From Geosiphon pyriformis uo1 (lineage: Eukaryota; Fungi; Glomeromycota): a DNA stretch of 64,000 bases. The position numbers were made by a program, and so were the translations under genes. The notes under the pieces were generated by a model. The model did not search any database and was not told the DNA's origin. It saw nothing but the letters and a program-made list of their open reading frames with translations. This document shows positions 1-64,000 of the stretch, piece by piece (within the stretch, counting starts at the first letter, position 1; each line of letters starts with the position of its first letter). The stretch is taken from positions 1-64,000 of the forward strand of contig JAAOMT010000710.1 of NCBI GenBank assembly GCA_016748015.1, given 5' to 3'.

Positions 1-123
1 TACCCTTCTCCCCTTTTTTTCCTCTTGGATGATTTTATCATTCAATAGCAAAAAATTTTCCCTCCTTCCGAAACGTTTGAAACAACTGGTTGTTCCCGAG
101 TGTATCAAACCACCTGCCACAGC

Positions 124-2127
124 ATGGCAGAAGAAGAGTCACAAGTAAGCGTAGTTCCGTCAATCCTGGATGTCCCATTAAGGGATGGAACAAATGCGAC
201 AAATGCTTCATTCAGGAGGGTTCCGCATTCCCGATCATCTTCTACTTCCTCTGCAGCTTCAATTCATGGCTTAGAGGATTCGTTTGAATTTATTGGGTCT
301 GACTCTCGAGACTTAAATAACATAGATTTGCACATCAATGGAAATTCACAAGGTAAATATATATATTCTCTGAATACTGCTAGTCACATAATCAAAATAA
401 TTTCTTTTTACTGACACTTCTCGATATGAAAAGAAGGTGAATATGCTGATGCATATAGTTCGTCTCCTTCAGAAAATGAAGAAGATGGTCAAAATTTTCC
501 CGACGAAGAAGATGTCATAAATCCATCCCAAAGACTGGCAAAGCTTCGCAATACCAAACGTCAGCCATTTTCCACCCCTACCAATTTTCGTGTACTGTAT
601 GTTGGTTCGCCCCCAAATGAGCAGTTGAAACAGACGCTGTTTCACAAATTTGCCGAAGCCCTTTCTAGCATTTTTTGGGAAGAGGCTAACAGCAATCTTC
701 AAAGCAGTGACATTGGTCCGGAAAAAAAGAGCAATCTCTTACCTATAAGTAATTATCAAGAAGCTAGACTTGAATATTACCATGATTCTGGGGTCGCCAT
801 TAGCGAAGCAGATTTTACTAATCGCCCTTACGAGGAAGTTCTGACCTATCTTCAAAATCAATTCCAGAAAAAAGAGAACGACGATGATCTGATTGACTTA
901 TGCATTTTTTTTATTCCCACCGACATCATAATTTTAAGCCGTGACATTCTACCTTTCATGAAAAAGTTACAAGGAAAAGTTACCCTTTTCCCGCTAATCG
1001 CATCAATAAATGACCTAAATGTTTCTGGAATTTACTTCAGAAATGAATGTGAAGAACAACGGCGTTCTATTGCTAAATTTTTTGAAGATAACGGAATAGA
1101 TATCTTCATCTGGAAAGAAGACGGTTTAGTTCACGACCGCAATGCAAAAGGGGAACAGATATCTGGCTGGGTTGAAACAATGTATACTAAAAAGATTCTA
1201 GCTGTTGAAGAATTTGCCAGCTGGGAAGCATCAAAAATATTTGAAGATATGCAACTATTGCGAGAACGCTCTTTAGAAATCAGGAAGGATCGGCAGCATG
1301 ATGAAATGGTGAAGAAGAGAGCCCAGAACTTCGAAAGATTTGTTGAGATTCTCAGGACAATAACCATAATGTTAACCATTTTATATACTTTCTATCTGGT
1401 TGTATTTGGAGTATGGAGTTACGCTGAGTGGTCAGTGATTCCTTCAGACTTGAGGGAGTCGTTAGAAGTTGTATCCAGTGCTACCTCCAGGATGCAGGCA
1501 CAAAATATACCCTTTGATACGGCTAATTATGATGATGCAGTGCGATTTGAAGTTACCCAATTATCACCGCGACGTTTCGTTATTGACACATATCCGAAAC
1601 GTCGCAGTGAGTCATATGAGGTCATTGTAAAACATAATCCTCAGATTTTGCGCCAATACGAAGCTAAAGATATGGGAAATGGTATCTATGAATTTGAAAT
1701 TGACCCTACTGGGGCCCAAGGGGATGTTATAGTTGAAATCAGAGATAAACTTGGGGAGATGATAAAGACTATCCAATGGTCTCCAAATAATATTGGGCAT
1801 GTCGCCAAAAAAGGTGCCGAAAATCCGGCTATAAAACAAGAGGCCGAGCAGGGCAAAGAGTTTAGAGGTTATTCTACAATCGCCGTTCACAATATTAAAT
1901 TTTGGGCTTCACTTTTGGTGAACAAAGTTGAATCATTTTTTGAAGCGGTTGGTGAAAATCTTAGTTTTGTCGCCCATAAAGCAGCTTCATGGGCCAGCTC
2001 TACCAAAGAAGAAATTCAAGCGGGAATCCCTATTTTTTGGAACAAGGTAAAAGGTTGGGCAAAATACTTGAAAGATCGCATTAATGATGGTCGTCAAAAT
2101 ATAGTTGCTTATTTTGAAGAAGATTGA
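124..2127 (+). CDS. Two-exon gene: degenerate septin-like P-loop domain, one transmembrane helix and a C-terminal beta-rich domain
   Basis: ATG at 124. GTAAAT donor at 353, CTGAC branch near 411, and AG acceptor at 433 or 436 keeps frame with the 500-aa ORF 625-2127. FRVLYVGS...KQTL sits at the septin G1 position and DLCIFFI...DILPFMKKLQGKVTLFPLIA resembles the septin core (LYFI...DIEFMKRL..VNLIPVIAK). Hydrophobic ITIMLTILYTFYLVVFGVW. CpG retained and no stops. Confidence 0.75.
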
Positions 2128-2540
2128 AGGGTTTTATGAGCATTTACAAGAGTAATTTTTTTACTTCTTAAATCATTAGTTTCCCCATGTTTTAGAATGT
2201 GTCTTGTTATTTGTTGCATATTTAAATTGTAAAAGTTTAACTAGTAATATGAGTAAAGCCAGTTCATAATATTATCAATGCTTTGCTGAAAACATCGTAT
2301 AAAGATTGCCTGTATGCATCTAAGTTTTCAATGCTTCAAATCGTGAATGTGCCAAGTTATTGGAGACAGGAGCTTTAAAGTTGTGACCGCGTCAAATTTA
2401 AAGTTTCCCAGTTTGAAATTTTCGAGAAATTGAGAAATGAACTTTTTTCAGGCTTACCAAGATTTGCTTAATAATGCCTATAAATAAAAATAGTGATCGC
2501 AAAAATAAATACTCCACCTTTTTCTCTTCCTACCTCCCTC

Positions 2541-2666
2541 TTTCCTGAGCTAACTTCAAAAAAGACTGATAACACCGTCACCATCACCCCTGCTACCAAG
2601 AAAGGCTACCTCTACGGGCGTGTCTCTAGTACAAAGCAAAAAGAGGATCTCGAGCGACAAAAGTAA
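2541..2666 (+). pseudogene. tnpA: IS607 TnpA serine recombinase remnant
   Basis: Frame starting at 2604 reads GYLYGRVSSTKQKEDLERQK*, the Y-x-R-V-S catalytic serine motif followed by QKxDLERQ. The rest of the domain is deleted. Not in the ORF track. Confidence 0.85.
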
Positions 2667-2689
2667 CTCCCCTTTCGATTTTCAACCTA

Positions 2690-4315
2690 GGAACTCAGCG
2701 ATATCGGGTCAGTTTTCAATTTCAAACGATCGGGACTTGAGACCCTATTGGAACGAAAAAGCGGAAGGGTATCAGAAATTGTGGCCACCTAGCGTGATAG
2801 ACTTTGGGAATTTGCCTTCGACCTCTTTCAATATACATTCTTCCTCCTTTCTGCAAGACTCAGGGTTCTCTTCGACAATACGACCTCCGACGAGCATGAA
2901 CTCTCACAAGACATTCTTCCCATCAACACAGTCTTTATCTGCCGCATGCAGAGAAGGAGAGCTGCCTGTTTTTGATGAGAGCGCCAGAATAGGCGAAAAG
3001 CGCAAAGGAAAAGCGGGAGCAGCTCGTCCCAAACGTCGGAAGAGGCAGGACACTCTCAACTGTACACTATTAATCAAGGTGTATCCGGGCCATTCTCAAA
3101 GGCAGCTCTTGAAGTGGTGGATAGGCTTGAGTTGACATCGCGACTTTCATACCAAAAATTTCTATATTGGTCAATCAAAACAGGTCTCAATCTACCAAAG
3201 ATAAACTTAAACTTTACACATATCTTTGGGCAGGAAAGGATGCTAATGAATACGAAGACAAGAAACTCCAAAAAGCCGCCACATGGGCGAGCGAAATGTT
3301 GTGTGTCTCGGAATGTTGTTTCGGGGATATCCATGGCAAAGCGCTCAAGAATATTATCGATAAGGCAATCGATGAAGCATTGATAGGGAAGAAGTAATTA
3401 AGCATAATACGAATCGACAAGGTCTATCTGTCATTTCGGTCTCGAAAAGATCTGCGACAAACAATGATAGATTTTTCGAAATCCACATGGAACCGTTTCT
3501 ATGTCACTCATCTCCATAATCCATCAATGCTTACTACGGATCGTTATAAGCCTACCATCGTTCTGGGTAATGAAAAGTGTGCTTTACGGCCTCTTCATTT
3601 CAAAAAAAAAAGAGGGATATATAAGGTGGCCCGGTTCCTCACAAGACAATTTCGGATGGCAAGCTCATTTAATATCGCAAAACTAACAAGTGGACGTTTG
3701 CTTGGGTTTACGAGACGCAAAAGCAGCTCTGCGAAACCCAAGCGGATGGCTCGGTTCATGCAATCCCCATTGGTCCTGCCGTCCGTACACCTTTTACATG
3801 TACTCTCCCACGGAAGGTGTAGGCAAGTTTAAACGTTCTATTGGATATATAGCTCGCATTTTAAGGTACTTGGATGATTTCATTTGCAAAAAGTATAAGT
3901 TATTAGTATCCTACTCAAAATGTAATAATAAAATGACCTGGCGACTCAATAAGGCGATTTTTCGGATGCGGCGAAAAGTTATACGTCTGCAAAGTGAATT
4001 CGATATCATTATCATCCCTCCTTTTAAAGTGTCGAGCATAGTGAATCGCAAGACAAGAAGGATTACACGAAAAACTGTCCGGAAAATGCTATGTTGGACT
4101 CATTATCGCTTTCGATAACATCTGATCACTAAGGCCGAGGAATTAGGGCCCGTATTATTATCCAGAACGAAGTTTGCACATACAAGACTTGTAGTCAATG
4201 TGGTAAAAATCCAAAGAATCGGAGGGTCTAAAAATTACAACTGTCGGAATTGTGAGATATAGATGAAAATGGGGGCTCGGGAGATCTTCCTTCGAGCATT
4301 GCTTGATGGAGCAGG
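2690..4315 (+). pseudogene. tnpB: Fanzor2/TnpB-like RNA-guided RuvC nuclease, frameshifted
   Basis: N-terminal DLRPYWNE...LWPP extension. HTH-like IKVYPGHSQRQLLKWWIG. RuvC-I IGPAVRTPFT at 3769 (DPGVRT with D>G). IIIPPF at the canonical RuvC-II site. RKMLCWTHYRFR. NEVCTYKTCSQCG..CRNC (alternative Glu plus Zn ribbon). RuvC-III DENGAREIFLR. Confidence 0.85.
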
Positions 4316-4699
4316 AAATCATAGTCGCTACATTGTATTGCCTATTATTGATGTGTTACAATCCATCCGTATTAGATACAGAATTTATCATTATTCTTAT
4401 TATCCTAAGAATTCAAGGAAAAAAATAAAGATAATTCAGTGAGATTTTTATTAAAGAACAATCTGCTAAAATCCAAAAAAACTCTTTGGCCAGTTTCAAG
4501 AGACTGAAATAGAAGAAATGTTGAGTATAAACTGGACAAAATGAATATAGACAATTTTTCCCTTACTGTTGAGAAGTTTACAAAATAAATACTTCGATTT
4601 TGATATTTTATTGATAATAATCTGTATATTATAAAAAAAACTAAAGAAGCTTTGCCAAGCCAACCAAACAAACTGCATGTTTTACTTAATTACAAATCT

Positions 4700-6480
4700 T
4701 GTTAAGTGGTTAAAATTTATCATGTTTATTATAGTAATCTAACAAATGAAAACTTTGAAAAAATAGCAACAGGCATATAAAAACAATTTGTTAAAAATAA
4801 ACAAATTAATAATAAATATTTTTAAGATACATAACAAAAATAAGCTTGAAAATTTAAAAAAAAGTAAATTACTTATTTAAAAGTATATTTTAATATTTTT
4901 GCAAAATTTTGGTTTAAAAAACAAAACCAAATTTAAGATAAATTAAAATTTAAAATGTAAATAATTTTCTAACTTTTTATTATAATTAATAGCAATCTTT
5001 TTGAAATATTTAAAGTTTTTTTTAATGTTTTTGGTATTAACTTTGTTGTTTTAAAGCTAATTTCTTTTTTATGAAAAATAAAACTTTCTGTTTTTTTTGG
5101 CTTTTTTAATAATTCTGTATTATTTATATTAATATATAATATCCAATTTTGCTATAATTATAAATAATAATAAATTTTTTATTTTAAATAATTACAATAA
5201 AAATACATTGGTTAATTTTAAAAACAAAACAAGTTATGTTTTTGCATTACTTAATCTATTAAGTTATCTAATTTTAAGAATTAAATTAATTAAATAAAAA
5301 TTACTTTTTTTTGGTTTTTTGGTAGTATTGTTTTTAATAATACATGAAAAATTATTGTTAATTATTTAAATTTTTCTAAATAGATAATTTTTATTTTGGT
5401 ATTTAGTATTTTTCAAAATTAAATTAGCTTTTATTAAGATTGTTTTTTAATTTGTACATAGTTTATTAATATAAAATCTGTATTTAAGAATAATATAAAA
5501 CTGTTTTATATAAAATTTGTTTTTAAAATTTTTTGAATATTATTTTTTAAATTAAATTTTATAGTTTTATTTGTTTTTTTATTTTTAAAATTGCCAAATT
5601 TTTAATAGTTTTTAAATTTATTTTTTTTGTTGTTATTATTTTATAAAATATATTTAAAAATGTTTTTGTTGTTAATATTAAAACAGTTTTTAATACTTTT
5701 AATAAAATTTTTTAAATTATATTGAAATGTGTTAATATTTAACAATATATTATTATTTATTTTAAGTCTTTTAATATAGTTATAATAAAAAATAATATCA
5801 GTATTTTTTTTATGTTAATTAAAAAAAAATTATTATTTTTTATAATTTGTTTAAGACTAAATTAATTAATTTTTTTTAAATATATTGTTTTTAAAATTAG
5901 TAATTTAATTTTTAAGTTTACAGTTATATTTGTTTATTTTTTATTTTTTTAATTTTGTTTAATAATTAAAATATATAATTATTATTTTTGGTTTTTAAAA
6001 AACTTAAATATTATAATTATAAAAACTAATATTTTAAAAAAATATTATATTTAATAAAAAACTTTTGATTTTTTATATTGTTTTAAATATTAAAATCTAA
6101 ATTATCTAATTTTAAATTATAAAATATTTTTATTTTTTTAAAAAAAAATTTTTGTTTAAGTTTATAATTGGTTTTAATATTTTTAAGTATTATTTTATTA
6201 ATGCTAGATTTTATGTTAAAACTTTTGTTTTATTGGTTTTTTTGTTATTGTTCTATTAATTATTTTTGTTATTTTTGTTTTTATAATTGTTTTAAATTAA
6301 TTGTTTTAATATTTAAGTTGTTTAAATTAATTATTAAAATTATTAGTATTTTAGTGTTTTTAGTTATAAAGTTAATTAGTATTTTTTTTTAAATATTAAA
6401 ATTAATAAAAAAAAATTTAAAAATTTAAATAAAAACATTATTAATCTTAAAATATAATATAATATAAATGGTTTTTTTTA
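4700..6480. other. Extremely AT-rich tract, probably end-stage decayed repeat DNA
   Basis: Very few C/G and essentially no CpG; only low-complexity I/L/F/K/N ORFs. Confidence 0.6.
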
Positions 6481-6647
6481 ATAATAATTGGGCCTCACTT
6501 ATTAAACAAATAAAAAAAAAAATAATACAAAACTTTTTTCTCTCTTATCTCCAAAAATTCTCAAAAAAGTGCATTTTCTGAAAAAGAAGTTTTTATTTTT
6601 TCTTGTTAGTTTATATCAATATTTCTTTGTATAACAACCCATTTTTC

Positions 6648-8530
6648 ATAGAATTGGAGGCTACTACAAATAGTGTTATATCTAAAAAAAAGCACCAAAA
6701 GGTGCTTTTTATAATCCTGCTAGTAGTTCTTTTTTTCAAAAGAAAAAAGTTGTCCTTGGTAATATTAAACATTCTGGTAATGAAAAGGATATTTTCTTGA
6801 GTAAATTTGGGCCTAGTAATAACATATATTTTGATGTGGATAGTCTGTTTGGTGATAATGAGAACATTGGCATGACTGGTGTGAATAATGGGTCTCTTTT
6901 GGGCTTAACTACTACTATACCCAAAACAAAAAGAGTTAACACTAGTGCTATTTTTGGTTCTCTACTTGGTTCTCTCAATTTTAGTATAGATAATAATAAA
7001 ATTGTTTTCTCTTTTTACTTGTCCATCTTTCTAGACAAGAAGTGAATTGACCCAAAAATCATTAAAACTTCAGTAGAAGTGTCAGTTAAAAAGTCTTTTG
7101 CTTTGGATATTAATCTTTTAACTTTAAAAAAAAATTCAGCAATGGCAAAAACTCAGTTCAATAGAAAATTATTTTCATTTGTTAATGGTTTTGGGGGGGT
7201 CACTGCTTCTTTAAAATTTGAAAGAATTATCTAATCTACTTTTACTTCAGAAAAAAGCATGGATGTAATTGCTTTATTGGCCAGAGAAAAGAGAATTAAT
7301 ATAAATAGTAATCTTAAGAAACAAAAAATAAAGTCAAATTAGACTGTAGTAATTAAAGAGATTTCCATGAACATGTCTAAAAATATGATTGTCATCACAA
7401 TATCTGAATTTGGAGAAATTAAGTTAATCAAAATTTAATTGATTGGAATGTGACAGAAGACTGTAATAGAATTTGCCAAATTAGATTAAGCTGTTCAATT
7501 GGCCTTAAAATGGTCATTCTTAATCGGAAAAAATTCTGTGCATATAGCCAAGACTGTGAAAAATCATAAAATTTGGGCATCTAGAGATCAGTTCAGAGCA
7601 TTTCTGTTTATCTTGCCAATAGGAACAACAGCACATGACCTTAAGATTTTTTTAGAAGAGACTGATGAGAAAACTTGTGTTATAAATAGATCTATAAAAA
7701 CTGGTAATAGAATTCATTGTGCTGTAATTGGTTTTGCCTCTGATGAGGATTTAGAGTCTGTCTTTCACATGGAGCCAATCTTCAAAAAAGTAAAACTCTC
7801 TTGGACTAGTTTGAATTTGGTTTATTGTGTAAAGTGTGGGCATTTTAAACATTCAGCTCTCAAATATAATGCATTAGATGTATTTGTGCTATCAATATCA
7901 AAAAAAAATTTCTATAAATGAGTTGCTTTTGAGAAAATTTACTTTTAGCTTGCCAAGTTGTATAAGAAAAAAAGTGTTTTAATTTCTTGCTTTGCTGCCT
8001 TTGGTGACAAATTTTGGGCCCAGATGGTCTCATTTGTTGGTTTTTTTGGTAGTATTTGCTTCGGTTTTGGTTTTGGTTCCCTTTTTTCTGGTATTTCAAA
8101 TTCAAGTGGTACCCTTTTTTTTATTTTTGCTGATAATACTTCCTTAAATACTTGTTTAGTCTCCTTAGAATGCTCTTTGGAACTTCTAACAGATCAGATT
8201 TCTGGTATTATGCACAAGCTCAGCAATTTGGAATTGATGTCTTAGGCTCCTTTTCCTTTTTCCTTAGTTTTAGCTACTCTAATAGCTACTAATTTGAATT
8301 TGGGTTCAACAATAATTTTGAACAGTCTTAAGCTAGTGCTTTTGCCTCCTTTTTTTATTGTCTCTGATGTCTTAGTTCTAGATCCAAGTAGTTTGAAAGT
8401 ACTAACTACTAAGATGGGCTTTTTAGAATCTAAGTTAGTGGCTTTTGATATCTCTGTTGGTTTAGTATTAGTGAAGTTAGATTAATTGTATGCTGAATTT
8501 GGTTTTCAAGTATCTTCTTTTTTCCAATGA
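6648..8530 (+). pseudogene. LINE A ORF1 (RRM-like domains, CCHC knuckle, coiled coil)
   Basis: CVKCGHFKHSALKY knuckle. Homologous to ORF 59110-60975. Many stops from transitions. Start appears mutated from ATG to ATA at 6648. Confidence 0.8.
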
Positions 8531-11500
8531 GTAATTTGATTTGAAAAGTTGTTATGTGTAATATTTATGGTATTAATGTGCTGGCTAAGCAAAAAGATGT
8601 TGTGCATTGGCATATAGACTTTGATAATATGATTTCAATTATCACAGAAACAAAATTGAGATCCAGTATTAAATTTTGGATTATAAACAAGTTTGAGGGG
8701 GTGCAGATTTTTTTTTCTGGTTTGGACAAAGGTTTTTTTGGTGCTGAGGTAGCCATTATTATGAACAATTCTTTGGCCCATTATGTTTCTAAAATTAAAG
8801 AAATGTCTGGTTAGATTATTTCAATATGGCTTTTTTTTAAGAGAAAGCTTTTAGTTGTGATTTTGGGTTTGTATATTAATGCCTCTGTTAAGACTAGATT
8901 TGGTCAAGCTTTGGAAATCAATTTTTTTATTGCAAAGGCTGTTAACTTTATCATTTTTGCAGTTTTGGGTGGAGATTTCAATGAAAATAAGTCTGGAAAA
9001 AGTGCAAGTTTCAAGTTCTGCTTGGATCTGGGTTTGGTCAATTTATTTGGTAGATATCTATTGGTTAATACTTTTACTTGAAGCAATTTGAGAGGTGTTA
9101 AGAAGGCCATTGATTATGTTTTTGTAAATGAAAGCTTGTTGTCTACAATAGCCAGTCATAGAATTGTCTTTGTTTCTAATTTCTTTAATATGGATCATAA
9201 AGCTGTTTTGGTTTTAGTTGGTTTGGGTGGTCTCTTGAATGTTTATCTTAACAGTGTTTATAAACAGGCCAATAGAAACAAATAGAAGTTCAAAATCAAG
9301 AATGCTGATGCTAATAAATGAGCACATTTTAAAGAGTGTTCATTAACAAAATTTTTGGAAAAATCATTTAATTTTGTTTGTGCAAAGGATAGTGAAAATT
9401 TGGATATTATGTGGAAGATTCTGAAGGATGTGGTAGTCAGCTCTGCTAATGAGGTGTTTTCTAGATTCTGGTTCAGTGATTTTGAATGTTTGAAAAATAA
9501 ACAATCATCAAAGTTTTTTAAACTGGAGCTGTTGGTGGCCAGGTTGGTAAAGAGTTTGAGTTTATTTTAGAGTTTGAATGCCAATTGTTTTGTTGATATA
9601 TAGTTTACTATTGATTATAAGAAAGCTTCTAAAGTGTGTACTATGCTTGATGATAGTGGGGGCATAGATGAAATTTTGCATTATTTGTTAAGGTTCAAGA
9701 AGAAATACCATAGGTCCAAGTATTGTGAATTGAGAATTGCCAGGGATGTTCTAATCAGAAAAGCAATAAACAAGTGCATGGAAAACTTTTGTTTTGATAA
9801 AAGATATATGATCAAGAGTGTTTTGGAATAGTCATTTTGAAAGGTGGTGCTTGACTATCTAATAGTAAATAATGAATTAATTTTGTTGTCAAGTAAGATT
9901 AAGTTCTTAGTCAATATTATTATAAAAAAGTAAACAAAAAAATAGGTGGTACTTGATTCTTTGTTTGTTCATTAATCTAATCAATATGCTCCTTTAGACT
10001 ATGTTAATAATGGTACATTCTTAAATGTTATGTATGTAATTGAGCCTGATGAGTTTTTCTGGATGGTCAAAAATTTGCCTAATGAAAAAGCTGCTGGCCT
10101 TTCTGGTATTTCTAATAAACTTTGGAAGCATAGAGATATCCAGATTTTAGATGATTTATTAGATATTCTTAATATATGCTTAGTATTAAATACAGTGCCT
10201 ACACAATAGAAACAAGCTTGGGTTTTTATGATACCAAAGCCATATAACTAAGAAGGAACTCTTATTAATACCAGACTAATAGTATTGATTGAGACAACCC
10301 AGAAGCTATTGTCTAAAATTCTGTTTGACAGGATATTTCTGGTCTGCAGTGAATTTGATGTCTTATATGGTAATAATTTTTTGGTTCTAAAAAATACATC
10401 CACTCAAACTCCGATTTTTGCTGTTGGTTCAATAATTGAAAATGCACTAGAAAAAAACAAGGAGCTTTAGTTGGTTCTTCAGAATATGCAAAAAGCTTAC
10501 AATTCAGTTGGATGGTTTTATTTGCAAAAAAGTTTGGCTAAAATCAAAATGTGTTTCTATTTTATAGTGTTTTTTAGAGACATATATAATAATTAGATTA
10601 ATTGGATGATGACTAATTTTGGGCTTACAAATGAGTATGCTGTTCATAACAGCTTAGATCAAAAAAAAGTTTTTTCACTACTAATGTGGAGGATTTTTTA
10701 TGATTCTTTGCTTTGTGAGGTCAAAAGACATGAACAATTGTGTAGTTATAGATTAAATTCAAAATTTTTCACAAAATCTGGTAAGATTAATCCCAAGAGT
10801 AGCAAGGAATTTTTTTTTGCAGCTGGGGCTTTTGTTGATAATACTATCTGAGTTAGAAACTACATGGTAGCTATACAGCACATTTTAAATATTGCAAGTG
10901 AGTTTTTTTTGATCAATAATATTTTAATTAACATGGACAAAATAGTTGTCATTCCTATTAATCAAGAAGCCAGAATAAATACACTTTTTATTAGTAAATC
11001 TAGTATCTCAATAGCTAAAAAGTGCAAATCCCATCAATATTTGAGGATTTTTTTCTTAACAGATGGCTTATCCAAGCTTAGCTTAGCCAAAGCTTATTCA
11101 GATATCAGGTTTTTCTCAAATATGATATTAAAAAAGGCCATTTTTGAGAAGCAGTTTTTGTACTTGGTTTCTGCTGTTTTGCAATCTATAATTAGCTATA
11201 AATTGTAATTCAGTTGTGTTTTAAAAAAAATATGTAAGAAGTGAGACAAAATGTTGAGAAAAAGATTAAAGCTCAAAGCCAATCTGCTCAAGGATTTTCT
11301 AAATGAGGCTTTGTATCATCCTAAATTGTATGGTCTGAGAACTTTTAAGCAAATGTTGGCTGAGAATCTGTTGATAGGTCTGGTTAATTTTGCCAATGCT
11401 AATAAAGTTTTCAGTAATTTGTTCATATATAGAGCCATAAACTTGCAGGCTGGTAGCTAAATGCCCTGATACCTTCTTAGTTTTCTAATCAAATTAATAA

Positions 11501-13215
11501 TTGATCCAATGAATTGTTTTTTGGCTGGTGCAACACATGTCTTTGTTTTGTGCAACTTGTCTTTGAGTGGTGATCTGCCTAATGTTTTTTGGGCTGGAAA
11601 TAAAATTGCAGTTCTGGATGTATTAGGCTTAGATTACTATTTAGATGTGGTGAAATCACTTAAAAAATATGGTATTGTATTTGTAAACCAGCTTCTGAAC
11701 CATTACAGCACATGTTTTACATGAAATATTTTTCACAGATGGAAAAAACTGGACTCTAAAGGCCCAGTTCCTGTCTGGTTTAATTTTTTGGTCAAGTTTG
11801 TTGGTAAAAGTGGTTTTTTATATAGTAAATGTTTGGCTTTTTAGTCTGTTCTTGCTGGTCTTTCTTGTGATTTTGGCTATATTTGCAAACATTTGCTGGA
11901 TCCTGGGCTAGATTCTGTAAATGTCTACACAGATGGCTCTGTCAAAGATTTGGGATCAGTTGGTGCTTGTAGAGGTGCTGTTGTCTATTTCCCAGATGTA
12001 AACACTAGTGTTGGAATTAGGGTAGATAAATTGCTTTTCTTGACTTTGATAGAGCTACAGATTATTGCTTTTGCTTTGAAATGTGTACCTATTTCTAAGT
12101 TAGTTATCTTGTTTATGAACAGTCAAGCTTTATTGGGTATGTGCTGCTCTTATGATAGTGTGTCTGGTTCTGATTTTTGTAATAAATATTGGATCAAAAA
12201 AGAATATATTTGTCAAATCATTTTAAGAAAAAATTTGTCAATTACTTGAAAAAAGGTCAAGGGCCATTTTGGCAATATTAAAAATAAATGTGCCAATTTC
12301 TATGCTGATGCTGTAATTGATTCCAAATCCTTTTTGCCTTTTGTGATTCTATGTTATTTTCTTAATGTTAAAGGCAGACTCATTTCTGAGAATGCTTGTT
12401 ACTTTGCTAGAACTTTATTTAATGCAGTTAATTTTGTTGAGTGGGAAGCTAGATATATTGGTGGTATCATAAATATAAGCTTTAGTGGTAATTTTGATAT
12501 GTTTAAAGCCTTTAGTGTTTGGCATTCAGATGGCAAGATGCAATTTAACTATATCCGTTCAGCATTGGCAATGCCTTGGTCATATTTTATAAAGGCACTG
12601 CACCATCATTTGTCAATAGCTATAAGAAAAAAGAAGTATAATTTGAGATATCCAAGTGTTGCTTGCATTAGATGTGAATTGGTAGAAAACTCTAATTACA
12701 TATTCTCTTGTAATTATGACTGCAATGTTAAGAAAAGAATTTTATCAGATGCAGCTCTGAAATGAAAAGTTTTGTTGGATGACTCTGCTAAAAGGAGTGT
12801 GGTCTCTTAGTCTTTGGATAAGACTGTATTATTTATTGATTTGTATATAATGTTAGCTAAAGGATTTGTTTTGAAAAGTTAGGTGGCTGATACAGTACAT
12901 CATTTGGGAACTAATTTTGGAGGTGTTATGATGATTGTTAAGTTGGTCTGTTGTCTTACTAAGAATTACAGATCTTCTATTTGGTTGCTTGTGGCCAAGT
13001 TAAGATCCTACTATGAAAAACACAACTTTTTGCCACATGACAAGTATTTTGTTTTTTTGGTGTCCAGTTTGTTGTCTTTGTGGTCTTCTCAAATGGTTCG
13101 TGATTTTGGAGTTAGGTTAAATGTTTATGTCTGCTTTGGTTTGCATTTTTGTTTGTTCAGATTGAACTTTGGTTTTTTGAATAATGTTTCTATAATAGGT
13201 GTTTTGGATGTGTAA
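8527..13215 (+). pseudogene. LINE A ORF2: APE endonuclease, RT, RNase H, C-terminal Cys motif
   Basis: CNIYGIN, ITETKL, GGDFNE, IDYVF and DHKAV (APE). AFVDNT (YADD region). VYTDGS...KVKGH (RNase H). CIRCELVENSNYIFSC. Confidence 0.9.
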
Positions 13216-13689
13216 TATTGTCTTGACTAATCCAAGTGATTAATCATGTGTAAAAAAAACATGAGCCACACTTAATTTAGAATCTGTTTTGATTTTATGT
13301 ACTTAGATAGTGATTGGACTGTACTTATAAAACTTTTAATAAAAAAAAATTTATGATTTTTTTTAAATATATTTTTTATTATTAAATCTATTATAAAAAT
13401 TAAAATCAAATTAAAATACTTTTTAAAATAAAAAAATTATTATCAAAAAAACATTAAATATGTTATAAGTCAAAAAAGCTTTTTCTAAGCAATATTAATA
13501 AAAATAATTCATTTAGTTTTAATTAAAACTTTTTTTTGCTTATATAACTTGAAAATTATAAATACTTAATTCACAGATTAGATATTACCTGGTTCAAATG
13601 ATCAACAAATAATAATCAAATTTAGTAATTATACTTATTATAATTTTTTTTTTCATTTTTAAATGTTCTGTCTTTTTTAACATTTGTCA

Positions 13690-15222
13690 TAATATGACTC
13701 AAAGTCAATAATACACTGTAAACTTCTTTGACAAAAGTTTTATTATTTCTGAAACACATTATAGTTTGTTTATTCGAAATTGGTGGATTCAGAAATAATT
13801 TGAAAATAAGATTTTTACTATACCTTACTAACTATATATACATGTTGGTTTTAAACTAAACAAATAACAGTTTATAATGACAATAGTAAAACAAACTAAT
13901 TGTCAAAAATCTGGCTTTATTTATACTAGTGGTTTAGAATCTAGTAATATTGAAAACTCACTTTCAACTGCAATTAATACTTTGTATCAAAGTATATTTG
14001 GTATTAAGACAGAATACTCAAATCTTTTAATCCTTGATTTTAATAATAAAGCTTTTGTTCAGAAATTAACAAAAAACATTTCATTTGTATCATTGTTTCT
14101 AAAAGTTGACAAACATACAATTATTATTAATTCAATTAGATGTTTATTTTTCAAAAATTACTATGATGCAGAAACAGGATATATCTTAACAATAATGACA
14201 AAGATAAGTAAACAATAATAACTTATTATACAAAAAATTAACAAATCTACTTGTCATTTACATATATATCAAGATGAAACATATATTAGATTAATTAAAG
14301 GCAAAACATTCAACAACATTTGGAAAAAATTAGGAATTCTTACTAAATATAATGGAGAAACCCTTTTTGGTATCAAATATCCTGATACATAATCCTTATT
14401 CCAATCAATGAATTATAAAAAATTATTTGTATGTACACTAAATAAATGAAGTAATAAAAACATACTGAAATGTGTTTTTGATGAACAGATCAAATCAAGA
14501 AAAATCCCTATACAAATATTAGATTGAATAGCTTTATTTTGTAAATAGTATAATCAAAAGAGCAATATTGTTTAATTCTTAAAAATATTGAAAAAAATTT
14601 ATCTGCTAGATTGTACTATATTAAAAAAAAATTATCTGCTTGATGAGCTATGTTTCAAAATTGTAGATGTTATGAAATTACTGTATATAGTAAAAAAATA
14701 GCAAACATAGAATTTTAGATTAAATCAAACACACCTAATTATAATAAAAATATTTTAGAAGCATTATATAATACTGGTTTTTTATATGTAACACCATCTG
14801 AACCAATAATCATTAACAATTCAAAAGAAGTAATTACTTTTTAAGAAAATTTTAGATTAATTTACAAATTTAATATTGATAGAATGTATAATAAGATTAG
14901 AATTTTGTCTATTATTGTAAAAAAATTTTCTTATTTAGTATTAAAACAATAGCTTAAAGTAAGAAATTAAGATCTTTATAATATGTTATATTCTAATACT
15001 TACTATAAAATTAGATCAGATCAGATACAATAAATGCTGCAAGAAAACATGCAAAATTATATGGTCTTGAATTATTTTTTTTTGAGAAACCAAAGTGTAC
15101 TTGCCAAAAGATGTCCAAAATCAAAGAATTACAATTCATTGAATTTTTTTTAGACAAAAATAATGTCACTATAAGTTCTTACAAAGTAGACTCAAAATCA
15201 AATTTACTTATCTTGTATATGA
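13690..15222 (+). pseudogene. 5' part of a spliced DDE transposase gene (Sola3-like), interrupted by LTR element 1
   Basis: Reading SSYKVDSKSNLLILY-M resumes as MKDQKK at 25249 across the ATGA target duplication. Intron-like GTAAGA..AG near 14959-15013. Confidence 0.55.
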
Positions 15223-16068
15223 TATTATGAGTAATTATTTGGGGTGTTGAATCAAATAACAAACCTGTAACTTGGTGCTAAAAGTTATTTGTGTTGATGT
15301 AATTAATCTGAAGGTTTTGTATCTGAAGGTTTTAGGTTGAGTTCTTTGTATAATAGACAGAGATTCAATAGTTGTTTTATCCATAGCTTCCCAGAATCAC
15401 AATTCTGTTAATTCTTCTCTCGGCATGATGGCCAGCAATCCTCTGGTAAGTATTTTGTATCTTCTGTATGTGTTCTACCCTCTTGCAGGAGTCTTTTACC
15501 AGACAATCCTTAATGTCAGTAATCTAGCACTTTATTCAACCAATTAGTACACAACAATAAAATCAAAATAAAATAAAGAAAAAAAATAAAAGAAAATCAT
15601 AAATAAGCCAAGACAATTTTGCAAGTCAGTATCTTATCAATAGCCATGATCAAGAGCTATTGTTCCAGTGTGTTTAAGTATCAATTACTATTAACATGGA
15701 GTGTTGATAGTGGAATTAGGTTTGAGATACCAAATAATTATTTATTGTATTTGGAAGATTGTCTAAATGAAATCTAAACTTAGAAGTCTGTCTTTTTCAG
15801 CTTTTAATACTACTGCTATATATACATAATTGAGATTTCTCAATTTTTCAATTCTTCACAACAGAAATCCTGGAATTCCTGGAATCCTGCAATTCCTTTG
15901 AGAGGAATCCTGGAATTCTGGAATCCTGCAATTTCTCGTGAGAATCCTGTAATTCCTGAAATTCTGCAATTCTTGAAAAGAATCCTGGAATTCCACATTT
16001 TACTATGTCTACTTTTGATTGGCTAATAACTATGCTAATATATATTCCCTATATTTCTATGAGTAACA
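15223..16068 (-). repeat. 3' LTR of element 1 (846 bp)
   Basis: T(A/G)TTA...GTAACA termini. Matches 24513-25248. Carries a GAATCCTG(G/C)AATT tandem array at about 15863-15995. Confidence 0.95.
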
Positions 16069-16083
16069 TTATTCCCTTCTTTT
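16069..16083 (-). promoter_or_regulatory. Polypurine tract of element 1
   Basis: AAAAGAAGGGAATAA on the minus strand abuts the 3' LTR. Confidence 0.85.
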
Positions 16084-16741
16084 AATATTGAGCTCCGTTG
16101 AAATCTAACTCTGTTAATTCTTTTTTTTGAAGTATTTCCTGAATTTCATTTTCGAAAATTACTTGTGTTATTTAAGTCTGTAATTCTTCAAATTGAGTGT
16201 TGATGATCTTTCCTAATTGATTACTGATAACCATGTCTATTGCTTTGTTGAGTAAGATTTCTGATCAATCCTGAAATGCTGTGTGTATTCAGTATATGGC
16301 TTGGGTCTGTGTGGATAAGTTGTTTTTTCCCACAAAATGTTCTAATTGTTGTAATATTCTGGTGTCGAATAATCACTTTGTTTTATCCGTATATAGATTC
16401 TGGATATTCACATGTTGTCCCAAGTAAAAATAACAATAGTTTCTTGGAAATTGTTGTATCCACCAATTCCAAGTTTCTTTAGTCAACTTTTGGTATAGTG
16501 ATTCTTTTGTCGACTCTTTTATTGCTAATTTTACTTTCACCATGATTTTGTCAATGGTATTTTCTGTTTTCTTCTGTGTTTTATGTGATGATGTCTTTCT
16601 AGTGTCTTGATATCAGATGGTTTGTTAATTAATTGTAATTTCCATCTCTTGGTGTTGAATCAATTGAAAGAGTTGTTGTGCTAGTGAGTGGATGTTGTCT
16701 GTAATTTCTATTTTTCTAATATTTCTTGTTGCATCTATCAT
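16082..16741 (-). pseudogene. Element 1 ORF3 (about 219 codons, unknown helical protein), homologous to 36072-36779
   Basis: One frame with only CGA/CAA-type stops: MIDATRNIRKIEITDNIHSLAQQLFQL...YCYFYLGQHV...AIY*IHTAF...LGKIINTQFEELQT*ITQVI...LDFNGAQY*. Confidence 0.8.
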
Positions 16742-18138
16742 GTCTTTATATATTCTTTTAATGAATTAATTAACATGTTGTTGTCAATAATGATAATTGG
16801 TTCCAGATCTCATGGAATCTCCTCTAGTTGGACTAGTATCTTCTGTACTCCTAATTGTGGAATATTACTGGTGGATGGTGGTGTGATGTTGTGGTATGAT
16901 TTCAGTCAATCTCTATGTGCTGCTTTGGTTAAAATTTTGTTATCTAGTCTTAATTTGTAAGCTCCATTTCCTAGAATTTCTTCTATGTGAAATGGTCCAT
17001 CCCATTTGGGGTCGAATTTTCTACTTCATTGTTTTTCCGCTTTAATATGATGTAAAAGTACTTTGTCTCTAATCTTGAATTCAATTGGTTTGTCTGGTAG
17101 TTGATTATCATGTCTTTCTTTTTGTTTTTCTTGTGACTTTTGTATGTTATTAGCTGCTCTTCTTTGTTTGTTTTCCAATGTTTTCATTAAGTCATATGTT
17201 CTTCTTAACAATGTCTCTTGGAAATTCTCTTTTATTATTGGTTTAATTAGATATGTGTTAACCTTTATCTCAACTGGTAATGTTGCTGTTCTATCATATA
17301 TCAATTCAAATAGTGTTGCTTGTGCAGTGTCTTGCTTCATTGTCTGATAAGCAAATAATACTGATGCTATGAACAAATCCTATTCATCCTGGTTTTTTTG
17401 GCTGAGTTTTGCTATTGCTTCACACAATGTTCTATTAACTAATCTATTGGTTTGTGGATAGTATAGTAATGATAGTGGTCTCTTAATTCCAAATTTTTGG
17501 CTTAGTTCTGCTAATGTTATATTCACAAAATGGGTTCCTTGGTCTGATAATAGTTCTTTTGGACATCTATGTTGACAAATCAGATCTTGATGGACGAATT
17601 TGACAATGGATTCTGCATCTGCTCTTTGAATTGCTTTGGCTTCTGGCTATTTAGTAAGATAGTCCATGGCTACTGCAATATATCTGTTGCCTCTGCTGGT
17701 AATTGTCAATGGTCTGACTAAATCAATTCCAATGCAGTCAAATGGTTGTCCCACTTTGATTGGTCTCAATGGTTCACTGGGTCTTGTTCCTCCTCTTTTT
17801 TAACAAGTATTACAATTTTGCATATATTGAATGATGTCTGAATACATTGATGACCAATAGTAGCTCTTTTTGGTTCTTTCTATGGTTGCTTCTTTATGAA
17901 AATGTCCTGCAGCTGAATCTGAGTGCATGTTGAACAGTATTGTTTCTTTTTCTAGTTCTGTAATTACTCTAATTGGTTGATCTGAATCTTTTCTATTTTT
18001 CCAATAAAGTATATTTTGGTGAGTGATAAAATATTTGGATTGTTGTTTAATTCTCTTTTGTTCTGGTTGAGATAATTTCTCCTTGAACTGTTGAGTATCT
18101 ATATAATGTTGAAGTTGTTGATATTTTTGTGTGTTCAT
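16738..18138 (-). pseudogene. Element 1 integrase, apparently a separate ORF
   Basis: MNTQKY start. HHCC (MHSDSAAGHF...CNTC). IGIDLV and SDQG core motifs. C-terminal WDGPF (GPY/F). No chromodomain. Confidence 0.88.
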
Positions 18139-18199
18139 TTTTTGTTATATTTTCGTGAGTATTGTTTTGGTTTTGTTATATTTTTGGGTTGAAATGTTT

Positions 18200-21100
18200 T
18201 TAGATTTGTCTTATTCATGACAAACCATCAGCATTTCCATTGTCTTTTCCCTTTTTATAATGTATGATATAAGTATATGACAAAAGTGCCATTTTCCATC
18301 TTGACTGTCTGTCATCTCCAAATTCTTGTTTCTGGAGTGATGTCAGTCCTTTGTGATTTGTATACACCTTAAACTTCTGGCTTAAGTATTTTTTCCATTT
18401 TATGACTGCCCAATAGATTGCTAGATGTTCTAATTCTGGTGTTCCATAATTCTTTTCAGCTAGAATCAAACCTCAGCTGGCATATGCAATTGGATGTTCT
18501 CTTCTATCCAATCCTCTCTGAGATAGTACTGCTCCCAATGCTTGACCTGATGCATTAGTGGTGATAATAAATGGTTTACTATGATCTGAATAGATCAATA
18601 CTGGAGCTTGAATAAGCTTTCTTAAGATATTAAATGCTTTTTGCTGGGTTTCAGTCCATTCATACTTTGTATTTTTGGTTTGAAGATTATTGAGTGGTTG
18701 TACTATCTTTGAAAAGTTCTTTATGAAGTGTTTATAATAGCTTGCAAATCCCAAGAATAATTTCAGCTCGGTTACATTGGTTGGTATTGGAAAGTTCTTT
18801 ACTATCTCTATTTTTTCCGGATCTGTTTTTATGCCATCTTTGCTAACTATGTGTTCCAAGAATTTTAGTTCTGTTTTGCCAAAACACTTTTTTGCATTTA
18901 ATTTTAATTCTGCTCATTATAGTCTTTTGAACACTTGTTGGAAATAACATAGATGATTATTGAATGTTTTTGAGAACACATTAATGTCATTTAAGTATAT
19001 AACTACTGATTTCCACAATAAACTGGTATACACAATTTCCATTAGCCATTGGAATGTAGCTAGAGCATTGGTTAAGCCGAATGGCATAACTTCAAACTCA
19101 AAGTTTCCCTCTCTTGTGGTGAATGCCGTTTTTTCTTTGTCAGCTGGATTTATGACTATTTGCCAGTACCCACTATCTAAATCTAATGTTGAGAACCATT
19201 TGTTTCCATTAAAAGTGTCAAATAGTTCTTGTATCCATGAAGTTGGATAGCTGTTTCCACAAATTACACCATTGAGTTTCCTGTAGTCTACACAAAATTG
19301 GATTTTTCCATTCTTTTTACAGACAAGTACTACTGGTAACAACCATGGGCTCATTGATGGCTGAATTAACCCATTGTTAAGCATTTAGTTGATCTCTTGA
19401 TGAATGATTTCATGGCTGGCTGGTGGTATCCTATATGCTTGCTGTTTGATTGGCATTGTATCTCCAGTTTTGATCTAATGCTGAATAATATTAGTTCTGC
19501 CAAATTTGTTTTCATTGGTGAAGATGTCATTGAAATTATTGAGTAACATCTTTAGTTGCATCTGTTAAAGTGAGTCTAGATTTTCCATGTTTATCTGTTC
19601 TAATTGTTCTGACTGTAATAGATAACATTTGTTTCATCCATAGATGGTTTGTGATGTAATGTCCACATATTTACAAAGCTGTGGAAAATCTGGAATGCTG
19701 CTTGGTGCTTGATCTTCAATTTCCATGGTTAAATATCTGAGAGTAGTTTTTTTTGGTATTTCTACAACATTTCCAGTGTTGTTGTAGATGGGAATTTTGA
19801 TATGATTATGATTCTTGGCTGGTATGTGTAGATTGATAAGTCCAATTTCTCTTGATTCACAAAGGGTTGCTTCTGCTTCAAGAATCTGTTCTTGCTTCTT
19901 CTCTCTTTTTTCTATTGCTAACATGTATTGGCTATATGGTAGAATGGAAATTGTTTGACTGGTTGAAATAATTTTTTCTTGGCCAATAATTTTTTCTTCC
20001 ACTATATTAACTGATACATCTATTCTACCTGTAGATCCAAATTCCTGTATTCCTTTTGCTGTTATCCCTAATTCTTCTTTGTTTCTCACTGACACTAATT
20101 GAGCTACTTTAACCAGAGGCAGAAATATTGCCTGTGCTATTTTTTTATTTGGCTCTATAATATAGGTCTTTTTTGAGTTATTTTGTAGCATGGCAATGAT
20201 ATTTCCTACATATTTTGTGTCAATTATTCCTCCTTTTATATTTATCCTTCTTTTCACTAGACTACTCCTAGATGCTAATTGAATCATTGTTGTTGCCGGA
20301 ATTTTCAGTGCTATTTTCAAATCAATGCAGGTGTGTGGATGTGGTTCCAATTGGATGGCCTCTTTTCCTGGATACCTTAAATCAAACCTGGCATTAGTAT
20401 CATGCATGTGTTCTGGCATAATATCTTCATTATTATTGCTAAATCATTTAAGTTCCAGTTCCTTGATGAGGTCAGGAAGTGCAATATATTGTTCATAGTC
20501 TGGATTAGAGTTTAAATCTGAATTGGAATTGTTGTCATTGTTATTGCCATATTGAATAGAGCTGGAACCAGTGTTTTCATCGTCATCATTATTGGAGTTT
20601 GAATCAGGATTAAAAATCAATTCCAATTCTGATGCACAGCTGCTGATTGGTTCTTCTTTTTCTGGGATTGTGTAGATTATGTGTGGTGGTAGATTGTAAA
20701 TGAGGTCACACTCATTACAATATTGGAAGTTACATGGAATCAAACAGTGGTCACATAGTCGAGTGTTTATTTCTTCCAACCATTGCTCTTGTTCTTCTCG
20801 AGTAGGTGCCAACCATTGATAATGCTTGTAGAATTCTTCTGGATTGTTCTCAATGTTGCCAAATATATCAAACGTTAGGACGTATTCAGATTCAAGCAGA
20901 GATAGGGGGTTGTTTTTGATTTCTAGTAGTTCACTGGTTGTCACACCTTCTGCCTTTGCATTCATCATTCTCCAGAGTTTATGTTTGTTGTGTGAATATC
21001 TTTCCAATCATCATAATGTTTGTTTCCAGGCATCATCAATTGGTGTTCTCTTGCATACCCAATCATTGATTAGTATCATATACTGGCAGGTTTCATCACA

Positions 21101-24100
21101 TGTTCCTCCTCTCCCAGGAATGTTATTCCACATTCCTTCGTTGAGAAGAGTTTCCCCACATGCTAAACATAGTGTATTATCCCATTTTCCTACTCGTTTT
21201 GGTCTTTCAAAGTGTTCGACAAGGTATGCATGACAATAGAACTTAGTTGCCATCTGGTATTCTTTGTTATCGCCACAGCAGACACTCATTAATGACAATT
21301 TTTTGCCTCAATCGATGCATATAAGCTTTGGTCGGCGATAGCTCAATAATTGTGGTGGTATATATGTATAAAGAGTGTAACTGGCAGTTGGTAGTGGCTT
21401 CTCTTCCTTCATTTTTCCTTTCTCTTTTTTTCTCTTATCCCATCCCCAAATTGGTGGTTCTTCTAAGTCATGGTTGGTGTCCTAGACTTGATCTGCATTC
21501 CAGGTAGGTTCTGTTCTCTTTTGTTTTTCTTTGCCATTGTCATTTTATGAGAGTATTGGCAGTAGCTCGTTGTGTTTTTCGTCAGTCCATGAGACTTGAT
21601 ACGCTTTCCAGGTAGGTTTTGGTTTTTCTTCTTTGAGGTTAATTAGTGGTGCTGTGGTGTTGGTAGCTTTAAAGTGACCACACGTTGCTGGTACTTGCGT
21701 GTGTTGACTATTCTGGCTGAGTACTAATTCTTGAGTCATCCAATTGAGCACAGTGTTAGTTTTGGATAGCCAGTTATTATCAACTAACACTTGATATTGG
21801 GTGGCTTTTATCACCAGAACTTTAATGGGTACTACGATGCCATTGACTTCAATTAGGAAGTCATCAATTTCACCAATTGGAGTTTTGGTGGCTCTATCTA
21901 CAGTGATAATCCTGGTGCTGGCAGCACAATCAACTTGGTGACCTAATTGATCCATGAGTTGTTGTGTGATGATGCTGTCTGCTGAACCACTGTCAAGAAT
22001 TAATTTGATGAAGTGGCCATCAACCTTGGCATCAATGTACATAGCCATGATTGGTTTCTCTTCAAATGCTGCTCCACTGAATAATGGCGTATCTGATGAT
22101 TTCTCAAGTTTGAATAGGAAGATGGCATCCAAAAATTCATTTTTGGTGATTGTAGCAGGTGGAATATTATTGGTAGGTGGTTGTTGTTGTTTGATTCTCT
22201 GATTGCTGGAGGTGGTATCTTCTGGAGTCATCAAAAAACTTAAATAGTGTTGAGAATTCGGGTTTTAGGTGGGATCGGTGCCCAAATTCTACTAACAAGA
22301 TCTTGATTGTTGGTGAGAAGAGCTGGAAATTGGTTGATGTACAACCATCACCGATCTCCAGTTTTGGATGATTCTCAATCTTGGGTTTCTTGATGTCATT
22401 TGAATTGGATTTGCTGGTGGTGTTTGAATGGTGGGTGTTTGATAGATTGCTGGTGGCTGTGGTTGATATATTATTTATGGCTGCACCTGATAAATTGCTT
22501 GTGGCAGTGGTTGATAAACTGGAGTTTAATAAACTGGCAGTTGATAAATTGGTTGGTACATCATAGGCAGATAAGTGGGTTGGTATTGGTCTTAATTCAG
22601 GTGATGGTTCAGAGTTTGAAACTGGCAATCGGGGTTTCTATATTAATTTCCTGGTCATAGATTGCTATAAGTATGGCAGTTGGCTCTGATGTGTTCTTGT
22701 TTATCACAGTTGTGGCAGACATGCATCTCTGGCTGCCATAACTGATTGGATGATGATGATAGATGTGACTGATTTTGGAAACGATTTGCATTTCCCTGAT
22801 TGTTATGCCATTGAGAAGATTGATAAATTGTGTGATTGTCAGCTAAGTATTCCTCTAATTTCTGATTAATTGAATCACTGAATTGCTTCAATTTAGAATC
22901 CAATTCAGATGATCCATTCATTGCTAGATTCACAGCTTGAGCATGATTAGCTTCTAGTTCAGCTGCTTCAAAATCTTTGGCGTATGTGACTGTGGTTGGA
23001 AGATTTACTGGGTACATTGGACGTACTTGTTGTAGGATGCTACTGCACAATTCTCTAATAAATTGATTTAAAATCTGTGGTGCTGTGAAATAGTCAGCTT
23101 GGATGGCTTGTATTTGGTGTAGATTTCTATGGAAGCATCCCAAATAGGTAGTGACTGCTTCAGTGTCTCCTTGTTTGATAGTTGTAAAGATATTGGCTAA
23201 TTTGTTAATACTATTATTGTTGTTAAAGTACTGCAAGAATTCAGTTTTGAATTCATTAAAATTTTGGGGTTTGACAGCAAGGCTTTAATATCATGCATCA
23301 GTAGTATCCTAGAGAAAATAAGGGATTGTTTGCATTGCTCTAGCATTATTTCAATTATCGACTGTAATGGCTTTGGCCATGTCATTTAACCAGACTTGGG
23401 CATAATTTTCTTTACCATTGAATTTGTCAAGTTTTACGATAGATGCATAAGCCATTTGTTGTTGCTGTGATGGTAGAAGTTGTTGTTGTTGTTGGGATGG
23501 TACTGGTGGCAGTTGTTGATTTTGTTGGTTCAGTGGTTGGATGGGCTGGCCAATTGGTTCAATGGGTGGTTGATTGATGATGATAACTGGAGATAAGTAT
23601 TGATTAATTACTTCAGAGTTTGGATTGTTCTGATTTGGTGGGGTTTGAATATTCAGAGTGTTATTTTCTGAATTGTTTAAATTGGGCTGGATTTGAAAGT
23701 TTGGGGTTTTAATTTCCGGGTTTTTTAGGATCGGGTTTTGGTAAGTAAATTCTTAATCCTTAAATTCTTCTTCCTCTTCTACTTTTTGTTCTCCTTCCAA
23801 TTCAGTAATTTCCTAAGAACTCACAATTCTGAAATTTGGTTGAGGTGGTGGTGATCAAAATCCTGATGGCATCAGTGATCAAGATTTAAATTCTTCAAAA
23901 TACTTGCCATATGGTCCTAGTAGATCCTCTTTCTTTTGTTTATTTTGGAATAGAAAACGTCCAAATGCTGATGTCACATTTGATGTGGATGCATCTGTTG
24001 ATAATATATTGATGGCACTTCTAAGAATATAGTGGTAGGATGGGTTGTTTAGGAACTTAACTCTAGTTTTCTTCCAAGTAAGTGGTTGTATCTTTTGAGA

Positions 24101-24451
24101 TGTTACTGCTGGTGTTTGTAGTTTTCCTTTGTCTTTACTTGTATAAGTAATTGGGTATCTTTGTTGTGTGTGGTGTTCAATTTCTTTGTTAATCTCAGTA
24201 ATAATGGATGCAAAATTATAATTTGTGGATAGGCTGGTGTTTTGAATTAATTCATTGTAAAAAGTTTCTCTTACTGATTCAATATTCATAGATGTTTCCA
24301 ACAGATAGACAATCCTTTCATTGACATAGAAATTGAAAGCTGATTTTGCTGATATGTAATTATGGATTAATCCCAAATGTTGACAGTAATGTTGAAATAA
24401 GAATTTCGCGAATCTTAGATGGTTTGCTTCAATGTTTTCTGATTCTGCCAC
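18200..24451 (-). pseudogene. Element 1 Gag-Pol: extended Gag, CCHC, protease, Cys-rich domain, dUTPase, RT, RNase H
   Basis: All fragments from 23879 to 18215 share one frame. Motifs: CHNCDKQEHIRANC, LILDSGS, dUTPase, FCVDYRKLN, MPFGL, YLND, TNASG, ADGLS. Confidence 0.92.
20020..20419 (-). other. dut: dUTPase domain of element 1
   Basis: ARFDL (motif I), ASRSSL (II), GGIIDTKYVG (III), KIAQAI (IV), KGIQEFGSTG (V). Confidence 0.9.
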
Positions 24452-24494
24452 TTTTGGATGAGGTTATTGGTGCTGGTTCTTTGTAGGATTATAT

Positions 24495-24510
24495 CTCACA
24501 GGAAGCACTA
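24495..24510 (-). promoter_or_regulatory. Primer-binding site of element 1
   Basis: T(A/G)GTGCTTCCTGTGAG 2 nt inside the 5' LTR. Its complement CTCAC.GGAAGCAC(C)A resembles a tRNA 3' end, possibly Ile-UAU; identity unverified. Confidence 0.75.
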
Positions 24511-24512
24511 AA

Positions 24513-25248
24513 TGTTACGAGTAATTATTTGGGGTGTTGAATCAAATAACAAACCTGTAACTTGGTGCTAAAAGTTATTTGCATTAATGTTATTAATCTG
24601 AAGGTTTTGTATCTGAAGGTTTCGGGTTGAGTTCTTTGTATAATAGACAGAGATTCAATAATTGTTTTATCTGTAGCTTCCCAGAATTGCAATTCTGTCA
24701 ATTTTTCTCTTGGCATGATGGCTGGCAATCCTCTGGTAAGTATTCTGTATCTTCTGTACATGTCCTACCCTCTCACAGGGGTCTTTTACCAGGCAATCCT
24801 TGATGTCAATAATCTAGCGCTTTATTTAACCAATTAGTGCACAACAATAAAATCAAAATAAAATAAAGAAAAGAAAAGAAATAAAAAAAAATTATAAATA
24901 AGCCAAGGCGATTTTGCAAGTTAGTATTTCATTAATAGCCATGATCAAAAGCTATTGTTCTAGCATGTTTAAATATCAATTACTATTAACATAGAGTGTT
25001 GATAGTGGAATTAGGTTTGAGATACCAAATAGTTATTTATTGTGTTTGAAAAGTTGTCTAGATGAAATCTAAACTTAGAGATCTGCCTTTTTTAGTTTCT
25101 AATACTACTGCTATATATACATAATTGAGATTCCTCAATTTCTCAATTCTTTACAACAGGAATCTTGGAATTCCACATTTTACTATGTCTACTTCTGATT
25201 GGCTAATAACTATGCTAATATATATTCCCTATATTTCTATGAGTAACA
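24513..25248 (-). repeat. 5' LTR of element 1 (736 bp)
   Basis: TGTTAC...GTAACA termini. Lacks most of the tandem array found in the 3' LTR. Confidence 0.95.
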
Positions 25249-27340
25249 ATGAAAGACCAAAAAAAGCTTGGTGAGAAAAATTTTCTAAAACTTACTCAAA
25301 CAGAATAAAAATAACTTTATTTATAAAACAATTGGCTAATAATACATACATTTATTATCATAAAAATCTGGATGGCTTATATCAAACATATAATAATTAT
25401 AATTATAAAACATTCTTAGATTTAAAAGAACTAATGTGCAAAATCTTTACTAACAAGGAAATTGAAGTTAGTATATATTGTGTTTTATAATTAATACTAT
25501 TTACTTACTTAAATTTTTAGGATAATATCTTGTCACATATTGAAAAGCTATACCAACATATAAAATAAACTTATGAAAATAAATTAACAATTAATGCTAA
25601 TAGTATGATATTACATAATAATTGTATCAATTATTGCTTGTTATATGTATTTGAAGAATGTGATGAATCATATTCTTTATGTTGTCAAGAGTGCCAAGAA
25701 CATTTTAAATTGTTTAAATTCATAAAACTTTATGTCAGCTTAGATAAATTTTTACAGTATGCAGAAATTAGAGATAGACTTCAATATTTTTTTGCACATC
25801 AAGCAAAAAAAGTTTATCTAAATACACAATTCAAAGCTGCATTAAATCAATTAGATAAAGATAGTATTATAATCATAGCAGATTATAAAATGCGAGTATT
25901 ACTTTAATCAGCCAGAGAAACCAAAAAAGCATTTTTTGACAAATGAGAATGGATCTTGTATACAATTCTTGTGTTTATAAAAAAGCCTGATAAAAATAAA
26001 TTGTTTATTAGAGCTTATGACTACTGAAGTACAGATATCAAGCAAGATGCTTGGTTTACAACTTCATTATTTGAAGCTATATTTGAAACAATATGAAAAA
26101 AACCAAAATGAATTCGTATATTTTTTGATAATAGTCTTCATTATCACAATTTTCAGCTTATGGTTATCATAAATCATTGGTTTAAATAATATAATATCCA
26201 AGTGCTAGGTTGGCAGTTTCTTAAACCAGGTAAAGCAAAGACTATAATAGATTCACATTATGCTTCAGTAAGTAAATATAAAGTTAAATTATATTATTTT
26301 TTTATTCACACTAATTTTATTCAAATTGTGTATGTAATTAAATAATATGTACGAATTGAATTTGATATTGCAAAGGGTAATAATATTATAAAAGCCAGTC
26401 AAAATCTTGCTGGCACTTTTTTTGCAAATATAAAGCCAGATCATAATCAAATGGGAGCAAAAAATGAGAGAAAAAAAGCACTTGTAAAAACTATACCAGG
26501 AATTTCCAAGTATTATTATTGGAAATGCCCTACTGAAAAACCACTGGTGGGTTATATTTGTATATGACCACTTCCATATGTTGGTGGTTGAGAGAATTAT
26601 TTACCAGCAGCTGTAGCAAATTTATGTAATACAAAAATTGTTAGACTAAAATCTTCTTTTTTAAAACATACTAAAAATCTCATTGATTGGAAAATGCAAA
26701 TGCCATAAATGTCAAGTAGATCTAATCTGAAGGTTATTTGTAGCAACAATAATATAAATAATATTAATATTACCTTTAAATTTAATTAGAAGATACTCAA
26801 AAAGTAAATGATGTTGGAAATCAATCAATAATAGAACTAACTATTAGAGAGACCAAAAAAAGATCATGAAATCAGTATGTCTTCTTAAATTGATTCTCAA
26901 TAAAATAATAAGATTGTTTGATATCAACCTTATATTTGTAAAATATAAATTAAAATGCCATTGCTTTCAGTTCAAGATAAATCTTTTCATTGTTTTTACA
27001 AAGTCTTATATAGAATTTTAATCAAAAAAATCATAGTCTGATTGATCAAGAATACCTACTACTAAAAGAATAGACATTAAAACATAATCAGAAAATGAGT
27101 AAAAAAAGAAAGGGAAAACATATGTCAAAAAAGATAAATATATTGTTGCAAAGTTTTTTTATAAATAAAAATTCAAACTCTTGAAATTATATATCAGCAA
27201 AAAAAATGCAAGTTAAATTTATAAAATTTGTAAAATTAGAAGAAATTGTGCAGAAAAACATTCCAAAAGTGAATACAATCCAAAATTGAATTGGGAGGTT
27301 TTCTTATGCTTTTAAAAATACTGTAAATAAATAAGCATGA
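25249..27340 (+). pseudogene. 3' part of the Sola3-like DDE transposase gene
   Basis: CQEC Cys motif. ADYKMRVL..ARETK..FF.K..W. KQDAWFT. FDNSLHYH (SDN..YH). PGKAKTIIDSH. C-terminal TLKHNQK...IPKVNTIQN(W)IGRF. Recalled as Sola3-type motifs. Several introns. Confidence 0.6.
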
Positions 27341-27599
27341 CAAATATTAGAAATTGGTAGAACTGGAAGTTTTTTAGGAGATACAATAGTTATAAAAAAT
27401 AAATAATAAGGGAAACCACTTGCAAAATTGATACTATTCTTACTATGTTTCAGTTTTCTTATTTTTGGTCATATTGTTCCCATAAAAAAACTGTTAAACA
27501 TATTAATTAAGATAATAAAACAATAAATGGGAGTATAGTTAATTATTTTTCTATGTAAACTCGACAAACAGCTGCCAAGTTATAACAGAAAAACACTTC

Positions 27600-29013
27600 A
27601 ATTAACTCTAGTTTGCTTAACAGAAAAGAGAGTATAGGTGTAATAAAGCCAATAAAATGTGCTATAATTATAAGATCTTTGTAAACTTTTACACTTTTTC
27701 CAAAAAAAGACATATTATTGACTGTGAAAATTTTGAATCATTGAATGCTAATAATTTTTACTATATAAATAAAGACAAAAATGTTGGTTTCTTATATAGC
27801 AAAAGCTACAAAAAAAAGCAGAATTGCTATTATCTTGTGCATTGTTCAATATCTAATGGATGGGCTGGCATTTGACTATTATTTAGAATTCCCATATGAT
27901 GCCAACAGTTTTGGATTGTAGTTGTTGTTACTGCTAACCATGCATCAATTAGAAAGTCAACTGCATCTTTTAATATTACTGTTGATATTAAAATCTTGCC
28001 ATCATACTGATTAATAAGATGGAAAAAAAACAACTTTTGGTATTGTGCCTTAAAGGATGCAATAATTCTTGCATCTAATGGTTGCAAATGGGATGTTGTA
28101 TTGGATGATAGGTATCTAATCATAATATTAGATAATATGGAAGATTCTCTATCATAGAAACCAGCATTATCAAGCAATAGCAAAATTTTTTTTTTCTTGT
28201 GATGCATTTCTTTATTTAATAAATTAAGCCATTCACTAAAAATATCGGTTCGCATCCATGCTTTTGTATTGTAACAATAAGTGATTGGAAGTGCATTTAT
28301 ATTAATATTGTAAAAACATCATGACTTTGTGGCTTTGCTAATAATCTTATGCAGTTTCTCTCATTCCTCTGGTAAAATTTCCAAGGAGACACTGTTTGTT
28401 TCATTATGCATCTTAATGTGGTGCAAATTATGATGTTTTTTGAACTTTTTTAACTAATCATCTGATGCTTTAAAGTTATTTTCTTCTGGAAACTTTTTAG
28501 CAAACTTGAGGGCTTTTATTTGTAAAATTTTTCCAGTAAGAATGCAGTTGGTAGCTAGTGCTCTAGCATCTATTCTCCCAGTGCATCATTTATCTTCAAA
28601 AACATCTCTTTCCTGTCCTTTGTCAATTGACCAGAGTTGCCAGATACATTTTTTTCAATCCATTGGTCTGATTTTGTGAATATCTTTGTTACAGTAGAGC
28701 AGTCAACTTTTAGATTAAATATTTTGATAAGTCTATTTGCTGATTAGTTAGAATGCTCTAGTTTGTACTGGCAGAAAGCCTTTTTAGTCTCCAAGGAGAT
28801 TGCTGCTTGCTTTTGGTTTGTGTTTTTTGGCATGTTAATAAGAACACACTTTTTATTGCATTTTGCTTTTATAACACATTGATGTATTTATTATGTCTCA
28901 AATGTTATTTTGCCTTATATCTAATCAGACATATGAGATGTCTTATGTTATATGAGGTGCTTCAGATTATAAAAAGCAGCCAAATTATAAAAATAAAGGT
29001 TTTAATCCAACTG
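27600..29013 (-). mobile_element. Degenerate pogo/Tigger-like (CENP-B/DDE_1) DNA transposon
   Basis: WMRTDIFSEWL...ILLLLDNA...NTTSHLQPLDARIIASFKAQY...IQNCW (27830-28255). Upstream CENP-B-type HTH remnants at 28430-28810. TA|CAGT terminus at 29013. Other end uncertain. Confidence 0.75.
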
Positions 29014-29265
29014 TAGAATTCTAAGTGCAAATGACAGATTCTTGGTAAAAAGAAACCTAATTTTTAAGTAATCTTCAACAGATAGATTTTCTTTAAAAAC
29101 AACATATGGCCATATTAATTTGAAAGCTATTGCATGCCTATATATATTACATATCAAATTCCACACCTTATGATAATCAGGACATTTTTTAAAAAACTGC
29201 AGTTAACTTTCACTTCGATATCCCTAACATTGTGCAAAGTATTTTATATCAATATTCCAATTGAT

Positions 29266-29385
29266 ATAGGCATTACTGTGTTTGGAGGGCTTGACAACAT
29301 GACATTGTGCTATTTTCTACACAATTATGCAAGTATGCAGAGGATCAAATTGACAACTTTTATTATTGATCATCAGTTGGAAGTA
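29266..29385 (+). pseudogene. Fragment of a PP-loop ATPase resembling TilS (tRNA-Ile lysidine synthase) N-terminus
   Basis: IGITVFGGLDNMTLCYFLH...LTTFIIDHQLE fits IAVAVSGGxDSMALxxLL...VDHxLR after C>T/G>A changes. Confidence 0.55.
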
Positions 29386-29449
29386 AAAGACAAAAAGTAT
29401 TGCAGATGCATTATCAAATGGGCCCAAAATGAAACAGATCTTATATTTA

Positions 29450-31146
29450 AGTTAAAGTATGAACAAGTTTTTTTTTATTTACAAGCAATTATTAACTTTC
29501 ACACTGGAGTTCATTTCAATAGGTTTTCATTAAGACTCATGGCTAGATGAATGTTTGCACCAATTTGGTCTACTTAGCACCATCTTATTTACTAATTAAT
29601 TGAAATTGCTGATGAAGAACAATGGCTACGATTGAAGCCTGAAGTTTGCAAGCTGATTCAAGAAAGAATTGTAATTTCTCAATCTAAACTTTCAAATCAA
29701 CATTAAGACCATGATGCAATACTTGAAGAAATTAACAAAATACTCAAATTGTTGATTTTTTTTACACCTTCACAATGGCATTGGGAAATTGCAGTGTGTA
29801 ACTGTATCAAATTTGAAAGATTGCATACTAACCTCTTTAATGTCATCAGATATTCTAAAAGTAAAATATACAGATCTTGTACATGTTCTAGCTTTATTGC
29901 TGAATCAAATTGATTTCGAGTTCAGATAAAAAAAACACAGTTTGTAAATCCAAATGTCTCTAATTGTGTTTTTTGTGATATTGGCTATGAATAGATATTA
30001 AGTGAAGAAATGAAAAAATTCAGTGAAATTGCATGGATGAAAAGAATAAACTTTTTTAAAGCAAGACAAATTAAGAAAACATTGTTAGGTACTTGGAAAC
30101 CAATTCCAGTAACAAATGAAGAAGCAGATCATCAAAAAATGTAAATTTGTTAATAAAATCACAACTATTACCTATTATTAACTCTCTAATACCTTTTTTA
30201 AGTAATCATGTTTTCAAAGCTTATCAAGTTAATCTTGTGACAGCCTAATAAATATCCTTCAAGAAGTTAGAAATATATTGTATTATGTACAGTTTTGTTT
30301 ATTTTGGGTTGGGTGCATTACCATTTATAATTGGTATTTTTAAAACATGATATGTTGAGTCTAGATCCAAATTTCTATTCTGCATGATTATGTTTGAATT
30401 ATAAAAAGCATTTAACACGGATTTATTTGCTCCAAAAAAGTTGATTTTTAATACATTTTTAAAACTATCAGTCAAACTTTTGCTTGTTAATACTAAATAT
30501 TGGTCAAATAATGAATATGATTGCTAGTATAGAGCCCTTTTTTAATCACAGATGTCAAAGTTGGTGTGAAAATGTATTTATTGGGTATATATTAGAATCC
30601 TTATGCTCTGAGTTTTATTATTGGTCACATTTTTCTTCCTAAGAAAAAGTAAATTTGAACTCCATTCCCAGTTGATTTGCTCGAGCAATGTCCTATTAAC
30701 AAACTTGTTTTTGGAGAATCCCATTGGGCCATTATTCTCGCTTGTAGGTCTGTTAATTCCTTCTCCCAATACAAAAAAAAAGTAATCTTGTTAGCCAAAG
30801 TTTGATCCAGAGTAACTTCATTAATACTCGCAGTAACAGTCTCCAAAGCACTACCAATCTCTGAAGCACCACCAGTTTCCAAAGCACCAAGAGCAGCAGT
30901 ACTGTACTGTATGTCAATTATTATTAAAACTCTCATAATACCCACAAACAACAAGCCAGATATAATAGTTCTATTATTGTCTTCTAATGGCAGTGGTGGC
31001 TTATAAAGAAGAAGAGTAATTGAATGTTGTAATATTTAAGAAATTTTGTTTAGTGTTCTACAATTATTTCCAGAAACTTTTCTAATTTTTTTTACTACCA
31101 TAAAAAGAATGATTTTCATTGACAAATCAAGAAATCTTCCTGACTG
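29450..31146 (+). mobile_element. 3' portion of an unclassified TIR DNA transposon (same family as 51106-52939)
   Basis: Decayed ORF with FAPIW..HHxIY and HDAILEEINK. 30559-31146 matches 51106-51690 and ends in CCTGACTG|TA. Confidence 0.6.
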
Positions 31147-31189
31147 TACATGTCCGATTAAATATGAGATGACATCTGATGTTCATATC

Positions 31190-31400
31190 TAATATTATAT
31201 GATTATAGTATGACTATAGAGAGTAGAAATTACTTATATTCTGCTATCATATTTGTGGGAATAGGGATTATATGGAAATATATATAGTAAAAATGACTAT
31301 AAGAAGATAATATTATATATAAATGGTTTTGGTTTTTAAAAAAATGTGATTATAAGAAGATAGTGACTATAATCAAAGGGACTATAGAGAGAATTCACTG
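31190..31400. repeat. Terminal fragment of a pogo-like element or MITE with subterminal GACTATA repeats
   Basis: Five to six (T/G)GA(C/T)TATA motifs ending in GAATTCACTG|TA. Confidence 0.5.
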
Positions 31401-31402
31401 TA

Positions 31403-33628
31403 GTGCTAAGAAAAACTATTTTGGATAAACAATTTTTTTACTTGGTTTTAGTTATTTTACAGCTCATTGTCAATTATCAAATGCAATTTAGTTTTGTTTC
31501 ATTAGATGTGTATTACAAGTAGGATGTTATAATTAGGAAGAATCTTAAAGCAAAGACTAATTTGTTTTGCAATTTTTCCAATAAAGTTTTGCATCATTTT
31601 TCTTTGTATAATTTGAAATCTTTTAAACAAGTACAGTTTAAAGAGAAGCTGGCTTTACTAGTTTTTTTTTCTAATGCCCATGGCATTTTTGAGTGATTAT
31701 TTGAACATAGGTTTTTAGATTTGCAAGTTTTGAGGTGGTCTTTTTTGAATCCTTTACAGTTTTTTGTCAAGTTGCATATTAGCCCAGTAAATAATTTTTT
31801 GGCTGGTATGGTAAAAATTTTCTTGGAAAACAAATTGTCTTTGATAAATAATTTGTTCAATGCTTTTTAAGAGCCTGGTAGGTTTTTAATGTTTGGTATC
31901 TTGAAACAACTTTTATATTATGATTCTGTTTTTTTTTAAAGTGGTTTGGTATTGCATTTAGTGACAGACTTTTAGACAAAAAAGAAAAAATAATAGACTG
32001 GAAAACATTTTGGCAGTGAAAAAGATTGGATTTAAGGGGCCTTATATTCTACTGGTTTATGTTAACATCTAAATTTATGAACAATAATGTTTTTATGGAG
32101 ATTAAGTTTGCTGTTGTTTCCAATTTACCTGTACTAAATGTCTGAAAATTTGAAAAATTCTCTAAGATACATAGTAGTTTATTGAAAATTTGGTCTGATT
32201 GCTTTAAGATCTATATAGATAGTTTTTTAAAAGATGCTTGTTCTGCTAATATAACATGTAAAGCAGCTGCTTATTTTCTAGTTGTAAGCATGAATATTGG
32301 GATTAAAGTAGATAAACTTTTGTTTTCTACTTTAGCTAAATTACAGGCTGTTACTTTGGCTTTAAAGTGTGTTCTATTTTCATGTGCTATAATTTTGTAT
32401 TTGAACAGCCAATTTACAATTAATGTCTATATGGCTGAGATTTTATGTGTTGTGTCTGATTTTTGCAATCAATGCTGGATAGAAAAATTGCATATAGTTA
32501 ATCTTATTAATGATAAAAACATTTTAGTCAAGTGGTTAAGATTAAAGATTATTTAAAGATTTCAGACAATATAAAGACTAATGTGTTGGCTGGTAAGGCT
32601 ATTTCATCTTTCTTTTTTTTGTTAATTGGGATTTGCAAACAGTTTTTAATGACTAAAAATACAGTTGTATTTAATAATATTTATTATTTTGTATGTAATC
32701 TGTATTAGTTGATTTGTCACACTCATTGAAAGACTAGTCCTAGTTATAACATGGTTTCAAGTGTTATGGTTGGGGAGATAGATTGAGCTATTACTACAAT
32801 AGTCTGCCATTTTAATTTACATATGCTCTCTGAATTCATTAGTAGAATTTTGGTTAATTTGCATATATATTTGATTAAAGTAGTATATAGATGGCTGCCA
32901 TTAGCTATTAGGAAGAGATTATATGACAAGAATTATTCTGAGGTGTTGTGTTTGCTATGTGGTAAAGTTGAATTGTCTGACCATGTTTTTATTTGTGTTA
33001 GTAATATTAGTCTCCATGAAAATATTTTGGCTAAGATTACTAGAAAATAGGTATTATTGGCTGGCTCTTTTTGTTTACTTGTTTCTGTTATTTCGCATTT
33101 ACTATTAATATATTCTTTGGACATGGGTTTGTACACTACAATTTGCAAGGGTTTTGTGTTAAGGAATTGGTTTACTAAAGCTGTTTTGATTTTCAACAAA
33201 AAAAAAAGCTGCTCTAGCTTTTATTAAATATGTTAGATTTATGGTAGAGTTATATCATACTAAGATGTGGCTTATTTGGTCTAAACAAAGAGTGGATATA
33301 GAAAGAGCTGGATTAATTAGAGATAATGATTTGGTTTCAGGCTTGTCTTACTGTGTGATATTTATTTTGTCAAATGGAATAATTTGTATGTTTGGTATTG
33401 TAAAATCTTTTGCTGTTAGTTTTGGTAAGCACAAATTGTGTTGTTTTTTTTCTGGTTTGAATGATAATGTATTTGTTAGTATAAATATATAATATTGCCT
33501 TGTTTGGTCTGAATAACTGGCTACATATAGTAAGAGCATAAGCTATATTTAGTTTAAACCACTTAATTTGGATCTATGTACTAAATAGCAATTGGGCTTT
33601 ATTTATTAAACATTATAATAAAAAAAAA
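31403..33628 (+). mobile_element. 5'-truncated LINE B (ORF2 C-terminal half, 3' UTR, poly(A))
   Basis: IYIDSF RNase H remnant, CLLCGKVELSDHVFIC, shared 3' UTR and poly(A) near 33617-33628. Confidence 0.88.
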
Positions 33629-33786
33629 TTATCATAAATAGCTTTAGAATTCTAATAACTTAAATTAATTATTCTTTTTTTATTATTAAAAAATTTATAA
33701 GTAAAGTTTAATTGTTATTTAATACATAAATCCAAACTAAGTGGAACAAACTAAATACAATTTATATTCTTATTACATATAACCAG

Positions 33787-34708
33787 TGTTACAGGTAAAC
33801 TTGGCAGGATATGATGGTAATGTTTGGTGCTCTATTTTTTTGGATTAACTTTCAAGGTTGTCTGCTTTTTCTACCATGTTAGTGTTATCAGTCTCTGAAG
33901 GTCTATTCTTGGATGTGAATTTATCCATTGAATTTTTTGGTTATAAGGCACAGAGTTTGTCTTTTGTCAATTGCAACATTTTCTATAATTGTAAGTTTTC
34001 TTCTTTGTGCTAATAAGCACAGTTGTTAGGATCTGGTGTTGTCTTTTTGCCCTTTTGGTAAGCTACCAAGATAATATTAATATTCAAAACTTAGGAGGAG
34101 CTTTCTTCTTTTACTAGGCTATCACAAAGTCTATTCCAAGACAGTCAATTTTTCTATGTTGCCATTTCAAACAAAAAAAGAAAGAAAAGAAAAAAATAAA
34201 AAAAGAAAAAGAAAAGAAAAGAAAAGAAAAGAAAGAAAAAAGAATTAGTTTCTGTCAATCACCATAATCAAGAGCAATTGGTCCAAATTATTAAGGTTTG
34301 AAGTGTTTATGCTAATGGCATCTGTTCTGGAATAAAGGTAAAAAATACTGATTTCAATTTTTAATTGAAATCCATAATATTGGTGAACATGAAATGGTAA
34401 ATTGGATTTCTTTTTGGTTTTTGATATTTTTATTGTATTTCGGACTATGGATATATGATAAGTATAATACAAAGTAAAATTGATTGCTAACTAACTGTCT
34501 TTTCAACTTCTATAACTACTTGCTTTTATATATTCTTTTGGTTTTATAGGATTGCTTTCAATTGCTTTACTATTGCTAGCTATTGCTTGTGTTTGCTAGC
34601 TATTGCTCATGTTTGCTCTGTGTTACTTTAGATTGTACCACGTTTTTCTTGTCATGTTTCTTTGTCACATTTTTCCATAGCTTTTTGGTTTTTTCTACTC
34701 AGGTAACA
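33787..34708 (-). repeat. Solo LTR (third family)
   Basis: TGTTAC...GTAACA termini, TSD CCAG, TATA near 34525, TATTGCT repeats and an internal (GAAAA)n tract. Confidence 0.9.
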
Positions 34709-35118
34709 CCAGCCATTTAGATCAAACAAAGTAACACTACATGTTTATACAAATAAAAACATCTCCACTCAAACCAAAAAAAAAGATACAGTTTGTGCTT
34801 ACCAAAACTAACTGTAAAAGCTTTTATAACACCAAGCATCCAAACTATTTCATTTAATAAACTAGATATTATCTTATAAAACAAATCTGAAACCAAATCA
34901 TTATTTTTAATTAACCCAGTTTTTTCTATATCTATCTTATACTTAAACTATATAAGCCATATCTTAGTATAATACAACTCCATTAAATATTACACATAAT
35001 TAACAAAAGCAAAAACAGCTTTTTTTTTTCATTAAAAACTAAACAAGTCTTGACATACTATTTATTTAGCACAAATTTCTTTCAAATAGCAGTATATAAA
35101 CTTATATTTAAAAAACAT

Positions 35119-36091
35119 TGTTACTGGAGGTTTTTGGTCTTTTTTCTTGAATGTTGTAAATATTTGTTGGTTGCAAATTCACATTTTCTAGAAGTAGTTG
35201 AATCTCCAATAACTGAATTTATCTTCAAATTATCTTCTATAATTTGAACTTGCTGGGCTTATAAGTAGAATGGCCAATTCCTTGCCAGTTACTTTATGTA
35301 GTTACATTGTAGTAAATGTCAACTCTTTCTCAGAAATTGCTCATCTGAAAGCTCACTAAAAATGTGTAGTTACTTTGCTGTAAAAGTCAACTCTTCTACA
35401 GAAATCTCGTCTGTAGGCTACCCTAATGATTATAATAAGAAAATAAAAAAAAAGTAAAAAAAAAGTAAAAAAAATTGAATTCTGTCAAGAGAAACATTTT
35501 CTATCCAGGCCTGGAGTCACTAACAGTTTACTGAAATTGGTAGCTAATCAATTTCAAAATGTTAATTGGGTTTTGAAGATTTTCCAAGTACAATAATTAA
35601 AGAATTTGGTTTTTTAAATTATTTGATATTTATTTCTTTTTTTGTGTGTAGGAATGGTTTTAAGTGATAAATCTAAAGTAAAATACATTTTCTTGAAGAG
35701 AAAAGCTCTTCTTTTATACAACTTGTTGTAGTACTAGTCTATGGACTTGCACTTTTTCTCTTTGCTCAAATTTCGGCAAACTAAAGATACATTTTAATGA
35801 ACTACAAGTTATTTTGCTGAACTATTGATTAATTTGGATGAACTATTCATAATTTCGGCGAATTTCTTATAAATTTCGGCGAATTTTAGAATGTTACAAA
35901 GTTCAGGGTATTGTGTAATTTGATCATTCTACTTTCTGTCATACTAATTGGATTATTTAATTAAATTGTGATATGTGATAATTGATTAAATAATAAGTGA
36001 TAATTTGAAATGATATTAATATACTAATTAATTTATAGAAATTATAAGGGTAATTTCATGCTAATTGATAGCTAAAATTCTACTGGTAACA
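35119..36091 (-). repeat. 3' LTR of element 2
   Basis: TGTTAC...GTAACA termini. Matches 44041-44981. Confidence 0.95.
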
Positions 36092-36779
36092 TAATCTCTT
36101 CCTTAAGACTGAGCTCCATCAAAGTCCAAGCACTATCTGTGATATTGAGATAGTGATCCAAAATAATTGAAGTAATCTGGTCTGAAAATTGTTGAAATTT
36201 CAGTTCTGTGAGTTTGCAAATGTATTGGATTTTTATTGGTTGCAATATTGGATTTTGTAGAACATTTTCACAAGTATTAAACAAATCATAAAGTCTAAAA
36301 GCTGCTCTAAGTTTGTAGTAAGTGTTTGTTGGTCCAGCTGCTGTTTTAAATTTATTGTGAATTTGTTTTTGTATAGCTTTAGGAGTAAGATTTGTTGCTT
36401 CAAGTTCCAGTTTTTGTTCATAAAGTGTCTTTCCAATGTGAAAGTATTTATAGATAGGAGTGTGTTCATTGTTCTGTTCATTAAAAAGTAGTAAAAGTTT
36501 TTGTTGTATTGTAGCATTCAGTGAAATATCAATAGGGGCAATTAAAAGATTTTTTTCCAATGCTTGCTTTAAAAGTCTTGGTAACTTATTTTCAGAGTGA
36601 CTTCTTGTTTTTCTTCTATAGGAGTGATAGTTCTGTGGATGATTTACTACTGGGGCTGTGGTTTTTTTCTGAATGTAATTAATTTGACTTTTATTAATTG
36701 TTATGGATAAGTCAGGAAGTGTTTTCAAGGCTAACATTAACTTTTGGAATATTTGTTGAATATTTTGGGGAATAATCAT
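36072..36779 (-). CDS. Element 2 ORF3, unknown function (ancestral stop probably at 36103)
   Basis: 235-aa open frame between integrase and PPT. Homologous to element 1 ORF3. An alternative frame ends LDFDGAQS*, matching LDFNGAQY*. Confidence 0.8.
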   Translation of the reverse strand: MIIPQNIQQIFQKLMLALKTLPDLSITINKSQINYIQKKTTAPVVNHPQNYHSYRRKTRSHSENKLPRLLKQALEKNLLIAPIDISLNATIQQKLLLLFNEQNNEHTPIYKYFHIGKTLYEQKLELEATNLTPKAIQKQIHNKFKTAAGPTNTYYKLRAAFRLYDLFNTCENVLQNPILQPIKIQYICKLTELKFQQFSDQITSIILDHYLNITDSAWTLMELSLKEEIMLPVEF

Positions 36780-36960
36780 GGTAAAATTAACTAATTATGA
36801 AAAAGAAGAATAAAGAAAATTATTTTTGGGTATGGGGTTTTTGTTTTTTTTTTTGGTTTGGGTGTTTTTTTTTTTTTTTTTTTTGTGTAATTATTTACTA
36901 TTTTTGTCTTTGTGTTTTTTTATTAAAAAATTATTGTAAAATTTAAGTGTTCAAGTTTGG

Positions 36961-38327
36961 TTATTGTTCTATTATAATTATTGGTTCTAAATTTTGAGAA
37001 ATATCTTCAGGATTAATTAAAGGGGAATGTGTACCAATTTGTGGAATTAATGGTTCAGGATTGTTTTTGGAATAATAGTGTTTTAATCTGTCTTTATGTA
37101 CAACTTTTGCTAGTATTTTGTCATCAAATCTTAACTTGTATAATCTATTGCCTAGAATTTCGTGGATATAAAATGGTCCATCTCATTTGTTTTCAAATTT
37201 TCCACTCCATTGTTTTTCAGCCTTAGTTCTGTGTAAGAGAACTTTATTTCCAACTTTAAATTTGTTGGTAATAGGTGGTAATTTGTTGTCATGTCTTTCT
37301 TTTTGTTGAGCTTGAGAATGTTCGATATAAGTTGCTACTATTCTTTTTTTTCCTTTCAGTGTACTAAGAAGAGTGTAGGTCCTTCTTTGGAGTGTTTCTT
37401 GAAAGTTCTCTTCATTAATTGGTTGCACAGGATATGTTTCTACTGTGAAATTAATTGGTAACATTGCTGTTCTTCCATAAGTTAAATCAAATAGTATGTG
37501 TTTTATAGTATCTTGTTTTAGTGTTCTGTATGCTAGTAACACTGATGGAATAAAAATATCTCATTCCTGCTCAAAGTCTGTTGAGACTTTGGCTAGAGAT
37601 TCACACAATGTTCTGTTGAAATGTTCTACAAGTCTATTTGTTTGAGGGTGATAAGGTGATAATAGAGGTCTTTTGACATTGAATCATTCACAAATTTCTT
37701 GTATTAAGTTGTTCACAAAATGTGTTTTTGATCAGATAAAAGTTTAATTGGACATCCATGTCTACAAATAATGTTTTCATAGATGAAATTTGCTACTGAT
37801 TTTGCATCTGCTCTTTGGATGGCTTTAGCTTTAGGCCATTTGGTGAAATAATCTACTGCTACTGCAATATAGCAATTTCTTTGGGTTGTGATAGGTAATA
37901 GTCTGACTAAATCAATTCCAACTTTGTCAAAAGGTTGTCCAACTTTGATTGGATTTAAAGGTTCTGTGGGGCGAGTTCCTTCTTTTCTTTGACAACTATC
38001 ACAAAATTTTACATATTGTCGAATGTCTTTTTGTATGTGAGACCAAAAATAATGTTCAAGAGTTCTTTGAATTGTTCCATCTCTTCCCAAGTGTGCTGAA
38101 GACGGATCTGTGTGCATGTTATATAAAATTGTTTCTTTTTTATTCTCTTGTACTAATCTGAATGGTTGGTTTGGGTTTCTGTGATTTTTATAATAAATTT
38201 TGTTGTGGTGTATGAAATATTGCTTTGATTGGTGTTGTAAACAATGTTTTTCACTTGGAGACCAATTCTCTGGCATGATAAGAGTCTCCAAATAGTTTTT
38301 AAGATTGCTGTAGTTTTTGGGATCTAT
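36961..38327 (-). pseudogene. Element 2 integrase
   Basis: MHTDPSSAHLG...CDSC, VGIDLV, LLSDQ, DGPFY. Ends LEPIIIIEQ*. Confidence 0.88.
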
Positions 38328-38384
38328 TGTTGTTTGGTTATTTTGTTGGTAGGTTGGTAAGTTATGGTGGAATTGTTGTTGGTA

Positions 38385-41300
38385 TTAGTCTTGTCTCATT
38401 TTTGAGAGGCTATCAACATTGGTGTGTAGTTTTTCTGGTTTGTGATGTACAATGTATCTGTAGTCTGCTAGGAAGTCATTCCATCAAGACTGTTTGGTAC
38501 TTTGTTCAGTTTTCTTTTTATTAAGCCATTTGAGGCCAATATTGTCAGTTATTATGTCAAATTTTTTTTTATTCTTCAGGTATTGTTGAAAATGTTTAAG
38601 AGCCCAGATGACTGCAGTGGCTTTCAATTCAGTTGAGCCATATTTGAGTTCTGTTGGCTTGAGTGTTCTACTGGCATAGGCAATGACTTGTTCCTGGCCA
38701 TTTTCATTCAATTGTGATAAAATAGCACCAAATGCTATGTATGAAGCATTAGTGGCTAATTGGAACTGTTTGTTGAAGTCTGAGTAAGCAAAAACTGGGG
38801 CTGTTGTCAATTTTGTTTTGAGAATTTCAAAAGCTTTTTGTTGTTTTTCAGTCCATTTGTATGGCACGTTTTTGTTGGTAAGATAATTGAGTGGTTTGGC
38901 AATTTCTGAGAATTCTTTTATGAATTTTTGATAGTAAGAGGCTAATCCTACAAATTCTCTTAGTTCTGTGGTATTTCTGGGGGTTTGAAAGTTTTTGACA
39001 GCACTGATTGTTCCTGGATTTGGTTTGACTCCATCTTTACTAACTATGTGTCCAAGAAAGATCAAGCTTGTTTTTCCAAAGTAACATTTCTCAATGTTTA
39101 ACTTTAATTCTGCTTTCTGTAATTGTTAAAAAACTTCTCGCAGGTAAATGAGGTGGGCTTCAAAGCTTGGTGAGTATACATCAGTATCATCAAGATAGAC
39201 AACTACTGATTGCCATAAAAGCCCTTCATATACAACATCCATGCATTGCTGAAATGTTGCTGGTGTATTACAGAGTCTAAAAGGCATAACATTGAACTTA
39301 TAGTTTCCTTCTTGAGTAGTGAATGCTGTTTTGGGTCCATTTTGACTTGCCAGTATTCACTTTTCAAATCTAAAGTTGAGAAGAACTTGGCTTTTCCTAG
39401 AGCATCTAGCATGTCATTAATTCTTAGAAGAGGGTAGACATCTCCAATTGTAACATTATTTAGTTGTCTATAATCAACACAGAATCTGATTTTTCTATTT
39501 TTCTTTTTAACTAAAACTACTGGTGAGGCCCAAAGACTTCTTGATGGTTGAATCAATTCATTATTGAGCATTCTTTGGATCTCTTCTCTAATGAATTGGT
39601 GGCTGGCAGATGGCACTCGATAAGCTTGTTGATGTTTTGGTGGAGCATTTCCTGTATGGATCTGATGTTGAACAATGTTCGTTTTTCCCAAGTCATTGTT
39701 GTCTTTGCAAATATATCTGCAAATTCAGCTATTAATTGTTTTAATTGTCTTTGTTGTTGAGATTCTAAAAGACTCATGTTGATTTGAGAGAGTTTTTCTT
39801 TTAAAATGTGGTAGTTTTTAGTGGTGGAAATAATATTTGGATTTGGAAGTAGAGTGTGCTTTACAATTTCAATGAAATTAGAGACAATTTGAGGATTTTT
39901 ATCTTGAAAGATATTGCTGTGTATGATTCCAATTTCTAATTTGTTTAATAAGACAATAGGGTAATTATTGGGGTTGTAGAATATAACTCAAAATTTTTTC
40001 ATTTCTTTGGGAATATAAATGTTTGGAATTGATATTTCATCCTTCAAACAAATTTGTTCATTGGATTCAAAGATTTGTTGGGTAGTAGTGGGTTTTGAGC
40101 AAGTGTAAATTTCATGATGTTCTCCAAAATGTGAAATGATAATTGGTTGTAGAAGTTGAAGAATCTGGTGAGATTCATTTTATATATTAAGAGCTATGTT
40201 TACTGGAACTGTAAATCGTCCAGTTGAACCAAAACCTTGCATTCTTTTTTCACTTTTTCCCAATTGTTCTCTGTTGTTAACTGATTGTAAACCCGAAATA
40301 TTAATTAAGGATAAGTAAATTGCTTGAGTGATTTTTTCAGCATGTTCAATCTTGAATGGTTTGTCTGTTTCATTCTGCAACATGATGGTAATGTCTCCAG
40401 TGTATCCTGTATCTATAACTCCTCCTTTAATATTGATTCCTTTGCTTGCCAATCATAATTTGGAGGCAATTTGAATCATTGCTCTTGGTGGTATTTTAAG
40501 AGCAATTTTGAGATTGATTTTTGTCAAGGACTTTGGTTGGAAAGCCAAAGTATCTTTTCTTGGGTATCTTAGATCATATCCAGCATCAATTTTGTGTGCT
40601 TTTTCTGGTCTGATTCCTTGGCCATGGTTGTCAAAATATTTAAGTTGTAGAGATGGTTGCTTTTTAAAAAGATAGATAGAGGTGGTTGGTAGTTCTTCTA
40701 CTAGTTCAGATACTCCAAATTTGATTTTATTTTCATTATTCTCATTTGGCAGAGGAATGCTAAGAGCATAGCATTCTAAACACCATTGGTCATCACAAAG
40801 CATGATGCATTTTTCATATAATTAAATGTTTATTTGCTCTAATTGTTGAATTTGAGCTTCTTTGGTCAGATATGTGTGGCTTGCAATTTGGTGATATGTT
40901 TCTGCTTCATCTTCATAATCAAATCCAGCTAATTCTATGGTGTACTCAATGTATTCAGCTTCTTTTATTTGGCGTACATCTTCTTGGGTGGCTCCATTGA
41001 TTAAAGCCATTGCTAAGTTAAAAATCATTTCAGCATCATGTGGGTAATGGTATAGTTTGTTGAGAACACTATTGTATACTGCATTAAATGGTGTTTCTCT
41101 TCTCACTTTTTCCAAAATTGATAGAGCATATTGACAGGTTTGATCACATACTCCTTCTCTCATTACAACATCAATTCAGTTGCATTTTTTTGATAACATA
41201 TTTCCACATGTAAAGCAAGGTGTGTTGTACCATTTTTCACTTCTTTTTGGAGATCCAAATCGTTTTCTATAGCATGCTTTGCAAAAGTAACAGGTACAAG

Positions 41301-43995
41301 TTTCATATTCCTCTTCTGGAAAAATACATGCTCCCATTGATGAAAGTTTTTTGTTGCAATCTTTGTATTTGAGTAAAATATAGGGTGGTTGTTTCTATAG
41401 TTCTGGTGTAGAATATCTAACTTTCTTTCATCCTCTTGATTCTTCAAAAATCTCTTGTTCTGTTTTCTCAGTCCAATTGGATGTTGATCTAAGTGCCATA
41501 TAGGTTTCAGTAAGTGGTATTTCTTTCTCCTCTTCATATTCAAATACTGGGGGTTTTTCTAATTGTTTGTTAAAAGTACCACAAGTAGCAAGTACTATAG
41601 TGTGTTGTCCTTGGTATGAGATTTTTAGTTCTTGAGTTTCCCAATCTAAGTTTGCATTGGCTTTAAGAAGCCAATTATTTCCAACCAGAGCTTAATATTG
41701 GGGTGTATCTATGACTAGCACTTTGACTGGAATGGTGATTCCATTAATGGTGAATGGAAAATTGTCAATTTCTCTTACTGGTGTCTTTTTCATACCATCT
41801 GCTATAACAATTACAGTTTGGGCTGGTCTGTCAACAGTTCTTTAAAGCTGCTGCATTAACTAATAAGTGATAATACTTCCAGCTGATCCACTGTCTAGAA
41901 TTAATTGGATGGGTTTTCCTTCTACTGTAGCTTCAGTATACATAGCAGTAATAGCTTTTTGTTCATTAACTGCTGTATTACTAAGCAAAAATGGTGATTC
42001 ATTTGCTTCAAATTCGAATGGAAATATATTTGAAAGGTTGGCATTTTGAGCAATTTGAGCTAATGAAATGGTATGGTTGGAAGGATTTGTTCTTGGTACT
42101 GTAGCTTCATCTTTAGAAAGTGCAGTTTGTTAAAAATTCGATTTTTCAGTCATTGTTAAATAACTGGGTTGAGTGTGAAAGTAATTTGGTTTTTGCTGAC
42201 CAGAATTTTGGGGAACTAATTGGTTATTTGGGTTGATTCTATTGTTTTTATTCTGAAATTGATTTTGAGATGTGAATTGGTTATGTTGAACCAATTTTCT
42301 GGCTGGTACTTAATATTGTTGAAGGGGTTGTGTCTGATATTGCTGAATTGGTAAAGGTTGCTGATATTGTTGCTGCATTGGTTGTGGAGCTGGTTAATAG
42401 TAATTGTTTTGATTTTGGGGTCTTGGTGAATAATAATTTGGTGGTGGAGGTTGGTAATAGGATTGTTGTGGTGAAGAATAATGTTGATTACTCCTATTTT
42501 GTTGGTTTCTTTGTAATTTCCTACAATCTCATTTCCAGTGTCCTGGAATTCCACAATAATGACAATTTTGAGGTTGGTTGTTGGATGGTGATTCGAAATT
42601 GTTTTGGTTGCATCATTGTGGGGGTTGATATCTTTGTGGTTGTTGTTGCTGTTGTTGTTGGTTTGTGAAGTAGCTTTCAACCTTCTTTGTAAGTTGGTCT
42701 ATCTTCTCTTCAGCTGCTGAACTGGTTTCTCCAATAGCTAAGTTGACAAGTTTGGTGTGGTTTGCTTCTTCCATAGCCATTTCATAGTTCTTTGCATGTT
42801 TGATGGTAGTTGCTAAGTCTGCTGGAGCATGTGGGTGGACTTTCTTAATCAGTTTGTCTTTTAACCTTGCTATAAACTGGTCCAGAATCTGAGCATCAGA
42901 ATAATAATTATTGGTTTCCAATTGTCGAATCCATCGAAAAAGTTTGTTGAATCTTCTAAGATAAGTCATAACAGTTTCAGATGTTTCTTGTTTGATATTG
43001 CAAAAGTGATTGCGGAGAGTAATAGAGGTGTTGTTGTCAGTGAATTGTTGTAAGAAAGCATCTTTAAATGCTTGCCAGTTTTTAAATAGTTTTTCTAAGT
43101 TTTCAAACCATTCTTCTGCAGTTCCTTGGAGAAAATATGAGATTGCTTTAAGCATTTTTGCTGCAATCCAATCATTTGCATCTCCTGCTTTTTGAACTTT
43201 GTCAAGCCATTTTTGAGGACTGGTATGATTATCTTCACCAGTAAATTCTGGAATCTTTGCAATGTAAGCAGTTGTCATTTTTTTTTTGTTTTCTGTGATT
43301 TCTTTTGGTTCTGATTCAGTTTCTTCACTTTCCAAGCTTTCTGAATGATTACTTTCGTTTTCCTGTAAGTAATCAATGATATTGGCACTTGTTGATATTG
43401 GTTTTTGTTGTTGAGTAGGATTTCTAGGTAACTGAAAATCTTCTGGTCTGGAGAAATGGTTAAGTAGTGAACTTGGTGTTTGTAGTTGAACAAGTGAAAT
43501 TGGAAATGATGTAATAGAAAGTGGTAATTTGACACTGGTTTCTTGTTCAAGTGTTTGCAAGTGTTTGGCAGTTGTTTTTGGTAGTATTGGAGTGTTTGGA
43601 ATGGTTCTTGAGTATTGTTTTACTTTTTGTTTGCCTTTGTTACTTGTCTCTGTTTCTAATTCAAAGTTAAAAGAGTATTTGGGCTGTACTGGATATTTTT
43701 CTTTACAATACTCGATAATATTAAAATTAAGTTCTTGGAAGTAGGTAGCAAGTGTTTCACTGTTCAGGTCTTCTGTTCCCAATTGTGAATAGTGCACTAA
43801 ATTATTGTAGAGGTTGCTTTTAACTTCTGAAATGTTGTAGTTTCCAAAAAGATAATTGTTGATGCAATTTTCAATATATTGGTATACTGATTTCTTGACA
43901 ACTTCAATTCCGTCTGGAATGTTGAATTTTTGCTTACAGTGGGTGTAAATTGACTGATGATATTCTAGAGTTGTTGTGTCTGGTATGGTTGCCAC
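38385..43995 (-). pseudogene. Element 2 Gag-Pol: extended Gag, CCHC, protease, Cys-rich domain, dUTPase, RT, RNase H
   Basis: IPEFTGED capsid start, CHYCGIPGHWK*DC, ILDSGSAGS, dUTPase, FCVDYRQLN, YLDD, ATNAS. Confidence 0.92.
40210..40620 (-). other. dut: dUTPase domain of element 2
   Basis: DAGYDL, IASK, GGVIDTGYTG, KITQAI, RMQGFGSTG. Confidence 0.92.
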
Positions 43996-44040
43996 TTTGA
44001 ATTTGTTGTTGCTGTGTTATTTCCATGGGAAAGCACTAAA

Positions 44041-44981
44041 TGTTACTGGAGGTTTTTGGTCTCTTTTTTTGAATGTTATAAATGTCTGTTGGTTGCAAAT
44101 TCACGTTTTCTAGAAGTAGTTAAACCTCCAATAACTGAATTTATCTTCAAATTATCTTCTATAATTTGAACTTGCTGGGCTTATAAGTGGAATGACCAAT
44201 TTTTTGCCAGTTACTTTATGTAGTTACATTGTAGTAAATATCAACCCTTTCTCAGGAATTGCTTGTCTAGAAGCTCACTAAAAATATGTAGTTACTTTGC
44301 TGTGAAAGTCAACTCTTTTACAGAAATCTCGTCTGTAGGCTACCCTAATAATTATAATAAGAAAATAAAAAAAAAGTAAAAAAAATTGAATACTGTCAAG
44401 GAAAACGTTTTCTATCCAGGCCTGAAGTCACTAACAATTTACTGAAATTGGTAGCTAATCAATTTCAAAATGTTAATTGGGTTTTGGAAATTTTCCAAGT
44501 GTAATAATTAAAAAATTTGGTTTTTCAAATTATTTGATATTTATTTCTTTTTTTGTGTGTAGGAATGGTTCTAAGTAATAAATCTAAAGTAAAATACATT
44601 TTCTTGAAGAGAAAAGCTTTTCTTTTATACAACTTGTTGTAGTACTAGTCTATGGACTTGCACTTTTTCTCTTTGCTCAAATTTTGGCAAACTAAAGATA
44701 CATTTTGATAAACTACAAGTTATTTTGCTGAACTATTGATTAATTTGGGTGAACTATTCATAATTTCGGCGAATTTTAGAATGTTACAAAGTTCAGGATA
44801 TTGTGTAATTTGATCATCCTACTTTCTGTCATACTAATTGGATTATTTAATTGAATTGTGATATGTGATAATTGATTAAATAATAAGTGATAATTTGAAA
44901 TGATATTAATATACTAATTAATTTATAGAAATTATAAGAGTAATTTCATGCTAATTGATAGCTAAAATTCTACTGATAATA
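44041..44981 (-). repeat. 5' LTR of element 2
   Basis: Near-identical to 35119-36091 apart from transitions and short indels. Confidence 0.95.
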
Positions 44982-44998
44982 ACATAAAAAAAACATAT

Positions 44999-45880
44999 TG
45001 TTACAGATGATTATTTGGGGTCTCAAGTCAAATAACAAATCCGTAACTTGGTGCTGGGTTGGTATTCTGGTGTCGATATCTGAAGGTTTTGTTGTGGAGT
45101 CCTTTGTATAATGGACAGAGATTCAAGTATTGTCTTTCTCATAGCCTCCCGGAATCACAATTCCATCAAATTTTTTTCTCAGCATGGTGGCTGGTAATCT
45201 TGGCAGAGATGCCTTTCTAGTAAGCTATCCTTAAATTTTCAATTCCTATACTCTTTTTTTGGGGTCTTTTACCAGACTATCCTTGATGTCAATAACTCAG
45301 CACTTAATTTTTAATCAGTTTAGTAAAACCAACAAAATGACAAAACAAAGAAAATAAAAGACAAAAATAAAGAAATAAACGAAAACAATTACAAGTTAGT
45401 ATCCCATCAATAGCTGTGATCAAGAGTTATTGTTCTCATGTGATTAAGTATTACTTACTATTAACATAAAGTGTTGATAATAGAGAGTGGATTAAGATGG
45501 TGAATAATTATTTATTGATATTGGTGAATGGAAGGTTGCTTAGATCAAATCTAAACTGAGAGATCTGTCTTTTCTACTTCTAATGCTATCGCTATATATA
45601 TATAATTTGGGTTCTACGAAATCACTCACATTTTCAAGTGATGTGCTATAATTTTTCAAGCAATGTTCACATTGCTAAACAATATGCTGTATTTTTTTGA
45701 CATCACTCCACATTGCTGAACAATGTGCTGTGATTTCTGACATTGCTCCATATTGCTGAGCAATGTGCCATACTTTCTGACATTGCTCCATATTGCTGAG
45801 CAATGTGCTCATGTGCTAACTACTATTCTCCTATTGGTCTTCTATTTTCCTATATCTGTTTTTTTTTTCTATGAGTAACA
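44999..45880 (-). repeat. Solo LTR related to the element 1 LTR, with a different U3
   Basis: TGTTAC...GTAACA termini and TSD ATAT. R/U5 similar to 24513-25120. CATTGCTCCATATTGCTGAGCAATGTG-type tandem array at about 45650-45810. Confidence 0.9.
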
Positions 45881-46729
45881 ATATACAAAACAACAGAAAA
45901 AAGCAAACAAAAAGCACTTGTTAATAACACATATTTTACAAAAGCTTTAGCCAAAATGTTTTTCTGAATATCAATATTTTTAGTACAAATAAAAGCATAA
46001 TCAAACAATTCTACTTTATTATACAGCAAACACAACATATCAGAATACATCTTATTATACAATTTTTTTTTAACTGTCATAAGTAGCCATTTATGTATAG
46101 CTTTTATCAAATATGTATATTGGTTGGCAGATTTCTTATTAGTAAATCCAAAAAGCATGTACAAATTAAGATGCCAGACTTTTATAATAGTCATTCAATT
46201 TACTTCTTTAATTATTGCATTTAAGACTACACTAAAACCAAAACCAGCCTTTCAATAAGTACAATTATTCTTAATTATAGTAATTAACAATATTAATTTT
46301 TTATTTTTTATTTTATTTTTTTTATTTTTTTATTTTTATTTTATTTTGGAATAACAACATTAAAAATCAACTGTTTGATAATAGATTTCATAATAGCTTG
46401 GTAAAAAAAAGACTTTTTTTTAGTGTTGGATATTAATTTTATTTTACTAGTTTACCAGAAAAATAAAAAAACAATACTAAATCTTAGTAATTGTACTTAA
46501 TTAACTTAAAAAAAAAGCTTATATCTATAATTATAAACTGCTAAAAAATATTTTTTTGTGTCTTATAATTAAAAAGCTTTATAAATAAATTTACATATAT
46601 TGAAAATTTTCAAAGACTGATAAAACATGGTATATATTTTACAAATTTAAAAAAAATTTGACAGCTTTCTTATTTATATCTTGAATGTTAAAAGTTATAA
46701 TACTATATTACCAAGTTTACTTGTAATAT

Positions 46730-47455
46730 TGTTATGAATTGGAGTAACAAACTAATAGATAGCAAAGAAAAACAGAATTATAAGATAATGGAAATAATCA
46801 AAGAAAAAATTACAATAAGAAAGTAAATTAAATAAATAAGAATTTAATATACATAATCAATCTCATAAAAATTACAATTGCAAATCTTTTCTGGAAATTT
46901 GAAAGTAGAGAAATAATCTGTAATTATCAATAAAATAATACTGCTGCTATTATTCTATGCTTTAATTCAGTAATTTTTAGAATTAATAACAAATATTGTT
47001 GTGCTTTTTAATCATTTTTTTATTCAATAAATTACAAGAGCAAGCAATTGCTTCTTAGGCTAATTCTAACAAATACAAATTAAGAAAAAGAAAAAATAAG
47101 ATATGTAAATGCCAACAAATAATTTTTTATTTCAAAATATTCAGATACTTGAAGGTAGAGAAAAAAATATAAGCAATATAAGAGAAAGTAATTAATAGTG
47201 GATTTTATTGTATTACTTTAATTATATCTTTTTATAGCTAAGAGATTCATTGCTTATATAGCTATTAAAAATAGTCAACAACTAAATTAACAATTAAGTC
47301 AATAATTAGGTCAATAATTAGATCATTAATCAGATTAATAATCAGGTCATTAATCAGATCAATGATCACTATCTAAAAATAAGGTGGCTAATTATATAAT
47401 ATTAATGATTAATATATGTGATAATTAATAAAAAGTATAAGTTTCAACCATAACA
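46730..47455 (-). repeat. Old solo LTR (fifth family)
   Basis: TGTTATG...CATAACA termini, TSD ATAT, TATA near 47255 and AATAATCAG(G/A)TC-like tandem array at 47290-47365. Confidence 0.75.
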
Positions 47456-47882
47456 ATATTATATAATTCTTTTTGTAAATAATTTAGCCAGTAAACCAGT
47501 TTAAACAAACAAACAAAAAATAAAGTAATGCAATAATAATTACTTCACAAATGACAACTCTATTAGCACCTTATATAAAAAACATGAAATAAAGATTTTA
47601 TAAAGTATGTACATGTGTGTAATTTAAAAATAAAGGTTGTTCATTATATCATCGATAATCATGTGATCTATAAACCAGACAGTGGTCCGGAAAGATCACA
47701 TGATTTTGCACAGTCCCTATGCACTTCCCGTTTCGATAATCACGTGGAATCTTTTCAAACATGATTTAGATTATGAGTCAAAATCAAGGAAATCAAATCA
47801 AATAGTTTGAGAAACTTGGTTTTCACGAATTTTAAGGCAAGTTGTTCAACTAGGGATTTTGTGTGATTACTTCTGGTTTATT

Positions 47883-48072
47883 AAGAAAGAAAGGCGGAGG
47901 TGACCCTTAAGTTACACGCTAGTTGGAATTTCTTATTGTACGCATCTCTTTGATTATCAAGAAATAAAGGCCTCAGGTAATCTCTTATGGTTACATGTTG
48001 GCTGGTAATTTCGGGGATGAAGAATGAAAGGCGGCGGTGACTCTTAAGTTACACTCTCGTTAGAATTTCTTA
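47883..48072 (+). repeat. Imperfect 53-bp direct repeat pair upstream of the host gene
   Basis: AAGAAAGAAAGGCGGAGGTGACCCTTAAGTTACACGCTAGTTGGAATTTCTTA (47883) versus AAGAATGAAAGGCGGCGGTGACTCTTAAGTTACACTCTCGTTAGAATTTCTTA (48020). Confidence 0.8.
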
Positions 48073-48401
48073 ATTCCGGTTTTCAGGATTGTTCTCATTA
48101 TCACGAACTCTTGTTGATTTCTTTTTCCTTTTATATATAGGAATCAAAGAAATCATTAGACGTCAATAAGTGGTGGGATCAATGGGGTATTGACCATTAT
48201 AAGAAAAAAGATCAAATTCCCGGACGAGCTCGCAAGTATTATAGTAAGTGTTTCATGATTAGAAAACCGATAGAAATATATTTAGATGAATGCATAAAGC
48301 GACGTTTAAAAAATCAAGATGCTCTGACACAAGATTCTCAGGGGAGTGATAAATAATTTCATTTGGGACGCTTTTTAATAACATTATTACATTTACAGAA
48401 A

Positions 48402-49907
48402 ATGTCAAGGCTTGTATCACATAAGTCCGTTCAAGATCTCTTCCGAAAATACGTTAACCAACTTTCGAAAATAGGACCTTCAAACCACGATCATCCCGCG
48501 TTTTCAAACATCCTTTTTTTGCCTGATAGAGAAAATTTATTATCTGTTTTTACCCAAGTCGATTTGAAAGAAATAGAAGGCCTTAGTCTGCAAAATTTCA
48601 CTTTAAACGCGACACAAAGATATGAATTAGGGGAATTATTCAAAAGAAAAATCGAAAATCCTCCCAAACAAATTAACATTATAGATGATTCAATAATCAC
48701 CTGTCCCATTGACATTGGAATGATAGATTTTCTATCTATTGAAGATTCACCTGTTTATCATGATAACGGATGGGATAATGAATTAGATCTCGAGGAATTT
48801 GCAACTGGTCTTACTAAATCAATGTATGTATAATTTCCTTTTCGACCATTTATTCACAAAATTTACGTTATTTTATTTAATCATTAGGGCCAATATTATC
48901 CAGAAAAAAAAAATGTATTATCGTGATATTAGTGAGAATACTTATACAGTGATGGTATTATCAAAGCTTTTTGAACCCTTATTTGACAATATCATTGGCG
49001 TCAAACTTTTTTGGTTAAGTATTGGTTAAACCTTTCAACTACTTCATCATTACATTGGCTTGAATCGTTCAACTATTTTTAGGGCTGAACTGGAGTCGCC
49101 TTCTTCTAAGAAAAGAAAGAATTTGGAACAGGAATTCTCTTCTAAAAGATCCAAAAAGGTCTCGCAACAATGTAAAAATAATTTTTTGCCTAATTTATCT
49201 TACTAATACTAGAGTTTAATAGAATAAAACACAACGGGGACATAAGTCTGATTTTAATCTTTCATGGGCTTCAGAAAATATGAAAAACGAGCTTGTTCTT
49301 GGCGAGTTTGTTAAACCCACACTTGTAGATCCAAAAAAATATCAAATGGATCGTTTCAAATTAGCTCGCATGCTCAAGGACATTTTTGATGGTCGCATTA
49401 AAGAACTCCTCAAAACTGGTCATATTAACCAACAAATTTTCGACATCGCACGTACTTTCAAAGTTTTCGGAATATTTTCTTACGGTAATCTTCAAGTTTT
49501 TTTTTAATTATAAAAAAGATATTAATTTGTTCATTTAATATTAAGGCGGTAATATCGACATCTGGTGTCTAGATCAACCATACTATCAAGTATATGTTTG
49601 CAAGGAATTGTTTTTTTTCCCCGTCCCAACAAGGATACACGAGAAGTACCTCTCAGATTTGTTTACTGCGATTGAAATGTGCTGGAATTTGAAGGTGATT
49701 ACTGTTTATTACATAATTAATTAATTAATTAATTTTCCCCTTGAAAGTTTAACTTATCAATCTCAATTATATAATCAGTCTTTGATTATGATAGAGATGA
49801 AAAAAATTGCGGAAATAGAAGTGATTCTAAAATCAAATCCAAGCAATACACATTCCGATAAACTAATTGAATTCATATCGGAAACAAGCAAGTCTCCATT
49901 TAGATAA
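48402..49907 (+). CDS. Multi-exon protein with a C-terminal PD-(D/E)XK restriction-endonuclease-like domain (Crinkler/REase effector-like); 5' end uncertain
   Basis: In-frame GT-AG introns at 48824-48887, 49014-49082, about 49159-49222, about 49485-49545 and about 49695-49778. Spliced product has SENTY...W-AELES.SS..RK...GHKSDF...ELVLGEF...DRFKLARMLKD...VFGI...LD.PY..Y...P. Stop at 49905-49907. A possible upstream exon at 48141-48345 does not join cleanly. Confidence 0.7.
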
Positions 49908-51105
49908 ATTTTATCTGTCATTTAGCGAGATTATTAGTTCTCATCCAACTTAACTAAGAATAATAAATTGTCAATTGGTAACTCTCGACCAAAATTTATA
50001 TCAAAGCAAATGATCATCTGCTGGTGGCTTATAAATATAAGCCACTTTATGACTCATTTTAAAGGTGGGAATTTCAATAAAACTTATCATATATATTGTG
50101 AAATAAAACTAATTTTCGATTCTCGCGTCTTCAAATTTTAAAATTGTCTACTTAATATTTATTATCAAGTATAGCATTTTTTATTATATAACACAAATAC
50201 AGCTGTAGATAATATTTTTGTCTTAGAATAGATAAAGATTAAACAAAATTGTACATAGTTTAAACAAAAAGTATAAAGAATATTATTATTATTAACAAGT
50301 AAAAATATCATATTGTGTTAAAGTTTGATTAAAAAACTCTGTACTTTTTTAGGATTGGTTGAGAAAATTTCTGTTTAAATTTACTTCGTAATATAAATAA
50401 AAAATAACCTATTTGTTTTTTAGATTTTTTACACATAAAAATAGAGAAATTAACATGTAATAGTATATAAAAATAATCATTTATTATTTTGGAAATTACC
50501 AAATACCTTTTAATTTGTGTTTTTTTTTACTTGTATTTTTGGCATATTTTTAACAATTTGATATGTTTAAATTGAATTTTAGTTTGTAAATATTAATTAA
50601 AATTTGTAGTTAAGAACTTTTAATAATTGTAAATAACTGTATAAATAAACTGTTTTGGTTTTTTTTTATGTTGTTATTTAATTAATTTAAATTCAAATAA
50701 TATATAGTATATAATTTATGTTATTGTTTTTGTGTTGCAATTTTTTATTATTTATGTTATTGTTTTTAAATAATAATTTTTATTTATTTATGCTATTGTT
50801 TTTAAATAGTAATTTTTTATCTAATGATAAAATCATTTTATTTTTTGTATTTAATAATAAAACTATTATACTAAATTTATTTTTTTATTTAGTTTTTCAA
50901 TAAAATCTGCTTTTTTAACTGGTTAATTTTTTTTATTAATTTATTATTATTGCCCAATAATTTTTTTTTAAAATATTTTAATTTTTAACCAGAGTATTTT
51001 GTTTTTTTATTTAGATTTTTGATTTTTGTAATTTGTTTTTAATTTTAGTTTGTAATAAAACTTTTATATAAATATAAAAAGTTAAAATTTATCTACTTAC
51101 TATTA

Positions 51106-52939
51106 CAGTCAGGAAGATTTTCTGATTTGTTAATAGAAATCATTATTTTTATAATAGTAAAAAAAATTAGAGAAGTTTCTGGAAATGATTATAGAACACT
51201 AAACAAAATTTCTAAAATATTAAAACATTCAATTATTCTTTTTTATAAGTTACTACTGCCATCAGAAAACAATGATAGAACTATTATATCTGATTTGTTG
51301 TTTGCAGATATTATAAAGATTTTAATAATAGTTAACATATGGTACAGTATTGCTGCTCTTAGTGCTTTGGAGACTAGTGGTGTTTCAGAAACTGGTATTG
51401 CTTTAGAGGCTGTTGCTGCAGGTATCAATGAAGTTATTCTGGATCAAACTTTGGCTAACAAGATTACTTTTTCTCCATATTAGGAGAAAGAATTAACAGA
51501 CCTACAAGCGAGAATAATGACTCAATAGAATCCTTCAGGAACAAGTTTGTTAATAGGACATTGCTCAAGCAAATCAACTGGAAACGGAGTTCAAATTTAC
51601 ATTTCCTTAGAAAGAGAAATATGATCAGTAATAAAATTCAGAGCATGAAGATTCCAATATATACCCAATAAATACGTTTTCACACCAACTAAGTAATTTT
51701 TTTGACCTTTTTGTTCATTGTTAAAGGCTAAAAATAAAAATCCTTTGGAAAGCTTTGACTGTTCTATAACCAAACTTTCTAACCAGTTAGTAAACTTTTT
51801 ATAGCAACTGGAATTTATAATATAATTATTAATATCAATAACTATTTTTGATCTTGCTACTGAATATTTAATTGTTGAAGTGGCTAAATTAATAGCAGAA
51901 ACATATTTTAAGTGTCTTGATCTGTATATAGCATCAACTGCTACAGCACACTTAAAAAGCTTTTCTCTTTCATTTTGATATTTATCTTTATTATGAGTAA
52001 GAGTTTCAATAAATTTTACAATGATTGGATTTCGTTTTGCAAGCCATGTTAAAAGACAATACTTTAAAAGACTATTTAAACTAAAATGTTCATGATTTTT
52101 TTTCAAACTTATTATATTATTATACAAATTACTTCATTTCTTTTTGGCAATTTCTGTTATGGATTTAATACAATCTTGTTGATTATTAAATACTTCATCT
52201 AATTGCTTCTTTAATGTTGCATTCTTATATAATAATTGCTGATTGTTATTTTCTAGCTCTGGTATTCATTTTATATAAACTTTATATATTAGATCTGGCA
52301 AAAATACTTGGACTCCAAAATCAGAAAAAGTTTTTTCTAATTCTAACAACTTGTTATCATTAGAAAGTCTTGGTCTTTTTCTTTCTGTTTTTTCTAAATT
52401 TAAAAAAGTTGAATCATTTAATTTAGTAATTCATTTAATAAAAAACTTTTTAACAACAATCTGATTATAATGTTTTTCACATAAAGAGTAATTGTTTAGA
52501 GAGTTAAATAATATAGTTAATTTAGGAAGATACTTAGTTATTTCTATTATTCTTTCTGCTACAACACTAACTGATGCATGTTGTTATCTTTGACTTTCTT
52601 TGATTTCACATTTTACTAATTAACTTTCATTATATTCACTGATAAGAGATTCAAATAAACAGAGTAAGTCTTTGATATTTATTATAAAGCAAAACATAAT
52701 TTTAAATCCAATTTAATAAAAAACTACTATGTAAAGCTGTGTGAATTTTTATGGATTCTGAAACTTTGTGTTTATAAAAATATGTTTCTACTGTTAGTTT
52801 GGATTTTTATTTGAAGTATTTGATTAATAAAGTATTATCAAATTTTCTATGCTAATAATGCTAAACACCAATTAAATTACAAGAATTTTTTGTGAATTAT
52901 TCCAGAATTGATCTACAAAATTTAAAATTTCCCTAACTG
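51106..52939 (-). mobile_element. Internally deleted TIR DNA transposon with CAGT ends
   Basis: Imperfect TIRs CAGTCAGGAAGATTTT and CAGTTAGGGAAATTTT. TATTA on both flanks. Decayed ORF with LCEKHYNQ and FLAFNNEQKGQKNYL fused to the shared 3' end segment. Confidence 0.7.
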
Positions 52940-52944
52940 TATTA

Positions 52945-54290
52945 ATAAATGACTAAAAAACAAAAAATTTATCAATAATAATATTTAAATAAAAAAATAT
53001 CTTTTTAAATATGTATTTTTTATATAAAAATCTTTTGGGTTTTTTTATTGTCTATATATCTTGTAATTTTGTTAGAAAATTTTAAATTTAATGCTTAATT
53101 ATTTTTAAATATATAATTTAAAAATTAATAAAACATTAAATAAATAAAATAAAACAAAGTTATTTTAGTATATATATATTTTTGGTTTATAAAAAAAACA
53201 GTTTTATAAACAGAATTTTTTTTAAAAATATGGTTTAAAAAAATTTTATGTTTTTGATTTTACATATTTATTACAAATCAATTTTATAATAAGAACTTTT
53301 ATTTAAAAATTATAATATTTTCTTTTGTTAAAAAATTTTATAAATATTTTTTTATCATAAAAAAATCTTAGACAATTAAAAAAAACCAAGAAAATTTTGA
53401 AAAAATCAACAAAAAATTGATTAATAAAGCAATAATAATAAACTAAATAATAAAACCAATAATAAATTTAATAATAAACTTAACAAAAAAAAATTAATTT
53501 AATTATTTATATTATATTACCAAAATCTTTAATATTGTACAATTATTTATAAATTATTAAAACAAATTAATAAAAATTAAATATTAATAATTTTTATAAA
53601 AATATAAACAATTATAATTTTTTTGGTTTTTAATAATTTTTATAAATAAATAAGATTAATAAATAAATTTAAAAATATTATTAAAAATCGAATTGAATTT
53701 AATTTACCATTTTAAAAAAATTATTACAAATATTTAAATAAAAAAAACTATAAATTTTAAACCAATTTTAATTCTTAAAAAAATGTAAAATAAAATTTTA
53801 TTATATTTTTAATTTAAGATTAAAGTTTTTTAATTTGAAGTTTTTTAATTTTTTATCTAATTTTTCTATTACTTTTTTATTTATAAATTTATTTTATTAA
53901 TAAATATTAATAATAAATAAGAAATATCCAAAAGTTTAATGTTTTTTTTGCAAAATAAAACTAAAATTAAGAGTTTTTCTTAATTAAAAATTGTTTTAAT
54001 TATAATATAAGCATAATTATATGAATTTATTTTACAATATATAAGAAAAAACAAGAATTATAAAAGATGTTTTTAAAGCAAAAAAATTATAAAATCATTA
54101 ATATTTGTTTTTAGGCAAAAATTAATTTAGAATTTATTTAAAAAATAATAATTAACTTTTAAAAAAAGCATAAAAAACAATTAAATATATTAGAAAAAAT
54201 TAAAACTACTACATTAAGAATTTTTTTAATTAGCTATTAAAAAAATATGGTTTTTATATATTTAATTTAGAAAATAATAAAAAATTATTA
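52945..54290. other. Extremely AT-rich decayed tract (similar tracts at 50150-51100 and 61190-61720)
   Basis: Composition only. Confidence 0.6.
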
Positions 54291-54427
54291 ATTTTTTTTT
54301 ATTAACACATTTAACAAGTATAGCCCAATCACTATCTAGTACATAGAGCCAAACTAAAAGGCTCAAACTAAACATGACTTATGCACTCTCTACATGTGGC
54401 TAGCCACTCAGGCCAAACAAGGCAATA

Positions 54428-57400
54428 CTACACATTTATATTAACCTGCATACTGCCATCCAGACCAGAAAAGAAACAAAATGGCTTCCGATGACCAAAA
54501 TTAACAGCAAAAGAATTGGCCACACCAAGCAATCTTACAATACCATCAAACAAACCCAAAGGCACACCATGAGAGAGTCCAGAAACAACACCACCATCAC
54601 AAACCAGACCAGTCTTCTCCATTACCACCTGGTGGCTGGACCTAATCAACCACACCTTAGCACAATGTAACCCAACAATAAACCTGACATAATTAACAAT
54701 CTGAGCAGCAGCCACCTTACTATCCTCGAAAATACCACAAGCCTCCTCATACCACTCCCTCAGCACAAATCCTTTGCAAATCAAAGTATACAATCCAACA
54801 TCAATAGAACATTGTGACAAAACTTGCAATACGGCAGAAGTAGGGGAACCACCAGCCAAAACTGATCAATGGGCAGAAGCCTCAGCCAAGATCTCTCCAT
54901 GAATGCCAGACTCATGAACACAAGTAAAAGCATGGTCAGAGAACTCCACCTCACTGCACAATAAACACAACACACTAGGGTAGCACTTATCATACAATCT
55001 TTTTCTGACTGCCACTAGCAATTTCCTGTGCACAGCCTTTATAAGATAAGTGCGAAACATTGAGGACTTACAACTAGTGAATCCAGCAAGCATATGAGAA
55101 TCAGGATGCCACACTTTTGCAGTAACAACCCAATCTATGCAACTAATCATTGCATCCAGAACCACATCACAACCAGAACCAGCCTCCCAATAAGCACGAC
55201 AAACGGACTGAAAAATATCTCTAACAAAATGACAGGCATTGCCAGAAACAGCGACACCCTCAGCAACCAAAAAATGTTCACACACATTAGCACAAAGAGA
55301 AAAGGGGGATCCAGAGGCAGTCCCAGCAGCCAAGTCAGCCTCCACATTACCAGAAATTCTAGAGTGGCCCTTCACTTTAACCCAACTCACACTAAGATCT
55401 TTATTCCTGACCAAATTAAAAATATAACGTCTCTCTAGCCAGCATTGATTATGGAAATTGGGGGTGGCCAAAGACATCTCAGATACACACACATCAATAG
55501 TGGCCTGACTGTCAAGATACAACACCACAGTACTTGAAGAAGAAATACACTCCAAGGACAAAGTGACAGTCTGTAATTCAGCTATAGTAGATAACAAAAG
55601 ACCACAAACAGCAACACCAACACTCTTATCCAAGACTGGAAAGTATGCAGCAGCACCACAGATGACTTCAGCAGAGCCTGCATTCTTTAAAGACCCATCT
55701 GTAAAAACTTCAAAAAAGCCAGACCAAATGTTATATAAACCATTTTTCACCACAAAAAATTTTCCAGATCCCAAAATGTCCAAACCAAGCTTCTCCGCAA
55801 AGCTAACAAAATCAGAAAATGAATAACCCTGACCCTTCAAAAATTCAGAAGAAACCATGAACCAATGAGGCACAGAACCATGCAAATCCAATCTCTTCTA
55901 ATTACGAAAAGTTTTCCAACCCAACAAAACACCCTTCTTATCAAAAAGTTGATCACTAAAAGTGACACCAAAGCATTTAAGAGATTTGACCAAATCAAAA
56001 TACAAAGACTTTCCAAGAATAGAGGACAATGGAAAATGACCAGGACTATGAAATGCAGTGGAGAAATTGTTTACCAAAGACAGCTCACTGCCTAAAAAAA
56101 TCTTCACCATTTCAGCCAAAAAATTGTCCACTGAATTAACACACAACCTAACCGGAAACTGCAACAGATCCAAAAGAGCCTAATCAAGAACCTATAGATC
56201 CAAAAACCTATGACTAAACAAATGTCTAAGAACACCAGAGGCATTAAAGAACATTATTAAAGCAGCAACCTTCCCTTCTGACTGCATCTGCTCAAAAGGC
56301 TTCAGGCCATATAATGAAGGATGATGCAAAGCAGCATCAAAAAAATCACAGGGGAGACAAGCCTTAGACCTGAGACCCTTCCTAACCAAGACATCCCACT
56401 TGCGACAAACATTAGGAAGGACAAAACTAAACTGAATATGATAGCTAACAATAGGCTGCAAAACAGCCGAAACCAGATAGGAGAATTGTTTATCTGTAAT
56501 AGCCTTCTTGAGCACAACATTAACAAAGAAATGTACATCCGCATGAGTCTTGGCAACACTCGGCCTTAAGAGCCCCTCAGTTGACAAAAAGATATCCAGA
56601 TACTGATGTGCTTCATCTTTTCTAGCAATAGAAATTGGCTGACCACAAATGCTTAATGAAGCCACTTTAACACCCTGATTGATAGAAATAGCTACCATCT
56701 TTTCACTGTTGATAGAAATATCATTGACCACAAAAAATTCACTGGCAATGTTCAGAGCATATTGAGTGGAAGCCTGACAATTCTCAATCCAGATCATATT
56801 ATCAACAAATACACCAGCCAAAAAATATGATGTCAAACCACCACCACTCTCAATCCTGCTAGTTTTCGAAACAAACTTAGTATCAATCCGGTACTTACAC
56901 AAATGTTCATGCCTCTTAACCTCACACAAAAGTGGATCGTAAAAAATCTTCCATAGAAGTGGTGAAAAGACCTTACTCTGATCCAGCCCATCATGCATCT
57001 TATAACCATCAGTCAAACCAAAGTCAGTCATCACCCTGTTAACTCTATCCTCATGAATACTACCAAAAAACCTTATGAATCTCTCACACATCTTGACATG
57101 CCACAAACTAGTCCTCAAATGATGCCATCCAACTGAATCATAAGCTTTCCACATATCTTGCAAGACCAACCACAACTCTCTATTTTTCTTAAGGGCATCC
57201 TCAACCACTAAACTGACAGCAAACACCAGAGATTGTGTGGACGTACCTTTTAGCACTAAGAAGTTGTCATCTCGAAGAATGTTGAACTTGCTACAAGCCA
57301 TCGAAATATGATCAGACAGAACTTTGGAAAGAATCTTCCTGGCAGTCTCAATCAAAGCAATGGGCCAAGTGTTCATAAGAACCCCATCCCAGTCATAAGG

Positions 57401-59113
57401 CTTAGAAATCATAGACACCCATGCCCTCTTCCACAAAACAGGTACCATACCAACAGACAAACATTTATTGAACAGCGCCAACAGGCACCCCAAAACCACT
57501 TCCTCATCATGCTTCCACAACTTATTAGGAATGCCAGACAAACCAGCGGCCTTGCTATTAGGTAGACCACCAACAACAGAAAGTAGCTCTCCCATACTGA
57601 TTGTACACATAACACCTGAAAAAGCATCATTCTGAACATAGTCTAAAGGCACATACTGACAAGCCCAAAGATCAGGAAGCACTGACTGCACAGAGTATTT
57701 CCTTGTCCACCCCTCCATTATCCTGTTCACGCTTGATTTCACTTCTCCAGGCAGCAACACCAACTCATCATCAACTACCAAATAATCCAACACCACCTTG
57801 TAAAAAGGTCTTTCCAATACACTCTTGATCATACTACCTTTGTCCGAACAGAAATTATCCATATGCTTTTCAATCGTCTTCTTGACAGATGTTTCCTTAG
57901 CCAATCTCAACTCAAACATCTTAGACCTTCTGTAATCTCTGTGAACCAATAACAAATGCCTAACAACAACATCAGATTTAACCCCTGAGTCAACCAAGTC
58001 CTTGAAAGCATGAGCCTTCACAACATTCAGAGTTAAAAATTTACTCACAAGACGATTAGTATCAGACAAGTCACCAGAGCAAAACTTCTTAACAATCTTG
58101 GCCACTAACATTTCCAGACCGAAAAACCTAGAAGAATGTATGTTTCTTGAACACTTGAACTCACTAAACCAATGCCTCGAAAACGTCACATCAGCAGAAT
58201 CTACCACAGCCCCCACCAAGACTGCCCACATAGCATTCACATCACCATGCATTTCTGCACCAGAGAACTCCTCACCCAAAGACAAGAGTTTTGTTGAAGA
58301 GAGATCCTTAAATTTGGCCCATTCAGCACAGTCAACATCCTTGATTTTGAACTTCCAATGGTCTCTATTCACTTGCTTATGCAAACTATTCAATCGAACA
58401 TCCAGAAGTCCACCCAAACCGACTGAAACCGCTACTGCCCTGTGATCAGTGTCAAAAAAATCCAAAACAGAGACCACTTAATGACCAGCTACAGCAGAAG
58501 ACAAATTACCACCAACAAAAATGTAATCAATTGTCTTCCCAACTCCTCTTGAGTTGCTCTACGCATAAAAATCAGCCAAATGATGACTAACAAATGAGTT
58601 GACCAAATCCAGACTCAAACAAAACTTGAAACTAGCACTTTTATCAGATCTATTCTCATTAAAGTCTCCACCCAAGATAACAAAATTGCTGGAGTTGACA
58701 GTCTTTGCAATGAGAGAATTAACTTCAGAAGCCTGACTAAACCTAGTCCCAGATGAGACACCAGCATACAACCCCAAAACAGTAACTAAAAGCTTGTTCT
58801 TAAACAAAAGCCGAACAGAAATAACCTGACCAGGAACTTTTTCTATCTTAGAAACATAACGAGCCAAAAAAGTGTTCATAATAATAGCAACCCCAGCACT
58901 CATAAAACCTTTATCCAATCCTGAAGAAAAAATTCGCACTTCATCAAACTTATCCTTAATCTAAGGCCCAGAAAAGGACTTCAACTTTGTCTCAGTGACA
59001 AAAAAAACCATATTTCTCAAGTCTATATGCCAACGAATAACATCCATTTGCTTCGTAAGAACATTGATATCTCGAACATTGCATGTAGCAAATTTTCAGA
59101 CTAAACAGCTCAT
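54428..59113 (-). pseudogene. LINE D ORF2 (APE, RT, RNase H, Cys motif)
   Basis: TCNVR, VTETK, GGDFNE, TDHRAV, KAAG..GI, DMWKAYDSV, GLDQ, FVDN, FTDGS, KVKGHS..GN..AD, CLLC...DHAFTC. Confidence 0.93.
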
Positions 59114-61059
59114 TGGGATGAAAATGGAAGAGAACAACCCGAATTAGAGCACAAGAGATCCAATCTTGCCAGAACAGCACCAATTGAAGCTTCCAGAACA
59201 GACATCTTAGATTCCAAACCATCCATTTTGGAGATAAGAACCCTAAAGTCACTTGAGCTAAGAACAGCAGTAGATTCACCAGTGCCAGAAGAGGGGAAAA
59301 CAGATAAAGTTGATACATCATCCAAAGCCATATCTGAACCCACAACTGAAGCTGCAAGCACAGAAACAACTGGAGATGCACCATCAAAAAGAGAAGCCAA
59401 CAGCACCAAATTGACAAAACTGAGCTTTTTCAATATACCAGAAATCTGATCTGCCAAAATCTCCAAAGAGCATTCCAATGTTGCCAAACGAACGTCCAAT
59501 TGAAACATGACAAAAGGGTCAGATATCAAAGAAGAAGAAACCAAGCCAGAACGCACACCTGCACCAGAAGAACTAGAGGAAGACACACAAGAGAGAGAAC
59601 CACCAGCAACTTGAGCCCAAGTTTTACCAGTGAAAGACACTGGACGGGAGATAAAAGCCTGCTTCCTCTTATAAATGTCAGCCAAACAAACCCAATCCTG
59701 ATCAGAAACCACTCGCTTCCTGCAAGATCCAGAATTCTCACCTACAGGACAGACACCAGAAACATGACCAAATTGTTTACATGCAGTACAACAGGCCAGA
59801 GAAAGACCAGCCCAATGTAAATTTGCACCCTTGAACACTGAAACTGAACCAATAACCGCCAACTTGGATGCCTTATCACCAAAACAAATTATTGTGCATC
59901 TATTACAAACATAAAAACTAGAATTCCAGCCAATTAAACAAGTCTTCCCACCGTACAATTCCAACAAGTCTGACAAATCATGAGCAGTAATCTCAGTTGG
60001 TAAAGTATAGAGCAAAGCCTTATGTTGATTCCTAGATACCCATGTTTGTTTATTATTGATTGCTTTGGCCACACGAACAGAATTTTTTTCCACCAATACA
60101 GACCATTGAGCTGTGACCAAATCAGCCATTTCTGATGATTCATATTCCACCAAGGCCTTCTGCCAAAGACCAATAAGTTGTAACCTAACAGACACAATCT
60201 TACCAAATTTGAAAAATACTGCCTCAATTGCTGATTTGAAAAGATCCACCGGAATCTTCTTGACAATCACTTCCTGATTCAAATGGCTATTCATCTTTCT
60301 TACATTATCATTGACAAAAATTTTTTCACTAATCGCCATTTCCCTAGTCTTTTTCAAACTTAATTCAAAAGTAAAAGATGATCTTATTATGCCTGAAAAC
60401 TTTGAAGGAGTCGATGCCTCTCCAAAACCATTAATTTGATAAAAAATCTTTTTTACTGCAATCAACTTATCACTGTTGGTTTTTCCAGGCACAGCAGACA
60501 GTTCTATATCTAGGGTGAAAGATTTGACTGGCTTAAAACTGTGTGTATCTGCTGCACATAATTTAATCAATGACACAGAGCTGGCAAACTTAGGAAAAGG
60601 AAGCATCAAAATGTCATTATCATCACTCATGTTATCAAATGTCAGAACCTTTGGTGGGTGCCCCAACACGTACGTCCGAGTACGGGTTTTTCTAGGTGTT
60701 GTTTTGTCCTCATTTTTACTGTATTCAGAAGTGACCAAATTCACATAACTGGTCTCTTCAGTGACCATATTTTCTATGTTCTCCATGTCAGAAAGATCAC
60801 TAATACTGCTAGCTATACTACCTACCTTGCTGCTCCAAGACACCATATGTTCTGGTCCAGAGTCCCCTATATTCAACAAATTCAATGGTCCAGCAAACAA
60901 GTCCACCACACCTCCACTTGTTTCAGGTTTTTTTGGTTTTTTAAACAACACATCACGAGAGTAGACACTATCCACTCACTTCTTTTTGGTGTTTGGACAG
61001 GTCCCCAAACCAGTCGAGCCAGAGCCAAAACCACCAGCAGATGAGCTCACTGGTTCTAT
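59110..61059 (-). pseudogene. LINE D ORF1 (RRM-like domains, CCHC knuckle, coiled coil)
   Basis: 621-aa open segment with CTACKQFGHVSGVC. Likely start mutated to ATA at 61059. Confidence 0.88.
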
Positions 61060-61729
61060 CGCAATAAATAAAGGGTCATTCAAAGAAATAGTTATAGGAA
61101 ACAAAGGGAGATAGGAAAAGGGAAAACTATAACTTCAATAAATCTTTTACTCTCGTCATGGCCAGAGGATCGACAAGAGAAAAAATTTTCAATTTTTTAA
61201 AATTATTAAAAATTCATAAAAATAATAATATTAATTGGAAATAATATTATCTAAATATTAAATTAATATGTTTTAATAAAATATTTTATTATAATATTTT
61301 ATTTTATTTAAACAAATTATAATAAAAATAATTTTTTTATAAGATAATAAAAAATAATATAATCAAAACTAATTACTTATAACAAATTAAATATATATAT
61401 AAAAATAGAAAAAAAATTTAAAACAAAAAAAACTTATTATTTATAATAAAACTATAGTAAAAAGTTGATTTAATATAAAGCTAAAAAAATTATATATATA
61501 GCTAAATTATTTAAAATTTATGTATTATATTAATATTATTTTAATTACATTAATTATTTATGTATATTAAATTAATTTATTTATTTTAAGCTTACTTAAC
61601 ATATTATTTTTTCAAAAATTAATAATTTGGATAATTAAATTTAAATAATTAAATTTAAAATTTAATTGTTTATTAATGATACTAATTATAATTATAATTA
61701 ATATAATAAAAACTTTTTGTCTTCTTAAT

Positions 61730-63995
61730 TTTATAATCATAATTAAAATAAAGAATAAAAAAGCTGTACTTGATATCTTTTCTAAGATATTTAATAAAAT
61801 TTTAACCAAAAAAGCTTTCTCTGTTGTAGAAACTACTAAACAGAATATCTTAAAAGCTTTTCTCTTAAATATTTATAGTAAAAAGCTGCTTTTAATGATT
61901 TCTAAAGCATTTTTTTTATCTTTGGCTGGTTTTTCACCAGTCAAAGTTCTTTTAAAGAACACACATGGATTAATTTTAGTATTGTTTTTACTTTTTTAAA
62001 AAGCCCAAAAGTTTTTAATAACAGATTAGTTAATAAGCTAATCTTTTCTTTTATAGTTTTTACATCAGATGCTGTTAGTACTTTTTTTCTGAAAAAAATG
62101 ATCAAAAAAACCAAAAATTCAGAAAAGTAAGGACAATTGTTTACTTTTGCTATTGTTATATTGAACTTTTTTGTGATTTTTAATAAGATCTTAAATAAAA
62201 TTTTTGTTGTTTTATTCAGTATATTGTCTAAAATAGGCCAAGATCAACCATTGACTATATTACCAAATGTAATGTTATTCAATAAATTTTTGTTAGTTAT
62301 AGAAGCAAAACAACTATTTCTTGTAGAGTTATCTGTTCTTAAAAGCTGGACTAATCAAATAAAAACTAAATCATTTTCTCTGCTGGTTTCTAATACTGTT
62401 GTTAATGGTGCTTAAGAAACTATTATTAATTGTTAAAGATTTGCTGAATAAGTGGCCTTCAATTTGGTGTTTGATGCTATTTTTAAAATTAAATTGGCTC
62501 ATGTTAAGACTGTTTTTCAGTTTATATATGGTTTTTTAAATACAAAATCAATATTAAAGAACAATATAAAGCTTTTTTGTATGAAATTTGTTTATTAAAA
62601 GTCTTTAAAAGCTGTCTTTTTGGTTGAATTTACAAGCTTTGTTTATTTAGCCACTCTTAAAATTGTCAAGTCTTTAGTAATTTCTGAGTTTGGTTCCTTT
62701 TTTGTTGCTGTTATACTGTATGATATACTTTTAAGTATATTTGTTGTTAACATTAAAACAGCTTTTAGTGTGTTTGATAAAATTACTTGGATTGTACAAA
62801 AGCCTGCTGGTATTTGGTAATATGTGGTAATTTATTTTGAAAAACTGAACTCTGTTATATCTGCTTTAAATCATTGATTGGTTTTGGTAGGTAAAGATAG
62901 TATTAAGATTCTTTTTTTGGTAAATTAAAATAAGACTATTCTGTTTCATAATAAATTTAAAGCCAAATTGGTTAATTTTTTTTTAATTGTATTATATTTA
63001 AAATCAGTAATATGATCTCTTAAGTTGGTAGTCAAATGTGTTTCATTCTTTATTTTTCTGATTCTGGTTATTATTTCTGGTTTGTTTTGGTTATATTTAA
63101 ATTTCAGATTAATTTGAATGCTGCTATTGTTAAGATTAATACACTAAAAAAGTATTATATTTGGTAGAAAACTCTTGATTGTTAATACTGTTTTAGGTGT
63201 CAAGAAATAAGCTATCTGGTTATAGACTATAAGGTTTTTTTACTTTTTTCTTCTAAGACTTTTAAGATATTTGCTCTATGTTTTGTAAATATAAAGTTTT
63301 ATGTTAAGGTGGCTGTTCCTTTAAGCTTTTTTGAGTTCTTTCTATTGGTAACTTCTGCTTTTTTTTCTAAGGTTGAAGATAATCTTTTAATTTTGTCTTG
63401 GTTGGTGTTTTTGGAATCTGATTTGGCCAAGTTGTTTACTTTAGTTAGATTTATTATTAATCTTGTTGACATATTGGTAACTATTTTTAAACAATTTGTT
63501 AAAAGTAATTTTGTGATAAACAGCAAGCTTAAAAACAAAAATAAATAAGCTTATAGTGTATTTGAATGCTTTTAGCAAATCTGTTAATAAGTTGGAAAAA
63601 AAAGTAGTGGCTTTAAAAACAAAGTGTAACATAAAAGATATTAATATGTTTAGTAATTATGGAATTTTAATTGAAGTAAATAAAAAAATGTTTGGCAAGT
63701 TAATAGTACTTTGAAAATTTGAATCTCTTAAAGTTAAGTCTTGTTTCATAAAAACAGCCAAATAACTTATTGAATTGGTTCCTAGTAGTCTTACTTTGTT
63801 TAATATTGTTCAAAAAATGTCTATTTTAAACAAATTTTCTTGTAAGATAACAGTATAGTATAGTCCAAACTGGCTTGAATAACTGATTATATGTAGAAAG
63901 TATATAAACTATACTTAGTTTAGAATACTTAGTTTTTTCTAAAGTACTAGATAATAGTTGGATTATATTTATTAAACTTTAATAATAATAAAAAT
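61730..63995 (+). mobile_element. Heavily decayed ORF1-only non-LTR element ending in the LINE 3' tail
   Basis: ORF1-like KPAGIW*YVVI, VLVGKDSIKI and CFRCQEISYLVID knuckle remnant, followed at about 63860 by the family 3' UTR and A-rich tail. No ORF2. Confidence 0.65.
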
Positions 63996-64000
63996 TAATA

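What the first reader, a model, noticed from the sequence alone, without database searches (positions are those of the whole stretch)
2530..4370. IS607-type Fanzor2 element (TnpA plus RNA-guided nuclease) in a fungal genome
A serine recombinase motif missed by the ORF track (GYLYGRVSSTKQKEDLERQ) directly precedes a TnpB-like gene with the Fanzor signature: Pro at the canonical RuvC-II site (IIIPPF) and a relocated Glu before the Zn ribbon (NEVCTYKTC). IS607-associated Fanzor2 is mainly known from giant viruses, protists and molluscs, whereas well-known fungal Fanzors are Fanzor1. This copy is dead (RuvC-I D>G, frameshifts), but intact relatives would be candidate compact programmable nucleases and evidence of horizontal or viral transfer.
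Basis: partly seen in the sequence, partly recalled or inferred. Interest (0 to 1): 0.75.

Follow-up and report, generated by a model that had tools for sequence, protein, structure and literature searches.

The report
Dead fungal Fanzor2 transposon, overlapping genes
This is a broken copy of a jumping gene (a transposase plus an RNA-guided DNA cutter) of a kind already catalogued in this fungus; the less ordinary point is that the cutter's front end lies in a second reading frame inside the transposase gene, where conservation across relatives shows it is likely a real, working part of the protein.

Summary
Window 2459-4369 is a decayed IS607-type element (serine-recombinase tnpA plus Fanzor2) beside a Geosiphon pyriformis gene, and a read contig joins the two. 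It is one of many decayed copies. It is dead: tnpA lacks its HTH and has five stops; Fanzor2 has 9 frameshifts, 4 stops and RuvC-I D>G. The novelty claim fails: Saito 2023 says Fz2 is broad in fungi and its supplement lists Geosiphon and other Glomeromycotina Fz2. A recent Nostoc donor is not supported (AU p 3e-38 against the one Nostoc copy tested). Ends carry a CCG core (predicted TAM 5'-CCG), and near-complete relatives exist (L006 has both frames open; two carry a GT-AG intron). And Fanzor2's N-terminal ~170 residues are read in the +1 frame inside tnpA: 5 stops against 384 expected in 45 Fanzor2-type elements, versus 84 against 108 in 10 canonical IS607s; this part aligns to the omega-RNA-contacting segment of ApmFz2. 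I found no paper describing that overlap; this scan noted it before on viral and bacterial DNA.

The parts
2459..4369 (+). Whole decayed IS607-Fanzor2 element, about 1.9 kb (complete relatives 2.14-2.26 kb)
   Evidence: Contigs of other copies leave the window sequence before 2459 (6 contigs in X1) and behind 4369 (9 contigs in X1); relatives stop aligning after ...CCG at 4369; lengths
2459..2490 (+). Left-end remnant with the short end repeat (2465-2475) and a TATA-like stretch (2479-2486); the outermost few bases and the CCG junction are lost or displaced (2437-2458 uncertain)
   Evidence: repeat function as TnpA site and TATA function are inferred
2530..3135 (+). tnpA remnant (serine recombinase), HTH-coding 5' part deleted; catalytic motif RVSS at 2619-2630; stops at 2664, 2688, 2790, 2973, 2976; C-terminal tail recognisable to about 3130
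   Evidence: other Geosiphon contigs carry C at 2664 (11 contigs) and C at 2690 (13 contigs), so these two stops are not shared by the family
2563..3135 (+). Fanzor2 N-terminal domain and start of WED, read in the +1 frame inside tnpA; still open for 193 codons from 2554; start codon changed (ATG in 2 other X1 contigs and at the same offset in 12 of 12 relatives examined)
3131..4330 (+). Rest of Fanzor2 (REC, WED, RuvC, zinc ribbon), broken by 9 frameshifts, 4 stops and deletions
3761..3800 (+). RuvC-I, DPG motif with Asp>Gly at 3772-3774
4005..4025 (+). Canonical RuvC-II position occupied by Pro (IIIIPPF)
4166..4265 (+). Relocated catalytic Glu (4169-4171), two CxxC pairs and RuvC-III Asp (4262-4264), split over frames
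4271..4369 (+). omega-RNA scaffold remnant and right end ending in CCG; two deletions, no stable fold in this copy
   Evidence: identity as omega-RNA is inferred from position and fold in relatives
430..2127 (+). Flanking host gene (main exon of Geosiphon pyriformis G9A89_022642, weak septin-like match); context, not part of the element

Best explanation
This is a dead copy of a multicopy IS607-Fanzor2 transposon family of Glomeromycotina fungi, in which the nuclease's N-terminal part is encoded in the +1 frame inside tnpA and is likely translated from its own downstream AUG. Shown: anatomy, host linkage, many decayed copies, CCG at the junctions of relatives, selection on the +1 frame. Inferred for live copies, from IS607 and Fanzor2 literature: TnpA binds the short end repeats, cuts the element out and inserts it at a matching CCG core without target duplication; Fanzor2 binds an omega-RNA made from the right end plus flank, recognises 5'-CCG and cuts the emptied donor site so that repair restores the element. 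Inferred for expression: one capped transcript, first AUG (tnpA) in weak context, next AUG 157 nt on (Fanzor2) with a purine at -3, read by leaky scanning.
For: Host: flanking protein identical to a Geosiphon protein, 5 other hits all Glomeromycotina (6 hits of 7424 candidates); an 8.6-kb contig of run X1 matches 400-2655 without a difference (X1 may be the source of the assembly). Copies: 381, 181 and 145 contigs of runs X1-X3 lie on 400-5000, most under 95% alike, depth over the element about 10-30 times the flank in X1, with joints that skip up to 1.7 kb of the inside; two more Geosiphon gene models are relatives (P0031, P0043), one Rhizophagus clarus fragment (P0036). Relatives: 17 of 45 loci hit the element by blastn, long stretches 65-76% identical; L003, L006, L012 have uninterrupted 593-636 aa nucleases with DPG, shifted Glu, two CxxC and DRD; L006 has both frames open and both ends. 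CCG directly before the left end in 6 of 9 distinct loci and closing the right end in 4 of 6 sequences. Fanzor2: best PDB match ApmFz2 by sequence (E 4e-26) and by fold of the L003 model (rank 1, E 5e-21; Fanzor1 at rank 40 or lower). Overlap: 42 of 45 tandem DPG-type elements have no +1 stop over the ~125-codon catalytic domain (5 seen, 384 expected); 0 of 10 canonical bacterial IS607 (84 seen, 108 expected) and 0 of 4 elements with divergent tnpA; +1 residue conservation 0.286 against 0.195 +/- 0.002 under synonymous shuffling in 37 elements, control 0.277 against 0.269; the profile reaches ApmFz2 residues 77-171, including N82-S83 that contact the omega-RNA. AUG contexts.
Against: No activity, transcript, protein or TAM was measured; no RNA holder was listed. 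The genome assembly was not available, so no intact Geosiphon copy was found or excluded. The 45 elements share ancestry and are not independent. The 9B0L profile score is partly earned by the non-overlapping WED start, and the PxW...LWLP half of the motif did not align to ApmFz2. Most of the N-terminal part is low-confidence in the model (pLDDT under 50 except residues 71-89). 3 of 12 relatives have another AUG before the Fanzor AUG. CCG is absent at 3 of 9 left junctions and from this copy's own left junction.
Confidence: 0.85

Rival explanations
1. The +1 frame is reached by a programmed frameshift or by splicing, giving a TnpA-HTH/Fanzor2 fusion, rather than by its own AUG.
For: The +1 frame opens right at the end of the HTH and the low-complexity linker; several public gene models join TnpA to Fanzor2 (Ambispora, Cetraspora, Klebsormidium rows), though these are predictions.
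Against: An AUG sits 3 codons after the upstream +1 stop in 12 of 12 close relatives; in many viral relatives the +1 frame is open over the HTH too, with an AUG a few bases after the tnpA AUG, which a fusion does not need.
Confidence: 0.12
2. The element came recently into Geosiphon from its cyanobacterial partner (Nostoc symbiosis recalled, not from a call) or from a giant virus.
For: Best named plasmid hits for both genes are Nostoc/Trichormus (39-42%); pro-Fanzors are mostly cyanobacterial; the overlap is also in Symploca L128 and Microcoleus phage L126.
Against: Window RuvC is 61-66% identical to L003, L008, L012 but 30-35% to cyanobacterial and 26-27% to giant-virus copies; it sits in a 6-row clade at 98/94; holding it with the Nostoc copy is rejected, p-AU 3e-38; the pattern scan of species genomes gave 2 loci at 38-43%; near relatives occur in Rhizophagus, Diversispora and Cetraspora and carry a GT-AG intron. 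Ancient bacterial origin of all Fanzor2 and fungus-to-fungus transfer are not excluded.
Confidence: 0.05
3. The open +1 frame is a by-product of TnpA codon choice and the nuclease really starts at the WED domain, as in canonical TnpB.
For: The region is Ser/Pro-rich and mostly predicted disordered; annotators often start the gene late (L124, L125).
Against: Synonymous-shuffle nulls expect 5-12 stops per element and canonical IS607 have them; Trp is kept at one +1 position in 34 of 37 elements; a similar FW...LW...WF motif is visible in Fanzor2 rows of Saito's table from Naegleria, mimivirus, Rhizophagus and Lichtheimia whose tnpA context I did not check (by eye).
Confidence: 0.06
4. Contamination or misassembly.
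For: No single contig spans the whole element; pieces break inside repeats.
Against: One contig joins host gene and element 5' part (400-2655), another joins 4341-5000, and identical pieces cover 2931-3413 and 3492-4364 at single-copy depth in X1; identical pieces also occur in X2 and X3.
Confidence: 0.02

Closest known systems
Glomeromycotina FZ2 entries in Saito et al. 2023 Supplementary Table 1 (Geosiphon KAG9289801.1, KAG9286232.1; Diversispora RHZ45176.1; Cetraspora CAG8554615.1)
   Same: Same family by eye: the printed sequences share long runs with the window read-through, L003, L006 and P0009 (no alignment could be run on them).
   Different: They are listed only as protein rows; no element ends, TAM, tnpA pairing or overlap is given in what I read. 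This particular copy was not among the two Geosiphon rows.
ApmFz2 / ApmFNuc (mimivirus L79, PDB 9B0L) in its IS607 element
   Same: DPG RuvC-I, shifted Glu, zinc ribbon, extra N-terminal domain; top sequence and fold hit.
   Different: TAM GGG against predicted CCG; 22% structural-alignment identity; this family is nuclear, longer (about 600-650 aa) and partly intron-bearing.
NlovFz2 (Naegleria lovaniensis)
   Same: Fanzor2 with measured TAM 5'-CCG and an N-terminal extension.
   Different: Different host; relation to this family not tested in a tree.
Cyanobacterial and phage pro-Fanzor IS607 elements (Yoon et al. 2023; L124, L126, L128)
   Same: Rearranged RuvC; L126 and L128 share the +1 overlap.
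   Different: 30-35% RuvC identity, separate branches.
Canonical bacterial IS607 (H. pylori IS607 and kin, L130-L139)
   Same: MerR-HTH plus serine-recombinase TnpA, no terminal inverted repeats, short core at junctions (GG).
   Different: Non-DPG RuvC-I, tnpA/tnpB overlap of only 4-26 bases or none, +1 frame closed.

Membership tests
IS607 | TnpA serine recombinase with catalytic domain behind an N-terminal MerR-type HTH | tested here: met
   NF033518 E 1e-22 on the catalytic part; HTH deleted in this copy but present in relatives P0008-P0010 and L001-L007
IS607 | No terminal inverted repeats or target duplication; short matching core at the junctions | tested here: met
   CCG before the left end in 6 of 9 loci and closing the right end in 4 of 6; ends share a direct repeat; no empty site was available to confirm
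IS607 | Transposition driven by TnpA | not testable with these tools
   Different flanks at both ends among copies imply past mobility
Fanzor2 | DPG RuvC-I, non-acidic canonical RuvC-II site, Glu six residues before the zinc ribbon, RD RuvC-III | tested here: met
   Met in L003, L006, L012; in the window met except Asp>Gly in RuvC-I and Arg>Ile before the RuvC-III Asp
Fanzor2 | Groups with IS607 pro-Fanzor/Fanzor2 rather than canonical TnpB | tested here: met
   DPG clade 100/99 against 5 canonical IS607 TnpB; window with canonical group rejected p-AU 0.0005. No IS605 TnpB was put in the tree; by sequence ISDra2 TnpB scores E 8e-8 against 4e-26 for ApmFz2
Fanzor2 | Eukaryotic or eukaryotic-virus host | tested here: met
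   intron in L001 and L008
Fanzor2 | Structured omega-RNA at the right end | tested here: inconclusive
   Relatives fold at z -3.6 to -4.6 in 3 of 4, -1.6 in L006; 7 of 34 consensus pairs show a change on both sides; window copy z +0.7; no Rfam match; expression not seen
Fanzor2 | RNA-guided DNA cleavage next to a short TAM | not testable with these tools
   This copy cannot be active; relatives untested
Fanzor1 | Divergent larger nuclease close to SpuFz1, in eukaryotic DNA transposons | tested here: not met
   No Fanzor1 among 15 sequence hits; SpuFz1 at rank 40 or lower by fold; partner is a serine recombinase. No Fanzor1 sequence was in the tree

The most novel reading that the evidence does not exclude
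The Fanzor2-specific N-terminal domain, including residues that touch the guide RNA, was born by overprinting the IS607 transposase gene in bacteria, and this dual-coding cassette survived the move into fungal nuclei, where a mobile, intron-acquiring family with a CCG TAM makes both proteins from one mRNA by leaky scanning; complete copies such as L006 are ready-made compact nucleases whose true start lies inside tnpA.
Probability: 0.55. Interest if true: 0.65.

Novelty: new member of a known kind. Interest (0 to 1): 0.42.

Why it matters
The copy itself is ordinary genomic debris of a catalogued family. The useful results are family-level: defined ends and a predicted CCG TAM, complete relatives to test, and evidence that gene callers cut off or mis-join Fanzor2 because its first ~170 residues hide inside tnpA. 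If the overlap is as read here it explains where the Fanzor2 N-terminal domain came from, gives a rare long dual-coding region in a fungal nuclear genome, and tells tool builders where these proteins start.

Tried and rejected
No whole genome was held, so copies could be seen only through read contigs. Searches with the window's own RuvC fragment found nothing in viral contigs or in the word-indexed protein search; Pfam on single-frame fragments gave only sub-threshold hits. No RNA holder was listed (X3 is probably DNA); run X4 laid nothing. Rfam gave no match. The Atlas look-up of an L038 flank gave only unnamed eukaryotic clusters, a lead only; hosts of the unnamed loci were not determined, and the group label in my tree scripts is not a habitat finding. 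Jiang 2023 supplements gave no Glomeromycotina names. I considered that this copy's open +1 frame (0 stops in 193 codons, 4 of 4 indels in frame, against 11 of 35 downstream) marks domestication; rejected as unproven: there is no start codon, 4 stops in about 390 downstream codons make zero in 190 unremarkable (about 0.14), and some indels predate the insertion. Rows dropped from the stop count: L087-L089, L124, L125 (motif not matched), L140 (not scored); 16 further segments without a scored downstream DPG motif were kept out of the 45 (12 of 16 have no +1 stop). L137 and L139 were classed canonical without a motif match. No complex prediction was run.

Full report
Observation. Reading 2604-2975 through its stops gives an IS607 transposase catalytic domain (NF033518, E 1e-22, model positions 58-184 of 187; Pfam Resolvase E 1e-7). 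The nuclease pieces give no family hit alone, but the RuvC fragment finds 683 proteins at E 0.001 or better in the representative library, and a frameshift-aware alignment to a relative gives 357 of 580 residues identical with 9 frameshifts and 4 stops. The copy is dead several times over: HTH deleted, five stops in the tnpA frame, RuvC-I Asp to Gly, nuclease start codon changed, and the right-end RNA region deleted in two places with no stable fold (z +0.7).

Host and assembly. The upstream gene is identical to Geosiphon pyriformis G9A89_022642; the other 5 of 6 hits are Glomeromycotina. No assembly was held. In run X1, which may be the source of the assembly, one 8.6-kb contig matches 400-2655 without a difference, and further identical pieces cover 2931-3413, 3492-4364 and 4341-5000; no piece spans everything. 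381, 181, 145 and 0 contigs of runs X1-X4 lay on the stretch, most under 95% alike, piling up only over the element, with loose ends at 2459 and 4369 and joints that skip most of the inside. So this is one of many decayed copies, some internally deleted. Other contigs have ATG at 2563-2565 (2 contigs) and lack the stops at 2664 (11) and 2688 (13). Two other Geosiphon gene models and a Rhizophagus clarus fragment are relatives.

Relatives and ends. A scan of metagenome contigs with a close TnpA gave 44 loci; 17 of 45 loci then in hand hit the element by blastn, 65-76% over long stretches. L003, L006 and L012 have uninterrupted nucleases with the full rearranged triad; L006 has both frames open and both ends, 2.14 kb. 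L001 and L008 carry a 91-base AT-rich GT-AG intron that L013 lacks at exactly the same junction, a sign of life in a eukaryotic nucleus. CCG precedes the left end in 6 of 9 distinct loci and closes the right end in 4 of 6 sequences, like the GG core of bacterial IS607 (PMC6188088, passages); it predicts a 5'-CCG TAM, the motif measured for NlovFz2 (PMC10432273, passages). The last 120-130 bases fold well in 3 of 4 relatives with 7 of 34 consensus pairs changed on both sides.

Family. The L003 nuclease's best solved match is ApmFz2 by sequence (E 4e-26 among 15 hits) and by fold (model mean pLDDT 64; rank 1, Fanzor1 at rank 40 or lower). In a 41-row RuvC tree the window groups with L003, L008, L012, P0034 and P0184 (98/94), inside a DPG clade set apart from 5 canonical IS607 TnpB (100/99). 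No Fanzor1 or IS605 TnpB was in the tree. Holding the window with the Nostoc PCC 7120 plasmid copy is rejected (p-AU 3e-38); identities are 61-66% to the close relatives, 30-35% to cyanobacterial and 26-27% to giant-virus copies. The pattern scan of prokaryote genomes gave 2 loci at 38-43%. Recent transfer from a cyanobacterium or virus is therefore not supported; deeper branches are unresolved, and transfer among fungi was not tested.

The overlap. In the window the frame one base on from tnpA is open from 2554 to 3135 and is the start of the nuclease. Over the ~125 codons of the TnpA catalytic domain, 42 of 45 tandem elements with a DPG nuclease have no +1 stop (5 seen, 384 expected from synonymous shuffles; +2 frame 400 against 470), whereas 0 of 10 canonical bacterial IS607 (84 against 108) and 0 of 4 elements with a divergent tnpA (21-33 stops each, AT-rich) are open (75 segments scored, dropped rows listed under Tried and rejected). 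In 37 elements of 46% mean TnpA identity the +1 residues are more conserved than the null (0.286 against 0.195, sd 0.002), with Trp in 34 of 37 at one position; the 10 controls are at the null (0.277 against 0.269). The elements share ancestry, so these are not independent trials. A profile of the region aligns to ApmFz2 residues 77-171, where other TnpBs match only the WED start; this covers N82 and S83, which contact the omega-RNA in the structure (PMC11832414, parts 1-2 of 5 read). The first half of the motif did not align to ApmFz2, and most of the region is low-confidence in the model. The overlap is also in a cyanobacterial genome (L128) and a cyanophage (L126), so it predates the fungal family. 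In 12 of 12 close relatives an AUG lies 157 bases after the tnpA AUG in the +1 frame, with a purine at -3 while the tnpA AUG has a pyrimidine; in 9 of 12 it is the next AUG. Leaky scanning is my inference.

What is known. [quoted passage not shown] Yoon 2023 (passages; supplement rows) lists Glomeromycotina hits too. Bao and Jurka 2013 (passages with Table 1) list yeast Fanzor2; Gilbert and Cordaux 2013 (passages) report IS607-like sequences in fungi, say IS607 ORFs overlap and mention a 100-residue N-terminal insertion in an Acanthamoeba ORFB. I found no description of a domain-long +1 overlap in searches (listings only) or in 'overlap' passages of the papers read; subscription papers, ISfinder and Repbase were not searchable. 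This scan has reported the same overlap on phage, giant-virus and bacterial DNA and dead IS607-Fanzor2 copies in other fungi; I had measured the overlap before looking.

Verdict. Real feature, right family, wrong novelty claim. A new, dead member of a known kind; interest comes from the family-level ends, TAM prediction, complete relatives and the dual coding carried into a fungal nucleus.

Noticed in passing
window 19634-23284 (-): Decayed Ty3/gypsy-like retroelement pieces with gag, aspartyl protease and a dUTPase domain (E 5e-18); dUTPase in an LTR retrotransposon is uncommon (recalled).
   Followed up: no
window 37713-44016 (-): A second decayed Ty3/gypsy-like element: gag, RT, RNase H, integrase.
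   Followed up: no
window 54866-60975 (-): LINE-like element with long ORFs: RRM-like ORF1, RT, RNase H; the stop-riddled stretch from about 6600 (+) looks by eye like an older copy of a similar element.
   Followed up: no
window 4900-6500 and 53000-54000: Extremely AT-rich stretches (GC 9-11%), as from heavy C-to-T decay.
   Followed up: no
L001 1328-1418; L008 1020-1110; L013 1841: Intron presence/absence within one Fanzor2 family: 91-base GT-AG intron in two loci, precise intron-less junction in a third and no intron in the window.
   Followed up: partly
L073, L074, L075, L120: AT-rich viral elements with tnpA turned away from Fanzor2; their tnpA +1 frame is full of stops, a natural control for loss of the overlap.
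   Followed up: partly
L055, L059, L064-L066, L068, L080, L094: Viral loci where only the 3' half of tnpA is still detectable under the nuclease's N-terminal part, as if the overprinted domain outlives the transposase.
   Followed up: no
L125 (Vibrio phage F100) 1323-2970; L124 (Nostoc PCC 7120 plasmid) 1366-3142: Annotated nuclease starts fall inside or after the overlap and tnpA is not annotated, an example of gene callers missing one of the two frames.
   Followed up: no
window 2554-3135: The +1 frame of this dead copy has no stop and no frameshift while tnpA has five stops; 4 of 4 indels are in frame. Compatible with chance, not explained.
   Followed up: partly

Follow-up and report, generated by a model that had tools for sequence, protein, structure and literature searches.

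A gypsy-related group of LTR retrotransposons with a separate integrase gene in Glomeromycotina fungi, and its possible expression by termination-reinitiation

Introduction

Genomes of the Metaviridae are organised as gag-pol, gag plus pol or gag plus pol plus env, with the integrase (IN) residing within pol (PMC7879559). The elements described here, E1 and E2 of Geosiphon pyriformis and their relatives (the E1/E2 group), share with Ty3/gypsy the LTRs, the PBS, the polypurine tract (PPT), a Gag with capsid and zinc knuckle and the order PR-RT-RH-IN, but their integrase is a separate gene and their third gene is not env. Among gypsy elements, the YPYY motif has been assigned to Gypsy-1-I_RO, DGLT-A1 and Athila/Tat and, according to the accessible part of that account, YPYY integrases and the Ginger1 DNA transposons have in common with the E1/E2 group a unit of ~400 aa in which an N-terminal motif precedes the zinc finger and which includes a DDE core and GPY/F (PMC2836005). 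Ginger1 also encodes its integrase as a gene of its own, but is described there with terminal inverted repeats, OTU/Ulp1 tails and no RT, and as an element of animals (PMC2836005).

Further parallels concern single features. A dUTPase between PR and RT is known from LTR retrotransposons of fungi, rotifers and planarians, for which the accessible parts of the reports describe no separate integrase (PMC6431247, PMC2774666), whereas within the E1/E2 group the dUTPase is patchy. Troyka, a distinct LTR lineage whose name hints at a three-part plan, is, as far as its accessible description goes, confined to animals, mostly encodes a single Gag-Pol including IN and lacks GPY/F (PMC12440569). At the level of translation, UAAUG or AUGA junctions between long ORFs occur in SART1, CHV1, HvV190S and caliciviruses; such coupling is documented in viral RNAs, and reinitiation works in fungi, with fungal viruses and SART1 as examples, but none of the systems in the accessible part of this source is an LTR element (PMC10275272). 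Moreover, most junctions of the E1/E2 group have a spacer of 30-160 nt, and no helper RNA element was found.

Results

Two decayed elements with a common layout

The window analysed is a stretch of 64,000 nt of the G. pyriformis contig JAAOMT010000710.1. A preliminary description had proposed two gypsy elements in it, and both were recovered with the same boundaries on the minus strand.

Element 1 (E1), 25248-15223, minus strand
24513..25248, minus strand: 5' LTR, 736 bp; a TCAT duplication flanks the element
24452..24512, minus strand: PBS-like site and 61-nt leader
18200..24451, minus strand: Gag-Pol frame; candidate GTG start, terminal TAA at 18202-18200
18139..18199, minus strand: Pol-IN spacer, 61 nt (A38 C13 T9 G1), no AG
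16738..18138, minus strand: stand-alone integrase ORF; ATG at 18138, +1 frame relative to Pol, 6 decay stops
16082..16741, minus strand: ORF3; 6 decay stops, start Met uncertain by ~8 codons
16069..16096, minus strand: GGAGCTC motif and PPT
15223..16068, minus strand: 3' LTR, 846 bp; additional short tandem copies in U3

Element 2 (E2), 44981-35119, minus strand
44041..44981, minus strand: 5' LTR, ~941 bp
38385..43995, minus strand: Gag-Pol; candidate GTG at 43995, terminal TAA at 38387-38385
38328..38384, minus strand: Pol-IN spacer, 57 nt, zero G
36961..38327, minus strand: stand-alone integrase ORF; start decayed to ATA, frame break near 37726
36072..36779, minus strand: ORF3, 235 aa, open
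35119..36091, minus strand: 3' LTR, ~973 bp

As proposed, E1 and E2 both run, between their LTRs, from Gag over PR, a Cys-rich domain, dUTPase and RT-RH to a stop, an A/C-rich spacer (one G in 61 nt in E1, none in 57 nt in E2), an integrase ORF and ORF3. The Gag-Pol of E1, comprising an N-terminal helical extension, capsid, zinc knuckle, protease, Cys-rich domain, dUTPase, RT and RNase H, is a single frame of 2084 codons, interrupted by 30 internal (decay) stops, compared to 134 and 167 in the other two frames; that of E2 includes a 467-codon open stretch (44016-42613) and frame breaks near 39710 and 39330. Pfam matches follow the order gag, aspartyl protease, dUTPase (E1), RVT_1, RT_RNaseH and Integrase_H2C2, the gag matches being Retrotrans_gag and Ty3_capsid, and a Cys/His knuckle is visible in the translations. 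The single RNase H is of the Ty3 type and ends just before the Pol stop. Downstream, the E1 integrase features a YPYY-like N-terminus, HHCC, a DDE core and a GPF motif, and its stop overlaps the ORF3 ATG (ATGA). ORF3 of E2 follows a spacer of 181 nt, which lacks ATG and contains a pyrimidine tract and TAG; this ORF crosses the PPT (36106-36092) and ends 20 nt into the 3' LTR.

Homology between E1 and E2 extends to the Cys-rich domain (z=49 against shuffles), the Gag N-terminal extension (z=6.7) and ORF3 (z=9.9), and their dUTPases are 50% identical (tblastn). Neither dUTPase nor Cys-rich domain, however, holds as a feature of the wider group, since the former is present in one of eight relatives covering PR-RT and the latter gives no match in relatives below E 0.037. 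The Cys-rich domain, the Gag N-terminal extension and the Pol tails had no useful Pfam match and no clear counterpart in relatives. A GUG start of Gag, suggested for both elements, appears plausible from the sequence of E1, where the frame, from its stop at the LTR end up to the conserved N-terminal domain of Gag, contains neither ATG nor ATA; it is not general, as relatives use ATG, and in L005 and L012 the first ATG after the LTR is in frame with Gag.

The LTRs of each pair are 91.4% (E1, 736/846 bp) and 95.0% (E2, ~941/973 bp) identical, with termini of the TG..CA type and 4-bp target duplications (TCAT for E1; ATGT for E2, if its 5' LTR starts with a decayed TG). Nearly all differences are transitions (62/63 in E1 and 46/47 in E2), and both elements are dead, mutation-killed copies. 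Between E1 and E2 the LTRs are indeed largely unalignable, with just two weak matches of ~45 bp. The structure ascribed to them found little support: none of nine windows of the E1 5' LTR fell below z -1.2, and three of twelve in the E2 5' LTR reached z -2.0 to -2.9.

The integrase is encoded separately across a broad group

The Pol stop of the E2 family is real and not a product of decay: among 396 aligned contigs, no variant of it reached 8% or more, and the ATA at the IN start of E2 reads ATG in 40% of the depth-weighted aligned contigs. Among the 120 integrase relatives listed, which include Rhizophagus irregularis proteins from several assemblies, 102 begin with MD, ME or MN at exactly the IN start register of E1 and E2, and three more have Met there. 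In soil metagenomes, the best 34 of 80 loci were examined for an upstream pol ORF, and all 16 in which one was recognisable were split; L058 is a 17th. The Pol-IN gaps of these 17 loci occur in all three frames, and in ten a second IN-frame stop lies beyond the Pol stop. The entire plan, with pol, IN and ORF3 open, is found in the LTR-bounded L023 and the terminally repeated L005. As had been supposed, the stand-alone integrase ORF and ORF3 are not products of decay but features under selection across a broad group. Members of this group come from Glomeromycotina fungi and soil metagenomes; scans of viral contigs gave no match. Relatives with the same N-terminal motif but a fused integrase also occur (L035, L042, L064, L071 and P0123).

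ORF3 is a conserved helical protein family

Proteins of the ORF3 family are conserved, all-helical and non-membrane, and ORF3 is hence not env. Across 18 ORF3 proteins of 119-239 aa, the maximum 19-residue hydropathy was 1.29; with neither a membrane segment nor an env match in ORF3, and with one RNase H only, the term retrovirus-like is not supported. In leave-one-out searches 12/12 members were recovered, and a profile built from metagenome proteins only scored E2 ORF3 at 18.3 bits (shuffled and reversed controls at most 1.7), whereas E1's own ORF3 was not matched, only members of its family. The predicted model is all-helical with pLDDT 93 (42 for a single-sequence model without alignment). 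We found 202 relatives, the 120 listed all being Geosiphon hypothetical proteins, and no fused locus was seen to carry ORF3.

Searches for known counterparts gave no match in Pfam for member 1 (best 0.011 among single members), a best E of 0.32 in the PDB sequence search and no Foldseek hit at E 0.001 in the PDB and viral libraries. A wide structural search returned helical repeats at a best Z of 5.0. These searches together do not establish a new fold. In the Atlas, one query matched unnamed Mucoromycota clusters (0.93 and 0.91) and a second gave none; a closterovirus coat cluster (0.92) had a low recognition score and was taken as chance.

Phylogeny and classification

Trees were built from RT-RH (40 rows) and from RT-RH plus IN (31 rows, LG+G4, bootstrap not converged). 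In every tree E1 and E2 group as sisters (100/99-100) and thus do not count as two independent lineages; it is the relatives that supply independent evidence. The split and fused labels require four changes on the RT-RH tree and three on the RT-RH plus IN tree, a single change being found in 4% and 0% of bootstrap trees, respectively. The trees do not show a single clade, nor is one rejected (AU p=0.18); the fused P0123 nests, with weak support, among split proteins. Named references were all but missing (one plant protein, P0125), and the backbone is star-like.

Characters of the Metaviridae found here are the LTR pair, a PBS after the 5' LTR, a PPT before the 3' LTR, a gag with capsid and nucleocapsid, and the order PR-RT-RH-IN; as integrase lies outside pol, we file the group as a gypsy-related variant and not as a canonical member. 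Among solved structures, Ty3 Gag-Pol (7q5b, E 3.7e-51) is the best match of the integrase profile. By pattern and position, the N-terminal motif of the group appears to be YPYY, Ginger1 being compared by its description only.

Several other placements were rejected. An errantivirus or other env-bearing element is at odds with an ORF3 devoid of transmembrane and surface domains, and Retroviridae with the lack of env and of a tether domain plus second RNase H. A chromovirus would carry a chromodomain, which is missing, the IN ending ~70 residues past the GPF motif, close to a PIIIE-like tail. Direct LTRs and RT, instead of terminal inverted repeats, speak against a Ginger1 DNA transposon. Troyka, in the accessible part of its description, has CG..CG termini and 3-bp duplications (PMC12440569), in contrast to the TG..CA-type termini and 4-bp duplications of E1 and E2.

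Discussion

We slightly favour a gypsy-related group in which a Met-started integrase gene follows a true Pol stop and is itself followed by ORF3, both probably being translated by termination-reinitiation on the full-length RNA. After finishing Gag-Pol, or IN, ribosomes would either resume at an AUG that overlaps the stop or scan through a short spacer free of AUG; a free integrase would need its own route into the particle, where ORF3 could serve the split design as adaptor for integrase or as reinitiation helper, and the remaining steps of reverse transcription and integration would proceed as in Ty3. Taken from the sequence, the chance that termination-reinitiation yields the downstream genes is roughly even, and either role of ORF3 is tentative.

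What favours this mechanism are the stop-start overlaps (TAATG in L005; ATGA in L058 and, at the IN-ORF3 junction, in L008 and E1; -8 and -11 nt) together with the ATG-free spacers. Eleven short Pol-IN spacers contain one ATG vs 8.3 in shuffles (P=0.0012), and nine IN-ORF3 spacers none vs 7.0 (P=0.0002), the latter count being partly circular, as the first in-frame Met was chosen as start; both counts leave out L011, L023, the 1.6-kb spacer of L005, L004 and the overlapping junctions. Counting against the mechanism, GTA is also absent from the Pol-IN spacers, and only 4/17 Pol-IN junctions overlap. Simple reinitiation cannot serve L011 and L023, with spacers of 365 and 727 nt and 19 ATGs vs 18.5 expected, nor L005, where 1.6 kb with an extra ORF precedes ORF3. 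Furthermore, where Gag-Pol requires a frameshift (L005, L013 and L015), Pol is a minor product and a restart after it would give little integrase.

The main rival, possible but clearly less probable, keeps the layout and has IN and ORF3 made from subgenomic RNAs, either spliced or from internal promoters, as is the env of errantiviruses. ATG-free spacers suit the 5' leader of such an RNA equally well, the long, ATG-rich spacers of L011 and L023 would be accommodated, and the amount of integrase would be uncoupled from rare Pol translation; E2 and L012 carry a pyrimidine tract plus AG ahead of ORF3, and the IN ATG stands in good context (purine at -3 in 12/17, G at +4 in 14/17). However, the Pol-IN spacers of E1 and E2 lack AG, although a G may have decayed, several intact relatives have none within 30 nt, inside the spacer, and repeated exact stop-start overlaps are unexpected for separately transcribed genes. 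A further rival lets ribosomes reach IN on the genomic RNA by internal entry or shunting, with an unstructured A/C-rich spacer as an aid; it could explain why the spacers are poor in G (3-20% in relatives, 0-2% in the window) and would cover the long ones as well. We regard it as improbable, given that spacer sequence and length (-11 to 727 nt) are unconserved, the G-poverty of the window is inflated by G-to-A decay and overlapping junctions have no spacer at all.

Even less probable is an integrase still made as a Pol fusion, by readthrough or frameshifting at the junction: a single in-frame stop in E2, L001 and L013, overlapping frames in five relatives and the fused relatives with the same N-terminal motif would fit, but the second stop blocks this route in the ten loci that have it, the loci share no one frame and Met is fixed at position 1 in 102/120 of the proteins listed. 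That an ordinary single-ORF gypsy element acquired the stop and the extra ORFs merely through decay is hardly credible; both copies are heavily mutated, as the stops in E1 Gag-Pol illustrate, but the stop is fixed in the E2 family, the E1 IN lies in a different frame and elements with open frames share the layout.

Regarding novelty, the suggestion that the group is undescribed has held so far, as we found no description of a separate integrase ORF in the open literature, a search outside which lie Repbase Reports, GyDB, REXdb, subscription journals and supplements; the layout may already be recorded in Repbase under elements of Rhizopus or Rhizophagus. It is an unlikely prospect that the group represents an undescribed old LTR lineage with chained stop-restart, a new-fold ORF3 that helps to package free integrase and a living link between gypsy and Ginger1, as unfused ancestor or as source of an escaped integrase.

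Fusion to Pol brings integrase into the particle at a set ratio, and a large group with integrase outside Pol needs another way to make and package it, a question testable in Rhizophagus, which carries intact-looking integrase genes. These ORFs are moreover annotated as host genes, the listed ORF3 relatives being an example, in a genome of which LTR elements reportedly make up 41.2% (PMC11952901). Finally, the group offers a candidate intermediate between gypsy integrases and the Ginger1 transposases, the relationship of the two being a question from the accessible part of the original account (PMC2836005).

Two decayed elements share one layout

The preliminary description had placed two gypsy-type LTR retrotransposons in the window, with a common layout and largely unalignable LTRs, and this was borne out; both lie on the minus strand.

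Features of the window
25248-15223, minus strand: element 1 (E1), with a 4-bp target duplication
44981-35119, minus strand: element 2 (E2), with a 4-bp target duplication
44999-45607, minus strand: solo LTR-like copy with about 71% identity to the E1 LTRs, ending 17 nt from the E2 5' end
54428-60975, minus strand: little decayed LINE comprising an ORF1 with a weak RRM, a region resembling an endonuclease, RT and RNase H
about 7091-10964 and 31399-33631, both plus strand: older LINE copies
49-2127, plus strand: probable intron-containing host gene with a hydrophobic stretch and weak similarity to septins
27830-28318, minus strand: DDE_1 transposase fragment
30559-31148 and 51104-51690: two 590-bp copies in inverted orientation with 86% identity, separated by 20 kb
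5001-6000 and 53001-54000: tracts of extreme AT content (GC 9-10%), likely repeats in the last stage of decay

According to six-frame translation and Pfam, both elements encode a Gag extension, capsid, knuckle, protease (PR), Cys-rich domain, dUTPase, reverse transcriptase (RT) and RNase H, followed by a stop, a G-poor spacer (61 nt in E1, 57 nt in E2), the integrase, a small third gene (ORF3), a GGAGCTC motif, the polypurine tract (PPT) and the LTR. Homology was found in every part tested (z 6.7 to 49), with 55% identity in RT-RNase H, and the LTRs hardly align. In E1, the entire Gag-Pol forms a single frame, the integrase lies in the +1 frame and its stop overlaps an ORF3 ATG. ORF3 of E2 is an open frame extending across the PPT into the LTR. 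Both elements are dead: nearly all differences within each LTR pair are transitions (62/63 and 46/47), and the E1 Gag-Pol frame contains 30 internal stops. The formerly proposed long structured LTR received no general support from folding of the E1 and E2 LTRs, in which decay would erode structure. LTR sequences account for 41.2% of the Geosiphon pyriformis genome, according to the accessible text of PMC11952901.

The GGAGCTC motif stands directly 5' of the PPT at window positions 16096 and 36117, as well as in two metagenome loci with related integrases (L005:9190 and L023:9147). Because it is read in different frames or lies outside ORF3, its position suggests a putative cis element.

The integrase is a separate ORF

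The evidence agrees with the earlier proposal of a separate integrase ORF after the Pol stop. At the E2 junction, to which 396 contigs of one sequencing run were aligned, eight places varied at 8% or more, all of them outside the stop codon, and the start of the integrase was ATG in 40% of the depth (40 contigs). This result represents a family consensus and not an independent host, as the run may come from the same sample as the window. A profile search among proteins of 26-802 residues gave 2181 integrase matches; among the 120 listed, 102 start with MD, ME or MN at exactly the window's register, three carry this Met after a short N-terminal extension and 15 begin further along, which shows a fixed start rather than an absence of fusion, as the length limit excludes fused forms. 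Longer proteins yielded five matches, the best two being stand-alone integrases and the other three fused (31-35% identity). Rhizophagus irregularis is the source of several of the stand-alone integrases.

A metagenome scan covering 7 of 64 parts provided the DNA context (best 80 of 560 confirmed). Among the best 34, an upstream pol ORF was recognisable in 16 (pol tail only in L009), and in all 16 it ends before a Met-started integrase; in the remaining 18 no pol ORF was seen, mostly for want of upstream sequence. Further down the best 80, L058 is split, about 13 loci are fused and all remaining ones are decayed or too short. Across the 17 split loci, the distance between Pol and integrase varies from -11 to 727 nt and all three frames occur. 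In ten, the Pol stop is followed by a second stop in the integrase frame, so that no single readthrough or frameshift joins Pol and integrase there. The whole plan is present in L005 and L023, the latter with terminal repeats (435 bp, 96.8%). L012 has Gag and Pol in a single frame, whereas L005, L013 and L015 connect them through an apparent -1 slippery site.

Several loci show further peculiarities. Pol tails of 180-580 residues beyond RNase H, Cys/His-rich and at the usual integrase place, occur in L012:3500-4438 (no match in Pfam), L023:3361-6702 and L009:2-541. In L015:1-2916, the capsid of Gag is preceded by an extended array of Cys-rich repeats, and in L005:7404-8255 a fourth, coiled-coil-like ORF (284 aa) lies between integrase and ORF3.

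The dUTPase and Cys-rich domain, once counted as part of the plan, hold for E1 and E2 but not group-wide: a dUTPase was found only in L058 among the 80 loci (one of eight covering PR-RT), and neither the Cys-rich domain nor the Gag extension has a clear match among the metagenome relatives. A dUTPase at the PR-RT position is already known (available text of PMC6431247). The proposed GUG start of Gag likewise stands only in part. In E1, a GUG start is plausible and somewhat favoured, because neither ATG nor ATA occurs in frame from the LTR-end stop to the conserved Gag domain, which starts about ten codons after the GTG, and because AAAGTGGCA is common to E1 and E2 in this region; a spliced-in AUG is the alternative. 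In E2, the GTG is followed three codons later by an ATA that could have arisen from an ATG by decay. The first ATG after the LTR is in frame in L005 and L012 and out of frame in L023.

ORF3 is a conserved extra gene

At E 0.001, 202 of 356 candidates are related to the E2 ORF3, and every one of the 120 listed is a gene model of Geosiphon pyriformis (identity 60-93%), which assigns the window to this fungus or a near relative. A related ORF lies 3' of the integrase in twelve metagenome loci, each recovered by a profile of the others. The metagenome-only profile scored 18.3 bits with E2 ORF3 and 13.5-16 bits with E1-family gene models, compared to at most 1.7 bits for shuffled or reversed controls; it did not match E1's own decayed ORF3. 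A profile built on Geosiphon ORF3 proteins retrieved 35 representatives, two of them in non-Geosiphon metagenome records. No fused locus had an ORF3 match, though some end soon after the integrase, and none was present within the sequence available at L006, L024, L025 and L029.

The predicted structure is confidently all-helical (pLDDT 93), with no membrane segment detected and no family or fold match in Pfam, PDB sequences or structural searches, which rules out an env. As ORF3 co-occurs with the split, our best guess, a tentative one, is an adaptor or reinitiation helper; it might instead act in anti-silencing.

Translation of the downstream genes

TAATG- and ATGA-type overlaps are present at both junctions. 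In short spacers ATG is rarer than expected: one was observed versus 8.3 expected in 11 Pol-integrase spacers (P=0.0012), and none versus 7.0 in nine integrase-ORF3 spacers (P=0.0002), leaving out overlaps, two long Pol-integrase spacers, L004 and L005. The two long spacers show no depletion (19 vs 18.5). In viral RNAs, junctions of this type bring about reinitiation, and fungal viruses and SART1 are also reported to use reinitiation (accessible part of PMC10275272). Judged from these sequence patterns, termination-reinitiation has about an even chance of being the way in which the downstream genes are translated: ribosomes would end the upstream ORF and restart at the overlapping or nearby AUG of integrase or ORF3. 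Expression of both from subgenomic RNAs appears less probable, and the mechanism may differ between members. From what is established about Gag-Pol packaging, it follows that an integrase not fused to Pol would have to enter the particle by a route of its own.

Relationships and comparison with known elements

E1 and E2 are sisters (support 100/99-100), and the two lineages of the preliminary description are thus each other's closest relatives in our trees. Whether split elements form one clade received a mixed answer: the split label is clustered (0/500 shuffles as low) and monophyly was not rejected (p=0.18, in trees without named reference elements), but the best concatenated tree unites 16 of 17 split elements with the fused relative P0123, with weak support.

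In Metaviridae (ICTV profile, PMC7879559), the integrase resides in pol and a third gene is only env, whereas here the integrase is separate and ORF3 is not env. An N-terminal YPYY motif is described for Ginger1 and for certain integrases of gypsy elements, among them a Rhizopus-coded entry (available part of PMC2836005); the E1/E2-group motif is similar and also occurs in fused relatives. Troyka does not fit the group. A separate-integrase layout is not mentioned in the accessible portions of PMC3248453, PMC2774666, PMC13465315 and bioRxiv 2021.03.30.436303, nor was a description found in the literature searched, whose scope did not extend to Repbase, GyDB and subscription journals. There is a real if lesser chance that the layout has already been noted somewhere. 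The elements are of a known kind, but their genome plan is real, conserved and apparently undescribed.

What the first reader, a model, noticed from the sequence alone, without database searches (positions are those of the whole stretch)
16082..16741. Conserved non-env ORF3 between integrase and PPT (paired with 36103-36779)
The cryptic element 1 frame aligns end to end with the element 2 ORF: IEITDNIHSLAQQLF..MEITIN with MIIPQNIQQIFQKLM..LSITIN; YCYFYLGQHV with YKYFHIGKTL; AIY(R)IHTAF with AAFRLYDLF; LGKIINTQFEELQT(Q)ITQVI with ICKLTELKFQQFSDQITSII; LDFNGAQY* with LDFDGAQS*. Both stops abut the PPT. There is no signal peptide or transmembrane helix, and there is a basic patch (RRKTRSH). It could be a nucleic-acid-binding accessory factor: transactivator, silencing suppressor, or integration tether replacing the absent chromodomain.
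Basis: partly seen in the sequence, partly recalled or inferred. Interest (0 to 1): 0.8.

Follow-up and report, generated by a model that had tools for sequence, protein, structure and literature searches.

The report
Undescribed third gene in fungal retrotransposons
Two distantly related jumping genes in this fungal DNA each carry a real third gene after their integrase that matches no described protein family, and it likely encodes a nuclear DNA-binding regulator of the element's own activity, a role that is still untested.

Summary
The third ORF is real. Element 1 (16741-16082, minus strand) is a dead copy with six stops. Element 2 (36779-36072) is open, 235 aa. A profile built without element 1's family finds its frame end to end (E 1.5e-13). 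Relatives form nine families, 11-44% identical; nearly all named ones are from Geosiphon pyriformis. A metagenomic element keeps an intact copy between integrase and PPT. Differences between subfamilies avoid the core (p=0.011). One claim fails: element 2's 'LDFDGAQS*' lies in another frame, and its ORF reads through the PPT into the LTR. There is no transmembrane helix and no Pfam, PDB or fold match. The model (pLDDT 80) has a helical core with a conserved helix-turn-helix-like turn. Six of nine families have a PY-type nuclear-import-like motif. The LTRs carry family-specific, near-palindromic U3 repeats. Best guess (0.38): a DNA-binding regulator of its own LTR, working like foamy-virus Tas; binding is not shown. 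Extra ORFs at this position are a known kind of feature; I found no description of this family. The scan noted similar post-integrase genes and split integrases in other genomes.

The parts
16082..16741 (-). ORF3 of element 1 (family A), 219 codons, dead copy with six internal stops; its stop abuts the PPT
36072..36779 (-). ORF3 of element 2 (family B1), open, 235 aa, reads through the PPT into the 3' LTR
15223..25248 (-). Element 1: full-length Ty3/Gypsy retrotransposon (gag, protease, dUTPase, RT-RNase H, separate integrase, ORF3); 4-bp target duplication TCAT; decayed
35119..44981 (-). Element 2: full-length Ty3/Gypsy retrotransposon with the same layout; 4-bp target duplication ATGT; decayed
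16069..16083 (-). Polypurine tract of element 1, directly before the 3' LTR start at 16068
36092..36104 (-). Polypurine tract of element 2, inside the ORF3 frame; 3' LTR starts at 36091
15223..16068 (-). 3' LTR of element 1 (5' LTR 24513-25248, about 90% identical)
35119..36091 (-). 3' LTR of element 2 (5' LTR 44041-44981, about 92% identical)
15866..15993 (-). Near-palindromic 13-bp motif repeated 7 times in U3 of the element 1 3' LTR (1 copy in the 5' LTR); candidate regulator site
35769..35886 (-). Different near-palindromic 15-bp motif, 3 copies in U3 of the element 2 3' LTR; candidate regulator site; repeat count not above shuffles
36780..36963 (-). G-poor (2% G), ATG-free spacer between integrase and ORF3 of element 2
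16786..18138 (-). Integrase of element 1 (decayed), with its own ATG after the RNase H stop; no chromodomain match in the C-terminal piece scanned

Best explanation
ORF3 is a real, separately terminated third gene of a chromodomain-less Ty3/Gypsy lineage, and it likely encodes a nuclear DNA-binding protein that would bind repeated sites in the element's own LTR and switch on or sustain its transcription. SHOWN: it sits between integrase and PPT in both window elements and in metagenomic locus L001; the protein is conserved while the DNA is not; there is no membrane segment; the copy at 16082-16741 is dead. PREDICTED: an N-terminal helix plus beta-hairpin, a disordered basic linker, and a compact helical core with a conserved G-x-[TN]-N turn between two helices, followed by a long C-terminal helix. 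INFERRED: nuclear import through a PY-type signal in most families; DNA recognition by the helix after the turn; the U3 repeats as targets; activation rather than repression; expression from a subgenomic RNA or by ribosome restart across the G-poor spacer.
For: Position: window elements, and L001 with RNase H, integrase, an intact 230-aa ORF3, PPT and LTR. Gene models join ORF3 of families A, B and D to the integrase SH3-like tail (5 of 5 such models hit SH3_Tf2-1, all below its cut-off). Selection: among 61 of 64 family B proteins, fixed B1/B2 differences fall at 12 of 106 core sites against 14 of 27 linker sites, while private changes are spread more evenly (Fisher p=0.011); fixed changes are more conservative (p=0.003). 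Model: mean pLDDT 80.3, blocks of 86-96 over residues 81-200, helices 100-119, 126-141 and 146-160 around the conserved turn (alignments 56, 89). An R/K/H-x2-5-PY motif lies in the basic, low-confidence linker in 6 of 9 families, against about 0.05 PY expected per linker (motif as defined in the search listing of PMC2408616). U3 motifs are family-specific and near-palindromic. The element 1 3' LTR and the neighbouring LTR at 45000-45880 exceed 300 of 300 shuffles. In L001 a 7-mer occurs 5 times (0.35 expected, 0 of 200 shuffles): three times in U3, twice just upstream of ORF3, never in coding DNA. Weak lead to DUF1016_N, in register with the conserved turn.
Confidence: 0.38

Rival explanations
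1. ORF3 is an RNA-binding accessory factor that would export, package or shield the element's RNA, or blunt small-RNA silencing.
Against: The NS1 match is at background level and did not reappear with the better model. The Atlas hits share only 118-156 of 256 features, with recognition below 2300. Closter_coat is not among the 25 Pfam families shown for the 38 members.
Confidence: 0.2
2. ORF3 is a partner of the separately made integrase: it would carry the pre-integration complex into the nucleus or tether it to chromatin in place of a chromodomain.
For: The integrase C-terminal pieces scanned have no chromodomain match. Integrase is itself a separate ORF just upstream. Nuclear-import-like motif.
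Against: No shared target motif beyond AT-rich flanks at the two insertions. Integrase and RT-RNase H stay 50-60% identical between L001 and the window elements while ORF3 falls to 26-27%, faster than expected for a fixed protein interface (inference).
Confidence: 0.14
3. ORF3 counters host chromatin silencing without binding a specific LTR sequence, for example by binding methylated DNA or a host silencing protein.
For: The elements are strongly CpG-depleted (observed/expected 0.18 and 0.14 against 0.81 in the host gene region at 49-2127; 0.21 in L001), so methylation pressure is high. Fast divergence between families fits a conflict with the host.
Against: No catalytic motif or invariant residue across families, and no match to known enzymes.
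Confidence: 0.15
4. ORF3 is an env-like entry protein, or a captured host gene carried as a passenger.
For: It occupies the env position. Sense ORFs there are often env-like (PMC7264820).
Against: No transmembrane or signal helix in 10 of 10 proteins. Helical soluble model. Conserved across families with selection on the core. No cellular gene among 115 hits in 1.84 billion representatives, as far as sources were checked.
Confidence: 0.05

Closest known systems
Sense additional ORFs between pol and the 3' LTR of LTR retrotransposons (aORF-3S; review PMC7264820, parts 1-2 of 3 read)
   Same: Same position and orientation, present in most copies of a family, unknown origin, proposed accessory role.
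   Different: Those reviewed are plant elements and mostly env-like with transmembrane segments. This one is fungal, soluble and helical, and matches no family searched.
Foamy-virus Tas/Bel-1 (PMC3185757, passages read)
   Same: Works-like analogy only: an accessory ORF before or into the 3' LTR whose product binds sequences in U3 and upstream of its own internal promoter. L001 has one 7-mer in both such places.
   Different: No sequence or fold relationship found. No internal promoter, DNA binding or transactivation shown for ORF3. The element has no env.
dUTPase-bearing fungal Ty3/Gypsy elements, for example PosPlaTy3-5 of Postia placenta with dUTPase between PR and RT (PMC2864245, passages read)
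   Same: Gypsy domain order with dUTPase between protease and RT. That paper's figure legend also lists an additional ORF of unknown function in some fungal elements.
   Different: Here integrase is a separate ORF without a chromodomain match. Whether that paper's additional ORF is related could not be checked.
Non-env ORF3s of bdelloid rotifer LTR retrotransposons (PMC5408684, abstract read)
   Same: dUTPase-encoding lineages with a captured third ORF that is not env.
   Different: Those are recognisable enzymes (GDSL esterase, DEDDy exonuclease). This ORF3 has no invariant catalytic residue.
DUF1016_N / YhcG N-terminal domain (PF17761)
   Same: Weak, in-register similarity over the Y-x-x-IG helix, the G-x-[TS]-x turn and the following helix.
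   Different: Not significant in any test. Seen mainly for family B.

Membership tests
Ty3/Gypsy LTR retrotransposon (host element) | Paired LTRs, target duplication, PPT | tested here: met
   LTR pairs 90-92% identical, 4-bp duplications, PPT before TGTTAC
Ty3/Gypsy LTR retrotransposon (host element) | Order gag, protease, RT, RNase H, integrase | tested here: met
   Pfam hits in that order on the minus strand, dUTPase between protease and RT in element 1
Chromovirus | Chromodomain at the integrase C-terminus | tested here: not met
   No chromodomain hit in the integrase C-terminal pieces of L001 and both window elements; the integrase ends about 30 residues after the SH3-like part
Sense additional ORF (aORF-3S) | Between pol and 3' LTR, same strand, conserved across copies | tested here: met
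env / env-like ORF | Signal peptide and transmembrane helix | tested here: not met
   Highest 19-residue hydropathy 0.3-1.3 in 10 of 10 proteins
Helix-turn-helix DNA-binding proteins | Tri-helical core with a short turn before a recognition helix | tested here: inconclusive
   The model has three helices and a conserved turn, but no HTH structure stands above background; the core was not folded and searched alone
Helix-turn-helix DNA-binding proteins | Sequence-specific DNA binding | not testable with these tools
   needs EMSA or DAP-seq
DUF1016_N (PF17761) | Score above the Pfam gathering cut-off (32.8 bits) | tested here: not met
   best 15 bits, E 0.028; hhalign probability 0.3-6%
Tas-like transactivator | Internal promoter upstream of the ORF and transactivation of the LTR | not testable with these tools
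   no RNA run available; only a shared 7-mer in L001
Closterovirus coat protein (PF01785) | Sequence or fold match | tested here: inconclusive
   Atlas feature hit 0.92-0.93 with low shared-feature counts; not among the Pfam or fold rows shown

The most novel reading that the evidence does not exclude
A fungal LTR retrotransposon lineage has evolved a complex-retrovirus-like design: three separately terminated units (Gag-Pol, integrase, ORF3), with ORF3 a self-encoded, family-specific DNA-binding transactivator, possibly taken from a bacterial or phage helix-turn-helix domain. It would co-evolve with palindromic repeats in its own LTR, escape methylation silencing, and help explain the large LTR expansion in Geosiphon.
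Probability: 0.2. Interest if true: 0.78.

Novelty: new variant of a known kind. Interest (0 to 1): 0.48.

Why it matters
LTR sequences cover 41.2% of the Geosiphon pyriformis genome (PMC11952901, passage read), and hundreds of the genome's 'hypothetical proteins' are copies of this ORF3 (203 and 101 hits), so they should be annotated as transposon genes, not fungal gene families. The role of non-env extra ORFs in LTR retrotransposons is an open question (PMC7264820). This family is small, soluble, confidently modelled, has intact natural copies and comes with candidate DNA sites, so the transactivator idea can be tested directly. If true, it would be an LTR retrotransposon with its own transcription factor, as in complex retroviruses.

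Tried and rejected
No whole genome was held, so codon-based dN/dS across copies was not possible. The read-based substitute over 331 bp (35 variant sites) was inconclusive. No RNA holder was listed; this says nothing on expression. Family scans gave nothing above a cut-off: Pfam, PHROGs (best E 0.001), NCBIfam (FtsQ at 19.5 bits against a cut-off of 366, rejected as chance). PDB sequences gave 0 hits at E 10, phage records 0, viral contigs 0 of 509 candidates. Fold searches with both models gave only background: pLDDT 54 model; pLDDT 80 model, where the long C-terminal helix filled the list. DUF1016_N was suspected from recalled motif patterns, then tested with 43 fetched sequences and not established. 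DUF3102/ParB-type HTH and a widespread Glomeromycota helical family are recalled resemblances that I could not fetch and test. The shared 'LDF.GAQ' end was rejected as evidence of protein conservation between the two window elements. A conserved splice acceptor before ORF3 was looked for by eye: present in element 2, not evident in L001. No ORF3 remnant was found in the LTRs or elsewhere in the window. No description of this family in literature searches. That library lacks most subscription journals, and I saw no supplements; Additional file 1 of PMC2864245 and repeat libraries may list the ORF.

Full report
SETTING. The window holds two full-length Ty3/Gypsy retrotransposons on the minus strand. 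Element 1 spans 15223-25248 and element 2 spans 35119-44981. Each has paired LTRs (about 90% and 92% identical), a 4-bp target duplication and a PPT before the 3' LTR. Pfam finds gag, protease, dUTPase (element 1), RT, RNase H and integrase pieces. Both are old and CpG-depleted: observed/expected 0.18 and 0.14 against 0.81 for the host gene region. No genome was held, but every named close relative is from Geosiphon pyriformis: 120 of 120 listed among 203 hits for element 2's protein and 101 of 101 for element 1's.

CHECK OF THE OBSERVATION. Element 1's frame 16741-16082 has 219 codons and six internal stops. Relatives have Gln or Arg at those places, which fits C-to-T decay, so this copy is dead. 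Element 2's ORF is open from 36779 to 36072, 235 aa. The two align with score 100 against a shuffle mean of 38, and 0 of 5000 shuffles reach it. The other eight frame pairs score 35-46 and the DNA shares only a 33-bp match. A profile from families B, F and G, with no family A sequence, finds the element 1 frame at E 1.5e-13 along its whole length. The homology is therefore real and lies at the protein level. 'LDFDGAQS*' of element 2 is in a different frame from its ORF. The ORF reads through the PPT into the LTR, as in the intact relatives shown. The likeness at the C-terminus comes from a DNA motif at the PPT junction that distant families share.

THE FAMILY. A profile search of 1.84 billion representatives gave 115 hits. 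Of 20 whose source was looked up, 16 are G. pyriformis and 4 are unnamed metagenomic proteins. A wider profile gave 61 hits among 2892 candidates: 55 G. pyriformis and 6 unnamed. I sorted them into nine families (A-I, my labels). Representatives are 11-44% identical between families. The tree of 21 rows separates A, C, D and E from B, F, G, H and I. Families A, D and E stop before the PPT; B, F and G read through it. Long branches make the places of H, I and G uncertain. Metagenomic locus L001 shows the same layout in a much less decayed element: RNase H, stop, integrase (one internal stop), a 316-nt spacer, an intact 230-aa ORF3, PPT and LTR. Gene models that join the integrase SH3-like tail to ORF3 place families A, B and D in the same position. 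The context of C, E and F is inferred from their C-termini or not seen; that of H and I is unknown.

SELECTION. Without DNA of many copies I used a protein test on 61 of 64 full-length family B models (3 dropped for gaps). Fixed differences between subfamilies B1 and B2 occupy 12 of 106 core sites but 14 of 27 linker sites, while private changes are spread more evenly (0.57 and 0.93 per site; Fisher p=0.011, core against the rest). Fixed changes are also more conservative (mean BLOSUM +0.36 against -0.46, p=0.003). These models are biased to copies without stops. The read-based test on 331 bp was inconclusive: 6 of 11 shared non-CpG variants were synonymous against 34% expected, and 6 of 12 variants private to this copy were synonymous too.

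WHAT THE PROTEIN LOOKS LIKE. There is no hydrophobic helix, so it is not env-like. The second, from 38 diverse sequences, reached pLDDT 80.3 and pTM 0.65. It shows a helix and beta-hairpin, a disordered linker, and a core (blocks 86-96) of helices 82-93, 100-119, 126-141 and 146-160, short helices, and a long helix 185-220. The best-conserved features are an aromatic-x-x-[IL]G motif in helix 100-119, a G-x-[TN]-N turn before helix 146-160, and basic residues in that helix. No column is invariant across all families, which argues against an enzyme. No Pfam, PHROGs, NCBIfam or PDB family matched above a cut-off. Fold searches gave only background, but the core was never searched alone. DUF1016_N appeared weakly and in register (E 0.028-0.12 for 3 proteins; one-to-one hhalign p 0.006, probability 6%; 0.3% full length). 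It is a lead only. The linker carries an R/K/H-x2-5-PY motif in families B, C, D, E, F and G but not in A, H or I. Only 35 of 64 family B proteins keep PY, and the window's element 2 copy has lost the proline just before RRKTRSH. The motif matches the C-terminal part of PY nuclear localisation signals (PMC2408616, search listing only).

CANDIDATE TARGETS. Each LTR type has its own near-palindromic motif in U3. Element 1 has 7 copies in the 3' LTR and 1 in the 5' LTR. Element 2 has a different motif. The neighbouring LTR near 45000-45880 has a third. Only the element 1 3' LTR and that neighbouring LTR exceed all 300 shuffles; 5 of the 7 LTRs tested do not. In L001 one 7-mer occurs five times, three in U3 and two just upstream of ORF3 (0 of 200 shuffles). 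That resembles the foamy-virus arrangement, where Tas binds upstream of its internal promoter and in U3 (PMC3185757, passages). The window elements show no such upstream copy, and all motifs were chosen after inspection. Host factors could equally be the binders.

MECHANISM. The elements consist of three separately terminated units, Gag-Pol to RNase H, integrase, and ORF3, with G-poor spacers (0-9% G against 14-16% in L001's coding DNA). ORF3 must then be made from a subgenomic RNA or by restart of translation (inferred). I judge it most likely (0.38) to enter the nucleus, bind the element's U3 repeats through its helical core, and raise transcription against methylation silencing. The rivals are an RNA-binding or silencing-suppressor role (0.20), sequence-independent anti-silencing (0.15), an integrase partner (0.14), and env-like or passenger (0.05). 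None of these functions is shown.

COMPARISON AND VERDICT. Extra ORFs between pol and the 3' LTR are a known class whose function is mostly unknown (PMC7264820, parts 1-2 of 3). Fungal dUTPase-bearing Gypsy elements and unnamed additional ORFs are on record (PMC2864245, passages). Enzymatic ORF3s are known in rotifers (PMC5408684, abstract). LTRs cover 41.2% of the G. pyriformis genome (PMC11952901, passages). Searches found no description of this protein family; most subscription journals and all supplements were not seen. Earlier scan notes report similar small post-integrase genes and split integrases in other genomes; I could not compare their sequences, and look-ups by sequence found nothing. 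Verdict: a real, apparently undescribed accessory protein family of a fungal Gypsy lineage; new variant of a known kind; interest 0.48.

Noticed in passing
window about 18203-18138 and 38387-38339 (minus); L001 772-798: A TAA stop follows the RNase H end in all three elements examined, then a G-poor A/C-rich spacer (0-2% G where measured) and an integrase with its own start. Integrase is therefore a separate ORF. Earlier scan notes report the same in other genomes.
   Followed up: partly
window 16069-16100, 36092-36125; L001 3085-3125; L002 1-35: The DNA motif just before the PPT is shared by distant families and is read in two frames. Families A, D and E stop before the PPT; B, F and G read through into the LTR. 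The split follows the ORF3 tree.
   Followed up: yes
window about 44998-45878 (minus): An LTR about 75% identical to the element 1 LTR outside U3 but with a different palindromic U3 repeat (45670-45805). Element 2 starts about 16 bp from its end.
   Followed up: partly
window 15866-15993 versus 25161-25173: The U3 motif has 7 copies in the 3' LTR but 1 in the 5' LTR of the same element; element 2 has 2 exact copies against 1. Copy number changes within single insertions.
   Followed up: partly
window 42613-44016 and 23879-24463 (minus): Gag has a long N-terminal extension before the capsid domain, with no Pfam match in the element 2 piece scanned.
   Followed up: no
window 49-2127 (plus): Host gene with a weak septin-like GTPase match (E 3e-4, below cut-off), a hydrophobic segment and a C-terminal domain. 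It is not CpG-depleted.
   Followed up: no
window 54300-61000 (minus) and 6700-13300 (plus): Two decayed copies of what looks like a non-LTR (LINE-type) element in opposite orientation, about 72% identical where aligned. The label is from recall, not from a family scan.
   Followed up: no
window 2554-4118 (plus): Frameshifted ORF fragments that look like an IS200/IS605-type TnpB/Fanzor gene. The label is from recall, not tested.
   Followed up: no
proteins P0316, P0333, P0355, P0357, P0320: The most distant ORF3 relatives come from short unnamed metagenome contigs. The two inspected have acidic linkers without the PY motif; genomic context unknown.
   Followed up: partly
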